Assembly: GCA_038087875.1 (NCBI GenBank) | Contig: CM075990.1 | Location: forward strand, 8,310,001-8,374,000 | Direction of reading: 5' to 3' | Length of the DNA stretch: 64,000 nt | From: Malacoraja senta | Taxonomy: Eukaryota | Shown here: positions 1 through 64,000 of the stretch, one piece after another | How positions within the stretch are numbered: position 1 is the stretch's first letter | Layout: each line of letters begins with the position of its first letter | Translations under genes and position numbers: made by a program | Notes under the pieces: model-generated | What the model saw: only the letters and a program-made list of their open reading frames with translations | Databases searched by the model: none | What the model was told of the DNA's origin: nothing

Positions 1-67
1 GGCCAGGCAGTATCTCTGGAGGAAAGAACTACTCGCTGAGTTGCTCCAGCATTTTGAGTCTATCTTT
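1..67. mobile_element. Fragment of Penelope-derived terminal repeat (collapsed palindrome)
   Basis: cgctgagttgctccagcattttgagtctatc matches the repeat that follows GIY-YIG C-termini at 50848-51189 and 51430-51856. Confidence 0.6.
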
Positions 68-379
68 GCATTATGTTTTGGGTTGGGATTTAATATTTTG
101 ATACTCTTTTGGATTAGGAACGTCAATCTAAGTGGGGAAAGGACATGGGTCCGGCTCGATACATAACTGCCAAACTTAAAGTTGTAATGAGGAAGTTTTA
201 TTATATCAAGAGTGATATAACGTATACAGAGATTGTGCATTCTGGTCTTAAACAAGGCAAACCAGCTGGAAGTAATGAAAGGCGCCATCTCTTGCGGTCA
301 GGGTTCAGCTAGCGCTTGGTCAGACACATGTCTACCCTGTGATTCCTGGGATCCCAGAGGAAGAGGATTTCAGGGCTTG

Positions 380-563
380 AGTCTGAAGAGGGGTCTCGAT
401 CCGAAACGTTGCCTATTTCCTTCGCTCCATAAGTCTGAAGAAGGGTCTCGACCCAAAATGTTGCCTATTTCCTTCGCTCTATAGATGCTGCCTCAGCCGC
501 TAAGTTTCTCCAGCATTTTTGTCTACCTTCGATTTTCCAGCATCTGCAGTTCCTTCTTAAACA
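380..563 (+). mobile_element. Penelope-like pLTR with tandem 52-bp hammerhead-motif duplication and ~35-nt tail
   Basis: Units 380-431 and 432-483, then gatgctgcctcagccgct...ccagcatctgcagttccttcttaaaca. Confidence 0.85.
383..410 (+). ncRNA. Minimal type I hammerhead ribozyme motif
   Basis: CTGAAGA-G-GGGT(CTCG)ATCC-GAAACGTT. Confidence 0.65.
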
Positions 564-1172
564 AATGAATGAAGGATATGCATTAAAGCCGTTCACAGCA
601 GCTCCACTTTAACACAGGGATCTCATGGAAAAGATTCATAGTGCAAACTTATTCAAAGGAGAAGATATTCCCACATTGGTTTGCAAGCGCAGGAAACCTT
701 TTCAATATTTCAACCCATCAACTTGTGTTTTTTTTTTCTCGTGTTGTCAGTGATAGCAGGCCATTAATAAATGATGATTTACATAGTCTGCAGCTGTGAA
801 TGCTGATCCCCAAATCAACGGCAAAGCCAGAGGCGGACACAGTGTTAGGTTTGCAGGTGAAGTCTACTGCACTTGGTGAAATGTAACCCACTAATCATCA
901 GTCCTAATCAATGGGTTTCATCTGCGTCAACTGAATAATCTATAATTATCTTTCACTAATCTGGTTTTCTTGATTCACGCTCCACATGCTCAGTAACCTA
1001 TGAACAATATTGACGTAAATTTTAAGCTGTTCCTTCAAGCTCCCGAGCAGTCGGCTTCTGAAAACCTACAGTTGCAAATTGACGATTTTTTTCAGCACCT
1101 TTCCTTCTTTCATTTTTTCCGTCTGCTCCATTCTGTCTGATTTCTTGTGGATCCTCCAGCCTAATATTGTCA

Positions 1173-1602
1173 CTGGCCTATATTCGTTGGAGTTTAGAAG
1201 AATGAGGGGGGACCCCATTGAAACGTATGGCGTAGTGAAAGGCTTGGACAGAGTGGATGTGGAGACGATGTTTCCACTCGTGGGAGAGTCTAGGACTAGA
1301 GGTCATAGCCTCAGAATTAAAGGACGTTCCTTTAGGAAGGAGATGAGGAGGAATTTATTTTGTCCGAGGGTGGTGAATCTGTGGAATTCTTTGCCACTGA
1401 AGGCTGTGGAGGCAAAGTCAGTGGATATATTTAAGGCAGAGATAGATAGATTCTTGATTAATATAGGTGTCAGAGGTTATGGGGAGAAGGCAGGAGAATG
1501 GGGTTAAGATAAGAGGGAGAGATAGATCAGCCATGATTGAATGGCGGAGTAGATTTGATGGGCCAAATGGCCTAATCCTACTCCTATTACTTATGACCTT
1601 AT
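1173..1602 (+). mobile_element. CR1 LINE 3' fragment
   Basis: LYSLEFRRMRGD...TRGHSLRIKG...RVVNLWNSLP ORF2 C-terminus plus 3' UTR, homologous to the 12962-14698 ORF. Confidence 0.9.
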
Positions 1603-1667
1603 ATATACACACATACAGATATACTGAGCTTATTTGTTATTAATTATGGTGTTTATGGTGTCTTGTT

Positions 1668-1917
1668 ATGGTGTCTTGTAGCGGCTCGTACGAATAAAAA
1701 GTAAAAATAATTTTCATCACAGGTATTTTTTTTACTCGTGGACATTTTTTACATGGATGAAAAACGTCACGAGTTTACCGGATGTCCCGAGTACCTACCG
1801 TTAGCATTACGAGCCGCTACGAGACATCCACAAACTCCTACCGACCCGCTACGGACATTCTCCGAGTTCGAATCAGGGGAGAACTCGTGAATTACCTCGT
1901 ACAGTGGGACAGCGCCT
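1668..1917. mobile_element. One-ended MITE of the agggcctgtcccact-TIR family
   Basis: Ends agtgggacagcgcct|taa; internal sequence resembles 28700-29007. Confidence 0.75.
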
Positions 1918-2064
1918 TAAAGTCTTTCCACAATGCCCTCCACATCAGTCTTGCAAATTCTTGCAGAATGTATGTGTAATTTCTGTACAGGTTACGTATA
2001 ATTTTGTGTGTTTGAATCAATGTGCCTGTGATGCTGTTGCAAGCATGATTTTCATTGTACCTCA

Positions 2065-2309
2065 GGGCAGCATGGTGGTGCCGTGGTAGAGTTGCTGCCT
2101 TACAGCGCTTACAGCGGCAGCGATCCGAGTTCTACGGGTGCAGTCTGTACGGAGTTTGTACGTTCTCCCCGTGCCCGTTGGGTTTTCTCTGAGATCTTTG
2201 GTTTCCTCCAACACTCCAAAGACCTACAGGTTTGCAGGTTAATCGGGTTGGACGCGGTGGGCCGAAGGGCCTGTTTCCGCGCTGTATCTCTAAACTAAAC
2301 TAAACTAAA
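2065..2309 (+). mobile_element. HE1-type tRNA-derived SINE (internally deleted)
   Basis: tRNA-like head, gtttgtacgttctccccgtg core, gggcctgtttccgcgctgtatctc(taaac)n tail. Confidence 0.85.
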
Positions 2310-3140
2310 GACTTTACTTGAGTGTTTCAGATTGCGGAATCGAATTGAGCATTCCAGATTTCACAACAGCAAACGGTTCCAGGGAAGAGCTTGCTTTTCC
2401 ACAATGTTTCAGGACTCCCAACGCATGTCACTGCTGCTGAAGTCTAGATTCTGTTGTAGTGTAGGACTAATGCTACTGGGATAACCGCATCTCATGATTT
2501 ACAACACTGCCTGCTGTTCTGCTGGGTTTGTCACTTGATGTACTTCTCCATGTTGGCCCATAATTAATCCCATTCCAATACATGGTCCCTGCCCACTTGT
2601 TACGGCTCCGTCAGTCTGATCTTGAAAAGTCCAATATATTGCAGCTCACATCAAAAAGTTAACACAATGTAGTTGTATCCTTTTGACCATTGTTTGAAGT
2701 GCTCCCTTGTGAAGCATTTACGAGATTGTTAATAATGAGCGTGTGTTTATATCATGTTCTCATTAATTTCTGCTTTTGAACTCAGCTTGTTCTTGTGTTT
2801 CAAGACAACCTCTGATTAATTCTGCTCATTCGCTATTGCGCTTGTTCCTTCCTGATAAGTCATATTTTATTCATCAGTACTTTTCTCACGTCTTCTCCGC
2901 AGAGGGGTCAACCATGTTCTTTGAGAGGTGAGAAAGTAGAGTCCAAGACCTATTTAGTAGGGAAGCATTGAATTCTGAGAACAGAATGACTCAAGGGGAG
3001 AAGTGAAGAATAAATAATATGAAATCCCTGCTGTTAAAACGTGATATTTGGTCTTCTTTGTTGGGCTGTTTTTGAAATTTTTACAAAATACACTTTTTGT
3101 CATTGTAAATTTCTTCTATGAACATGGTGAAATAATATTT

Positions 3141-3865
3141 GTGCAGGAAGGAACTGCAGAGCTGGTTTACATTTAAGATAGCCACATAAGGCTTGGATAG
3201 AGTGGATGTTTCCATTAATGGGAGTAGCACGAGAGATCATAGCCTCAGAATTAAAGGACATTCTTTAAGGAAGGAGATGAGGAGGAATTTCGTTAGACGG
3301 AGGGCAGTGAATCTGTGGAATTATTTGCCAGAAAAGGCTGTGGAGGCCAAGTCAGTGGATATTTTTAAGGCAGAGAGATAGATTCTTGATTAGTACGGGT
3401 GTCAGAGATTATGGGGAGAAGGCAGGAGAATGGGGTTAGTAGTGAAAGATAGATCCGCCATGATTGAATGGCGGAGTAGACTTGATGGGCCGATTGGCCT
3501 AATTCTGCTCCTATCACTTATGATCTTATGAAAATGCTGTAGTAACTCAGTGGAACAGGCAGCATCTCTAGATAGAAGGAATGGATGATGTTTCGGTTTG
3601 AGACCCTTCATCAGACCGAGTCAGGGGAGAGGGAGAAACAGAGATAAAGTATGTAAGGTGTGAAAATGAGACATCAAAGGGGACGAGGTCCAAGGAAAAT
3701 GTAGAATAGATCATTGTTAGTTAGGGGAAGGTGACAATGAAGCACACAGATTGAAAAATGTAACCCTGGGGGGCGGTGAGACTGGTCGGAGGACTAGGAT
3801 GGTGGAGGGATGGAGAGAGAGGGGAAGCAAGGGTTACTTGATGTTAGAGGAGTCGATATTCATAG
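3141..3865 (-). mobile_element. Penelope-like 3' end (GIY-YIG terminus MNIDSSNIK*, 3' UTR, degenerate hammerhead, tail)
   Basis: Reverse strand reads atgaatatcgactcctctaacatcaagtaa and ctgatgaagggtctcaaaccgaaacatc; 10-bp TSD aataatattt at 3131-3140 and 3866-3875. Confidence 0.85.
3189..3530 (+). mobile_element. CR1 3' fragment nested in the Penelope pLTR
   Basis: HSLRIKG...VNLWNYLP plus 3' UTR; the pLTR resumes at 3531. Confidence 0.9.
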
Positions 3866-3909
3866 AATAATATTTATTTTTTGGAAAAGTCAGCTTTTAT
3901 TATGCATCC

Positions 3910-4270
3910 TTGCTTACCCTTCAGAAGGTAGTGGTGGTGAGGCAACATCTTGAACCATTGCAGCACATGTGGAGAAGAAGGTTCACCCTGCAGTGCTGTT
4001 GGTGTGAGCCTCGGAGATTTTGATCCAGTGACAATGAAGGGATGCTGATTAATTTCCTCATCAGGACAGAGGGAACGTTACAGGAGATGGTGTTTGTGCC
4101 AACCTGCTGTTTTCATGGGGAGGGGGCTCGAGGTAGTGGGGGTTGGGAGGTGCCAAGGCTTGGGGATTTGTGCAGAGGCCCACCGCAGTCACAGCGGGGT
4201 AATGTACCACCACTGCTTTCTGCCATGCCGTGCCTCTTCCATAGCCATTCTCATTTCACCTTGTGTTTTG
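3910..4270. repeat. Old interspersed repeat, probably LINE-derived
   Basis: Degenerate similarity to 59985-60717 (ccct..agaag.tggt..tga...cttcttgaacc...cagtgctgttgg). Confidence 0.45.
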
Positions 4271-5149
4271 AAGGTGCTTCTGACAGGCAAGTATGCAGAG
4301 GCTAGAGGTCCTAACTTTGCGAGGAATGTATTCTGTTACATTCCTGCCTTGCAATGTGTGTAAAATCTCACCAAGGGACACCCAACCCCTCACCTTTACT
4401 TTGAACCATTATATTTCAGATCCATGTCGACCCCTGGGATGTTAAAGGGGAGATTAGATAGTTGTATTTGTACGAAGCATCAAAGTGAAGTGGCTAACTC
4501 GATTTTGCATGGCACGTGTGACACGTATTACATGACACACATGGCATGCATTACACAACACATATGGCTTGGCAATGAGCTTTGCTGGATGGAAGCAAAG
4601 GTTGGAGTTGTGCATAGTCAATATCATTATGCAATGAACAGTGAGGCTCCCCACCTCTGATCTTATGATGGGGGGGGGGAAGTGCAATTAGTGAAGCAAC
4701 TCAGAATGTTGGGCCCTTGAATGTCCTGCGGCACTCCAAACAGGGATTCATTTTCATCGTGCCAACCTCTCCACACTCCCCCTTGAGGACAATCTGCCGG
4801 CTCTTTTCTTCCTCGAAGCTCAACTATTTCCCCTCGCCGCCACTCACTTTCACCCGACCAAGCAAGTTCTCACGTGGAACAACCTCTTTAGAGCCGCAGA
4901 ATTCCTCCAAACAAACTCTGAAGCCCGTGGAGCCAGTATGGGTCCAAATGAAGTCTGGATGTTTGTGGCATGTGTGGAACATTCCTTGAATCATATTTAA
5001 CATTCATATATGATGTGGGAGGAAACTATTCAGACCATTGTCAATTTCATATCTTGGAACTATCCCATTCACCCCCATCTTTCCCTGTAGCTCATTCTCT
5101 CATGCCAGCCCATTCCTGTAATATTTTTCATCTACCTACACAAGAGGTA

Positions 5150-5309
5150 TAGTTTAGTTTCGAGATACAGCGCGGAAACAGGCCCTTCTGCCCACTGGGT
5201 CCTTGCCGACCAGTGATCCCCACATATCAACACTATCCCACGCACACTAGGGACAATATTTTACATTTACCAAGCCAATTTACCTACATATCTGATCGTC
5301 TTTGGAGTG
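5150..5309 (-). mobile_element. HE1-type SINE 3' half
   Basis: tagtttagtttcgagatacagcgcggaaacaggccc... Confidence 0.85.
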
Positions 5310-5542
5310 GTAATGAATAGTGGCGACCAGCCTGCCAGCTGGCATGCCTGTGCGATGGGTTAAATAACTTTGTCTTTGTGTTCATCTCATCCTATTTATA
5401 TCTCCCCTGACTTCACCTCTCTCTGTCACTCTTCCCCAATCGCCTTTTTTTCCCCCACCAAAACTCTACTGCGTTCCACCTTATCACAGACCTCCTTGCT
5501 TTGCACCACGGAACATGGTTTAATGCTAGCAATCTGAAGAAG

Positions 5543-7229
5543 CAGGGGCGGTGTGGTGTGGGACATACCCCCCAAGTTTTTGTGCTCCGGATTTTAAAAT
5601 CTCCGCTTTCCGCGAGACAGTTGGGGCGGGACTGATGATCGAGGGCGCTGATTGGACGAGAGAGACGTCGGTCAGCAGGCAATGGGGGCGGGACATGATT
5701 CAGCGCGATGATTGGAGGAGGGAGACATGGCACAGACCTGCGCATCATCCGCAGGCAGGATCGATCCCGGCCGGGTCTCCGGCGCTGTCCCGTCCCCACC
5801 CGAGTACCCCCCCCCCAAGGGTGGCCAGAGGTCGGCAGCAAAGATCTTCCGCTATAGGATCTTTGGTCGGCAGTCAGACGGGCCAGCGCAGAGAAGCAGC
5901 GCTAAACCTAGGTATGTTACAATACTTACCTTCAGCGGTGCTGCAATTCTGCCACTGGCCGTGTGCGCGATTTTGGCGCTTTTAAGGGGGGGGGGGCGGG
6001 GTTAAAATGCGGGTTTCTCGTACCTTGTCCTGAATTATATTTCGTTGGAGTGCAAGCGTTTGCTGAAAAATCGTTCCGACCGGCGTTTTGTGTATTTTTT
6101 ATTTTTATTCGATCGACAATTTCAGCGCTGGAGTCATTTTAAAATCAGCTTCGAAAGCCGTCAACGCCGACAACGGGGACGGATTTCACACACGGGACAG
6201 GTAAACAAAAGCAGTATATTTTTCATAATAAAAGTGCTTCTTAAGAAGCCTTTAATTCACATTTTTTAATGCGAAACGGTAATTCTTTTCCCCGAACTAA
6301 CGGCAGAAATTTTCATGCCGATACGGGGTTAAATTCACTGCAAATCAATGTTCCAATTGATCGCATTCCAGAAAAACCCACTCGCAAGATGATTTAAATG
6401 CCCATTAATTTACAGGTATTAAACATTAAATTCCTTCCATTTGGCCTGTAAATCCATGACAATGAGATTTAAAATTTATGTTATATTGTGAATTCTTGTG
6501 TGAATGTTATTTGGACACAGGCTATTTAAAAATGTTAATCTATTCTTAAGAAATTGATAGATGTTTAGATCTAGTAATTGAATTTTGTAATTAGCTACAA
6601 TTAGGTAACTAACTAATTATATGCTTTAATTTCATGTCTTCTAAGTAAGATTGTTTCATATTTGTTTCAGAATGCTTCAATCTATAATAACTGAAAATTT
6701 CTTTCAGTTCTCTTAATTTTTAAGAAAGTTATGGGCTTTTGACTGTCCTCGATCACAGCTTTTGTGTTAAGTCAATGGAAAAGCAATAGGGAACAAGATG
6801 CTAATTTCCGAGTATGAAAATGGCCATACCTTTTTTAATACTGAAGATATGAAAGTGAATTAGGTGTCAAATTAAACTTCTTTTTATGCTTTATCTGATG
6901 GGATAAATTACAGACTTTATTTTTAAAATCTCAAAATTTTGTAACATTGCTACTAAACCCAGCTAACTCCGCCTGTCCCGCCAGGTGAGCTTACAACCCT
7001 TCCTGGACTTGCGGGAAATATGGCCAGCGCGGAGAAGCAGCGCTGGTGTCCCGTCAGTCCAGGCAGGGCTGTAGTTAACCCAATGAGACAGGCAGTTGAG
7101 CTGCATTTGGCGCTGGATTGAGCCTCCGAAGCCTCGCGCGCGTGTGTGTGTGAGTGCGCATGCGCGCGTGGCCGCCAAAAAATTGTGTCCCCCGTCCCCT
7201 CCATGTTTTGATAGCAATTTCCGCTCTTG
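5543..7229. mobile_element. Non-autonomous hAT-like DNA transposon
   Basis: Termini caggggcgg / ccgctcttg; perfect 8-bp TSD tgaagaag (5535-5542, 7230-7237); CpG-rich. Confidence 0.8.
5909..6952. mobile_element. Second hAT-like element nested in the first
   Basis: TIR taggtatgttacaa / ttgtaacattgcta (12/14); direct repeat ctaaacc at 5902-5908 and 6953-6959. Confidence 0.75.
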
Positions 7230-7322
7230 TGAAGAAGGGTCTTGACCTGAAACGTCACCCGTTCCTTCTCCCCAGAGATGCTGCCTGTCCCGCTTTGTTA
7301 CTCCAGCTTTTTGTGTCTATCT
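7230..7322 (+). mobile_element. Downstream half of the Penelope pLTR/hammerhead split by the hAT insertion
   Basis: tgaagaagggtcttgacctgaaacgtcacccgttccttctccccagagatgctgcc... Confidence 0.8.
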
Positions 7323-7882
7323 ATGGTGTACCTCCACTTTCCTCTGGCTCTGATGACAGTTCAGCACTGATGAGTGGTTCCGAGTGGGTGAACGACAAAT
7401 AGTTTCAGAATGTATCTCCGTTAAGACTTGGAAGGCAAAATGCGGACTTTTTTGTTTCTTGGAGCTGACAAGTAAAAATCCATCGCACAGAGAAATGTGC
7501 AGGACTGCAACGTGTGCAGCATGTGAAATGGGCAATTTTCCCTCTAGGGTGTCCTCCCCCACCTTTGCAGTTGGAATGAAGGGTTCCCAAGGGTTCCAAT
7601 CTGTTCTATTTGCATTGCTGGAGACTCCAGTAGCCCCCAAGGATTGCACATTAGGAGAGAAGATTGCAACATCATCTTTGCTTTTAAGATCCAAGTCCCT
7701 GTGTACATTACAATTTTATTTTTCCAATCTGGAGCCAATGGCAAATGGCTTCTTGTTTATTGTAACATAATGTGAGAGGCAGAACCAACTAAAGGCCCTG
7801 TGGCCCTTATACCAACAGTGGCACATATTAATATCATGGCCAGGTTGTTTTTGTGAGGTTGGTTGAAGGAGGGATATTGCTT

Positions 7883-7936
7883 CTCTCCATAGATGCTGCC
7901 TCACCCGCTGAGTTTCTCCAGCATTTTTGTCTACCT
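7883..7936 (+). mobile_element. Very short Penelope pLTR insertion without hammerhead
   Basis: ctccatagatgctgcctcacccgctgagtttctccagcatttttgtctacc flanked by ttgctt/ttgctt. Confidence 0.7.
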
Positions 7937-7977
7937 TTGCTTAAGATGAGGATAACTTTTGTGCTCTTCAAAATACC

Positions 7978-8310
7978 TTAGTTTAGTTTAGAGATACAGC
8001 GCGGAAACAGGCCCTTCCTCCCACTGAGTCCACTCTGACCAGCAATCCCTGACCACCGACACTATCCTACACACACACTAGGGACAATTTACAATTTTAC
8101 CAAGCCAATTAACCTATAAACCTGTACGTCCATGGAGTGTGGGATGCAACCGGAGCGTCTGGGGAAAACCCAGGCAGGCCACGGGGAGAACGTATAAACT
8201 CCATACATGGTTAGAATTGAACACAGGTCGCTGTTTCGTTCAGACCGAAAGGTCTGAATGACATTAAAGGAATCTATCTATCTGGTGCCATAAGGCCGTG
8301 GCACTGTACT
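7978..8310 (-). mobile_element. HE1-type SINE
   Basis: Reverse-strand match to the other copies. Confidence 0.85.
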
Positions 8311-9359
8311 ACCCCTTGAACTAATTGAAACATAAACATCAGAAATAGAAGCAAGTGGAAGTCATTTGGCCTCTCATGGTTATTCAGCAGGAAAATGGTT
8401 AATATTTTACCTCAGCACCATTTTATTTTGCCAACCCTCTCTCTATCCTTCGACTCTCTTGGTATCTCAACCTCTAATTGATCTCTGCCTTGTACAAAGT
8501 CGGTGACTGATCCTCCATCACTGTCTTCGGTCAAGAACCAAAACCAAGTGGTGTGGTCCAAGAGATAGCTTTGAAATGCAATCTTCAATTTAGATAGAGA
8601 TGGCAAATTAAAGTCGAGTTTTCAGATTCCCACTGAAGGTTTGGGCACATGTGTCTTTTTGTTCAGATTTGGGTTTTTTTCTGAATGAGTTGGCCTGCGT
8701 GGTTCCAGGTATTGTGTGGCTTAAAGAAATGTAACCTAGTGGAAGAAATTTAAGAACATTCTGGTTCACATTCAGAGGACATATTCTGCCTGCTCTTGAA
8801 CAATCCTTTGATAAAACTGAATAATCACATCTGTCTAGGTTGAGTTTGAATCATATCCGTTGGGTGCTTGATACATTAAGCCACTAAATCCCCATTCCTC
8901 CGAAATTAAAATTAAATTAATGAACTGTTTAACTATATTATTGTGTGTTCTTTAATTGTAACTGTGATAACATTATGGAAACAGGGTGGAATACAAAGGT
9001 CCAGATGTCACAAGTATGTTTGCCTCTTAGGTGCATTATATTTGCCAGCTCCCAGTACACTCTCATTGTTCAGTGACAAGGATTAAGGTAATAACACCAA
9101 TAGAATTATCTCCCTTTCTTATCCCCCGCTATTCTGTAGGAGTTTTTACAAAGCATGTTCGTGACTGCTTTTCGTGCCATCCTGTGTTCTCTTTTCTGAA
9201 TCCTGCCCAGCTCAGCCTTGTGTTCATTCAGGGGACGTGGTCCTTGGTGACTCGGTCAATATATATTATGAATGCGTGGCAGTCTGTACAAGTGGCTAAT
9301 TTTCTGTGACTGTAGAGGATGGTTGAGAGTTAACCGCGTTGCTGTGGATCTGTGCTGCC

Positions 9360-9590
9360 AAGAAGGGCAGGCAAGGGTACGGGTGTTAAGATTGTCCTCC
9401 CTTAATGACAGCGTTTAACAATCCTGCCGTTTCAAGGTCACCATCACTTTACTATTTTTTCTATATTCGAGATTTATTTAATTATCTAATTTCAGCTCCC
9501 CAGCGCCCATGGTTGGGTTTAATCACAAGTCTCAGGTCACTAGTGCTGGATCCTGGATTTTAGTGCAGTAATGAGACCTACAGTGCTACC
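9360..9590 (-). repeat. Old SINE-like repeat
   Basis: Degenerate similarity to 26770-27170 and, in opposite orientation, 53680-53880. Confidence 0.4.
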
Positions 9591-9679
9591 AATCTGATGC
9601 CTTAGAAGTACAATATAATTAGTGAGCCGGATAAACGTTGTTGTGTGTTTATTTATTGCAGCAATGATAACAATCTGCC

Positions 9680-10282
<603 letters not shown>

Positions 10283-10534
10283 ATCGTTCAGTGTTAAGCA
10301 GCACATTGCCTCGGTTAATGCGTAGACAGCTTGTAAACAGGAGATCAGAACATGGTGGACAGCACACTTTAATGATCTGGGAACATGATTTAAGAGCCTT
10401 TGATTAATTGAGAAAATATATATCCTTTATGCCAATAAAAATGTTAAAGGAACAAGCATTGAGCAGATGGTGGGTGCAAGGTGGTTGATACATGCAGCAC
10501 TGTGCTGCCCTTTATGGAGTGAAGGCGATGGTAT

Positions 10535-10880
10535 AAAAAACAAACTGCAGGAGGAACTCAGCCAGTTGAGCAGCATCTGTGGGGGAAGGAATTGTAGACA
10601 TTTTGAGTCAAGTTACTGCATCAGGACTGAGAGTGCGAGGCTGTGTAAAGAGGAGAGGGGGAATATTGGGACCAGTCAGTAGATGATGTGTGGACCGAGG
10701 GGTGGTGAATGGTAATGGGCGGATGAAGTCAGGTGGGGGAGGAAGAGTGGTGGAGTTGTCAGATGAGTGATAGGTGGACGGAGTCAAGGAGAAAAAAATG
10801 GGAGGTGGAACCTGGCGGAGGGAGGGGAGGGTGAAGGTGGAGACAGCTGGTGGTGGGTGATAAGCAGGAACACACACTAT
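10535..10880 (-). mobile_element. Old Penelope-like 3' UTR/pLTR
   Basis: gaggaactcagc...gcagcatctgtg...gcatcaggactg; reverse strand has a decayed ctgatg..aaaatgtc motif. Confidence 0.55.
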
Positions 10881-11324
10881 GCCAGTGGTAAGGTGATAAA
10901 GAAGACACAAGGAATCTGCACCACTGACTGTGCTGCCCTTTTTGGAGTAAAGGTGCCGGTGTAATTCAGCAAGATAGGCAATGCCTTTGGAAGGAACGGA
11001 TAGGTGAAGTTTCAGGTCTTGGTTTCTTGGTCCTCCAAAATATTCCAAATGGATTTTAAACTGGAGGTCGATACCCATCTTTAGATTTGGGTGTTAATGG
11101 GAACCGTTAAGGGAGAGACGAGGGACAGATAGAACGAGTTGGGGAAGGGAATCCGATGGGTGAAATATGTGAGACATAGGCGGATGGAACCAGGAGGGAG
11201 AGGGAGGTGAAATTGGGTGATGGAGGTTCAAGGTGGGTGGGTGAGATGGGACTTGGAAAGGGAACAAAAAAAATGGGAATCGCAGATCAGAGAAAAAACT
11301 AAGGGAGAGTTGAAAGGGGAACAC

Positions 11325-11490
11325 AGGAGATAAGAAAGGAGCAGAGGGATTTAGACGTTCTTGGTGGGGAATGGAGGTGTATAAAGATTGGGCATCCATG
11401 GTGAAGATGAGGCAGTAGGGACCAGGGAATTAGAAGTTGTCAAAATGGTGGAGTGCATGTGAGGTGTCCAGATATGGTTGGGAAAGAGCT
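11325..11490 (-). pseudogene. Penelope-like reverse transcriptase fragment
   Basis: DTSHALHHFDNF*FPGPYCLIFTMDAQSLYTSIPHQ (PLE/telomerase-type DxxSLYTxIP motif) with a stop. Confidence 0.8.
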
Positions 11491-11572
11491 GTTTTTGGCT
11501 GTTAAGGAGCTGTTTTTGTGGCCTCTACAATGTTGAAAAGATCAGGGGAGTAAAAGGCCTGGAAGGATTGTC

Positions 11573-12215
11573 CAGTTCAGTTCAGTTCAGTTTTATTTGT
11601 CATATGTAGGTTAACACAGGGTCAACGGTACAATGAAATGTGTTAGACAGGACAACGGGTCACCTCAACAATGAAATTACAAGGATAAAAATAAGATTAA
11701 AAAAAGATAAGATAAAAGTGACATTGGTAGGTAAAAGACAATAATAAATAAAAAATAAAATAATCAACATATATGATGTGTTTATGAGTTCAGAAGCCTG
11801 ATGGCCTGATGGTAAAATCTGCTCGTAACTCTGGTGGTGCGTGCAGCCATGCTCCTATATCATCTGCCTGATGGTAACAAGGAGGACAGTCTGCGTATTG
11901 GGTGGCTGTGGTCCTTGATGATGTTATATGCCTTCCGCAGGTCTTCAGTCCAAGATCAAGGAGCTTGGGGACGAGTTTTGAGGGAATGATAGTGTTGAAT
12001 GCCGAGCTGTAGTCAATGAAGGGCATTCTCACACATGTATTCCCTTTGTCCAGGTGGGTGAGCGCAGGGTGTGTTGCCATGGCGATGGCATCGTCTGTGG
12101 CCCTGTTTGGTCTATAACGCAAACTGAAGAGGGTCCAAGGTGTCAGGGAGAGAGGAGCTGATGTGAGTTTTGACTAGTTGCTCAAAGCATTTCATGATGA
12201 CTGATGTCAGTGCAA
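11573..12215 (-). mobile_element. Rex1/Babar LINE, internally deleted
   Basis: ALTSVIMKCFE...[11 protein letters not shown]...[16 protein letters not shown] fused to C-terminal residues, 3' UTR and (ctgaa)n tail. Confidence 0.85.
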
Positions 12216-12376
12216 TTAAGGATAGTATTGAAGATGTAAGAAGGGATCATCAATGGGGTTGAGGACTCCTTGCCAAACAAATAGGATAGTTGGAGTAGAG
12301 TGGTTGATACATGGAGTGGGTGGTCGTTGCATACTGTGAAAGGGTTGATATGTGGTAGAACAGTTAAGTTAAGACT

Positions 12377-12547
12377 TAGACACAAATAGCTGGAGTAACT
12401 CAGCAGGTCAGTCAGCATCTCTGGAGAAAAGGCATACATGATGTTTCGGGACTCGACCCTTTTCTCCAGAGATACTGTCTGACCAGCTGAGTTACTCCAT
12501 CTTTTTGTGTCTATCTTCGGTTTAGACCAACACCTGCAGTTCCTTCC
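12377..12547. mobile_element. Palindromic Penelope-derived element
   Basis: tagacacaaa..ggagtaactcagc / gctgagttactcc..tttgtgtcta inverted arms plus tail. Confidence 0.8.
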
Positions 12548-12552
12548 GATAC

Positions 12553-14797
12553 TGGGTATTTTAGACTGGGTATTGAGTAATGAGGAAGGGTTAGTTAGCA
12601 GTCTTGTTGTACGTGCCCCCTTGGGCAAGAGTGACCATAATATGGTTGAGTTCTTCATTAGGATGGAGAGTGACATTGTTAATTCAGAAACAATGGTTCT
12701 GAACTTAAAGAAAGGTAACTTTGAGGTTATGAGACGTGAATTGGCCAAGATTGACTGGCAATTAATTCTAAAAGGGTTGACGGTGGATATGCAATGGAAG
12801 ACATTTAAAGACTGCATGGATGATGCGTACAAATTAGCCAGAAAAAGCAGCATACCGGAGGACTGGGAGAAATTCAGAGACCAGCAGAGGAGGACAAAGG
12901 GCTTAATATGGAAAGGGAAAATAGATTATGAAAGAAAACTGGCAGGGAACATAAAAACTGATTGCAAAAGAGATTAGTTAAAACAAATGTAGGTCCCTTG
13001 CAGTCAGAAACAGGTGAGTTGATAATGGGGAACAAGGATATGGCGGACCAATTGATTAACTACTTTGGTTCCGTCTTCACTAAGGAAGACATAAATAATC
13101 TGCCGGAAATAGCAGGGGACCGCGGGTCAAAGGAGTTGGAGGAATTGAGTGAAATCCAGGTTAGTCGGGAAGTGGTGTTGGGTAAATTGAATGGATTAAA
13201 GGCCGATAAATCCCCAGGGCCAGATAGGCTGCATCCCAGAGTACTTAAGGAAGTAGCTACAGAAATAGTGGATGCATTAGTAATAATCTTTCAAAACTCT
13301 TTAGATTCTGGAGTAGTTCCTGAGGATTGGCGGGTAGCAAACGTAACTCCACTTTTTAAGAACGGAGGGAGAGAGAAAACGGGGAATTACAGACCAGTTA
13401 GTCTAACATCGGTAGTGGGGAAACTGCTAGAGTCAGTTATTAAAGATGGGATAGCAGCACATTTGGAAAGTGGTGAAATCATTGGACAAAGTCAACATGG
13501 ATTTACGAAAGGTAAATCATGTCTGACGAACCTTGTAGAATTTTTCAAGGATGTAACTAGTAGCGTGGATAGGGGAGAACCAGTGGATGTGGTGTATCTG
13601 GACTTCCAGAAGGCTTTCGACAAGGTCCCACATAAGAGAATAGTATACAAACTTAAAGCACATGGCATTGGGGGTTCAGTATTGATGTGGATAGAGAACT
13701 GGCTGGCAAACAGGAAGCAAAGAGTAGGAGTAAACGGGTCCTTTTCACAATGGCAGGCAGTGACTAGTGGGGTACCGCAAGGCTCAGTGCTGGGACCCCA
13801 GCTATTAACAATATATATTAATGATCTGGATGAGGGAATTGAAGGCAATATCTCCAAGTTTGCAGATGACACTAAGCTGGGGGGCAGTGTTAGCTGTGAG
13901 GAGGATGCTAGGAGACTGCAATGTGACTTGGATAGGCTGGGTGAGTGGGCAAATGTTTGGCAGATGCAGTATAATGTGGATAAATGTGAGGTTATCCATT
14001 TTGGTGGCAAAAACAGGAAAGCAGACTATTATCTAAATGGTGGCCGACTAGGAAAAGGGGAGATGCAGCGAGACCTGGGTGTCATGGTACACCAGTCATT
14101 GAAAGTAGGCATGCAGGTGCAGCAGGCAGTGAAGAAAGCGAATGGTATGTTAGCTTTCATAGCAAAAGGATTTAAGTATAGGAGCAGGGAGGTTCTACTG
14201 CAGTTGTACAAGGTCTTGGTGAGACCACACCTGGAGTATTGTGTACAGTTTTGGTCTCCAAATCTGAGGAAGGACATTATTGCCATAGAGGGGGTGCAGA
14301 GAAGGTTCACCAGACTGATTCCTGGGATGTCAGGACTGTCTTATGAAGAAAGACTGGATAGACTTGGTTTATACTCTCTAGAATTTAGGAGATTGAGAGG
14401 GGATCTTATAGAAACGTACAAAATTCTTAAGGGGTTGGACAGGCTAGATGCAGGAAGATTGCTCCCGATGTTGGGCAAGTCCAGGACAAGGGGTCACAGC
14501 TTAAGGATAAGGGGGAAATCCTTTAAAACCGAGATGAGAAGAACTTTTTTCACACAGAGAGTGGTGAATCTCTGGAACTCTCTGCCACAGAGGGTAGTCG
14601 AGGCCAGTTCATTGGCTATATTTAAGAGGGAGTTAGATGTGGCCCTTGTGGCTAAAGGGATCAGAGGGTATGGAGAGAAGGCAGGTACGGGATACTGAGT
14701 TGGATGATCAGCCATGATCATATTGAATGGCGGTGCAGGCTCGAAGGGCCGAATGTCCTACTCCTGCACCTAATTTCTATGTTTCTATGTTTCTATG
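12553..14797 (+). mobile_element. Young 5'-truncated CR1 LINE
   Basis: APE endonuclease end (LDWVLSN..SDH), RT, 3' UTR and (tttctatg)n tail; gatac at both ends. Confidence 0.95.
12962..14698 (+). CDS. CR1 ORF2 reverse transcriptase and C-terminal domain (uninterrupted, no native start)
   Basis: KSPGPD, NYRPVSLTS, LDFQKAFDKVPH, GVPQGSVLGP, KFADDTKL motifs in a 578-aa frame. Confidence 0.93.
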   Translation: MQKRLVKTNVGPLQSETGELIMGNKDMADQLINYFGSVFTKEDINNLPEIAGDRGSKELEELSEIQVSREVVLGKLNGLKADKSPGPDRLHPRVLKEVATEIVDALVIIFQNSLDSGVVPEDWRVANVTPLFKNGGREKTGNYRPVSLTSVVGKLLESVIKDGIAAHLESGEIIGQSQHGFTKGKSCLTNLVEFFKDVTSSVDRGEPVDVVYLDFQKAFDKVPHKRIVYKLKAHGIGGSVLMWIENWLANRKQRVGVNGSFSQWQAVTSGVPQGSVLGPQLLTIYINDLDEGIEGNISKFADDTKLGGSVSCEEDARRLQCDLDRLGEWANVWQMQYNVDKCEVIHFGGKNRKADYYLNGGRLGKGEMQRDLGVMVHQSLKVGMQVQQAVKKANGMLAFIAKGFKYRSREVLLQLYKVLVRPHLEYCVQFWSPNLRKDIIAIEGVQRRFTRLIPGMSGLSYEERLDRLGLYSLEFRRLRGDLIETYKILKGLDRLDAGRLLPMLGKSRTRGHSLRIRGKSFKTEMRRTFFTQRVVNLWNSLPQRVVEASSLAIFKRELDVALVAKGIRGYGEKAGTGY

Positions 14798-15575
14798 ATA
14801 CAAGTTTCAAGACTTGTCAGCTGGAGGCCTAACCGAATAGTCCAGAGTACTGTCGCTATGGCAGCTGTGGAACGCAGTTAATAACCCAAAGTTGACAAAA
14901 AATCTAGTCATTAGCAATGATGTCCACAAAACTTCCACATTGCCAAAACATAACATTTGTCGACTAATTCCCTTCGGTAAAATAAATCTCTCCTTCTTCC
15001 TCGGTCACCCTTCATGTGACTGCAAACTACGAGTGTGATTGACTCTCAAATGGCCTAATAAGCCTCTCAGTTCTATAAATGTCAGCTTTGCCAATTATAA
15101 AGAAGTTATATAACAAAACATGAACATGAACAAAACATGTTTTATCATTGCATGTTGTAATACCTCTAGCCTCTGTAATGTCTCTAGCCTCGATTCTTTT
15201 AAAACGTGTAAATGAAATCAACCTGAACCAAGGGTTTATCACGTTTGAGTTTGATTAGCTTTAATAACTTTAATAAATCCTCATTTTCTATTTTAAATTC
15301 ACTCATTCCATTACTCATCTTTATTTACCATAACTCTCTTTTAAATATCAATTTTAAATACCGATTTAATACTTCTGCTATCTGTCTATTGTTGTATAAC
15401 ATCCATGGATGGACTCATTGTGATAGGAGACAGGCCCTTCGGCCCATTGTGTCCATGCCATCCATCAATGTCTTTGTATTTCTCTGTTGTAATATCGTCT
15501 TCTTCCCATCCCAACTTAATGTACATTTTACAAATTAATGGGAAAAATATACAACTATTTTGAATCTTTTGTCCA

Positions 15576-15880
15576 TAGTTTAGTTTAGAGATACAATGCT
15601 GAAATAGGCCCTTCAGCCCACCGAGTCCACACCGACCAGCGATCCTCGCACATTAACACTACCCAACAAACACTAGGGACAATTTTACATTTATACCGAG
15701 CCAATTAACCTGCAAACCTGTACGTCTTTGGAGTGTGGGAGGAAACCGAAGATCTCGGAGAAAACCCACACAGGTCATGGGGAGAACATATAAACTCCGC
15801 ACAGATAAGCACCTGTAGTCAGGATCGTACCCGGGTTTCTGATGCTGTAAGGCAGTAACTCTACTGCCGCCGTGCTGCCT
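15576..15880 (-). mobile_element. HE1-type SINE
   Basis: Full-length reverse copy. Confidence 0.9.
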
Positions 15881-16683
15881 TCATATTTAATTTGAAAGTT
15901 TCCTTTTATTTTCCTAACTATATATTTTTAGCATCTCTCTTAATCGTTCTTTATTCTCTCTTCAGCCCTCAGTGTAACTTCTCCTTCCTCATCTCAAGTT
16001 ATTCCATTATATCTTTATTCCTCTATGTACTGTCAGAGGTACTTAGACTCCTTTCTTCTTTCAGGAGAATATTTTTCTTGCATTGTCTTGGACAGAGTGG
16101 AACATGGAATAAGGTGGTAGTGTATTGCTGTAGGTGGTAGATAAATCGAGTAAGGCGATAAGCAGCGGGAGTGAAGTGGTAGACACATGGAGCAAAGTGA
16201 GGTGTTGGTACATAGAGTGATGTGGTGGTTGCTACATGGAGTGGGATGATGAGTAACTGGAGTGTAGTTGGTCTGTTGAGTAGAGTTGGTGGTATATGAA
16301 GTAAGATGGTTAATGCAATCTGTGAGATATTAACTACATTCATTAAATGGTAGATTATCCGGAGGAGACGGCTAATGCAAGGGTTGAGGTGGTTGGTTCA
16401 TCCGATGGGATTGTTGGTACTTTGAGGTGATTGATATGTGGCAAGGTACATCCATTCAGATGGTAGGTACAGTGAACGTGGTAGGTGGTAGATGAAGTGG
16501 GATGCTTGGCACATGGAATGAGGTAGACAGTACGACCATTAAGATTGGAAGTACATCAAGTGAAGTTGTGGGTCCATGGATGGTGGTGGGAGGTACATGG
16601 GTTGTGGTGGTAGATGCAGGGAGTGGGTGCTTAGTACTTGCAATGAAATGCTTGGCCCATAGAAGGAGAAGGCAAATTGATGC

Positions 16684-17120
16684 AATGGAGCGGCTGGGCT
16701 TGTATACTCTGGAATTTAGAAGGATGAGAGGACACCTTATTGAAACATATACGATTATTAAGGGATGCAGAAAACATGTTCCCGATGTTGGGGGAGTCCA
16801 GAACCAGGGGCCACAGTTTAAGAATAAGGGGTAGGCCATTTAGAACGGAGATGTGGAAAAACTTTTTTACCGAGAGAATTGTGAATCTGTGGAATTCTCT
16901 GCCTCAGAAGGCAGTGGAGGCCAATTCTCTGGATGCTTTCAAGTGAGTTGGATAGAGCTCTTAAAGATAGCGGCCAGGGGATATGGTGAGAAGGCAGGAA
17001 TGGGGCATCCATTATGGATGATCAGCTATGAACACAGTGAATGGTGGTGCTGGCTCGAAGGGCCTAATATATTACTCCTGCACCTATTGTCTATTGTCTA
17101 TTATCTATTGTCTATTGTCA
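16684..17120 (+). mobile_element. CR1 3' fragment
   Basis: MERLGLYTLEFRRMRG..., (ctattgt)n tail. Confidence 0.9.
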
Positions 17121-17269
17121 ATCAATGAGAAAGTAAGTATATCTGGTGAAATGGTAGGCAGATGGAGGAGTGTATGGTGTGAGAGATTGATATATCCAGA
17201 AAGATGGTACTTTGGCAAAAGTGGCTAATATGTAGAGTACGTTGACCGGAATATCCAGTGAGATATTCT

Positions 17270-17690
17270 GCGGGTCTGCGGGCGGCGGCGCTGAACTTTA
17301 ACAACGGGAGCCTGGGATCTCTCGCCGAGATCGCCAGTGGTGGAGCTCCATCCAGCACGGCCTGTTGGCTTTGGAAGCCGCAGTCTCGAGTAAGGAGGCG
17401 GCCGGCCGTTCCAGGTGTCCCAAGCCGCTGAGAGGGTTCTCCCGACACCGGGCCTCCGTGAAGGCGACTGTGGAGGCCTCAATAGGCCCGACTATGGGTA
17501 CACATGGGATGGGGACTGGACTTTGTGCCTTCCCCCACAGTGGGAACCATTGTGGGGGGATGTTTTTATGTTTTATGTTAAATTTCTTTAATGTTGTGTC
17601 CAATTTGTGCTGCATGGCAAGACAAACTTCACTACACCATTTGGTGTATGTGGCAATAAATGTCCTTTGTCCTTTGTCCTTTGTCCTTTG
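17270..17690 (+). mobile_element. GC-rich retroposon 3' end with Rex1-like tail
   Basis: Ends with aaacttcactacaccatttggtgtatgtggcaataaa hairpin and (tgtcctt)n. Confidence 0.55.
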
Positions 17691-17844
17691 AGATCGGATC
17701 GAGTATCTCGACTGAGGAGATTGATATGTGGAGTGTGGTGCAGTGGTTGGTACAGGGTGAGAGGAGGCTGGTATATGGAGTCAAGTGGTTAGTGTTGGGA
17801 AGTGAGGTGATAACTCAGTAAGAAGGTAGAGACACAGAATGTCA

Positions 17845-18487
17845 AGAGAGAGAGATGTCTTATTGTCAGATGTACCGAAACGGAACAATGACATTCTTAC
17901 TTGCAGCAACACAACAGGTTTGTAACAGTACTGAATAGATAATTTAATAACAACCAGAAAAAGACAGTTAAATACATTAAAAATATAATTATATAAAGAA
18001 CAGTTGTATCATTAAGGTTAATTGACTTGATATTAATGTAGATTGTCCCTGTTGCATGTAGGATTGTGTTAATGTGTGCGGAGATCGCTGATCGGCGCGG
18101 TCTTGGTGGGTCGATGGCGCTGTTTCCATGATGTATCTCTATACTAGACTAAAATAAACTAACAAAACAAACCCCAATGTCCCTTGTGCAACCAAAGCAG
18201 TTCCTAGTTCAGAGTTTAGTTGGAGTTTGTTGTGGTCAACAGCCTAAAGGTCATTGGGAAGAAGCTGTTCCTGAATCTGGAGGTTACAGTTTTCAGACTC
18301 CTATACCTTCTTCCTCGTGGCAGGAGTGAAATGAGAGCATGGTCAGGGTGGTGTGGCTCCCTGATAATGCTGGCTATCCTATTGAGACAGCTCCTCCTCT
18401 GGATCCCAATGGTGGGGAGGTCAGTAACTGTGATGGACCAGGCAGTGTTCACCACTTTTTGTAATCTCCTTTGTTCCTGAGCATTCG
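17845..18487 (-). mobile_element. Rex1/Babar 3' fragment with nested HE1 piece (~18015-18150)
   Basis: RRLQKVVNTA...HPDHALISLLPRGRRYRS...RNSFFP. Confidence 0.85.
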
Positions 18488-18504
18488 ACACAAAGCATTG
18501 AGCA

Positions 18505-18700
18505 AAGACACAAAGACCTGGAGTAACTCAGCGGCTCAGGCAATATCCCGAGAGATCAAGGATAGGTGACATTTTGGGTCGGTTCCCATCTTCGGGCCCC
18601 TTTAATCTGAAGAAGGGTCCCGACCTATCCAAGCATCACCTATCCATGCTCTCCAGAGAAGCTGCCTGACCACTGAGTTATTCCAGGTCTTTGTGTCCTT
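18505..18700. mobile_element. Palindromic Penelope-derived element with decayed hammerheads
   Basis: gacacaaagacctggagtaactcag / ctgagttattccaggtctttgtgtc arms; central ctgaagaagggtcccgacc. Confidence 0.8.
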
Positions 18701-19074
18701 CTCTTTGTATCTGTCCTGCCTACTGGATGGCAGCATCTTTAACATCCAACAAGACTGTCAAACTCTTTGCACTCTCAGCAAATGTTTAAGATTGATGTAG
18801 ACAGCACAAAATGGAAAGGAAACCAATCGATTCCAATTAATAACTGGGTGTATTTCATTTAGTTGGCTCGCTTTTTTTCCCTTGCAAATTCCATAATATT
18901 CCTTATTCCTTAGCCAGCTGCAGACATTTCACAATTGTTATGTGATAACACAAAGGATAGTTTTTAAGTCACCATGTGGACCTTTCCAAGTCGTCGTGAG
19001 GCGTGAATCTGTGAAATATTTCTCTTTGTTATTGACCAGGCAGAAGGACATGGAGGATGGGGAACTTTAGGGAG

Positions 19075-20110
19075 GGATACGCTGATACTATAGAGCATAT
19101 TGGGATCAAGAAAGAGGACATACCAGAAATATTGGAGCACATTAGGGTGGATAAATCCCCTTGGCTTGGCACAATCTATCCAAGGATGCTTTGGTAAGCA
19201 AGGAGGAAACTTGCCAGGGGTCGGATGGCCTTTTTTGTATCTTTTGGTGAGGTTACCAGAAGACTAGAGAAAAACAAATGTTGTCCTCTTATTCAAAAAA
19301 AGGCATTAGGGATAAGACTGGAAACTACAGGCCCATGCGCCTTACATTGGTGGTGGTGGAGGTGTGGAGAAGATTTAGAGGTGACAGGATCTATGTTCAC
19401 TTGGAGAGGCAGGGACTGATTTGGTCAGCATAGTTTTGAACAGGGACGATCATGTCTTCCAAACCTGATTGAGTTATTTAAGGAGGTAACTAAGAAGGGA
19501 GATGAAGGGAGAGTGGTAGATATGGTGTACGCAGAATATAGTAAGGCTTCTGACAAGGTCTTGCATGGATAGGTTGATCCGAAAGGTTACGGCACAAGGG
19601 ATCTGAGGTGTGTTGGCTAACTGGAACCAAAATTGGCTTGGTAGTAGGAAGCAGGGGGTAGTAGTAGATGTGTGTTGTTTTGACTGGAAGTCTGGTGTAC
19701 CATGTGATCAGTGCTGGGAGCTTTGTTATTTGCAATATATATGAATGACTTTGATGAAGGTGGTATGATAAAGAAATTTGCACTCGGAATGAAAATTGGT
19801 GGAGTTGTAGATGGAGAAGAAGATTTTCTAAGGATACAATGGAATATAGATCAACTGGCAAGTTGGACTGAGCTGTGGCAGGTGGCATTTAATCTAGACA
19901 AGGGTGAAGAAATAGAAAGTGGGAAGTCAAATTCTGTCAAGACAGTTAATGGCAGGGAACTTAGCAACATTGATGGGTGCAGATTCTCAGCTCTCTGAAA
20001 ATGGCAATACAGGGGGACAATGAAAAAGGGTTTTGGTATGTTTGCATGTATGACCAAGGCCTTGAGTGTAAGACCATAAGAGATGTTGCAGTTGTACATA
20101 TTGTTAGTTA
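19075..20110 (+). mobile_element. Old CR1 ORF2 remnant
   Basis: Frameshifted VDKSP, SVLGALLFAIYMND, KFALGMKIGG. Confidence 0.8.
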
Positions 20111-20827
20111 TGGCTGATCATCCAAAATCAGTACCCCGTTCCTGCTTTCTCCCCATATCCCGATTCCTTACGATTCCGTATGATTCAATGATTCTGATTA
20201 GAATGCATTTTTCTCAAGTACATGATTTTAACTAGCCCATCCTATTCTCCTTATTTATCAAACATCTTTAAAATCACTATACAAACACAAAGTACTTTTG
20301 CTATAACACCAGGGTAAGTGCTCAGCCAAGAAAACCAAGCCTAAAGACAAAGTTCTATCTATACTGGTTATACCAACTATACCAGATATTTGTTACTTCC
20401 CCCTAGATTTCTCCATTGTTTTTACCTTCTGGATGTCCAGTCTCACTGAGGGCCTCAAACTGGGAAGATAAGAAGTGCTGGAAATCAAAAAAATGCCAAC
20501 TGTTGGAATTCTTAAATAACACCAGAAGATGCTGGAAGCACTCAGCAGGTTAGGAAGGAGAAACAGAATTAATATTTCATGGTGAAAACCTTTACTCATA
20601 ACTCTGAAAAAGAGAAAACAAGTTGGTTCAAAGTTACAGATGAGGTGGGGGTGAGGGTTGGATAGAATGGGGGGAGCATCCATGACAGGGTGAGGTCAGG
20701 TTTGCCTTGGGGATATGTTGTAGAGAAAACACGTGGTCAATAGATTAATGGGGACAGTTTCGTAAAGAGAAAATGAGAGCATTTTAAGAGTGAGAATATT
20801 AATAAAAGAATGTGGAAGTTAAGAGGT

Positions 20828-21510
20828 TGCATTTGGAGTTTTGTGTTCGGATTTGATCCCACTGCTACATAGGAAAGATGCTGTTAAGCTGGAAAGAGTG
20901 CATAGAAGATTTACAAGGATGTTGCCAGTTCTCGAGGCTCAGACTTTATTCCTTGGAGCACAGGAGGCTGAGGGCCTTAGTGCTTGTAGATCTTATAGGT
21001 GTATATAATTATGAGGAGAATAGATCGTGTGAATGTACAGAGTTGTTTTTTACCCGGAGTAAGGAAATTGCAAACCCGAGGACATGGGTTTAAGGTGAGA
21101 GGGGAAAGATTTAACAGGGCAACGTTTTCCACACCGAGGTTGGTAGGTGGACACAAAATGCTGGAGTAACTCAGCGGGGAGGCAACATCTCTGGAGAGAA
21201 GGAATGGGCCCGTTCCTTCTCTCCAGAGATGCTTCCTCACCCGCGAAGTTACTCCAGCATTTTGTGTCTACCTTCGATTTAAAACAGCATCTGCAGTTCT
21301 TTCTTACACAGAGGTTGGAAGGTATATGGAACGAGCTACCAGAGGAGGTAGTTGAGGCAGGAACTATAATAACATTTCAAAGATATTTGGACAGGATAGG
21401 ATAGGTTTAGAGGGCGATTGGCCAAATGCAGGTAAGTGGGACTAGCAGAGGTGATGCATTTTGGTTAACATGGGCTAGTTGGGCCGTGCTGCAAGACTCT
21501 ATGATTCTAC
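20828..21510 (+). mobile_element. CR1 3' fragment
   Basis: LYSLEHRRLR, GIWNELPEEVVEAG, 3' UTR ending gactctatgattcta. Confidence 0.8.
21149..21305. mobile_element. Palindromic Penelope-derived element nested in CR1
   Basis: ~60-bp inverted arms; flanks acaccgaggttggtaggt / acacagaggttggaaggt. Confidence 0.85.
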
Positions 21511-21609
21511 ATGCATGGCAGTAGGACGTGGCTGGCATGACAGTCTGTGTGAATGGTGAGAGAAAACTGTTCCAATATCACAGATTGATGACTTTTTGCA
21601 GAAATGTTG

Positions 21610-21817
21610 AAAGAAGGAACTGCCGATTCAGGTTTACACAAAAGGACCCAGAGTGCTGGATTAACTCAGCAGGTCAGGCAGCATCTCAGTAGGACATGGA
21701 TCGGTGACATTTCAGGTTTGGACACTTTGCAAGTGAGGGTCTCGACCTGGAATATCTCGTATACATGTTCTCCAGAGATGCTGCTTGACCCGCTGAGTTA
21801 CTCCAGCACTTTGTGTC
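21610..21817. mobile_element. Palindromic Penelope-derived element (older)
   Basis: gtgctggattaactcagc / gctgagttactccagcac arms. Confidence 0.75.
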
Positions 21818-22339
21818 ATTTATTCTGTTGCAGAAATGGCCAGTTTTCATGCAGAGAAAGTGAGTTATCCAAAGTCATAGCGTTCATGATGAGGCCGGGG
21901 GGATGGAAGATGTGGAGCTCTTGGCAAGTTGGGTGTGATTGTAAACACTGCAGGAGGCCAGAGATGGATGGGTCAGAGTGTGGGACATTCATGAGTTCTA
22001 GGAGCAGAATCTTTGGGACGTGGGAGGAAATCAGATCATCTAGGAGAAACACATGCTGTCACGGGAAGAACGGGCAACCTCCACACAGACAGCATCCGAG
22101 GTCAAGATTGAACCTGGATCTCTGGTGCTGTGTGGCAGTGGCTCTACTAGCTGCACCGCCTTGCTGCCCTCTCTCATGTACCTATCACATCAACTCCCTC
22201 TTTTATGAATGCTTCCGCCATTAACTAACATTAAGGAGTTACTCGCAATGGGCAATTAACCAGGTTTTTGAGATCTGGGTGGAATCTGGTGCAACCTGAG
22301 AAAAGCTAGCAGTCATGGGATGAACATGTAAACTCCACA

Positions 22340-24700
22340 GAGGCAGCATATAACCACCATTATCTGAAAGAAAAGTGATGTAGGGGCAGAAATTATTACA
22401 GTAACTCAAATTAGAGAAGCTAATAGTTACAAATGAATGTTAACAGGCAAAAATATTTTTTGTAAACATTTTGGAAAAGAGCATTGCAAGTTGAATGCAG
22501 TTAAACTACTTTTGCCAAGTAATATGTTCTAATAACAAGAGGGCAGCCATGACTAGATTTAGCAATGATTAATGAACCAGACAGTCAATGGTGGAGATAC
22601 ATTTATCTAATAATGATGACAATATCAAATTCAATATTAATTTTGGAAGCGGGAAACTTAACAAAGTTACCAAGATCCTCGATTTAATTATGGAATCAGG
22701 CAGAGAATGACAAAAGCAAACCTGTTAGATTTTTTATCACATTAACCTACAGATGGGTTGCGTGAGATGTGCAAGAGGAATTTAGCTTAATACAGTTAAA
22801 TGTAGCCCCCAGGGTGGAGAGGGTTACTGATAAATAAAACTGCCGACGTCTATCCAGAAATTCAGAGATAATGAGAAACTGAAGAGGAGTCAAGTGCAAA
22901 GACTGTTATCATCCAAGGGGCTGAGACTGATAAACAGTGGCAAAGGAAGACAAAAATGATAGTTAAACTAAAAAAGGAGCATAAAAAGAAATTCACTGAG
23001 GATAGCAAGATTTAAAAAAAATAAGTCCAGGTAATTTTAATCGAAGAAAAATATTAGACTATTGATGGAAACCCTCCAGGTTTTTATCACAAATAGAGGT
23101 GGCAGTCATGCATAATATATTTGTGCAAGTCTTTATAGAAGAGGTCGAGGTGAATATTGCAAATATTGGACAACTTAGTAAACAGAAAAAAACACCAAAG
23201 GATCACATAATCCTCAGAGCTGATAGGTCACCCAATTGATTCATTTCCAACATAATCTTCCAAAGAGCTCTCGATTCAATAATTTTCCTTGTAGATTGGA
23301 AAGTTGCAAATGCGACTCATTCAAGGTGAGCAAGAGATAAAGAAAAATAGGAAATTATAGTCCTGTCGGCTTAGCATCTGCTGAGGGGCAGTTACTGGAA
23401 TCCATAATTAATGATTGAACACTTAGAGAAACGAAGACTGATTAGAGAGTGGATTTGTAAATAGTAGCTCACTTCTTTCAAGTCGAATTGAATTATTTTA
23501 GAAAGTAAGTAAAACAGTGGACTCGGGAATATCTGTGCAAGTAATTTATATGGATTTCTAGAAGATATTCAATCAGTTTACACCTAAGAAGCTGTTAGCT
23601 AAAATTAAAACATGAAAATGAACTGCGCTGGAAATTGGTTGGGTAATAAAAGTCAGAATGCAGATATACTGCATTCATACTTGGGTTGGAATGAATTGTT
23701 TAGCAGTGTCTTGATAGGATCTGTGCTTAGATCACAGCCAGTCACTTTATTTTTTAATCATGCATAACACAAAAGAGAGACACAGGCCCAAGATTACTGC
23801 TGCAACAGAGATGTGTAATATCGTAAATAATGTAGATAGGAACATAAGATTTCTAAGAGATTGATAAATTAAGTCAGAAAGCAAAATTGTACTAGATGCA
23901 TTTTAATGTAGTTAAATAGCACTTTCCACATTAGAACAGAAGAAGATTGTGTAGGATGGAACTGCAGATGCTGGTTTACACCAAAGATAGATGCAAAATG
24001 CTGGTGTAACACAGTGGGAAGGTAGCATCTCTAGAGAGGCTGACGTTTCGGGTCGCGTCTGAAAAAGGGTCTCGACTGGAAACGTCACCCATTCCATCTC
24101 TCCAGAGATGCTGCCTGTCCTCCTGCTAAGTTACTCCAGCATTTTGTGTCCATCTTCAGAAGAAGATTGTTCAGATTGTAATTCAACTGGTGAAAAACTC
24201 AGTGTAGTTAAGGTCCAAAGAGATTTGGGGTCAATGAATACAGATCACTGAAATAATTATTTAGTTTTGAAAATAATCAAAAGGGTGAGTTGAAAGACAC
24301 CTTTCGGAAGTTAGGGTAGAACAAAGGGGGAAAGGTATCATACACAAGGCTCTGGTTAGACTCTAATTGGTGTGTTGTGTATGTTTCTGGGGACCTTGTA
24401 AAGAATAGATTCAGCTTTTACCAGGATGTTCCCAGGACATCAAGAGATGTTATACCAATGAAGCTTGTAATCTCAGGGATGTGAAAGTGGGAAGGGAAGT
24501 TTGATTGTTTTATTTTGATATTTTAAAAACAAAAATGAAAGCATTAAATGACGATATTTTCTGCTGGTAGATGCATAAAGGTGCAACCACCCAAAAAAAG
24601 CTATCAACCCATTGGAGGAAACTTGAGGAAACATTATCCTACACTGACAGTGATGGAACTGTGGAATTATCAATTAAGCAGTTTGAATCCGAAAGACTGA
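22340..24700 (+). mobile_element. Very old CR1 ORF2 remnant
   Basis: Decayed DWKVANA, GNYSPVGLAS, IYMDF*KIF motifs. Confidence 0.65.
23951..24156. mobile_element. Palindromic Penelope-derived element with 14-bp TSD
   Basis: cagaagaagattgt at 23937-23950 and 24157-24170; back-to-back hammerhead remnants at the centre. Confidence 0.9.
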
Positions 24701-25119
24701 TGGCACATTTCCATGTCTCCATAAAAACAATAATCTGATATTTTTTGATAAATTAAAAATATTAAAAATCAAATAAAACATAATATAAAATAAAATATTT
24801 CAGTTAACTCAATGTCTTAACCCATCCTAGAAATATATTTCCTAAAACTCCACCTAACATGAATTACTTTGAAGTACACTGTTACAAAATATTTGCAACT
24901 CGACAACAGAAAATCCTCCCACCTGCCTTCATCTAACTCCATCAACACCTCTCCTGTTTTAAATGCAGATCTAACTTCTTCTAGCATACATCAATGGTCT
25001 TCACCTCAATTATTCCTTATGATCATGTCTTCCACAGTCTATTGATCCTCTTGGTTAAGCAGCTTCTCCTGAATTCCCAATTGGATCCATCAATGAATCT
25101 TATTTTTGGCTCTTTGTTC

Positions 25120-25694
25120 TGACCTTACACTTTACCAATCTCTGTCAAATACTGTACTTAAAAGCCTCCGTCAGATCCCCCGGCAATCTACACTATTCCC
25201 CAGAAGAACATCCCAGCCTCTTGAGACAAGTCTCACTTCTGACATTATTCTAGTAAACCTTTTATTCCTTTGAACCTTTCCTTAGTATACTTTGTATACT
25301 TCACAGTAATTATGCATCATTCAGGATCTGAGTAACACAAGCAAGGCCAGCCCCATCTTGCACATCATTTTATTTTATTTCCAAAAATAAACTTTATTCA
25401 GTATAAAAATATATACCAAACAAAGACTGCGCAAAAACTCTTTAGACATTCTCAGCGCCTAGATATTCATTAGTGCCACACCCTTGCCATTCGTGGCCTC
25501 CTGGGGTGATATCACTTCCCTTGTGGGCAGAGATCCCACTGGACTCTGCCCCTCAATGTCCATTGGCATTAATGCTCATGAAGTGAAGGTCAACCATGTT
25601 GTGACCTTACACTTTACCAATCTCTGTCAAATACTGTACTTAAAAGCCTCCATCAGATCCCCCGGCAATCTACACTATTCCCCAGAAGAACATC
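25120..25694. repeat. 93-bp direct duplication (25120-25212, 25602-25694)
   Basis: tgaccttacactttacc...cagaagaacatc, one mismatch. Confidence 0.95.
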
Positions 25695-25719
25695 GCGGCA
25701 TGTTGGTGAGTCCAGTGCA

Positions 25720-26765
25720 ACCCATAGCCATGGAGTTATACAGCAGGGAAACAGGCCCTTCCAGCCCAACTTGCCCATGCCAACCAAGATGCCCATTCTA
25801 TACTAATCCTACCGGTCCCACCAGATATTTGTCCCATACCCCTCTAAGTTGTTCCTATCCATGTACCTGTCCAAATGTTGGTATCGTACCTGTCCCAACT
25901 CCTCTTCTGGTAGCTCGTTCCATATACCTACCGCCATCTGTGTGAAAATGTTCCCCCTAAGATTCCTTTAAAATCTTTCACCTCTCACCTTAAACCTTTA
26001 ACCTCTGGTTCTTGATATCCCATACTCTGGGCAAGAAACTATGTGCATCCACCCTATCATTTCCCTTCATGATTTTTTATACACCGCCATAAGATTACCT
26101 CTTAGCCTCCTGTGCTTCAAGGAATAAAATCCTAGCCTGCCCAACCTCTCCCTTTAGCTCAGGCCCTGAAGTCCTGGCAACATCCTTGTAAACCTTCTCT
26201 GCGCTCCTTCCGGCTAAAAAAAATCCTTCCTTTAGTAGGGTCAAGTCAAGTCAAGTCAAGTCAAGTGAGTTTATTGTCATGTGTCCCTGATAGGACAATG
26301 AAATTGTTGCATTGCTTCAGCACACAGAACATAGTAGGCATTTACTACAAAACAGATCAGTGTGTCCATATACCATAATATAAATATATACACACATGAA
26401 TAAATAAACTGATAAATTGCAGATAACAGATAATGGGTTATTAATAATCAGAGTTTTGTCCGAGCCAGGTTTAATAGCCTGATGGCTGTGGGGAAGTAGC
26501 TATTGCTGAACCTGGTTGTTGCAGTCTTCAGGCTCCTGTACCTTCTGGGTGATCGTAACTGAACACAATACTCCAAATTTGGTCTCACCAATGTCTTGTG
26601 AAACTATAACATAGCATCCCAACCTCTATACTCAGCATTCCAACTGATGAAGGCTAATGTGCCGAGAGCCTTCTTGACTAGCCAATGACGCCACCTTCAA
26701 GGCACTATGTACCTGCACTCCTGGATCCCTCTGTTCTACAACACTTCCCAAAGCTCTGCCATGCA
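25720..26765 (-). mobile_element. CR1 3' fragment
   Basis: Reverse 3' UTR (ggaaacaggccctt..cccaact) and ORF2 C-terminus. Confidence 0.8.
26242..26546 (-). mobile_element. Rex1/Babar 3' end nested in CR1
   Basis: (caagt)n tail, tttattgtcatgtgtcc...ggacaatgaaatt hairpin; gggt on both sides. Confidence 0.75.
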
Positions 26766-26840
26766 TTGTGAAGGCTGGGGAAGGATGGACTTCCTCTCTT
26801 TAAGGCAATCGTGAGCCAAATGAATTCCTACAGCAAATGG

Positions 26841-26998
26841 AGAAAAGGAATAAGTGACGTTTCGGGTCGAGACCCTTCTTCTTGATCCGAAACGTCATCT
26901 ATTCCTTTTCTCCAGAGATGCTGTCAGAGCCACTGAGTTGCTCCAGCTTTTTTCGCCTATCTTCTGTTTAAACCAGCATCCGTAGTTCCTTCATACAC
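26841..26998. mobile_element. Penelope-derived element with short inverted arm
   Basis: gacgtttcgggtc...gatccgaaacgtc; imperfect TSD attcctacagcaaatgg / attcctacgataaatgg. Confidence 0.8.
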
Positions 26999-27654
26999 AT
27001 TCCTACGATAAATGGTATAGTTGTAGTTATCATGACAAATGACTGGTATTTTTATTAATTTCTATTTTAGTTTCTGACTAACTGCTTACATTTCTTAGCT
27101 GCTATGGTGCGATTTGATCTCCAACCTCTGAATTAATAGACTCATAATTTAACTGCCACATAACCACCATAATGTAATTTGGGGATTAGAACTGCTCTAT
27201 GATTTTCAGATGTAGGCTGAGCTGAGTTGTCGTACATTTAATATCATTTTCCTGCTTTATATTCTGTCCCCCTAGAAGTTGTTTGCACTTGTCAGTAGAT
27301 CCATTAACCTGGACCATTCATTTAACTGCTCTGTGTGTATGCATCACTAAATCCCTTTGCTCCTTCATCCCTTTTAGTTATTGTTTTGCAAGGGCTATTT
27401 GGCCTCTTTATTCTTCCCTAGTTATAAAAAAACTAATTATACTACTAGTTATAAAAACTAACAAGGGAGTCTTCAATACTCAGCAAGAAGTGAGGAACAA
27501 TAATGAGGTAATTACTCAGTTGCTCTATAACTGAGCTGTTGTTTAGGGCAGGAATGTGGTCCAGGAAACTAATGGAACCCTCTTCACTTTTACAACCGTG
27601 TCGCACATAACTGTACATGGGACACATGGTGCCCGCACAATACTCCGTCTGGAG

Positions 27655-27790
27655 AACGGTTCTTCTGATAATGCAGCACCCCTCTCTGCTAGACCATAGT
27701 TTCAACCCGGATATGGGCCCAAAATCAGGTCTAGAGCTGGAATGGGAACCAGGGATAACACCAATTGCTTTTTGACTATTCAAGAGTAAG
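27655..27790 (-). repeat. Possible ancient DeuSINE-like remnant
   Basis: ctgataatgcagcacccctc...ggaacc resembles remembered SacSINE1/AmnSINE1-type sequence; weak. Confidence 0.3.
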
Positions 27791-27799
27791 GTCAATAAA

Positions 27800-28430
27800 C
27801 TAGAGATGAGTATTTCAAGTGCCTGGTTTTAGACCCGGATGAAGTGTTTGGAGGGAGAGGGAGTGTCACATCGCACAGGGATTTTACCTGGTGAGACGCA
27901 GGAGGAGCCGGGCTCAGAAGCATCCCATAGAGCCCGAAGCCTCCAAGTGGCGCAACTAGTCCCCCAGAACAGACCACTGGAGAAGGTTCGAGTCAAATGG
28001 CCACAGGCCTGCAAGACGTCAGTCTGGCATCAGTTCGACGAGGACATCGACCAAGTACGAAGAGCTGGTCATAGACTGCCGTAAGCAGGGCTTGGAAGGC
28101 AAGGTGTATGCCCATTGAGGTTGGCTGCAGAGGTTTTGCAGGTCGATCGCTCTACAAAGCCTTGAGTGCACTGGGCATCAACGGAATGGAGAGGAGAAGA
28201 GCCATAAAGAACACCACAGAGGCAGCGGAGAAGGCCTTGAGATGGCTCTGGATCAGGAGAGGAGGTCCATGGGGAAGAGTGAATGCCACCTGAACACAAG
28301 TCGTGGTCTGATCAACCACGGCTGGGTCACCTGGGTGTGGGTGTCTGATGTTGAAAGACCCGAAACACCCAATGACCCCGGGTTACATGACTGATGATGT
28401 GTTCAGGAGCATCAATAGATGTTTTTTTTT
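27800..28430 (+). mobile_element. Hero-clade (RLE) non-LTR retrotransposon, internally deleted
   Basis: N-terminal RVKWP..WHQFDEDIDQV joined to KYEELV..IEVGCRGF..EAAEKALRWLWIRR and 3' UTR. Confidence 0.75.
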
Positions 28431-28659
28431 AATCAATTAATTGAAAACTTAACAAGTTTGGACAATTGGCTTTGCAATTTCTTATAGGCAATGAGGAAAT
28501 TAAATAATAAGATAGATGCAATGGAATACAGTGCAATATAAGATATTTGTATTTACTTGGACTTTTTTTCATCTTGTAACTATTCCTTCAGTAGATTGTC
28601 AAATAATACAACAGTTGTATGGATGCAGTTTACTAATCGACAAGAAAGTTTTCCTTGCA

Positions 28660-29273
28660 GCGGAGGTACAGTGGTGGAGCTGTAGAGCTGCTACCTTAAA
28701 GGGCCTGTCCCACTGTACAAGGTAATTCAAGAGTTCTCCTGAGTTTCCCCTGATTCGAACTTGGAGAATTACGGTAATAGCCGCTCGTAGGCACTCGGGG
28801 CGCTCGTGGACATTTTTCACACCGTTGAAAAAACTTCACGGGCTTACCGCGTTTCCCGAGTACCTGCCGTTAGCGTTACGAGCCGCTAAGAGACGTCCCG
28901 AGCTCCGACGTACCTGCTACGTTCATTCTACGTACTTACCATGAGTTAGATTTTTTTTTTTAACTCGGGAGAGCTCTTGGGTAAACTCGTATAGTGGGGC
29001 AGGCCCATAACAATGCCAGAGATCCCAGTTCGATCCTGACTACTGGTGCAACCTATGAGGAGTTTAAATGTTCTCCTGTTCTCCCTGTGACCACGTGGGT
29101 TTTCTTCCGGGTGCCCCTGGTTTCCTCCCACATTCCAAAGATGTGCAGGGCTGCAGGTTAATTGGCTTCTGTAAGTTGTCCCTCGTGTGTTGGATGGGAA
29201 GCTGGGGTAACAGAGAACTAGTGTACGGGTGATCGTTGAACGGCCGAAGGGCCTGTTTCTGTGCTGTATCTCC
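28660..29273 (+). mobile_element. HE1-type SINE split by a MITE
   Basis: Head 28660-28698, body resumes caatgccagag at 29011. Confidence 0.85.
28700..29007. mobile_element. MITE (agggcctgtcccact TIR), PIF/Harbinger-like
   Basis: taa|agggcctgtcccact...agtggggcaggccca|taa. Confidence 0.85.
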
Positions 29274-29524
29274 AAAGGAGGAGGAGGATTGGTTTCAAAG
29301 TAGTGTACAGTTTGCTGGTTGCCAAGCACACGACAAAAAACTTTAGATTTAGGTTGCATTCCTACCTAGTTGGATCTCTGGTGTGTAAAGTAGAATTGAA
29401 GAATTTTAGGGATCATGATGATTCCATCTTTCTGAACAGGAGGAGGGTATCAGATGAGAAAGGCAGAACCTAGAATAGGTTTACTACTCTAACTATTTGC
29501 CTTGGCATCTTCCTGTCTTGGACT

Positions 29525-29852
29525 TAGAAACATAGAAAATAGGTGCAGGAGTAGGCCATTCGGCCCTTCGAGTCTGCACCGCCATTCAATATGATCATGG
29601 CTGATCATCCAAAATCAGTACCCTGTTCCTGCTTTCTCCCCATATCATAAGGTCATAAGGAATAGGAGTAGAACCTGGCCATTTAGCTCATCGTCTACCC
29701 CGCCATTCAATCGTGTCTGATTTATCGCTCCGCCCTAACCCCATTCTCCTGCCTTCTCCCCATAATCTCTGACACCTGTACTAATCAAGAACCTATCTAT
29801 CTCTGCCTTAAAAATATCCACTGACTTGGCCTCCACAGCCTCTGTGGCAAAG
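29525..29852 (-). mobile_element. Two stacked CR1 3' UTR fragments of different subfamilies
   Basis: tagaaacatagaaaatagg... then cataaggtcataagg... Confidence 0.85.
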
Positions 29853-29964
29853 TTGCTGTTCCATTGGCACACATTTGGTCATTCATGAGGCTATACCTAG
29901 TGTTGCCAGCACCTGTCGCCTCCCTGGTTACATCAGGCCCTCCCTGACTGCGGGAACTTTAGCT

Positions 29965-30275
29965 TTTAGTTTTAATTTTTAATTTTTAGTTTTAAAGATA
30001 CAGCGTGGAAACAGGCCCTTTAGCCCACCAGGTCTGTGCTGACCAGCAATCTCCCATGTACTTGTTCTATCCTGCACACCAGGGACAATTTACAGAAACC
30101 AATTAACCTACAAACCTGCACTTCTTTGGAAAGTGGGAGGAAACCAGAACACCTGGAGAGAGCCCACACATATCACGGGGAGGACGTACAAACTCAGTAA
30201 AGACAGCACCTGTAGTCGGGATCGAACCTGCATCTCTGGCACTGTAATGCAGCAACTCTACCGCTGCGCCACTGT
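29965..30275 (-). mobile_element. HE1-type SINE
   Basis: Full reverse copy. Confidence 0.88.
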
Positions 30276-30825
30276 GAAGCCTTAAAGCCATTTTGTACAA
30301 AAGTGGGTCCACAATTTCCAGCCAAATGGCAAACTGCATTGTCTCAGGAGCTTTGTGTGAAATATTTGCTCCCGCAGGATGGCCACGGCTTTGAGGAAAA
30401 GCTGACAATCTCTCCCCAGCGCATTAGCAAATATTTACCGCTTAATGTTTTCAACATGAACACTCCTTAAAGAAAGGGCAGAATTAAACTTCCCTGGGAC
30501 CAGAGCCTGAAGGCATTTGTATAAATTGAAGTGACTGTAATTATACTGTTTTTAATTGAGTTTCTGTGGCTGTGCTTCATTAGAGTGAGAGCTGACTTGT
30601 TATTGATCAAGACTACTGAGAATGTCGGATCCTGTTAGGCATAAAAAGCAGAAACACATAGTGTCAGTGTCCAACAGGTTATTGGCATGAAGTGAATGCC
30701 CTGGTGTCTCATTGATTAGTTCTGAGGGAACAATTAGTGCAGGCACCACTGGGTTTTAGACGTCAGTGAATAAGTGTGACACAGATTTACATGCACTGAA
30801 AGAACTGAGAGATGCAGGGGTTGCT

Positions 30826-31150
30826 GGGCCGGACAGTGGCGCAGCTGGTAGAGCTGCTGCCTCTCAGCACCAGAGGCCCAGGTTCGATCCTGACCTCGGG
30901 TGCTGACTATGTGGAGTTTGCACGCTCTCCCATGGGACTACATGTGTTTCGTCTGGATGCTCCAGTTTCCTCCCACATCCCGAGGAGGTATAGGTTTGTA
31001 GTTGAACAGACCTCTGTAAATTGCCCTTTGTTTGTCGAGACTGGATGCAAAAGTGGGATAGCGTAGAACCAGTGTGAATGGGTGATCGATGGTCGACATG
31101 GATTCAGTGGGCCGAAGAGCCTGTTTCCATTCTGTATTGCTAAATTAAAC
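30826..31150 (+). mobile_element. HE1-type SINE
   Basis: A box tggcgcagctgg, B box ggttcgatcc. Confidence 0.88.
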
Positions 31151-31544
31151 GGAAGGAACCTATTTAAATTAAACTAAAGGAACCTGAGGTGCTCAGGATG
31201 TACACTCTTTAAGCAGTTATTCTGAAAGAGTGCAGTCAGATGGCCATGAGAATTAAGCAACCTAATTTTCTTAACCTGGCTTTACCCCGCTATCCCAGGT
31301 TGCACCACGATAGGTATTGTGTAGGTAAAGACAACATTCCCTCCACACTTGGTGTGGAATTGTAACATTGGCAAAAGTGTGATTGGCAACTAGAGCACCT
31401 GGTCAAGTTTTTTGGGTGACAAGATTCAACCTGGACATTGTTACAATCACATTCTGGTCTTGAAGTAACAATTCTCATACATGTGGCCCTCTTAAAAACA
31501 CAATGGTCATGAATTTTTGGTATTATATCCGACATGGATTCATG

Positions 31545-31742
31545 GAAAGAGATTGAACTTTTTTTCACCTTTCATCACAGTGAGGAATGTGGAGGAGTCA
31601 TTGTGGTGGATGTTCATGTTAAAATGTATTGTGTGTCTTCTGTTGCTTTTTATTAATATGACCGTCTGGCAAATCAAATTCCTCGTATGTTGCAAAAGTA
31701 TATTGGTAATAAAGTGTGATTGATTGATTGATTGATTGATTA
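31545..31742 (+). mobile_element. Retroposon 3' end, same family as 56111-56584
   Basis: catcacagtgaggaatg..gaggagtca..gtggtggatg, aataaa, (tgat)n tail. Confidence 0.7.
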
Positions 31743-31744
31743 TC

Positions 31745-32172
31745 AGGTTAAAACTGGGAGTAAGTCAATGCTCACAGGCTGGCAGACTGTGACGTGTTTG
31801 GGTGTTGCATGGACTGATATTTCTATTCCCAACTATTCACAATCTATATCAGCAACTAGTTGCGGCAACCAATTGTTATATTGCCAAGTTTGCTGAAGGT
31901 ATTAAACTCGGTGGGATTGTATGTGCAGAGAAGGAGGTAAAGAGGATTAAAGGGGAAAGGTTTAAAGAGGTAGGGGCCAAATGCTGGTAAATGGGACCAG
32001 CTTAGATGGGGCATTTTGGTCAACATGGACAAGTTGGGCCGTAGGGCCTGTTCCTGTGTAAAATGGGGCTGTTGTTGGAAAATGTATGAGTCAAACAGTC
32101 ACGATCTTGATGAAAGACAGAGCAAATGTGAAGGGCCAGATGCCTACTCTTGCTTCTATTTCGCAGGTTCTT
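31745..32172 (+). mobile_element. Old CR1 remnants
   Basis: IAKFAEGIKLGG and 3' UTR pieces. Confidence 0.6.
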
Positions 32173-32616
32173 AGATCTATGAATTTTAACTTGACATATT
32201 TCAGAGAGCCTTTTTAAAAGAACAAATCCTGATTTTTATTTGAGACACACTCTCGTGGTAAATACATTTCTGTGCAGCTGTGACAAATTTAATGCGATTT
32301 CATTTAGCTGCTTTGACGTTATTTATTCAGCAACTTTCTTGGTCAACCTTGCAGCATTCCCTCAGCACGATGCTAAAAATACCTCCAGAAATACAGCGCC
32401 TTCCCATTACAGTAATATAGATATCTCTTGGAAAAATGTGACGCCCACTCATTATTGCTCTGGAATATCTCTGACAAAACAGGACTTGATCCATTCTGCC
32501 TGCGGTGGATGCAGAAAAGACTAAGGCACCAGACATCATCCATTAGTAGTTTTGTACCTGAACTAGCTGTATCTCTAGCCAAGTCTCACTCCAGCTCTTC
32601 CATATAGTTAGAACAT

Positions 32617-33330
32617 GGGCCGGCCTTAAGCCAATTGGACCAATTGCTCCCAATTGGGCCCCGCGCCTAAGGGGGCCCCGCGGTAGAATAATCTACTCTC
32701 AGCTCGGGTAGATCTACCCCGGGTGGAGGGGGGAGAGAGGTGTGAAGAGGGAATAGAGGGGTGGAGGGGGAAGAAAGGGGTAGATGGGGAGAGGGGTGTG
32801 AGGGGGAATGGAGAGAGGGAGGTGGGTCGTTCCCTCACGGTCCCGGGGCAGCGCTCCCGCCCAAAGATCATCTTTGCTTCCGCCCCTCCAGTCGCCATGC
32901 TTCACGCACACAGCCCCGGCTCCACCCTCTCTCTCCCCGGGGAGACGCGGTGAACAATACAGGGAGGGCCGGGCCAGGGGTTGGAGCAACGTTTACAAAC
33001 CTCGGCCTCAGCTCACACCCGTCCACACGGACCCCGGCATCCGCTCCTGCCGCCGGCCCTCTCCCTCCCTTCTCTCCTTCCCTTCCCTCCCTCCCTTCCC
33101 TCCCTCCCTCCCTTCCCTTCTTCCCTCCCTCCCTTCTCTCCTTCCCTCCCTCCCTTCCCTCCCTTCCCTTCTTCCCTCCCTCCCTTCGCTCCTTCCCTCC
33201 CTCCCTTCTTTCTCTACTTCCCTCCCTCTCTTCTCTCCTTCCTCCCTTCTCTCCCTCCCTTCTCTCCTTCCCTCCCACCCTTCTCTCCTTCCCTCCTTGC
33301 TGTGGTTGTCAGATTGAATATACCAGGCCC
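32617..33330. mobile_element. Probable hAT-like non-autonomous element
   Basis: GC-rich palindromic start gggccggcc..gggcccc..ggggccc; end ccaggccc; agaacat on both sides. Confidence 0.5.
33058..33296. repeat. Polypyrimidine (CCCT/CCTT) low-complexity tract
   Basis: Direct inspection. Confidence 0.95.
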
Positions 33331-34161
33331 AGAACATTGCTACAGCTGTTTTTCTCCTGGCAATGTCCTCGTCCAATCCATTCTCACCTATTGACAATAG
33401 ATAATAGGTGCAGGAGTAGGCCATTCGGCCCTTTGAGCCATTCAATGTGATTATGGCTGATCATCCCCAATCAGTACCACATTCCTGCTTCTCCCCACAT
33501 CCCAATAGACAATAGACAATAGACAATTACTTCAGAAATGATCTTCATTCTATCATCAGGTCAGAACTGAGGACCTTTGTTGATGCTTGCACAATGTTCA
33601 GCAGCATCTAGATCACAGATGAAATCCAGAGTTAAGAACCCATGGTAAAGCTGCTATGGGAGGACTCACATTAGGTCTCCTTTCCTACATCGCCTTCATA
33701 GCAATGGCAAGGCACATTTACATTTACTTTAGCAATCTGTTTGGATTTTGCTATGTGTATAGAGTAGAGAAACAAGTGATGAAGTGGGAATGATCTCAAA
33801 GGAAAGAATGGTTTCTTTTTTTTTGTCTCGGCAGGGTTGGGGTGGTGACCTTCCGTAATATTTTGGGGAAGCACGGCTGGGCAAGTCTTCAGGGAAGTGT
33901 ATTTGAGAACTAATGGAGCAGAAATCATGCTCTGGGCTTAATTTTCGAAGCAGATTTCTGATGTGCGATGAAAGCTGCCACTGAAATCCACTAACGGCAG
34001 GTTTGTGTACATAGCCAGAGGCCCTTGCTATGAAACTACTGTGGAAGCTTGGAATTCCCAAGTCTCTTTGTTGTGTGAGTGAATCATCGAGCACCTTGGT
34101 GTTGAAAGCAGCACAGGTGGGATGAAAGCTTGGTTACACGTTGGGTTTGGGTGAAAATGGG

Positions 34162-34688
34162 ATTGAATTGAATTTAATACATGTTATTAGCCAAGTATGT
34201 ATACATACAAGGGATACAAGTAACAACACGATATACAGTAGACAATTAAATATAAAACATTATAATTTAAACATGTGAAGAATGAAATAAAATACCAGAG
34301 CAAAAGGAGGCTACAGACTTTTGGCTGTTGAGTAGAGCTACTGCTTTGGAAAAAAGCTGTTTTTAAGTCTGGCTGTGGCGGCTTTGACAGTCCGGATTCG
34401 CCTTCCAGAGGGAAGTGATTCAAAGAGTTTGTGGCCAGGGTGAGAGGGGTCAGAGATGATCTTACCCGCTCGCTTCCTGACCCTTGCAGTGTACAGTTCG
34501 TCGATGGGGGGAAGGTTGCAGCCAACAACCTTCTCGGCTGATCGAACGATGCGCTGCAGCCTCCGGATGTCGTGTTTGGTGGTTGAGCCAAACCAGACCA
34601 TGATGGAGAAGGTGAGGACAGACTCTATGATGGCTGTATAAAACTGGACCATCATTGCCTGTGGCAGATTGTGTTTCCTCAACTGCCA
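34162..34688 (-). mobile_element. Rex1/Babar 3' fragment
   Basis: FYTAIIESVLTFSIMVWFG...HPGHKLFESLPSGRR...KNSFFP, (attca)n tail. Confidence 0.9.
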
Positions 34689-35437
34689 CTTCTCAGAATA
34701 CAAGCCCGGCAACCACAGCTGGGACAGATGTCTACTACCTACTCATGCTGTAAGAATAATAAGTTGCCCTTCAACTTCCTGTTAAATCTTTTGCCTTTCT
34801 TTTGAAACCTATGTCCTCTGTTCTTAATTCCCCTACTCTGGTTAAAAGACTGGGTGCATTCACTACACCAATCTCCTGCATGATCTTTTACACCTCTCCA
34901 AGATCCCAGCCTCCTGCCCTCCAAGGAATACAGTCCTGGACAGCCCAACGCCTCCTAGTAACTGAGGTCCTCATGCCTTGGCACATGTGCGGGTATTAAA
35001 ACTATGTGGCCAGGGTGCATGCATGTTGACAGAGCTATGCTGTGTCTGTGTCGTCCGTTTGGGTGTGTGTCTGTGTGCATGCACATGTTTATCGATCTGT
35101 GAGTTTGTGTAATCTGGTGATGTGCCCCATGGTGTGTTCACACGTCCAATGCTACTGCTGTTGTAAACTGCGAAGAGTTCAACTCACGTGATGGTGACAG
35201 CAGAAAACATGCGTTTTTGCATTGAATTCAAATTCAATTTGATTAATGAGTCGTTCAGTAAAGGTCAGTGTGAAGATATGAGACTGTGGTAATTAATATC
35301 TGTTAGGGACAACCTCACTGTCTTTAGTCCAATACATGACTCCAGCCCAACACCATCAAAACCCTTTGTGAGCAAATTATTGCACAATTGGACATTGCTG
35401 CTGGTGCTTCACAGGGTCTATTCCACTCATGGGACAT

Positions 35438-35738
35438 ACGATCATAAGTTCATTAGGAATAGGAGTACAATTAGGCCATTTGGCTCATCATGTCTACTCC
35501 ATCATTCAATCATGGCTGATCTATCTCTCCCTCCTAACCCCATCCTCCGGCCTTCTCTCCATAACCTCTGAACTAATCAAGAATCTATCTATCTCTGCCT
35601 TAAAACTATCCACTGACTTGGCCTCCACAGCCTTCTGTGGCAAAGAATTCCACAGATTCACCACCCTCTGACTAAAGAAATTCCTCCTCATCTCCTTCAT
35701 AAAAGAACCTCCTTTAATTCTGAGGCTATGACCTCTAA
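35438..35738 (-). mobile_element. CR1 3' fragment
   Basis: Reverse match to 1173-1602. Confidence 0.88.
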
Positions 35739-35739
35739 C

Positions 35740-36090
35740 CCTTCTCTCCAGAGATGCTGCCTGTCCCGCTGAGTTACTTCAGCTTTTTGCTTCTATCTTC
35801 GGTGTAAACCAGCATCTGCAGTTCCTTCCTACACACAGCTAGATGTCTGTGCCAGGTGTCAGTAGAGATGGTAGTATGATGCTGGGACCCCATGTTTGAG
35901 CAGAACTTGGACCACCCTCTAAACCCACCATGTGCTTGCTCAAGCTTCTGTTTGCCTCTAAATCACCTATGATATGATCTGATATTTCCAGAAGATAGAC
36001 ACAAAATCCTAGAGTAACTCAGCGGGACAGGCAGCATCTCTGGAGAGAAGGAATGCGTGACGTTTCGGGTCGAGACCCTTCTTCAGACTG
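35740..36090. mobile_element. Two Penelope pLTR pieces in opposite orientation (35740-35836 +, 35991-36090 -)
   Basis: Arms are reverse complements, separated by ~155 bp. Confidence 0.8.
36059..36086 (-). ncRNA. Minimal type I hammerhead ribozyme motif (intact)
   Basis: Reverse strand CTGAAGA-A-GGGT(CTCG)ACCC-GAAACGTC. Confidence 0.75.
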
Positions 36091-36095
36091 TGAAG

Positions 36096-36445
36096 ATAAT
36101 AATAATAATAATGGATGGGATTTATATAGGGCCTTTCTAATACTCAAGGCGCTTTACATCGCATTATTCATTCACTCCTCAGTCACACTCGGTGGTGGTA
36201 AGCTACTTCTGTAGCCACAGCTGCCCTGGGGCAGACTGACGGAAGCGTGGCTGCTAATTTGCGCCCATGGCCCCTCCGACCACCACCATTCACTCACACA
36301 CATTCACACACATTCACACGCAGACAAAGGTGGGTGAAGTGTCTTGCCCAAGGACACAACGACAGTATGCACTTCAAGCGGGATTCGAACCGGCTACCTT
36401 CCGGTTGCCAGCCGAACACTTAGCCCATTGCGCCATCTGTCGTCC
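36096..36445 (-). mobile_element. tRNA-derived SINE with CORE-like centre and L2-type tail (not HE1)
   Basis: A box tggcgcaatgg, B box ggttcgaatcc, gtgtccttgggcaagacac, gtaaagcgccttgag...tatataaat, (att)n. Confidence 0.85.
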
Positions 36446-36451
36446 ATCATC

Positions 36452-36728
36452 TCCTTTAAGAAGGAGTTGATAAGGAATGTCTTTAGTCAGAGGGTGGTGA
36501 ATCTGTGGAATTCTTTGCCACAGAAGGCTGTGGAGGCCAAGTCAATGGACATTTTTAAGACATAGATAGATAGATTCTTGATTAGTACGGGTGTCAGGGG
36601 TGATGGGGAGAAGGAAGGAGAATGGAGTTAGGAGGGAGAGATATATCCGCCACGATTGAATGGTGGAGTAGAATTGATGGGCCGAATGAGCTAATTGTGC
36701 TCCTATCATTGATGACCTTATGACCTAT
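36452..36728 (+). mobile_element. CR1 3' fragment
   Basis: FSQRVVNLWNSLPQKAVEA plus 3' UTR. Confidence 0.88.
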
Positions 36729-37184
36729 GTCCCCTCTCTCTGATGCCAAATGAGTTTCAGACTATAGATCAAATAAACATCTTCAAGTAAATTATTTTGA
36801 AAAACTCAATAGTTCCAACATCAGGATGAGATTTGCCACTGCAGACTGGAGGACGTGATGCCTCATATGATTTAAGGGCATGTCAAGGCCTGAAATTACA
36901 GGGAGAACAGAAAATAGCATTTCACAAAATTGTTATGAACTAACTTTTCTGCTGAATTCAAAAGAAAATTAAGAGCTGGTAAAAATGATGAAATCTTGCA
37001 GTGTTTGTTAACTGATACTGAAGAGAAGGCGAGAGGCCATAATTCACTCTGTCTTGGAGATAATTTCAATTTATACTCTGTCTGTGCACAGAATAACAGA
37101 GAAGAAGAATGAAAGACTTTACAGTGACTAAAGTGCTGGCATTGTGAAAATATAAGATTCGGGACTGGATCCAAAGAGCGGTGG

Positions 37185-38032
37185 GACAGCACGGTGACGC
37201 AGCGGTAGAGTTGCTGACTTACAGCGCCAGAAACCCAGGTTCCATCCTGACTACGGGTGCTGTCTGTACAGAGTTTGTACCTTCTCCCCGTGACCGCTGG
37301 GCTTTTTTCCGAGAACTTTGGTTCCTCCCACACTCCAAAGACGTACAGGTTTGTAGGTTAATTGGCTTGGTATATATGTAAAAATTGTCCCTAGTGTAGG
37401 ATAGCATTAATGTGTGGGAGGTTGATTTTTTTTGATTTTTTTTAATTTGTATTTTATTAGAAGTACATTACATTACAACCACATACATTAGTACTTGTCA
37501 TTTATATCTTCTTACAATTAATGTACTCCATTTATTTTTTACACTAGAAAAGGAAAAGATTGAAAGAAAGAAGAAAGTGAAGGAAAAAGTGGAAGTGTAG
37601 GAAATGTGACAACAAAAAAGGACGAAGACCCTATAAGAGCAAAATTAAAAACAAAAGAAAAAGAGTTAAGAAATAGACCCTAGGAAAAAAAGAAAGAGAG
37701 AAAGAGGAAAAAGAGAGAAACAAATATTTTTATGAGCATTACGCAAAATGGACATACCAACTCTTCAACTATCATCCCCCCTTACCTGACCTCAATTTTT
37801 TTTTTTTTTTAAGTACTTTTGCACCTTATGTTTGTAATAATTCTATAAATACAGACCACGTCAGGTGGAAATGATCTGGTTTACCTGCTAGGAGGAGTCT
37901 TATCTTTTCTAGGTGTAATGTTTCAAACATATTTGAAATCCACATATTTATAGTTGGGGATCGCTAGTTGATGCCGACTCGGTGGGCCGAAGGGCCTGTT
38001 TCCACGCTATATCTCTAAACAAAACTAAGCTA
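37185..38032 (+). mobile_element. HE1-type SINE split by an L1 3' end
   Basis: Body to ~37420, resumes ggggatcgct at 37956. Confidence 0.85.
37422..37958 (-). mobile_element. L1 3' fragment
   Basis: Reverse MWISNMFETLHLEKIRLLLAGK, homologous to the 49054-49527 ORF; poly(A). Confidence 0.85.
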
Positions 38033-38084
38033 AACAGGAATGGTGTTATGATTAGATACACATGTTTTAATGTTGGTAATTGAA

Positions 38085-38708
38085 AGCCGTCACACAGGTG
38101 CGAATGCTGTTCGTGGATTTCAGTTCAGCATTCAATACAATCATCCCTCAGCACTTGGTAAGCAAATTGGGTTCATTGGCCCTCAGCACCCCCTTGTGTA
38201 ACTGGCTACTGGACTTCCTCACTGACAGACCCCAGTCAGTGCGGGCTACAAACAACACCTCCAACATCATCTCTCTGAGCGCCGGTTCCCCTCAGGGCTG
38301 CGTCCTGAGTCCTCTCCTGTTTACCCTGATGACCCACGACTGTTGTGCCAGGTTTAGTACAAACCACGGCATGAAGTACGCAGATGACACAACAGTGGTG
38401 GGCCTTATCCGGGACGACAATGAACTGGCTTACACGGAGGAGGTGAAACAACTGGTAGACTGGTGCAACACGAACAATCTGATCCTGAATGTTGACAAAA
38501 CAAAGGAGGTCATCGTTGACTTCAGGAGAAACCGGCACAGTCACACACCACTACACATTAATGACATTGATGTGGAGTTGGTCAGTAGCACTAAGTTCCT
38601 GGGGGTACAGATCACGAACAGTCTGACCTGGTCACAAAACATCGCATCACTACTTAAGAGAGCGCAGCAACATCTGCACTTTCTGCGCCGGATGAGAAGA
38701 GTTTGCCT
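38085..38708 (+). pseudogene. Rex1/Babar reverse transcriptase fragment
   Basis: [45 protein letters not shown]; the rest of the ORF is an antisense CR1 tail. Confidence 0.9.
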
Positions 38709-40202
38709 TAGAGTCATAGAGTCACACAACGTGGAAACAGGCCCTCTGCCCACCTTGTCCACGCCGACCAACATGCCTCATCTACACTTGTCCCACCGGC
38801 GTGCCTGTGGCCCATATCCCTCTAAACCTGTCATATCCATGTACTTATCCAAATGTTTCTTAAACATTGTGGTAGTACCTGCCTCAACAGCCTCCACTGG
38901 CAGCTCGTTCCTTTGTTTAAGGTTTCCTTCCACAAACAACACCTCTCACACTGCTGCACTGCCTCAGTAAATACCAGTTCATGGGATGCACCCAAAATGC
39001 CTTATGAGAGATGACCTACTACTCACCGAGGTATGTTATAGGTGATATTATGTTAAAGGGGCAGGGTGAATGTATGTTATAGTTACTGCTTTAAATATTT
39101 GTGCTTAACGGGACTGTCATTGGGTTGGACATCTTGACTGAGTATTGGCCATCATAATCTTGGGACTGTGGCTCTATTTGGCAGTAATATATTTGAGTTT
39201 GTGTCAGATTCGGGATAAATCAACTTTTCATAAAAATTGTGAACTTGTCAATGTCAAGCAGGACTCACTGAGTCCACATGAAGTCTTTGTAAACCAATCC
39301 TTTCATTGTTATTCACTGACTCTTTCTCGACAGGCCCATGAATTAATTTCCATTAGTCATCAATCAAACTCCTTTTTAAGGCCCTGATTGACTTTGTTTT
39401 CATCGGCCTGATAAGTAGTTTAGTTCAGTTTAGATTAGATTAGTTTATTATTGTTCTGCATACTCTGCACAATGTGTCTCCTAAATCAAGTCTTTTGGTC
39501 ATAATGTTTGATGTGAATCCACCCCACCTCTCTCCCATGCAACCCCAACCCCCCCCCCCCCACACCGCCGATTTCCACAACTTTGTGTAATGGGAATGGT
39601 GTCTCTACAGCCTTTCAAATCTTTCCACCATTCTAAATCTCTTAAATCTCTGAAGTTTGTCTTGATCTTTATAGCTCCAGGCAGCACAAATCCAATCTCT
39701 CCAGTTTTCCATAATTGAAATCTCTTTCCTGGAAGAATTCTTGTGAATATCCTTGGCATCCCTTCTGTAACCATAATTGCTATCCTAAAGGTGGAGACCA
39801 GAATTAAATGCAAACTCTTAGTGGAAACATTGTTTCCGCATCCATTCTATTCAGGCCTTTCACCGTTTAAAAATGCACTTGTCTGTGTTGTTGTATCTGA
39901 TGTCTTCTGCATAATCGTTCTAAACCTTCTTGCAATTTGTGTTTGCGTCATAAAGTTTGATGTGCACAGTTTGAAATGTTTCCCTGCTCGCAGATGTCTA
40001 TGTCAGGAATCAATGGAAAGAAGCAGCTGTGGTCACTGAAATGATCCCTAGGGCAACTTGCTATTCTCTGAGTGAAGACATTTTTCCTCATCTCAGTTTC
40101 TGTTTGGAAATACATCATGGAAACAGGCCGAATCCATGGCGACCATCGATCACCCATTCATGCTAGTTATTTTTTATTCTTTATTATGCCACTTTCTCTT
40201 TA

Positions 40203-40840
40203 CTTTAGAGGTAAAGTGCAGAAACAGGCCCTTCGGCCCACCGAGTCCGCACTGACCAGTGGTCACCCCATATACTAGCACGATCCTACACATACTAGGG
40301 ATAATCTACAATTTTTTTACCAAAGCCAAATTAACCTACAAACCTGCATGTCTTTGGAGTGTGGGAGCACCCAGAAAAAAACCCACGCGGTCACAGGGTG
40401 AATGTGCGTACTCCACACAGACAGCAGCCAAGGTCCGGATCGAACCTGGGTCGCTGGCTCTGTAAGGCAGCAACTCTACCACTGCGCCATCTTGCCGCCC
40501 CAATTTCTCTACATATCAGTTTCAGTTTAGAGAAGCCGCGTGGAAACAGGCATTCAGCCCACCCAATCCACACTGACAATGGAACACACATACATTCATA
40601 CAAGATGTATGTTATTCCACTGTCTCATCCACTCTTGCCACATTAGGGATATTTTTTTTTTACATAGGCCAATTAACCTACAAGCCTACAGGTCTTTGGG
40701 ATGTGGGAGTGAACCGGATCACCCTGAGGAAACTCACACAGTCACAGGGAGAATGTACAAAATCTGTGTGGATCCATGGTCAGATTCGAACCTGTGTCTC
40801 TGGCACTGGGAGCCAGCAGCTCTACCAGCAGCTCCAAATG
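40203..40840 (-). mobile_element. Two tandem HE1-type SINEs
   Basis: Copies at ~40203-40500 and ~40520-40840. Confidence 0.85.
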
Positions 40841-41504
40841 TGACCCCTACTCATTCCTAAATGACTTGAAACCACTGATATCTTGAGACCATATATCCTG
40901 AGACCATTGGTTTCAGATGTACCACCAGTCAGGAGAAACAACCTTGGTGCATCTGCTTTGGCAAGGCTGATCAGAATTCTGTATGTTTCAAGTTGGCTAG
41001 ATCCTCTTTCATCTTATTGAAGTTATCCCTCCCCCGAATGAAGTTACACTTTATATTATTTCTAATGCACTTAATTCTTACATTTTTCTCCCTTAATCTC
41101 AGACCACTTTTTTGCCCCAGAATAAGATCCAGAAATGATTTTTCCTCCTTGAGCCAAATACATAATGACTAAGTTGTTCCAGTGAATCTATTTCAGATAT
41201 CCGACCCTTCTTGGTAGATTGAGGGTTGCATAGCGGGGCGCTGCAATGAAGTTACCTTTGGAAAGATCAAAGAAATGAGGAACTATGGTGACCTCGTGCA
41301 AAAGAGATGAGGCTAAGGACATATCACCCATGAGCATATTCAATGATGAAGCAGGCTTGAAGGGCCGAGTAGCTATCCCATAGAGTCATACAGCATGGAA
41401 ACAGGCCCTTCAGCCCTACCTCTCCATGTTGACCACGATGCCACATCTACGCTAGTCCCACCTGCCCACGTTGGCCTCTAAACCTTGGCTATCCATTTAC
41501 CTGT

Positions 41505-42016
41505 GGAAGGACATTCTTGCTATTGAGGGAGTGCAGCATGGGTTCACGAGGTTAATTCCTGGGATGGCGGGACTGTCATATGATGAAAGAATGGAATGAT
41601 TGGGCTTGCATTCACTGGAATTTGGAAGGATGAGAGGGGAATTTATAGAGATATATCAAATTATTAAGTGAATGGACACACTAGATGCAGGAAACATGTT
41701 CCCGATGTTGGGGGAGTCCAGAACCAGGGCCACAGTTTAAGAATTAGGGGTAGGCCATTTAGAACTGAGATGAGGAAAAACCTTTTCACCCAGAGACTTG
41801 TGAATCTGTGGAATTCTGCCTCAGAAGGCAGTGGAGGCCGATTCACTGGATGCATTCAAAAGAGAGTTAGATAGAGCTCTTAGGGCTGGCGGAATCAAGG
41901 GATATGGGAAGAAGGCAAGAACGGGGTACTGATTGTAGATGATCAGCCATTATCACAGTGAATGGCGGTGCTGGCTCAAAGGGCCGAATGTCCTATTCCT
42001 GCACCTATTGTCTATG
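41505..42016 (+). mobile_element. CR1 3' fragment inserted in an opposite-strand CR1 tail
   Basis: 15-bp TSD tatccat(t/g)tacctgt at 41490-41504 and 42017-42031. Confidence 0.9.
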
Positions 42017-42217
42017 TATCCATGTACCTGTCCAAATCAATTTTAAATGTTATTATTGTATTTGTCTCAACTATCTCCTACTACAGTTCATTTCATATAC
42101 CCACCCTCCTGCTCCTATTTTCTTGTGATCGTATTTTCTTTACTCTGACATAACCTCAGTCACCAAAGAGTAATTTAGTATAATTGTAACAAAATAAGGA
42201 TGCATTAAATTAAACTG

Positions 42218-42382
42218 CTAGACACAAAATGCTGGAATAACTCAGCGGGACAGGCAGCATCTCTAGAGACCAGAAACGCCTCCCATTCCTTCTCTCCAGA
42301 GATGCTGCCTGTCCCGCTGAGTTACTCCAGCATTTTGTGTCTATCTTCGATTTAAACCAGCATCTGCAGTTGTTTCCTGCTC
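42218..42382. mobile_element. Palindromic Penelope-derived element
   Basis: Inverted arms plus tail; flanks aaattaaactg / aaattaaattg. Confidence 0.85.
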
Positions 42383-43829
42383 AAATTAAATTGATGTTTG
42401 CTTCCGAATGAATCTGAAGTGTTAGTGCAAGTTGGTGCTCGGTGCAATGCAGGGCAATATTGTTAAACATACAGCATAGCAGAGTCCATTACTGTATGCA
42501 TTGCCATATGGACATTTTATTTCATAGGCAGAAAACATTCATTAATCTCACTCCTGCTTTCCCTTTGATGCTCTGCAGTAGAAAGTCTTCTGGCTTCTCA
42601 GACCAAAAAAATCCTTTGAGGATGAAGATCGAGCTTTATCAAAGCGAGAATATTATTTTGATGTGAGTCAAAGATGCAGACTTGATGAATATTACAGACT
42701 GAAGTGAGACTTTCTAAATATAATTGTGCTTTACACTCCTAAAACAGTGTGGTACTGTAGGTTGGAATGGAGTTAGTGGACACTTAGCCTGCATTACAGT
42801 CTTCATTTGTAGTTCAAGCACATTGGAATGGATTAGTTCTTGAGTAAAGGACTCCTGTTAGGCTCACAAGAGCAGGCCTTTCCTGTAGTGATATCCTGGT
42901 CTTCTCTATGTACACAAGCATTCCATTGCCTCGCGTAGAATGGCCACAGCCGATAAACGGTGGGCCTGGTTGCTGCATGGTATTCCTTGTGTTACCCGTA
43001 TCATTGTACAAGACAGCTACCATAGTCTATCAGGCTGTAGCTGTGGAAAATAGAGATAGTCAATGTTTCGGTCTGAAGATCTTTCATCAGAACTTTATCT
43101 GAAGAGGCGTTGGCCATTGCCATCTGGGGACAATATGATAGAATTGTATTAATCTCAGGAAGGAAATTGATCTCCCACAGTCATAAAAACACAAAATACA
43201 TGAACCATGTAATTAAATTGACGAGTCGAGGGGATTGGGGATGTGCAAAGATTGGGTGGGGGGGTGGGGGGGGGAGGGGAGTCAGTCTCAGTCTACCCCA
43301 CGACAGAACCAAGGAGTCCATCCAGTGATCGGTAGACTGATAGTGTTATTCCACACTAACGTATGGAACCCCTTCATCTATGTAATCATCGATGCTTCTC
43401 TCCATAAGAGGTAGACAACTGGTGATCAAGGTAAAACATTAAGAGGTTGAAGGAAGATTGCAGCTGGATTCCCCCCTGGGCTTCAGACAGGAGCCACAGT
43501 CGTGGACCCATCCTCCTGTTGTGATGTGATCGGGATGCATGGGTTCAGTTTCAAGTTTTAGGTAGTGGAGTCTAAACCTAGAGGGCACATGTTTCGGGTG
43601 AGAGCAGAAAGATTTAAACGGGATTTGAGGCGCAGGTTGTCAACAGAAGTGGTGGTGGGCATATGGAAGGAGTTGCCAGGCAAAATGGTGGAGGTGGGTA
43701 CAATTACAATGTTTAAAAGACATTTGGACATTTCATGAATAGGAAAGGCTTACAGAGATAGGAACCCAATGCAGAAAAAATGGGCCGAGCTCAGAATGTC
43801 ACCTTGGTTGATACTGGGCCAATGGGCCA

Positions 43830-44368
43830 AATCTGAGGAAGGACATTATAGCCAAAGAGGGAGTGCAGAGAAGGTTCACCAGACTGATTCCTTGGATGTC
43901 AGGACTTTCATATCAAGAAAGACTGGATAGACTTGGCTTATACTCGCTTGAATTTAGGAGATTGAGAGGGGATCTTATAGAAACGTACAAAATTCTTATG
44001 GGGTTGGACAGGCTAGATGCAGGAAGATTGTTCCCGATGTTGGGGAAGTCCAGGACAAGGGGTCACAGCTTAAGGATAAGGGGGGAATCCTTTAAGACCG
44101 AGATGAGGAAAAACTTTTTCACACAGAGAGTGGTGAATCTCTGGAACTCTCTGCCACAGAGGGTAGTTGAGGCCAGTTCATTGGCTATATTTAAGAAGGA
44201 GTTAGATGTGGCCCTTGTGGCTAAAGGGATCAGGGGGTATGGAGAGAAGGCAGGTACGGGATACTGAGTTGGATGATCAGCCATGATCATATTAGATGGC
44301 GGTGCAGGCTCGAAGGGCCGAATGGCCTACTCCTGCACCTATTTTCTATGTATCTATGTATCTATGTA
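43830..44368 (+). mobile_element. Young CR1 3' fragment, same subfamily as 12553-14797
   Basis: Near-identical C-terminal protein; sits inside an older CR1 3' end starting ~43560. Confidence 0.93.
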
Positions 44369-44764
44369 TCGGTGCAGTAGACTCTATGGCACCCAGTGTT
44401 GCTAGTTGTAACACCCACCCTGATCCATCCCCCATCTTTATCTTTGGAGTAGTTTTTACTCTGTTGAGTTACTGTAACACATAGTGTCTTCTCACTTCTA
44501 AAAGGTCATTCTATGGCTTGTGATCTTTGAACTCAATTTATCGCAGTTAACGAGCCACCCGTGGGGAAATCTGCAGGCCTCTGTTGTGAGATAACTTGGT
44601 CACACCTTCAGAGAGATCAGTGCTTGACCAGTGAGGCCTTTCTACAGGGTGGTCACCAGGACTTGCCCGCAAGCATATCTCAACCTAATCTTCATTAACT
44701 TTCCTTTAAAAGCTTTGAATTTATTGTTTGCACTTCACCCATGAATATTGTCCTGAACGAGTAT

Positions 44765-45068
44765 GGCTCGGTGGTGCAGCAGTAAAGTGGCTGCCTTACT
44801 GCGCCAGAGACCTGCGTTTGATCCTGACTACTGGTGCCGTCTGTATGGAGTATGTATGTTCTCCCCGTGACCTGCGTTGTTTTTCCCTTGGAGCACCAGT
44901 TTCCTCCCACACTCCAAAGACGTACAGGTTTGTAGGCTACTTAGCTTGGTGAAATTATAAATTGTCCCTAGTGTGTGTAGGATAGTGTTAGTGTGCAGGG
45001 ATCGCTGGTCGGCGCAGACATGGTGGGTCGAAGGGCTCGTTTCCGCGCCGTAGCTCTAAACAAAACTG
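44765..45068 (+). mobile_element. HE1-type SINE
   Basis: Full copy. Confidence 0.88.
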
Positions 45069-45250
45069 AAAGTATATTTAATTTGTAACTTCATTGAGTC
45101 ACCCTGGGTTTAGAAGTACAACCGTATAATGAAAGGGTGCTCCAAGACAATATTGTGCCATATGCACAGAGAGACAGATTATGTTGTGCCAACATAGAAT
45201 GTGTTCACTTCACAACCATGATATTGGCACTAATTGTTCACAGAGCTTAA

Positions 45251-45444
45251 AGGGCCTGTCCCACTTGGGCGTCATTTGCACGTCACGCAGATGGCGCGCG
45301 AAGATTTTGTACATCCCAAAATCCTGGGGAGCCGCGCGCGATCGGGCTTCACTGCCTACGTCACCACGCACCTTGCGCCCGTCGTGACGCGTAAATGATG
45401 TCGCGTAAATTACGCACAAATGACGCCCAAGTGGGACAGGCCCT
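45251..45444. mobile_element. MITE with perfect 28-bp TIR
   Basis: agggcctgtcccacttgggcgtcatttg / caaatgacgcccaagtgggacaggccct; flanks ttaa / ttag. Confidence 0.92.
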
Positions 45445-45524
45445 TTAGTCTTAAATGACGAGCTGCTTTAAAGTTGTGAAGTAGAAGAAGCCTTGCTGAG
45501 TCCACACCGACACATATCCTTTGG

Positions 45525-46270
45525 AGATGGTGCAGAAGAGGTTTACCAAAATATTGCCTAGATTAGGGATATTAGCTGCTAGGAGAGGTTGGACCATCTT
45601 TGATCGCTTTCTCTGCAACATTGGGGGCTGACAGGAGACCAAATAGACCTTTTCCCTGTGTGGAAAAGTCAAAGACTAGAGGGCATAGTTTAAAGGTGAA
45701 ATTGGCAAAGTTTAAAGGAGATGTGCAGGGCAAGATTTGATACAAAGGGTGTTGGGTGCCTGGAACGCTGTAGAGGCTGGTGGTGGAGGCAGATTAGATA
45801 GTGGCATTTATGATACCTTTAGATAGGCACATGGATATGCAGGGAATGGATGGATATTACTTTTGTTTAGAGATACAGTGTGGAAATAGGGCCTTTGGCC
45901 CACCAAAACCACTCCGACCCCGCACACTAACACTATCCTACACACACTAGGGACAGTTTTTTTGTTTACATTTACACCAAGCCAATTAACCTACCAACCT
46001 GTACGTCTTTGGAGTGTGGGAGGAAACCGAGACGTCGGAGGAAAACCCACGCAGGTCACGGGGAGAATGTACAAACTCCGTACAGACAAGCACCCGTAGT
46101 TAGGATCGAACATGAGTCTCGGGCGCTGTAAGGAAATAGATCTATCGCTGCGCCACCGTGGTGCGCCATATGCAGTATGTGTAGGCAGATGAGATTAGTT
46201 TATCTTGGCATCATGATTAGCACAGATGTTGTGGGCCGAAGGGCCTGTTTGTGTGCTGCACTGTTCTATA
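45525..46270 (+). mobile_element. Old CR1 3' fragment with nested reverse HE1 SINE (~45862-46160)
   Basis: gtgcagaagaggtttacc..., 3' UTR resumes after the SINE. Confidence 0.8.
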
Positions 46271-46969
46271 TGTCCCAATCAAGACATGATTTGACAATAT
46301 GCTGACAGACTACAGTGGTTAGATTTCCATACAAACTTTTCATTACCTCTGATGACAAATGAAGCTATTGACTTTCACGATTGTCATTCGCGTAAAGTGG
46401 TGGTATTGCCCGATACATTTTCATCCTTGACTGACTGAGGCAGCGACTCAAATACATTTACATCCACGTACTGGCAGTTCAGGAAAGATTTAGAGTAACT
46501 GTTGAGAGGTGCTTTTAAAGATTAAATAATCATCATTCCACTATAGATAAGCGTGGAAATGATGGAGCAAAAAACAAACTGCTGGATGAACTCAGCTGGT
46601 CAAACAGTGGATGTAAATAGACAGATGATATTTTGGGTAGGGACCCTTCCTCTAGACTAAGTGTGCTCATTAACACATTTTTGGCTCTCTTTTTCTCTCT
46701 CAATAGTGCATACGGCACTGTTGGGTATTTCGCACTGCTCTGCATTTCACAGCTTTTATGTTCCTATGTTTGCATCCTGTATCTCTAACTGTACCCATTA
46801 GCTTAACAACCAGAGAACTTCAACAGCTTATGACCAACAGTGATTCTGGCCTCACCCTATCAGAGACATTAAAACAAACATGCTTCCTTACATATTCCCC
46901 GTCTAATGCAGGATCTCCGATCTAAAACATCAATTCCACGTGTCTTTCCACAGATGTAGGATGGTCAAA

Positions 46970-47467
46970 AGGTCATAAGTGATAGGAGTGGAATTAGGCC
47001 ATTTGGCCCATCAAGTCCACGCCATTCAATCATGGCTGATCGATCTCTCCCTCATAACCCAATTCTCCTGCCCTTTCCCCATAACCCCAGACACCTGTAC
47101 TAATCAAGAATCTATCTATCTCTGCTTTAAAAAATATCCATTGACTTGGCCTCCACAGCCTTCTGTGGCAAAGAATTCCACCCACTGACTGAAGAAATTC
47201 CTCATCTCCTTCCTAAAGGAACGTCCTTTAATTCTGAGGCTATGACCTCTGGTCCTGGACTCTCCCACTAGTGGAAACATCCTCTCCACATCCACTCTAT
47301 CCAAGCCTTTCACCATTCGGTAAGTTTCAATGACCGTCCTCCCTCATCCAGCGAGTACAGGCCCAGTGTCGTCAAACGTTTATCATATGATAACCCACTC
47401 ATTCCTGGGATCATTCTTATGAGTCTCCTCCGAACCCTCTCCAGAGTCAGTACATCCTTCCTCAGAT
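46970..47467 (-). mobile_element. CR1 3' fragment
   Basis: VKGLDRVDVERMFPLVGESRTRGHSL. Confidence 0.9.
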
Positions 47468-49061
47468 AGGCACATGGATATGTGTGTTCAGCAATTTCTG
47501 ATTTTATTTAATTGCCACATCTTCTTTTGGTTCACGTACAGGCTTGCGGTCTATCCCTGAAGTTCATTCCATTGACTTTGCAGCATGTTCAGTGCTGTAA
47601 ATAGAAATATATTTAAAAGCAGTAATTTTTTTTTAGTTGCCATATTTTATCATTGGGAGTCTCTTGGGGATCACTTCCATTTTATGAAGTCGAAAAGTAA
47701 ACAAAATTGGGAGAACTAGAATGTGGATTACTGTAAGATTCAGGCACGTCAAATCCATTTAGAAAGAAATTATCCCTGAGCTCTCATCCTTTTCTTCCTG
47801 TCCGATCTAACTATACAGCCAGATGGAGGACTTATCCTTTCTGGCAATACTGCAGGGCACAGCAAGAAGTTGAATCTACCAGTGGCGATCACTTAACCTC
47901 CATCTGCTTCCAGATCCTTGCGGCAGTGATGGTTATTAAATGGTTCCATTAACAACCTGTCATTCTTCTTAAATTTGTATTTGCCTTGGGAAACCATCAC
48001 TGTCCAAATAGAACTAAAATGCTCCACATTTTCCCAAGCACTCATTAGAGAAATGAGTTCGCTACACAGCGGTTATATTTTAAGGACAAAATTACTTTGC
48101 CTAAGTGCATCATCCTATATCTTTACTTCAAGTGTCCCTTGCAATCTGAGCACCGAAGCATAGTGGTTTTGAACTCCACTCCTTCGGTTAATTCAATCAA
48201 GAGAATTGTACATCTGTGAACATTTTTTTTTTTTTACCCATAAACTATTGCACAAAAATTATCTTGGAGCATACTTTAAAACAGCCGTGCTTCTTTGCCA
48301 TTGAAATCCTGCCGTTATGGGCATTGGTTTGGATGTGTTCGGCCTAGGTGTGGATATCTTCCTTCTTTCATCCATGATTCATCAAAATCCTGAAACTCTC
48401 CATCCATTCAGCTGCATTTACAATACTTAAGACAGGCTGAGGTTTCTGCAGATTTCTGACCAATTGAGCCATGTGCAGTTTCATAGAGACCCTTCGGCCC
48501 AACTTGCCCACAACATGTCCCAGCTACCCTAGTCCCACCTGCTCGCGTTTGGCCTGTATCCCTCCAAACCTGTCCTATCCATGTACCTGTCTAACTGTTT
48601 CTTAAATGTTGGGACAGTCCCTGCCTCAACTACCTCCTCTGGCAGCTTGTTCCATGCACCCATCACCTTTTGTGTGAAAAAGTTACCCCTCAGATTCCTA
48701 TTAAATCGTATTCAACAAGCAAAAGGACAGCAAACATACTAATAGTCTCCTATGTAGATGGTAGATCAATAATGGAGATGGATGGAGATGGATCTCTGGT
48801 GGGTGATTCCAAAACGTATTGCAGGGGTATAGAATGGGGCTCGATAACTATGCAGGTACTGTTGGTTGAAGACCTCATGACAGAGGATTTTTTTTGTGGT
48901 GTCAAAGAGTCAAAGAATCTTATAACGCAGAAATTATAGCACAGCCCTTCAGCCCATCGTGTCAATCCTGACTATCAAATACCTATTTTTAGTGATCTTA
49001 TTTTCCTGCACCGTTTTTTCATTCCTTGGTAATTCAAGTGTTACTTAAATATTGTGAGAAT

Positions 49062-49898
49062 GTTTTCAAAAACATTACATAGACTATATTATTCAAAAAC
49101 TAAATTAAATAAAATCTTTCCTAATGTTTCACCAATCTGTGATAAATGTCTATGTCAAGAAGCTACCATAGCGCATTCTTTTGTTTTTTGTTCAAAAATC
49201 CAAAAATTCTGGTATGAAATATTTGATATTTTTTCAAAATTAATTAAAATAAAACTGGTACCAAAACCAGAATGGATCATTTTTGGAACATCGGAAGGTA
49301 TCCCTGAATTAAACGTGTATCAGAAGAATTTATTCAATTACGGGCTAATAATGGGAAAAAAGCTCATACTTAAATTCTGGAAAAATGCGCCCACACCAAC
49401 AATAAAAATGTGGACATCAAATATGTTTGAAACATTACATCTGGAAGAGATGAGATTCCTCTTAGCAGGTAAAGCAGACCAATTCCAAAAGACGTGGTCT
49501 ACGTTTCTGGACCTATTACAAGCATGAGGTGCAATAGTAATTTAAAAAATAAATAAATAAAGAAATGGTATCAGGACCTGATAATGGGAGGTAAAACAAC
49601 AAAAACAGACTTGGTTGGTAGTCCCCTTTCTGCGATTGTTCCTACATTCTTTTTCTTTCTTTTCTAGGGCCTACTTTCTTACTTTACTTCCTTCTCTAAC
49701 TTCTTTTCTAAGGGTCTTTCTTTTCCCAACACTCTCTTGCACTTCACGACTCTTGCGCACTTTCTTTACTTTTCTTACTTCTATCTTTCTCTTAAAGCTC
49801 CAAAAAATGAAGCGGTATAAAAAATGTATTAAGATATAAGTGTTGTGTATTACTGTAATTTACCGTACTTCTAATAAAAATAATAAAAAAAATAAAAA
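49062..49898 (+). mobile_element. 5'-truncated L1 (ORF2 C-terminal CCHC region, 3' UTR, poly(A))
   Basis: LHRLYYS..CDKC..HSFVFC..FW; aataaa and A-tail; 15-bp TSD aaatattgtgagaat (49047-49061, 49899-49913). Confidence 0.92.
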
Positions 49899-50089
49899 AA
49901 ATATTGTGAGAATTTCCACCTCCACCAGATAATGCATTCCAGATTCCAAACTTGGAGTGAAGAAATTCTCTTCAAATCCCCTCTAAACATTATACCCCTT
50001 AACTTAAACATAAGCCCCGAGGGTTTAGAGGCTGTTGGTATGAAGGAATATTTCTTGCTATCTGCCCAATTTGATCCCTTCATAGATCT

Positions 50090-50386
50090 CGGCACGGTGG
50101 CGCAGTAGTAGATTTGCTGCCTTACAGCGACGGAGACTTGGATTCAATCCCGACTACGGGTGATGACTGTACGGAGTTTGTACGTTCTCCCCGTGATAGC
50201 ATGGGTTTTCTCCGAGATCTTCAGTTTCCTCCCACACTCCAAAGACGTACGGGTTTGTAGGTTAATTGGCTTGGTATAAATGTAAATTGTCTTTAGTGTG
50301 TGTACGATAGTGTTAGTGTGCGGGGTCGCTGGTCGGTGCGGACTTGGAGGGCCAAAGGACCTGTTTCCGCGCTGTACCTCTAAACT
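50090..50386 (+). mobile_element. HE1-type SINE
   Basis: Full copy. Confidence 0.9.
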
Positions 50387-50847
50387 CATCTCAATCAGGT
50401 TCCCCTCAGTCTCTTCGGTTGCAAGGAAAACAAGTCCAATGTAATTTCATTACTGAAACTCTCCATCCAAGGCAATATCCTGGTGAATCTCCTTTGCACT
50501 CCTTCTAGTACAGTTACAGTATGTCCTTTTAGTGTGGCAACCAGAAATGTATTTTTAGTAATGTTTCATTTTCTAGTTAATGAAGACTGGTATCCCGTAT
50601 TTCCTTCGAACCACTTTTTCCAGCTGTGCAACTACCTTCAGGGAACCTTGGACTTAAAGATGGTCCTTCAGTTCCTCAATACTCCTGAGGGCCCTACCGT
50701 TTATTGCATCTCCTAGCCTTACTTGGCCTCCCAATATGTCTCACCTCATATCAAAATTAAATTCCTTCTGCCATTGTTTTGTGCATCTTTCCAACTCATC
50801 AAAAATTGTCTTAAGACTACATTCTGCACCATTAATAACACCACCAA

Positions 50848-51189
50848 CTCCCCCTCCCATTCCGAATCTGACCTTTCTGTCCTGGGCCTCCTCCATGGCC
50901 AGAGTGAGGACCACCGTAAATTGGAGGAGCAGCACCCCATATTTCGCTTGGGCAGTTTGCACCCCAGTGGTATGAACATTGACTTCTCTAATTTCAGGTA
51001 GTCCCTGCTTTCTCCTCCCCTTCTCAGCTCTCCCCCAGCCCACTGTCTCTGCCTCTTCCTTTCTTCTTCCCGCCCGCCCCCCCCCACCCTCACATCAGTC
51101 TGAAGAAGGGTCTCGACCCAAAATGTTGCCTATTTCCTTCGCTCCATAGATGCTGCCTCACCCACTGAGTTTCTCCAGCATTTTTGTCT
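50848..51189 (+). mobile_element. Penelope-like 3' end: GIY-YIG C-terminus, 3' UTR, hammerhead pLTR
   Basis: SHSESDLSVLGL..RKLEEQHPIFRLGSLHPSGMNIDFSNFR*; accaccaa on both sides. Confidence 0.9.
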
Positions 51190-51429
51190 ACCACCAAGTT
51201 TGTGTAATCTGTAAACTTATTAATCATACCAAACTGTATTCACATATAAATCATCGATATATCCACCACACAATAAGTTTCTATTCACACATTCCTTTCA
51301 GCACAACTACTCAAGAACTCCCTGTCTTAAAAACAACCCTCCACCATCTCTCTCTGCTTCCTTTTACCAATCCAATTTGGGATCTAATTTGCCAATTTGG
51401 CCTGGATTGCAAAATATCTAATCTTCTGG

Positions 51430-51856
51430 GTCGGTCCTCCGGTCGGTCCGCAATAACTAACCTGACCTCCCGGTGGCTCAGCACTTCAACTCCCCCTCCC
51501 ATTCCGTATCTGACCTCTCTGTCCTGGGTCTCCTCCATGGCCACAGCGAGCCCCAACACCGGAAATTGGAGGAAATGCACCTCATATTCCGCTTGGGCAG
51601 TCTACATCCTCGGGGCTTGAACATTGAATTCTGCCAATTCTGCTAGCCCTTGCTATCCCCTCCCCTTCATCAGCCCACTGGTTGTCTCCTCCCCTCCTCC
51701 AGCCCTCGGGCTCCTCCTCCGCCTTTTTTCCTTTTTTCCTTTCTTCTCCCCACCCCCTATCAGTCTGAAGAAGGGTTTCGGCCCGAAACGTTGCCTATTT
51801 CCTTCGCTCCATAGATGCTGCTGCACCCGCTGAGTTTCTCCAGCATTTTTGTGTAC
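51430..51856 (+). mobile_element. Penelope-like 3' end, second subfamily
   Basis: LPVAQHFNSPSH..RKLEEMHLIFRLGSLHPRGLNIEF; perfect 15-bp TSD tatctaatcttctgg (51415-51429, 51857-51871). Confidence 0.92.
51765..51792 (+). ncRNA. Minimal type I hammerhead ribozyme motif (intact)
   Basis: CTGAAGA-A-GGGT(TTCG)GCCC-GAAACGTT. Confidence 0.75.
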
Positions 51857-53412
51857 TATCTAATCTTCTGGTCCAGTTTTGAGGGTGGAATTTTATCAAA
51901 GCCCTTACTGGCCAATGTAGACTACGTCAGCCTCTGAAAAATACATTCAATTTGGTGAGACAGGATCACTCCTTAACGAAGCCATGCTGACTTCCGCGAT
52001 TAGTACCTGCCTTTCCAAGTGTAGATTAACCCTGTCTCTTAGATATTTTTTTCCCAGAAACTGTCCTGCTACTAACATCAGACTCACAGGACTAAATGTA
52101 ACTCTAATCTCGGTGTCCTCCTTGAATAAATGCATCACATTTGCTGTCCTTCAGTCATCAGCAGTGGCCAGAAAAGATTAAAAAATCCCTGTAAGGTTCC
52201 CAGCAATCTCCTCCCTTTTCACCTGTAACAGCCAGGACAGCATCACATCAGACAGGGGATTTAGTCACCTATAAGCCTGCTAAGACATAATCCTCCTTTT
52301 TGAAGTCATGGTGAATGTGTGGCAATGAAAATGATTCTCGTGTGGTACTGGAATCATTATCTTGGCGGGGTCTACAACAACTTCACAGAATCCTAAAAAT
52401 GAGGCAGAGCTCCTTTAACATGACATTGTGTTCAGCTCAGATAATGTGCGAGCTCTATCTCTCTAACCTTAAACTGCTTATTGGTGGTTTAACAGCTTTG
52501 AGTTCTTAATGTATACTACTCCAAGCCTTCTGTCTAATGGTAATAAAAATAAAATAGAAACTATATAAAGAAACACTTCAAAAGTAGTGGAGAGAAATAA
52601 AAATGGGAATGATAGGAGTGTTCTTTGTTTCATCATGATTCAAGTGGCTGTGATTGAGAAGGGTTTTCTGCTTCCGGGGGGGGGGGGGTCGTGTCTGAAG
52701 CTAATAACAGCAGTTTTGCTGAGTCTCTGTGGGTCTTATTCGAGAGATCCAAGCCAATCTACTTCAAACACCCACAAAATTTCATTAACGATGCTTTGCA
52801 CGTGCCTCCGTATATTTTCATTTCTACTTGTCAATTTCTAAATGGATTTGTTTTTAATTCCTGAAAAACATAAGGTGTTTGTCAATGAGAATTGGGCTTT
52901 TTTTTTTTGTTTCTGGTTTTTCTCATTGTAATTTGATTGTTGTAATTACTACTTTCACTCAATTTCCCTCCTTGTTCGAGGGAATTTTGTACTGATGCCA
53001 CAAATTAAAGCAATTTCGCTACAATCTTCCTATAATTGCAAAAGGTTGCGGGTTCAAGTCCTGGCAGGGTGCAATCATTTGTCTGAGATAGATTGCAGGA
53101 GCTTAGGGAGGAGAGAATTGTATTTATGTAGCATGTTATAACGTCTTTTAGGATGCCGAACATTCAAGGTATTGCTTATCTGCTTGGCTTTGTTGGCAGA
53201 TGAAACACACAAGATTTCAAATACAGCAAGGAGACAAAGTTTAAAAAAATCATTTTTTACTATGTATACACCCATCAAGGGAGCTCAATATTCCTCTATG
53301 AGGGTTGTTGAAGAAATTCCATATGTTCACCTGAATATCCAAAGGAAGACACGTCTGACAGACCAGTATTCCTTCACTAGTGTGCTGGTGTGATGATAAT
53401 TAGTGAGCTTAA

Positions 53413-53650
53413 AGGGCCTGTCTCACTTTCACAACCTAATTCACGACCTCTGCCGAGTTTGCCCTTGACTCATACTCACAGCATGGTCGTCACGAGGTCG
53501 TATGAGGTCGTAGGTAGGTCGAAGGTAGGTCGTGATGCTAGTCGTAGGTACTCGTGGCATCAAGTAGGTCGGGGCGTTTTTCTAGCCTGATGAAAAATGT
53601 CCACGAGTAAAAAAGGTTGTGAATTAGGTTGTGAAAGTCGGACAGGCCCT
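53413..53650. mobile_element. MITE of the agggcctgtcccact-TIR family
   Basis: ~35-bp imperfect TIR, ttaa on both sides, internal ggtcgt repeats. Confidence 0.9.
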
Positions 53651-53882
53651 TTAAGTTGGCAGTTGATACCATGGGCAAGTTATTGGACAAGCGGTTGACG
53701 ACTGGATCTTTGATCTGAAGACATGACTTCAAATCCAACAATGGGAGCTGGGGAAATTAAATTCAAATAATTAAATACATTAGGAATTAATTTTATGAGA
53801 TAATCACTGGACTGGCTAACACAACGCTACTGAATTGGTGGAAAAAATGCATCGTTGCTACTTATATCCTTCGGGAATGGGA

Positions 53883-54191
53883 TTTAGATTTAGAGTTACA
53901 GTGTGGAAGCAGGCCCTTTGGCCCATTGAGTCCCTAGTCACTGATCACCCCATACACCAGCCCTATCCTACACACTAGGGCCAATGTACAATTTGCAATT
54001 TACAGAAGCCAATTAACCTACAAACCTGTACATCTTTGGAGTGTGGGAGGAAACCGGAGCACCCAGAGAAAACCCACACGGTCACAGGGAGAACGTGTAA
54101 AATATGTACAGACAGCACCCGTAGACAGGATCGAACCCGGGTCTTTGGTGCTGTAAGGCAGCAGCTCTACCACCCCGCCACTGTGCCACCC
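53883..54191 (-). mobile_element. HE1-type SINE
   Basis: Full reverse copy. Confidence 0.9.
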
Positions 54192-54444
54192 TAGAATCTG
54201 CTGTTCTTACCAAGTTTAGCCTAATGAGATTGTTCTTTGGTTTAGGGAGAATTAGGGTGGATAATTGCCAATGTTCACATTCTGTGGAGAAATCAGCTCA
54301 TGAGAAGGCACGGAGTATGGCTTATTGCATGCACAAATTGTGATCGTACAGGTCAAAGCAAGTCAACTGATAGGTGGCTGGAAAGGAAGGGAGGACTGCA
54401 ATTGTGGGGAATTGTTCTCATCCAATGGCCATGTTGTCAAAATG

Positions 54445-54640
54445 TAAAGGAAAACACAGTGTTGGAGTAACTCAGCAGGTCAGGCAGCATCTCTGGAGAA
54501 CATGGATGTTTTGGGTTGGGACTGAAGAAAGATCACCTCCTGAAATGTCACCTACCCAGATCTTCCAGAGAAGCTGACGAGTTACTCCAGCACTTTGTTT
54601 ATTATTAAATAACCAGCATCTGCGGTTCCTTGTTTCTACA
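54445..54640. mobile_element. Palindromic Penelope-derived element (older)
   Basis: tggagtaactc / gagttactcca arms, central ctgaagaaag...ctgaaatgtc. Confidence 0.75.
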
Positions 54641-54999
54641 TTTTTACTTTTTGTGTGTTGTCTGAGTCTGTGTGCCTGTGATGCTGGATGTTTGGATGGA
54701 TGATTGATGATGAAGATAAAACCATGGGGAAACAGAGGGTGCACGGGAAAGCTGATAGGTCAAGAAAATCTATTTTGTGGTAAGATAAGGAACATGGGCT
54801 AAGTTGATGTGCAGGACATGTGTTGCAGTAGGGTTGAATCCTTGGCTCTGTTGCAGTGGAGTTTAGTAGCAGTGTTGGGCTTAATACTGGAAAGGATTGG
54901 GAGTACATGATCATGGATATGAGTGTGTTGCCCATTTTAAGTCCAATTTTATTATTGCCATTATATTATATTACCGTGGATATTGCTGTTTGAAACTTA

Positions 55000-55321
55000 G
55001 GGCGGTCACGGTGGGGCAGCGGTAGAGTTGCTGCCTTACAGTGCTTGCAGCGGCGGAGGCCCGGGTTCGAACCTGACTAATGGGTGCTGTCTGTACGAAG
55101 TTTGTACGTTCTCCCCGTGACCGCATGGGTTTTCTCCGAGATCTTCGGTTTCCTCCCACACTCCAAAGACGTACAGGTTTATTGGAGATTAATTGGCTTG
55201 GTGTAAATGTAAAAAATGTCCCAAGGGTGTATTGGGTAGTGTTAATGTGCGGGGATCGCTGGTCGGTGCAGACTTGGTGGGCCGAAGGGCCTGTTTCCTC
55301 ACTGTATCTCTAAACTAAACT
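55000..55321 (+). mobile_element. HE1-type SINE
   Basis: Full copy. Confidence 0.9.
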
Positions 55322-56110
55322 CACCAATTGCATTTGCCACGCTTTGTGTGTTTACTTGCATATATTCTAAACTAGTATTTAGATTCTTCTTGGTCTCCGT
55401 ATTGAACTGATATCCAGTAGTACTACTTCCTTCCCACACTCTGCCTACTCTCACCACCTACCCATTCTCACTCACTTATGCTCATTAATCCTCATTATGT
55501 CTACATGCTTCTGATAATTTAATTTGAGTTCACCCCAACTACACAAGTCGTGGGTGACTCATGCCAGGAATGGTCGGAACAGAATTTGGGAGTGAAGTCA
55601 TTGTATTTTACACATGGTAATGTCGATCCTCAGTCTAATAACACTGAAAATGCAGGTTTATGCAATTGACTTTCAAGTCCACTCTGCTGCTCTGCAGGTT
55701 GTAGTTTATCTCCGTGTTTGGATAATGTTCATTAACTATCTGACCTTCCCTCTCCCAGGTTTGATGTTATCAGAGTTTGTGATGTGTTTCTGGCCACAAA
55801 GTGCCATCCTAAGTACCTGTTCTCTTGTAAAATGTCTGGCTGCATCTTGGGGCAGCACCGCAAAGGTAGATCGAGTATCTCCAGGCAGTGTGTTGTTTAT
55901 TTAAGTACATCAGTTGCATACCAATGCTCAATGGGCTTCATGGTCTGTTAGCGCCAATATGCTACATTCAGTAGTGGCTACTGAGCAGGCAGTGAGGATG
56001 GTCCAGGGAGTCTGGTCGGCACAGTGATGCAGCTAGTAGACCTGATGCCTCACAGTTCCAGCGACAGGGGTTCAATCCTGACCTTGGGTGCTGTCCGCGT
56101 GCAAGTTCCC

Positions 56111-56584
56111 AATCACAATAATGCTTTATTAGCCAAGTATGTTTTGCAACATTCGAGGAATTTCATTTGACAAGTCAGTCATACAATAAAAAGCTACGGA
56201 ACACACCAAATACATTTAAAAATAAACATCCACCACAGTGACTCCTCTGCATTCCTCACTGTGATGGAAGGAGAAAATAAGTTCAAATCTCTCCTGCAGT
56301 CGGGGGCCTCGAGCCCTCCGTTGATGGGACGATCTTGACTCCCGTAGTTGGTGGTTGGACCCTCCGCATCGGGGCAAATAGCTCCTGCATCGGGGGGATG
56401 TCAGCTCCCCCGCGCCGGTGATCGAACCCCGCGTCGGGGCTGGTCGAACCTCTGCGTCATTGGAACTCCTGACTAGCCTCTCCTGAGACTGCGAGCTCTT
56501 GATGGTAAGTCCGCAGGCACTTACCATCCGTTGGAGCAATCCCAGACAAAGGATCGGCTCCGATGTTAAGTCCACGCCCCTGCA
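56111..56584 (-). mobile_element. GC-rich retroposon 3' end inside an old HE1-type SINE (~56015-56960)
   Basis: Reverse match to 31545-31742; followed by a CR1 tail at ~56595-56760. Confidence 0.7.
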
Positions 56585-57147
56585 TAACTTGGTTTCATAG
56601 AACATAGAACAGTACAGCACAAGAGCAGGCCCTTCTGCCCACGATGTCTGTGCCAAACATGATGCCAAGACCATCTCTTGCCTACGTGCACATAATCCAT
56701 ATGCCTCCATTTCTGGCATAACCCTATGCTTATGCAAACGTTTCTTGAATGGCATTATCATTTGTTCCCACTTTTTAAGGATGTGCAGGTTGGTGGATTA
56801 ATTGGCCCTGTAAAATTGCCCCTACAGTGGTTAAGTAGAATCTGGAGTGAGTTTAGGGGACTGTATTATGGAATGTAATAGAAGCATAACATGGGATTAC
56901 TGAAACTAGGTGGATGAAGGTCGGCACACTCGGAAGGTCCCTTTTTAATGTTGTACAATTCTACGAACAGCAAGCATTGTACTTTGGTGCCAGATCCTGC
57001 AGCGACCACGGTACCTGAGTTGCAGAATGTGGCGTTGCTCTTTAGAGTGTAGATCAACGTGTAAAAGATTTGTTATCCTGAGTTTCAAGATACTTCAAGA
57101 TTTTAGGCCGAATGGCCTTGTTCTACTCCTATCACTTATGACCTGAT

Positions 57148-57555
57148 CAGAATTGAAGGATGTTCTTTTAGGAAGGCGATGAGGAGAAATTTCTTTACTC
57201 AGAGGCTGGTTAAACTGTGGCATTCTTTGCCACAGCAGGCTGTGGAGGCCAAGTCAGTGGATATTTTTAAGGCAGAGATAGATAGATTCTTATTAGTGCG
57301 GGTGCCAGGGGTTATGGGGAGAAGGCAGGAGAATGGGGTTAGGAGGGAGAGATAGATCAGCCACGATCGAATGGTGGAGTAGACTTAGTGTTAAAGAAGG
57401 AACTGCAGATGCTGGGGTCTGAAGAAGGGTTTTGGCCCGAAACGTTACCTATTTCCTTCGCTCCATAGATGCTGCTGCACCCGCTGAGTTTCTCCAGCAT
57501 TTTTGTGTACCGGTGGAGTAGACTTGATGGGCCAAATGTGCTAATTGTGCTATTT
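57148..57555 (+). mobile_element. CR1 3' fragment
   Basis: Matches 1173-1602; interrupted at 57387-57511. Confidence 0.88.
57387..57511 (+). mobile_element. 125-bp hammerhead mini-element
   Basis: Perfect 14-bp TSD ggtggagtagactt (57373-57386, 57512-57525); motif at 57419-57446. Confidence 0.9.
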
Positions 57556-57769
57556 GCGAGTTCCATTTTCTCACTGCTCTTTTGAGTTCCTCACAGGATC
57601 ACTTCGGATAGACAAAACATTGCAAACAATCATACCTGTTAGTTCCACCATCTCACCATTAAACGGACAAAGAAACTTAATTTGCCGAAAGTGCCCCACT
57701 AACCTTTTTAGCCTCAGCCCACCAGTGATATTCCTTTTGTTCCAACCACCATCCCCACCTTCTCATTAG

Positions 57770-57955
57770 TGATTGGAGCAGAATTAGGCCATTTGGCCCA
57801 TCAAGTCTACTCCGCCATTCAATTATGGCTGATCTATCTCTCCCTCCTAACCCCACTCTCCTGCCTTCTCCCCATAACCCCTGACAACTGTACTAAACAA
57901 GAATCTATCTATCTCTGCCTCAAAAATATCCATTGACTTGGCCTCCACAACCTTC
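57770..57955 (-). mobile_element. CR1 3' UTR fragment
   Basis: Reverse complement of the neighbouring CR1 subfamily. Confidence 0.85.
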
Positions 57956-58769
57956 TCACCTGCTGTATACCAACTTCTTTTTCTCTCTTATCCCAGCCTT
58001 ATAACATTAACAGTTTTCCTTTCCACAAATGCTGCCTGACATTTCCAGCTTTCCAGAAAATGTCCAGCTTTCTGTGTCCTTATTTTGCACCAGCTAATGC
58101 TCGGGATGCTGTAGCTAAAATAGAGAGCGAGCGGTGGAATGTATCTGTGTGGGCGTGCAGGGAACAACACAAAGTGATTGATGCTTCATTTGATTGTGCA
58201 GTCATATTTCAATGTCCTATGAGCAGGAGCAGACACAACTTATATTAATCTAACAAAATACATTTTGTTGCACATCTATTATCCACACCATCGACGAGGC
58301 TGAACACCACATTGTCATATAAACATAATATCTCCAAAACGAGTCTCACCTTTAATTTGACACATACCTAATGCCTTTTCTGAAGAATGCTACAATTTTA
58401 TGACTCTCTAGTGAAAAGGCTCTGATGAGCTTGAAGTATCTACAGTTGTAAAGCTCCTTATCAGATTGATTAAATCAGGAAGATTAAAGTCACATGTTCA
58501 TTGATTCTGACCTGATCTTCGGTTCGTCTCTATGAATTCCTATCACCGAGATCTTGTATTAAGAAGCATTATATGAAGCTGGAGGATTCTTTTTTGTATA
58601 CTCATTTGATCTGCATAATGGCTTTCCACTTGGCACACATATCTCCCTCCCATGCCCCCCCCCCACCCCCCCCCCCCCCCCCCGCTCCTGAAGATATTCG
58701 GCAGTTTATCTGTTTCATAGCCATTCCAAACTACCATGTGATTGAGAGACCAGGGAGGTGATCACCGAT

Positions 58770-59070
58770 ACGGTGGCGCAGCAGTAGATTTGCTGCCTTT
58801 ACAGCGCCAAAGACCTGGGTTCAATCCTGACTATGGGTGCTGTCTGTATGGAGTTTGTACGTTCTCCCCGTGAACTGCTTGAGTTTTCTCCGGGAGCTCC
58901 AGTTTCCTCCCACACTTCAAAGACGTATAGGTTTGTAGGTTAATTGGCTTGGTAAAATAGTAAATTGTCCCTAGTGTGTGTAGGATAGCATTAGTGTACG
59001 GGGATCTCTGGTTGGCTCGGTGGGCTGAAGGGCCTGCTTCCGTATTTCTGAAGTAAACTAAACTAAACTA
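58770..59070 (+). mobile_element. HE1-type SINE
   Basis: Full copy. Confidence 0.9.
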
Positions 59071-59097
59071 TAACCATGTTGGTCATGCCCAATTGTG

Positions 59098-59428
59098 TTA
59101 GTTTTAGTTCAGTTTTAAAGTTTAGAGATACAGCGCAGAAACAGGCCCTTGGGCCCACTGAGTCCGCACCGACCACCGATCCCCGCACATTAACACTATC
59201 CTACAAACATGAGGCACAATTTTATATTTATACCAAGCCAATTAACCCACAAAATTGTACGTCTTTGGAGTGTGGGAGTAAACCGAAGATCTCGGAGAAA
59301 ACCCACACGGTCACGGGGAGAATGTACAAACTCTGTACAGACAGCACCCGTAGTCAGGATCGAACCTGGGTCTCTGGCGCTGTAAGTGTTGTAAGGCAGC
59401 AACGCTACCACTACGCCACTGTGCCGCC
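59098..59428 (-). mobile_element. HE1-type SINE
   Basis: Full reverse copy, tail-to-tail with the previous one. Confidence 0.9.
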
Positions 59429-60241
59429 ATATTCTCACAAGGACGTTGATATGTCACAGATCTCCGTTCAACTCCGTCCCTCCTCAACATGCAAGGAATA
59501 CTGACACCCTTCGTAGAGACCCCATGTTGTGGCTGCAGGCAGAATTGATCACCTCAACACTAATAGCACCTTTGCCCAGTAACATATCGGATGGTTAACT
59601 TGCTATCAGAGACGAAGCATATATCGGTATTTTGCTTTGTCTTCCTAGGTTGAGTTGATATTAGCCAAAGGGTTTGTGTTCAACGGACCAGTAGTATTGT
59701 CCTTGTGTGTCGCTACCCATTTAAAATAAGCATCCATTGTACAAATTCTTTCTGCATCTGAATACTTCTGATGAACTTTCCTTCTAATTTCTTGTATAAA
59801 ATTCCTATGGTTGCTTTTTTTTTGCCTCCAATGGTGAAGGGGATAAATAACGTTTTGCAACCACACAGTTTTCTTTTGCCTTCGTGCTCTGTTACTGAAA
59901 ACAAATGACACGTCAGTTCATACAAGACTCTGAACTGCCTTTCCAATGGACTTTTCACGTTGTGGTATAATTTGTCTGTTGTTCATTGCCCCTGAGAAGA
60001 TGGCAGTGAACTGACTTCTTGAACCTTACTCTGAAGATTCTCCTTCAGTGCTGTTGGATAAGGGATTCTAAAATATAACTCCAGTGAACAATGATGGACC
60101 AGCAATATAGTTCTAAAGCAGAAGAATAGGTGACTTAGAGGGAAACAAAAACAGTAATGTTCTAGCCTTTGCATTTCTAAGTGTCAGAGATGACAAGTTT
60201 GGGCAGTGCTATCAAAGTAGCCCAAGTGAATATGTGCAATG

Positions 60242-60333
60242 GTACACAAAAATGCTGGAGAAACTCAGCGGGTGCAGCAGCATCTATGGAGCGAAGGAAA
60301 TAGGTAACGTTTCGGGCCGAAACCCTTCTTCAG
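60242..60333 (-). mobile_element. 92-bp hammerhead mini-element
   Basis: TSD atatgtgcaatg (60230-60241, 60334-60345); starts exactly at CTGAAGA. Confidence 0.9.
60306..60333 (-). ncRNA. Minimal type I hammerhead ribozyme motif (intact core)
   Basis: Reverse strand CTGAAGA-A-GGGT(TTCG)GCCC-GAAACGTT. Confidence 0.7.
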
Positions 60334-60727
60334 ATATGTGCAATGATGTTCTTTGTAGACGACACATCTTGTAAACGAGAAGTGGAGTGAATGAATGAAG
60401 TAGCAGTCAAGGAATGTCAGCTTTCTATGGTGTTATGGTCATTAACTTCTACTAAGCCAGTATATCTACAGGCCAGTGGATAGTGTTCTTTTACAATCTT
60501 CATCTTTGTAGATGGTTGAAAGTCTCTGGGGTGTAAAGAGGTGAATCACTTGTCACAGAATACACTTGCAGTATTTATGTGGCTGATACACAGATTTTCT
60601 AGTCAGTTGGGTACCCTTGGAGATTATTGTGGCTAATGATGTGATGTGGTGCTATTGAATACCAAGGGAATGTGGTCTCTTCCCTGATGCAGATTGTCAA
60701 TGGCATGAATGTTACATGGTGCTAATA

Positions 60728-61167
60728 GTAGTAGTACGCCCCCCTCGATCATGACTGACCATGGGTGATGCATCCTGGTCGGATGCAAGCCTGGGCGATG
60801 TCAAATGGAGGACAGGCTGTTGCCCATGCAGCACGTCCCGCCTCTCCACGTCACTGATCGATCCAAAGGAACAGCAGGGCCATTACAGTTTGGCACCAGC
60901 GCCGTCGCAAGAGCTGCCAGAGCGAGGTTGTAGACAACGACTACAAGTAGGGGCTCCGACTCCGGATTTTCTTGAGGTTTACTCCTGGAGCCTTTTCCAT
61001 GACTGGATATGGCCACAAGGCAGTGGAGGTTTTAAATCAGAGTTTTCCCCCTCCTAGATGGACTGCCTTCCCATGCTGACGAGTCCCATCTGCCCGAGAC
61101 TCGTGGGGGTGGGAGCGTCTACCTTCCCATGCAGGTCTATAGCACCTGCCCACTGCCCAGAACTTTA
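60728..61167 (-). mobile_element. 440-bp non-coding retroposon, probably RTE-derived
   Basis: 10-bp TSD ggtgctaata (60718-60727, 61168-61177); (cta)n tail; RTE-like leader ggcagtccatctaggag..ggaaaactctgattt. Confidence 0.65.
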
Positions 61168-61361
61168 GGTGCTAATATTATTACGGTATAAGCCAATACC
61201 TGAATATTGTCTACGTTTTGCATGAGTTGCTGTATCGTGTGATGAGTTATCACTTCTCACTGCATGTGGGATGGCCACCTGTGTAGGAAGGAACTGCACG
61301 TGCAGGTTTATACCGAAAATAGACACAAAATGCTGGAGTAAGTCAGTGGTACAGGCAGCAG

Positions 61362-62247
61362 TTTCGTTTAGAGATACAGCGCGGGAGCAGGCCCTTCGGC
61401 CCACTGAGTCCGTGCCGACCAGCATTCCCCGCACACTTATGCCACTGTCCCACTTAGGAAACCTGAACGGAAACCTCTGGAGACTTTGCGCCCCACCCAA
61501 GGTTTCCGTGCGGTTCCCGGAGGTTTTTGTCAGTCTCCCTAATGGTCGAAAGTGGTTTCCGCTTCTTCTATGTTCCGGCGATTATTTCAAAAAATTCAAA
61601 ACCGGCCGCGACTAAAAATAGGTTGCCGTTTTAAAAATCGGTAATTTTTTAGTCGAAGCCGGTTGCGATGCTAGTTGAAGGTGGTTGCCGGAGGTTGCAG
61701 GTAGTGGAAGGTAAGAACATTTTGTCACCCAGTTTAATTCCACCAGGGAGGTCTTACCTTCCACTACCTGCAACCTCCGGCAACCACCTTCAACTAGCAT
61801 CGCAACCGGCTTCAACTAAAAAATTACCGATTTTTAATACAGCAACCTATTTTTAGTTGCGGACGGTTTTGAATTTTTTGAAATAATCGCTGGAACATAG
61901 AAGAAGCGGAAACCACTTTCGACCATTAGGGTGACTGACAAAAACCTCCGGGAACCGCACGGAAACCTTGGGTGGGGCGCAAAGTCTCCAGAGGTTTCCG
62001 TTCAGGTTTCCTAAGTGGGACAGGGGCATAACTCTATCCTACGCACACTAGGGACAATTTACAATGATACCAAGCCAATTAACCTACAAATCTGTACGCC
62101 TTTGGAGTGTGGGAGGGAATCAGAGCATGCAGAGAAAACCCAGGCAGGTTACGGGAAGAATGTACAACATCCATACAGATAGCACCCGTAGTCAGGATCG
62201 AACCCGGGTTTCTGGCGCTGTAAGGCAGCAACTCCACCGTGCTGCCC
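61362..62247 (-). mobile_element. HE1-type SINE split by a palindromic MITE
   Basis: ccccgcacac|insert|ctctatcctacgcac. Confidence 0.88.
61440..62028. mobile_element. Palindromic MITE with ~280-bp arms
   Basis: 61437-61716 is the near-perfect reverse complement of 61752-62031; ctgtcccact termini; tta/taa flanks. Confidence 0.95.
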
Positions 62248-62584
62248 TCTACTGGCAGTGAGGTTGGAGATGGACCCAATCATGTTCCTAGACATCTTGT
62301 TCAATTTGCCGAACTGGTTGGATGATGCACATTATGTATCTGCCACCCTTCCTCCAGAAGAACGTGGACTAGTGTACATTCGACAGTGGCACCATCAGCT
62401 TGGGCCTCGCGCCTGATCAACCATGATATTCAGCGATCTGAACTGATGTAAGAAAGTAGAACAGTAAATGATCATGGTAGCACTTCCATTTGGGCATATC
62501 TGGTGAGATCATGCTAACTCCTGTCTTGTTTCTTGGTTTAGCCCACATGGCACAGGTCTTAACTATCAGCTCCGTATTGATGGA

Positions 62585-62895
62585 TTGATTGAACGATACA
62601 CCATTGAAACAGGTCCTTTGGCTCACCGAGTCCACGCCCACCAGCAATCACTCGTTCACACAGGTTCTATGCTATCCCACTTTTGCATCCACTCCCGACA
62701 CACTAGGGATAGTTCACAGCAACCAATTAACCTCCAAACCTGCCATCACTGGGATGTGGGGGGAAGTCAGAGCACCTGGAGGAAACCCACATGGTCACAG
62801 GGAGAACATGTAAACTCCACATGGACAACCCCCGTGGTCAGGATCAAACCATCTCTGGTTCTGTGAGGCTGCAGCTTTGCATCTGTTCCAGTGTC
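62585..62895 (-). mobile_element. Older HE1-type SINE
   Basis: Degenerate reverse copy. Confidence 0.75.
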
Positions 62896-62969
62896 GTTGC
62901 TTTCCAAGGCTTCCTGCCCACTTTGATGTAAAGAACCTGCCTTTAAGGGACAATTTGAACCACTTTTTA

Positions 62970-63366
62970 TTTTAGTTTAGTTTAGTTTAGTTTACTGTCA
63001 TGTGTACCGAGGTACAGTGAAAAGCTTTTTGTTGCATGCTAACCAGTCAGCGGAAAGGCAATACATGATTACAATCGAGCCATTCACAGTGTACAGATAC
63101 ATAGTAAGGGAATAACGTTTAGTGCAAAATAAAGCCAGTAAAGTCCGATCAAAGATAGTCCGAGGGTCACCATTGAGATAGATAGTTGTTCAGGACTGCT
63201 CTCGAGCTGCGGTAGAATGGTTCCATTGCCTGTTAACAGATGGGAAGAAACTGTCCCTGAATCTAAAAGTGAGCGTTTTCATACTTCTATACCTTTTGCC
63301 CGATAGGAGAGGGGAGAGGAGGGAGTGGCCAGGGTGTGACTCATCCTTAATTATGCTGCTGGCCTT
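62970..63366 (-). mobile_element. Rex1/Babar 3' end
   Basis: (tttag)n tail, gtgtaccgaggtacagtgaaa hairpin, gggaagaaactgtccctgaatc (reverse reads FRDSFFP). Confidence 0.8.
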
Positions 63367-63776
63367 AAGATATTTACATCCCAGCCAGAAATACTGGGAC
63401 TGTAATACGTGGCCCCTCCACTATCCCCTCAGCTGCTGAAGACAGACAATGTTTGGGAGTGTCACTTTAAGGCATAGAATGGAGTGTGTTCGTTACAAAA
63501 CTAGAGTTGTTAGTAATCACCATGAGAACTGTGTCCCTTATTAGGAAGTACAGACTCATGAGAATAGTCATTTGCATTGTGATTTAAAGCCATGATCTTT
63601 TGCATCATCATGAATCAATGCAGGTTAACCACGAAATAAACATTTTATTATTCCCATTGACAAAAGAAAGACTCATCAATGCTAATCTTTTAACAAAGCC
63701 TCTCAGTCTACCAAATGACACAACACATTTTCCTCAGATGTCCAAACCATTGTTTACTTTCTACCTATAATACCAA

Positions 63777-64000
63777 CCCTCGCTCCCTCTCTCCCTCTCT
63801 CCCTCTCTCCCCCTCTCCCCCCTCCCCCTCTCCCCCTCTCCCCCTCTCCCCCTCTCCCCCTCTCCCCCTCTCCCCCTCTCCCCCTCTCCCTCTCTCCCTC
63901 TCTACCCCCCCTCTCCCCATCTCCCCTCCCTCCTCCCCTCTCCCCCTCTCCCCTTCCCCCCTCTCCCCCTCTCCCCCTCTCCCCTCTCCCCCTCTCCCCC
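63777..64000. repeat. (CCCCCTCT)n-like polypyrimidine repeat
   Basis: Direct inspection; runs off the window. Confidence 0.95.

Follow-up and report, generated by a model that had tools for sequence, protein, structure and literature searches.

The hammerhead-bearing repeats dispersed over the window, the 64,000-nt stretch of DNA analysed here, are the end modules (pLTRs) of a very young Penelope-like element (PLE), which by its motifs appears to be of Neptune type. The dispersed copies are likely inert and dead on arrival, and it is moderately probable that about half of them arose by reverse transcription that started about 95 nt inside the RNA and ran off at its capped 5' end, just before the motif.

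Hammerhead copies in the window

A scan for the family motif with up to four substitutions allowed returned 12 matches in the window against 0–1 in each of 20 simulated windows, in keeping with the dozen or so dispersed copies of the preliminary description of this sequence. A generic minimal-hammerhead descriptor (CUGANGA(N)...GAAA with an NUH triplet) returned exactly the five cores that it had named as intact (Table 1). All seven decayed copies were also recovered, two of them at refined positions (7229 and 26856(-)). The consensus CTGA(A/T)GA can be narrowed, as CTGAAGA is the family form and CTGATGA occurs in only one of the 12 listed copies, at 3587(-). The family is larger than had been stated, since the downstream part of the pLTR has 29 matches in the window, several of them as head-to-head inverted pairs. 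Only one adjacent pair of cores, 383/435, is present; it is a 52-nt partial re-copy with one core decayed.

Table 1 Hammerhead cores, pLTR copies and truncated elements in the window.
Feature	Position	Strand	Remarks
Minimal hammerhead core	383..410	+	Intact, C3 at 383; triplet GUU; one G.U in helix II; forms the first half of a local re-copy, preceded by GAGT
pLTR stub	432..563	+	Decayed core at 435 (G12>A, C15.2>T), tail of about 35 nt
Older pLTR copy	3531..3626	-	Decayed core 3587-3614; CTGATGA
Older pLTR stub	7229..7330	+	Core with C3>G
pLTR remnant	7877..7937	+	Truncated 3' of cut site, no core
Inverted pair of pLTR ends, head-to-head	12377..12555	.	Junction within core
Inverted pair	18506..18697	.	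Includes decayed core at 18607
Inverted pair	21145..21313	.	Junction adjoins predicted cut site; no core
Old inverted pair, pLTR ends	21613..21827	.	
Inverted pair	23948..24157	.	Includes decayed core at 24059
Inverted pair	26837..26999	.	Includes decayed core 26856-26883(-)
pLTR remnant with tail	35740..35835	+	No core
pLTR stub	35991..36090	-	Core 36059-36086 intact, with GUC triplet and a helix I of 2 bp
Inverted pair, pLTR ends	42216..42389	.	
5'-truncated PLE	50846..51192	+	Endonuclease domain reduced to its last 51 codons; 3' UTR; core at 51100 decayed
Young 5'-truncated PLE	51430..51854	+	Endonuclease C-terminus, pyrimidine-rich UTR, TCAGT, intact core at 51765; 17-bp flanking duplication (1 mismatch)
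Old inverted pair, pLTR ends	54460..54620	.	
Stub, inverted tail piece before core	57387..57511	+	Core at 57419 intact; 14-bp duplication on either side (57373-57386, 57512-57525)
92-nt stub starting at C3	60242..60333	-	Core 60306-60333 intact; flanked by an exact 12-bp duplication (60230-60241, 60334-60345)
Old pLTR remnant with tail	61280..61360	-	No core

The source element

The intact element is a 3918-bp unit with a 1212-aa ORF for reverse transcriptase (RT) and GIY-YIG endonuclease and one hammerhead per pLTR. The PLE origin, minimal type I anatomy and palindromic helix III proposed earlier are supported. At locus L132 the cores at 3213 and 7131 flank the ORF in a tandem of 3918-bp period, for which a target-site duplication was sought and none found; the ORF is present as a single frame in loci L131 and L132. 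Long copies are mostly 99.1–99.5% identical (one 95.7%), and all 150 scored matches were 100% identical over 177 aa. Pfam reported RVT_1 (E 6.6e-6) and GIY-YIG (E 1.4e-3) on the ORF, both under the curated cut-off, and the same domains are present in its homologues. By tblastn, the two ORF ends in the window match the intact ORF at 80% and 91% identity; they hold the last 51–61 codons of the endonuclease, so that the two copies described as following GIY-YIG C-termini do follow the endonuclease but exclude the GIY-YIG motif itself, and a Pfam search of these short ends gave no recognition. A core lies within 330 nt downstream of 71 out of 90 distinct endonuclease C-termini, loci from the element's own genome and from metagenomes being pooled.

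The residues CNRKRCNTC and CSRC...H...H supply the CX2-5CxxC linker and CCHH motif which, in the part of Craig et al. (2021, PMC8557442) covered here, are common to Neptune and Nematis and absent in Penelope/Poseidon. The architecture is likewise that of endonuclease-positive PLEs, in which a tail of 30–40 bp is optional, with partial-tandem pLTRs (L132), inverted arms (L137, L138) and two 3' ends 35 nt apart. With the Neptune clade of that paper the element shares the single ORF, DKG motif, RT, CX4CxxC linker and C-terminal GIY-YIG with CCHH, as well as the partial tandem, the inverted arm with its 5' truncation and the tail at one end; it differs in its long proline-rich N-terminal region (1212 aa in total) and in its clear 11–17-bp duplications at non-microsatellite targets.

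Anatomy and conservation of the hammerhead

The motif, extra A and ACGT palindrome included, is the one that Cervera & De la Pena (2014, PMC4209133) described as the minimal hammerhead of animal PLEs. Shared features are CUGANGA with one extra base before helix II, G10.1-C11.1, a palindromic 15.2-16.2, no loop 3, a short helix I, one motif per pLTR, a predominance of dispersed single motifs from truncated elements, and CUGAAGAA, the common form in fish, coelacanth, Xenopus and reptiles (PMC4209133). The extra A is standard in these hammerheads (PMC4209133), and the viroid analogy offered for it earlier is unneeded. Differences from the published set are a helix II of only 4 bp with a tetraloop and a helix I of 2 bp in the main lineages, and a copy number which, on exact matches alone, is about 5–10 times the counts for coelacanth (4,000) and Xenopus (9,000). 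The part of the supplement of PMC4209133 that was searched holds no cartilaginous fish. An Rfam search gave 19 matches at E<=5, none of them a hammerhead and none at gathering score.

Across lineages, 90.1% of cells are paired, as against none of 500 shuffles as high and 14–45% in slid controls. Helix II is 97% paired, with U-A, U.G or C-G at 10.4, and helix I has G-C or C-G at 2.2. The change from U-A to U.G noted earlier in helix II is real but one-sided; two-sided changes occur only between distant lineages, and the covariation, although present, amounts essentially to two lineage differences and not twelve events. The hallmarks of PLE minimal hammerheads, a G10.1-C11.1 helix II, a palindromic helix III, a helix I of at least 2 bp and a compensatory change, are all found. 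Several subfamilies are supported, where at least two had been proposed. Upstream of the core, a pyrimidine tract and CAG/T are kept across lineages with otherwise different UTRs.

Copy number and predicted activity

Counting was done with exact patterns and the descriptor, not with a covariance model. Exact 27-mers number 42,813 genome-wide, and 55 cores pass the descriptor in 1.3 Mb, about 42 per Mb, with none in the reversed-sequence control. This abundance, the full set of catalytic bases in the young lineage, the structure preserved across distant lineages and the ability of PLE hammerheads to cleave as dimers or with protein would all suit the view that the genome bears a large load of working self-cleaving RNAs, with cleaved RNA as the main template of insertion. 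The number of motifs stands, but working ribozymes are unsupported. The copies decay at CpG, the catalytic G12 like any other (G12 and G16.2 are each kept in 38 of 50 copies, against 45–49 of 50 at non-CpG core sites); helix I is 1–4 bp in the copies, as had been noted to be short; and folding prediction mostly gives an inactive hairpin that competes with it, the probability of helix II being below 0.15 in seven of eight copies folded, with only the copy at 35991..36090(-) predicted to form it. The youngest lineage carries a GUU triplet, which is slower than GUC, and a dimer partner is mostly far away. Published PLE minimal hammerheads cleave weakly even as dimers (PMC4209133), and another required the element's protein (PMC11167929). 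As the insertion ends described below also form no major class at the cut site, a working load fed by cleaved RNA is improbable.

Insertion ends and target-site duplications

About half of the young copies are stubs of about 95 nt, many with target-site duplications, which start 0–3 nt before the core. In a sample of 1.3 Mb taken at fixed intervals and anchored downstream of the cut site (n = 167), in which old long copies may be miscalled as edge copies, 69 of the 5' ends fall at -5..+1, 44 at +2..+11, 18 at +12..+25, 7 at +26..+30 and 2 beyond, while 27 copies continue upstream. Genome-wide junctions, defined by the three non-element bases preceding the element and blurred by microhomology of 1–3 nt, number 36 at -7 and 1,748 at -2 (patterns covering the lineage A core only), and 63 at +23, 278 at +28, the cut site, and 231 at +33 (patterns covering lineages A and B). 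The junctions at +28 are 4.4 times those at +23 and may include a minor cleavage-derived class; the same counts rule out the cut site as the main class of stub start (278 against 1,748 at -2; 7 of 167).

Measured from C3, 60 of 104 3' ends lie at +93-96 and 22 at +124-131, two clusters which match the two-start 'tail' rule of PMC11167929. Target-site duplications are mostly 11–17 bp and clear in non-microsatellite targets. Among 46 short copies, 26 have a duplication and 20 no detectable one; three of the 26 were dropped as far, probably chance matches, and in 15 of the 23 kept the duplication ends at -4..+3. No long stretch of host exon separates the duplication from the stub in any of these 23.

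The base preceding AGT-core is G in 810 cases against 1,170 for A/T, a G fraction of 0.41 where about 0.28 is expected. Among 22 distinct loci viewed, five have a single extra G and a further five have two extra bases ending in G; the G falls within the target duplication in three and may be templated elsewhere. An extra G at full-length L1/SVA ends has been ascribed to the cap (PMC3287187); here G is also common at cut-site junctions, and its excess is therefore not specific. In other organisms, contigs assembled from putative RNA runs contain this pLTR segment too, and their loose ends fall at the same three positions, though starts, ends and expression are not readable from contigs.

The probable RNA start and the probable origin of the stubs

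An Inr-like TCAGTCT, with its A at -3, lies at the 5' edge of the core. A distant relative (34–48% identity at the C-terminus) carries the same hammerhead; 46 of its 64 copies have a TATAAA at -37, and it lacks the AG before helix I; no TATA box occurs in the lineage of the window element. Taken together, the Inr-like sequence, the G excess before AGT and the TATA spacing of the relative suggest run-off of reverse transcription at a capped RNA start. Transcription would start at the A of TCAGTCT (-3), and priming at the 5'-proximal site would yield run-off cDNAs of about 97 nt. Such cDNAs could be inserted as stubs, form inverted pairs by head-to-head pairing at the near-palindrome AG(A/T)CT, or prime again on the template and so leave short local duplications. 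The hammerhead would be under selection only in source elements, where cleavage would probably be weak and dimeric or protein-aided.

The pyrimidine tract and CAG/T also make a good 3' splice site, and the 5' pile-up could instead mark, in the same element, a splice acceptor or a protein roadblock there. The conservation of this stretch amid divergent UTRs agrees with such a role, as do the donor-like AAG/GTATG at the ORF start and the Drosophila virilis Penelope, whose mostly spliced transcripts start about 120 nt upstream and have an intron ending at the 5' edge of helix I. Splicing, however, leaves no free 5' end at the acceptor. Joins of the AAG/GTATG donor to CAG/T by back-splicing or cis-splicing, sought for that donor only, gave no match among genomic copies; the duplication abuts the stub in 15 of 23 copies, leaving no space for an upstream exon; and the distant relative, without an AG there, has its TATA box at start-site spacing. 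We therefore regard a splice site or roadblock as unlikely.

Multiplication of the stubs from their own copies, as a non-autonomous SINE- or retrozyme-like family, would account for their very high number, fixed ends and target duplications, and vertebrate PLE-derived retrozymes have been described (Li et al. 2026, bioRxiv 10.64898/2026.07.22.740005). These non-LTR retrozymes are likewise pLTR-derived, hammerhead-bearing and non-coding, and are known from one chondrichthyan; they are, however, tandem units, averaging about 100–650 bp by class and each with a complete hammerhead, an arrangement that the window copies lack, being single or inverted insertion products of an autonomous element. 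Moreover, the commonest stub haplotypes are found in long copies too, and the stubs usually lack the upstream Inr bases as well as the downstream ORF sequence that the Anolis element needs for priming, which makes self-multiplication highly improbable.

Internal starts have a parallel in that Anolis Poseidon element, PAc (Frangieh et al. 2024, PMC11167929), where reverse transcription begins at two internal sites and does not depend on hammerhead cleavage. In both elements two internal RT starts lie downstream of the hammerhead, about 35 nt from each other, and nothing points to cleaved RNA as the main template. The ORF of PAc begins within the hammerhead and contains the RT starts, whereas here the hammerhead, both ends and the tail lie about 160 nt upstream of the ATG; the portion of the PAc text covered reports no 5'-end pile-up before the core. 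A further reading, possible but rather doubtful, is that pLTR positions -3 to about +94 act like a retroviral R: a strong-stop cDNA of about 97 nt, primed near the 5' end of the RNA, would end at the cap and have to jump to the identical stretch in a pLTR downstream for the ORF to be copied, failed jumps leaving the tens of thousands of stubs, mis-jumps local re-copies, and repeated jumps partial tandems without cleavage or RNA circles.

By titles, abstracts and term counts, the literature yielded no hammerheads in cartilaginous-fish PLEs and no 5'-edge clustering; it yielded no paper on Penelope/Neptune transposable elements in skate, and searches of Penelope with strong-stop, strand transfer, template jump or tandem were empty for four of five terms.

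Overall, the motif and its link to PLEs were already published, and what is added is a very populous and still young vertebrate example. Its tens of thousands of near-identical insertions are a natural record of where reverse transcription starts and stops; they argue against cleaved RNA as the main template and suggest that the RNA starts a short way upstream of the hammerhead. They thus bear on two questions about PLEs, the purpose of the hammerhead and the origin of partial tandems, and intact copies exist for direct tests.

Identity and abundance of the repeat

Searched with up to four substitutions, the family motif gave 12 matches in the window and 0–1 in each of 20 simulated windows, and a generic descriptor for minimal hammerheads, requiring the core, a helix II of 4 bp or more, a palindrome at 15.2–16.2 and NUH, found five, namely the cores called intact in the preliminary description; both searches located the motif where that description had reported cores. 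The downstream part of the repeat has 29 matches in the window, head-to-head pairs among them. Comparison with Rfam, suggested at the same time, returned no model of hammerhead type in the window. By its anatomy in the sequence the motif is a hammerhead, and PMC4209133 defines exactly this motif, with its palindrome and the added base that follows A9, and places CUGAAGAA in Penelope-like elements (PLEs) of fish and other vertebrates. The repeat is real, was rightly identified and is of a kind already known; its abundance is unusual and its age is young.

An exact 27-mer occurs 42,813 times genome-wide (reversed control: 0). Sampling of 130 stretches of 10 kb at fixed intervals, mostly on the largest contigs, yielded 55 descriptor-passing cores, all of this PLE family (control: 0), which extrapolate to about 82,000 in the genome. 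The same stretches hold 465 remnants of the 3' portion of the pLTR, the PLE end module with one hammerhead (inverted pairs counted twice). In published work, coelacanth has ~4,000 hammerheads and Xenopus ~9,000 (PMC4209133).

Source element

The end of the PLE protein is coded upstream in long copies and an intact element was found at L132 (a genomic locus with an intact 1212-aa ORF, as is L131), bearing out the proposed Penelope origin; the assignment as a PLE is virtually certain. A 177-aa PLE query yielded 41,399 first-look candidates genome-wide; identity was 100% in each of the 150 scored, and three of these sat in 1224-codon open frames. Long copies are mostly >99% identical, and L132 is a partial tandem with a period of 3918 bp. 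Pfam found RT and GIY-YIG in the ORF, each below its cut-off, DKG, a CX4CxxC linker and CCHH were all present on reading it, and these motifs fit Neptune or Nematis as defined in the available part of PMC8557442. The closest named homologues belong to sharks and rays (65–73% identity), which makes a cartilaginous fish the probable host. The number of ~75-bp repeats in the ORF varies among copies. PLE sequence at 66% identity also occurs in a ray protein (P0103) whose annotation is that of a kinase-domain isoform; this is either an exonised element or an annotation artefact.

Features of the source loci and of the window
Sequence	Position	Strand	Feature
L132	3213		First hammerhead of the tandem
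L132	3376		ATG of the 1212-aa ORF
L132			Pyrimidine-rich UTR, 117 nt, between ORF stop and second hammerhead
L132	7131		Second hammerhead
L132	3205–3260		Candidate distal helix I: CUAU/CUCU upstream, AUAG/AGAG downstream (also in other lineages)
L131	4288–4515		Two or three ~75-bp direct repeats, proline-rich N-terminal part of ORF
Window	43063–43090; 10542–10630	-	Much older hammerhead-like pLTR remnants; CTGATG cores, different helix II
Window	61437–62031		Fold-back element, 595 bp; 35-nt spacer flanked by two 280-nt arms (97% complementarity)
Window	12962–14698	+	Open frame, 578 codons, RT (RVT_1, E 7e-32)
Window	38080–38970; 34338–34742	+; -	Second LINE type, RT and ALKBH8_N-like C-terminal match
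Window	9902–10297; 32746–33460		Long CA-type microsatellite, CT-rich low-complexity tract

Other features of the window

The fold-back element looks like a MITE or an internally deleted DNA transposon and accounts for weak matches to microRNA models in the Rfam search. The RT frame is presumably CR1-like, with many short 3' fragments of its family dispersed across the window, and the second LINE type is one that we take to be L2/Rex-like. The microsatellite and the CT-rich tract yield spurious open frames.

Conservation and activity of the hammerhead

Helix II had been described as varying with pairing kept; variation is present, but within this genome only one side changes. A distant relative, a separate PLE from a public metagenome, has the same core in the same place, with C-G replacing U-A in helix II and G-C in helix I. 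Across 19 sequences, 90.1% of cells were paired, a fraction that none of the 500 shuffles or the slid controls reached, although the two-sided changes amount to about two lineage differences. Judging by this pairing, the hammerhead structure is maintained in source elements; dispersed copies do not keep it. The candidate distal strands may pair as an extension of helix I, of which stubs (~95-nt pLTR insertions) would be devoid; both strands change together between two lineages, and others fit a different register. The older remnants are probably earlier PLE lineages.

G12 and G16.2, each part of a CpG, are intact in 38 of 50 long copies, and non-CpG core sites in 45–49. Helix II probability was below 0.15 in seven of eight copies folded, mostly through pairing of the purine-rich core with pyrimidines 3' of the cut site, and helix I was indeed short, at 1–4 bp. 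Minimal PLE hammerheads are reported as inactive in monomers and weak in dimers (PMC4209133); that of the Anolis PLE depends on the element's protein for cleavage and is dispensable for insertion in vitro (PMC11167929). Owing to CpG decay, predicted misfolding, short helix I and weak published activity, self-cleavage is probably not widespread among the copies. The very large load of potentially self-cleaving motifs once proposed is supported as to copy number but not as a load of working ribozymes, the dispersed motifs being likely inert.

Insertion ends and the 5' edge

Positions are numbered from C3 of the core (0), with the predicted cut between +27 and +28. Insertions end at +93–96 in 60 of 104 cases and at +124–131 in 22, two classes separated by an optional ~35-nt tail and matching the two-start tail rule of the Anolis PLE (PMC11167929). 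Target-site duplications are mostly 11–17 bp, three being clear within the window, and the tail is usually what distinguishes the two arms of an inverted copy, as described for PLEs (PMC8557442, PMC3846280). A bioRxiv retrozyme paper includes one chondrichthyan, but the subject of its available text is tandem units.

Of 167 sampled copies matched on sequence 3' of the cut site, 69 begin at -5 to +1, 7 at +26 to +30, and 27 continue into the UTR; an earlier count had 56 of 142 at -7 to +1 and 3 at +27–29. Genome-wide, the young core keeps 11 upstream bases in 6,736 copies and differs at -7 in 9,114. By hand count, 24 of the first 100 listed of the latter are a UTR variant, the other 76 matching upstream over 0/1/2/3/4/5/6 bases in 9/8/27/17/3/9/3 copies; on these counts, about half of young cores start at the 5' edge. 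Junctions, for which three non-element bases before the element were demanded, numbered 36 at -7, 1,748 at -2, 63 at +23, 278 at +28 and 231 at +33 (a one-base insertion variant in 27 of the first 100 listed). The 5' edge is sharp, and the cut site accounts for no more than a minor class of 5' ends.

The edge reads pyrimidine tract, TCAGT, core. TCAGTCT matches the Inr consensus, YYANWYY, with +1 at A(-3). It speaks against a start here that the tract and TCAGT also suit a splice acceptor well, and that an intron of D. virilis Penelope ends at this position, with transcription starting ~120 nt upstream (PMC4209133, PMC2377424); the one spliced junction searched for, from the donor at the ORF start, was absent. 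The base before AGT-core is G in 810 copies and A or T in 1,170 (G fraction 0.41 against ~0.28 expected), and 22 distinct loci carry a single extra G before AGT in five cases, a two-base addition ending in G in five and a G within the duplication in three, the others being ambiguous; where full-length L1 and SVA copies end in such an extra G, it has been ascribed to cap copying (PMC3287187). Of 64 copies of the distant relative, 46 carry TATAAA at -37, which would place a start near -7, and helix I there has no preceding AG. Were RNA to start at A(-3), cDNAs would end there and pairs would anneal into inverted junctions; the perfect ones, CTTC-AG(A/T)CT-GAAG, are as expected for two cDNAs ending at -3. 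Many copies repeat part of the first 10–50 nt and then restart at (A)GT. Overall, a transcription start at the 5' edge is the moderately favoured reading.

Long copies must have templates reaching beyond -3. These could be read-through tandems or circles produced through hammerhead cleavage, as proposed in 2014 (PMC4209133); otherwise a short cDNA would jump onto a downstream pLTR. Of the three routes the jump is the new one, and the end map is the part that deserves further attention.

What the first reader, a model, noticed from the sequence alone, without database searches (positions are those of the whole stretch)
60230..60345. 92-bp TSD-flanked unit consisting only of a hammerhead core plus a 3' stem-loop
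Seen: a 12-bp direct repeat atatgtgcaatg brackets an insert that begins exactly at CTGAAGA and ends at ...catttttgtgtac. The 3' part can fold as atgctg...cagcat with an inner gag-ttt-ctc hairpin (gag-tta-ctc in the other subfamily). Inference: a minimal retrozyme/SINE-like unit mobilised by PLE RT and GIY-YIG, or a recurrent 5'-truncation point at the ribozyme structure.
Basis: partly seen in the sequence, partly recalled or inferred. Interest (0 to 1): 0.72.

Follow-up and report, generated by a model that had tools for sequence, protein, structure and literature searches.

The report
Penelope stub ending at fixed boundary
This 92-base insert is one of thousands of short stubs of a Penelope-type jumping gene that all start at the front edge of its small ribozyme motif, and they are likely dead copies of the front of the element's own RNA, not a new self-spreading element, though their regular ends give a way to test how these elements copy themselves.

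Summary
Observation confirmed: a 92-bp insert (minus strand) with an exact 12-bp target duplication. It is the pLTR end of a young, intact Penelope-like element (PLE; RT plus GIY-YIG). The 5' boundary is real: of 99 copies anchored on the 3' end, 55 start at -6..+13 of CTGAAGA and only 3 in the next 124 nt. It is not a SINE or retrozyme lineage: no variant tested stayed confined to short copies, tail frequency equals that of long copies (16/55 vs 9/31), and the unit has one incomplete ribozyme. It is not a plain stall either: full-length copies meeting the same sequence a second time stop there in 0 of 20 junctions. In head-to-head inserts, 59 of 62 have exactly one tailed arm, and arms are mostly both short or both long. 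Best reading (0.55): twin priming at two fixed sites near the front of a linear PLE RNA, then run-off at its 5' end; long copies come from circular or multimeric RNA. No RNA 5' end could be observed. The scan found this boundary before in several other fish, shark and skate genomes.

The parts
60230..60241 (.). Target-site duplication, copy at the element's 3' end
60334..60345 (.). Target-site duplication, copy at the element's 5' end
60242..60333 (-). 92-bp PLE pLTR stub (+1..+92), tail-less, ending at the first of two fixed 3' end sites
   Evidence: its first 70 nt occur exactly 5,526 times and its last 40 nt 21,202 times
60306..60333 (-). Minimal type I hammerhead core: CUGAAGA, extra A, helix II GGGU-UUCG-GCCC (60325-60314), GAAA, palindromic CG in place of helix III, predicted cut after GUU between 60306 and 60305; helix I is one pair here and two pairs in long copies
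   Evidence: read from sequence against the min-HHR description in PMC4209133; not detected by Rfam; cleavage untested
60252..60283 (-). Predicted 3' stem-loop ATGCTG...CAGCAT with inner GAG-TTT-CTC; not more stable than shuffles
57373..57525 (+). Sister insert: 14-bp duplication, inverted tail-only stub (57387-57418), then a short copy (57419-57510) starting at -2
51765..51856 (+). Same 92 nt in a long-class copy that continues upstream into the native pyrimidine tract
51100..51191 (+). Older-subfamily copy, long class
383..526 (+). Older-subfamily short copy with tail whose first 49 nt are duplicated; both starts at about -3

Best explanation
The insert is a target-duplicated, 92-bp stub of the pLTR of a young Penelope-like retrotransposon, likely made when the element's reverse transcriptase primed near the front of a linear element RNA and ran off that RNA's 5' end. 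Shown: thousands of copies share two fixed 3' ends (+92 and about +130, the tail) and a 5' boundary at about -1 to -4; head-to-head inserts carry the tail on exactly one arm; copies that pass the boundary never stop at it the second time. Inferred: (1) the enzyme nicks both target strands about 14 bp apart and primes one strand at +92 and the other at +130 on one RNA; one success gives a direct stub, two give an inverted pair; (2) short copies come from a linear RNA that would start 2-4 nt before CUGAAGA, at an initiator-like TCAGTC in the pLTR promoter; (3) long copies come from RNA with no end there, circular or multimeric; (4) a tail-less stub such as this one lacks the upstream pLTR and the downstream ORF-start sequence and would be dead on arrival.
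For: 5' ends of 99 copies anchored only on their 3' 40 nt: 31 at -6..-1, 24 at +1..+13, 3 at -130..-7, 28 beyond, 13 at +14..+53. Genome-wide exact counts with one 26-nt anchor, by first non-native upstream base: -1 1,439; -2 3,128; -3 2,028; -4 1,085; -5 907; native to -8 or more 7,089. Full elements have a 3,918-bp period, a 1,224-aa frame with RT and GIY-YIG and the 92 nt plus tail directly before the ORF. Second passage: 0 of 20 pLTR-ORF junctions of full-length copies end at the boundary, against 55 of 86 on first passage (P about 1e-9). Inverted pairs: 59 of 62 unambiguous pairs have one tailed and one tail-less arm; in 19 of 59 the tail-less arm is the longer by 10 nt or more and 5 tailed arms are tail-only stubs stopping near +93, so in these neither arm can be a fold-back copy of the other. 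Of 27 listed pairs with an arm beyond -30, 22 have both arms long (two loci are listed twice). About 11 of 173 short copies carry a re-copied piece of the first bases ending again at the boundary (13 listed, two of them other structures). Short and long copies share variants and tail frequency. Two internal RT start sites that define the tail, cutting and extension of both strands, and need for the first 172 nt of the ORF were shown in vitro for the Anolis PLE (PMC11167929); Penelope's start site lies in the pLTR (PMC2377424). The older subfamily shows the same boundary by eye.
Against: No RNA 5' end was seen: only contig-level runs were available. The cap-G signature expected from a capped start is inconclusive: G was 4 of 10 bases next to the templated part in clean junctions; G excess at -3 (47 of 100 listed, counted by eye) is partly due to re-copied GAAGGG pieces, and at -4 it is modest (38 of 100, by eye). 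Ends are spread over -4..+13, not at one base. A simple promoter model predicts that some full-length copies end at the boundary, and none did, which forces the added assumption of a second, end-less template; circles were not observed. In Drosophila Penelope the start site is 46 nt before an intron whose 3' end abuts the hammerhead (PMC2377424, PMC4209133), so the same CAG|T may be a splice acceptor and not a start. The +29 variant differs in frequency between classes (A in 18/55 short vs 17/31 long, P 0.067) and the +35 variant was 6/55 vs 0/31. The initiator consensus is recalled and short.
Confidence: 0.55

Rival explanations
1. The boundary is set by the ribonucleoprotein, not by an RNA end: the PLE protein bound at the priming region clamps the RNA at the 5' edge of the hammerhead, like a telomerase template boundary, and only some events switch to processive copying.
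For: Explains first-passage-only stopping (0 of 20), concordance of the two arms and re-copying of the first bases with one template class. The Anolis hammerhead folds and cuts only with the protein present (PMC11167929). PLE RTs are telomerase-related (PMC8557442 abstract).
Against: No direct evidence of such a clamp; the boundary falls on an initiator-like motif kept in young and old subfamilies; in vitro 5' truncations of the Anolis template changed product length, which shows run-off on those templates.
Confidence: 0.22
2. The boundary is a 3' splice site (pyrimidine tract, CAG|T): splicing factors or a spliced RNA with a very short first exon define where copying ends.
For: A long pyrimidine tract and CAG precede the core. 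The Drosophila Penelope intron ends at the hammerhead's helix I (PMC4209133).
Against: No recurrent upstream exon in 167 short-type copies; the one tested donor-acceptor junction has 0 genomic copies; target duplications abut the core or leave only templated bases in 23 of 58 clean cases; it does not explain second-passage read-through.
Confidence: 0.08
3. The 92-bp unit is an independent non-autonomous family (SINE-like or monomeric retrozyme) that is transcribed from short masters and mobilised in trans.
For: Roughly half of young copies are short (8,587 vs 7,089 in anchored counts); clean duplications; the +35 variant leans to short copies; ORF-less tandem derivatives exist in this genome (L181, L182).
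Against: The two candidate short-only variants also occur in long copies (7 of 30 copies with the +89 variant are long, and one carries the +35 variant); tail frequency is the same in both classes, whereas most short masters lack a tail; 5' ends are ragged; one ribozyme with a 1-2 bp helix I and no partner, whose cut would split the unit; a T5 run precedes the 3' end, which would stop polymerase III (recalled).
Confidence: 0.07
4. Ordinary 5' truncation, or a sequence-intrinsic stall of RT at the hammerhead fold or the C-rich tract.
For: PLE insertions are known to be heavily 5'-truncated (PMC8557442); some inverted junctions sit at the helix II palindrome around +11.
Against: About 43-fold higher end rate in -6..+13 than in the next 124 nt; ends lie beyond the fold and before the C run; 0 of 20 stops on second passage.
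Confidence: 0.03

Closest known systems
Endonuclease-positive Penelope-like elements, Neptune/Nematis type (pLTR, partial tandems, inverted 5'-truncated copy, one-sided 30-40 bp tail; PMC8557442, PMC3846280)
   Same: RT plus C-terminal GIY-YIG, DKG motif and a cysteine motif in the linker; partial tandems; inverted 5' copies; 38-nt tail; target duplications; minimal hammerhead in the pLTR.
   Different: The passages read describe 5' truncation as variable and the tail as optional or often one-sided; here most copies end in one 20-nt zone, only on first passage, and the one-tail rule is nearly strict (59 of 62).
Poseidon element of Anolis carolinensis (PMC11167929)
   Same: Two adjacent internal RT start sites bounding the tail, just downstream of the hammerhead; both strands cut and extended; hammerhead cleavage not needed and no ends at the cut site.
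   Different: There the ORF starts inside the hammerhead and no strand difference in start site was seen in vitro; here the ORF starts after the tail and genomic pairs assign one site to each strand. A 5' boundary is not described in the two parts read.
Non-LTR retrozymes of animals (PMC7229834; bioRxiv 10.64898/2026.07.22.740005)
   Same: ORF-less, type I hammerhead, derived from PLE pLTRs, larger target duplications.
   Different: Retrozymes are tandem repeats with at least two hammerheads that release a monomer or circle; this is a solo unit with one minimal core at its very 5' end. The 384-bp array L182 fits that definition better.
Twin priming of LINE-1 and minus-strand strong-stop DNA of retroviruses (both recalled, no call)
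   Same: Two target-primed arms joined head to head; a short cDNA that would end at the RNA's 5' end.
   Different: Priming sites are fixed internal positions, arms can overlap completely, and there is no poly(A) tail or tRNA primer.

Membership tests
EN+ Penelope-like element (fragment of) | Partner ORF with RT and C-terminal GIY-YIG | tested here: met
   Pfam RVT_1 E 4.6e-6 and GIY-YIG E 7e-4, both just under curated cut-offs; 1,224-aa frame
EN+ Penelope-like element (fragment of) | pLTR from partial tandem; inverted 5' copies; 30-40 bp tail | tested here: met
EN+ Penelope-like element (fragment of) | Minimal type I hammerhead in the pLTR | tested here: met
   core, extra A, helix II and palindromic CG read from sequence against PMC4209133; helix II keeps pairing as U-G in young and U-A in old copies; Rfam does not detect it
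Neptune clade | Zn-finger-like motif between RT and EN; RT phylogeny | tested here: inconclusive
   cysteine motif visible in the linker, which PMC8557442 gives for Neptune and Nematis; no tree was built
Non-LTR retrozyme | Tandem units with at least two hammerheads | tested here: not met
   solo unit between duplications; short copies are solo or inverted pairs
Non-LTR retrozyme | Self-cleavage and circular monomer RNA | not testable with these tools
   no raw RNA reads offered
SINE-like independent lineage | Diagnostic variants confined to short copies | tested here: not met
   +29, +35 and +89 variants all occur in long copies; +35 leans short (6/55 vs 0/31); not tested genome-wide
SINE-like independent lineage | Fixed 5' end and own internal promoter | tested here: inconclusive
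   ends spread over -4..+13; promoter activity not testable

The most novel reading that the evidence does not exclude
PLEs copy themselves by obligatory two-site twin priming on one RNA, and the fate of each event is set by the template: a linear messenger gives a roughly 95-135 bp strong-stop-like stub, whereas a hammerhead-made circle (or release from a telomerase-like template boundary) gives long and tandem copies. The ribozyme would then be the switch between a dead-end and a productive template.
Probability: 0.3. Interest if true: 0.7.

Novelty: new variant of a known kind. Interest (0 to 1): 0.4.

Why it matters
The insert itself is an ordinary dead retrotransposon fragment. The pattern across copies bears on an open question, the PLE replication cycle: why tails are one-sided, how partial tandems form and what the hammerhead does. 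The first-passage-only boundary and the one-tail rule give quantitative predictions that the published in vitro PLE assay and cap or circle sequencing can test directly. It also suggests that many solo minimal hammerheads counted in vertebrate genomes are by-products of PLE insertion and not retrozyme monomers.

Tried and rejected
DNA-similarity search of the own genome returned nothing because common words are skipped; exact patterns were used instead. Rfam found no hammerhead. Spliced or back-spliced template through the donor-like site before the ATG: 0 copies; no recurrent upstream exon in 167 short-type copies. Ends at the predicted ribozyme cut: 4 of 99, no peak. Cap-G test inconclusive. 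Apparent short-only haplotypes came from a long set biased to the youngest subfamily and a classifier that missed other upstream variants; they dissolved. Self-priming fold-back (proposed in PMC3846280) was rejected for the 19 pairs whose tail-less arm is longer, but is not excluded for the 36 pairs with equal arms. Sequencing runs: no RNA holder listed; contigs of guessed-RNA runs cannot show starts. Empty-site test: no contig joined the two flanks in four DNA-type runs; one run holds a contig running from the left flank into the insert, and it may be the source sample. The 3' hairpin alone is not significant; a core-tail pairing reached z -2.1 in one fold but z -0.77 in the longer context, so nothing is built on it. 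No tree and no homologue search were run for the clade. The host species was not identified.

Full report
Observation. The sequence is as described, on the minus strand: a 12-bp duplication at 60230-60241 and 60334-60345 around 92 bp from CTGAAGA to GTGTAC. Numbering below: +1 is the C of CTGAAGA (60333), -1 the base before it. One base at each end is shared between target and element, so the insert is 92-94 bp. The window holds 27 BLAST matches to the unit, among them a short sister with an inverted tail stub (57373-57525) and copies that continue upstream into a pyrimidine tract (51765, 51100). The proposed hairpin is the minimum-energy fold but not better than shuffles. Rfam finds nothing; the hammerhead is read by eye against the minimal motif of PMC4209133.

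What it belongs to. The last 40 nt occur exactly 21,202 times in the 1.94-Gb assembly. Long copies lead into an ORF with RT and GIY-YIG (both Pfam hits just under cut-off). A full element (L188) has the layout core, 38-nt tail, 1,224-aa frame, pyrimidine tract, core again 3,918 bp later. This is a canonical endonuclease-positive PLE; the linker cysteine motif suggests Neptune or Nematis (PMC8557442, passages), not tested by a tree.

Where copies start. I took 99 of the first 100 listed places of the 3' anchor (first 9.1 Mb of contig C1; the hundredth, L183, was fetched later, left out of the histogram, and is an inverted pair ending at +11) and aligned them to one natural copy. 5' ends: 28 beyond -130, 3 in -130..-7, 31 in -6..-1, 24 in +1..+13, 3 in +14..+28, 10 in +29..+53. 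That is 0.034 ends per nt in the boundary zone against 0.0008 just upstream. Only 4 end near the predicted cut. Positions are uncertain by a few bases because of microhomology. Genome-wide exact counts with a 26-nt anchor agree: first non-native base at -2, -3, -4, -5, -6 gives classes of 1,439, 3,128, 2,028, 1,085 and 907 copies, against 7,089 native to -8 or more. Not counted: copies starting at +1 or later, at -6 or -7, or with a changed anchor. About 9 of the 150 loci inspected in the short classes were long copies with a point change or another upstream variant, and the -5 class is mostly inverted pairs (by eye). Older-subfamily bystander copies show the same pile-up by eye (38 copies). 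3' ends fall at +92 to +96 or at about +124 to +132.

Is it a SINE or retrozyme? A first comparison suggested short-only variants, but the long set was biased. Of 30 copies picked on the +89 variant, 7 are long, one with the +35 variant. In the 99-copy sample the +29 variant is shared (P 0.067 for a frequency difference), +35 is 6/55 vs 0/31, and tails occur in 16/55 short and 9/31 long copies, two of the latter running on into the ORF. Equal tail frequency suggests that both classes were copied from RNA holding the intact pLTR-ORF junction, not from tail-less stubs. Retrozymes are defined by tandem units with two ribozymes (PMC7229834, passages; bioRxiv 10.64898/2026.07.22.740005, parts 1-3 of 5); this is a solo unit whose helix I is one pair here and two in long copies, with U at the cut position (a weak triplet, recalled).

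Is it a stall? I fetched 40 of the 150 listed ORF hits, chosen mostly for long open frames, plus L188. Twenty pLTR-ORF junctions reach +1 from downstream (19 if L343 and L344 are one insertion); all 20 run on into native upstream sequence. Three copies ended before the zone (+73, +124, +153) and one lay at a contig edge. With a stop rate of about 0.64 per passage the chance is about 1e-9. The same sequence therefore stops copying only in the first passage or only on one class of template.

Inverted pairs. Among 66 head-to-head pairs in all loci (a set enriched for short copies by my searches), 62 are unambiguous and 59 have one tailed and one tail-less arm; the two double-tailed cases are internal tandems (P below 1e-14 under independent choice). 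The tail-less arm is longer by 10 nt or more in 19, the tailed arm in 4, and 36 are within 9 nt; five tailed arms are stubs that stop near +93. In the 19, neither arm contains the other, which excludes the self-priming fold-back proposed in PMC3846280 (passages) for these cases and fits two primers on one RNA, the downstream one sometimes blocked where the upstream one began. Of 27 listed pairs with a long arm 22 are long on both sides (two loci listed twice), 3 have a tail-side stub and 2 are other structures, so length class looks like a property of the event.

Mechanism. In vitro, the Anolis PLE cuts and extends both strands, starts RT at two internal sites that bound the tail, needs ORF sequence downstream of them and does not need ribozyme cleavage (PMC11167929, parts 1-2 of 4). 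Penelope's start site lies in the pLTR (PMC2377424, passages). Here those sites are 92 and 130 nt from an initiator-like TCAGTC (consensus recalled). I infer that priming on a linear RNA starting there gives run-off stubs, and that long copies come from RNA without that end: circles made by the two ribozymes, as proposed in PMC4209133 (parts 1-2 of 4), or read-through multimers. Re-copied first bases in about 11 of 173 short copies fit a polymerase that reached an end and jumped. Perfect arrays with element ends (L182, 384 bp, 11 identical periods, 11-bp duplication; L181, 138 bp) fit rolling-circle copying but also later expansion.

Against this reading. No RNA end was observed. The cap-G test is inconclusive. 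The model needs two template classes. A protein-set, first-passage boundary explains the same genomic data and stays at 0.22. The CAG|T could be a splice acceptor as in Drosophila, but no spliced copy was found. No empty site was found.

Literature and novelty. Eight searches returned no paper whose listing or read passages describe a 5' end cluster at the hammerhead edge, a first-passage rule or twin priming for PLEs; the library lacks most subscription papers, and no supplements were read (Fig. S2 of PMC11167929 plots genomic coverage and may show the boundary). One-sided tails and inverted copies are known qualitatively. After I had recorded my reading, the scan's notes showed seven reports of the same boundary in other genomes; they are unchecked and not counted as evidence.

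Verdict. Real feature; dead stub of a known kind of element; not a new SINE or retrozyme. The regularities are a useful handle on PLE replication. Interest 0.40.

Noticed in passing
L182 (G000:C1:28901000-28909000), about 1218-6230, minus strand: About 13 head-to-tail 384-bp units (129 nt upstream pLTR, intact core, tail, ORF start to +263), 11 full periods identical, whole array flanked by an 11-bp duplication and ending at the +92 site: a retrozyme-like non-autonomous array.
   Followed up: partly
L181 1311-2850 (G000:C1:27816000-27820500): Eleven 138-bp units, 10 periods identical, whose junction joins the base after the predicted hammerhead cut (+29) to the ORF's ATG; ends at the tail site; no duplication found. 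A 4-base microhomology beside the junction makes the match to the cut site ambiguous.
   Followed up: partly
L188 2575-2660: The tail can pair with the core (AGAUGCUG with CAGCAUCU; z -2.1), and in the longer RNA the tail's end can pair with the catalytic strand (z -0.77 overall), a possible ribozyme-off fold.
   Followed up: partly
L066 and L067, several places: Short tandem units of an older subfamily that begin at GAAACG (+21) and lack the first half of the ribozyme.
   Followed up: no
L188 about 3160-4150: The ORF has a long proline-rich insert with a 78-bp repeat of variable copy number among full-length elements (frames of 1,185-1,302 aa).
   Followed up: no
window 12380-12510, 21151-21271, 26837-26953, 42222-42340: Older-subfamily head-to-head pairs in the window.
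   Followed up: no
L226, L247: Long copies of an intermediate subfamily with AAG instead of CAG before the core, which keeps the AG but weakens the initiator match.
   Followed up: no
window 60720-60800: Another high-copy repeat begins about 390 bp from the insert (depth jump).
   Followed up: no
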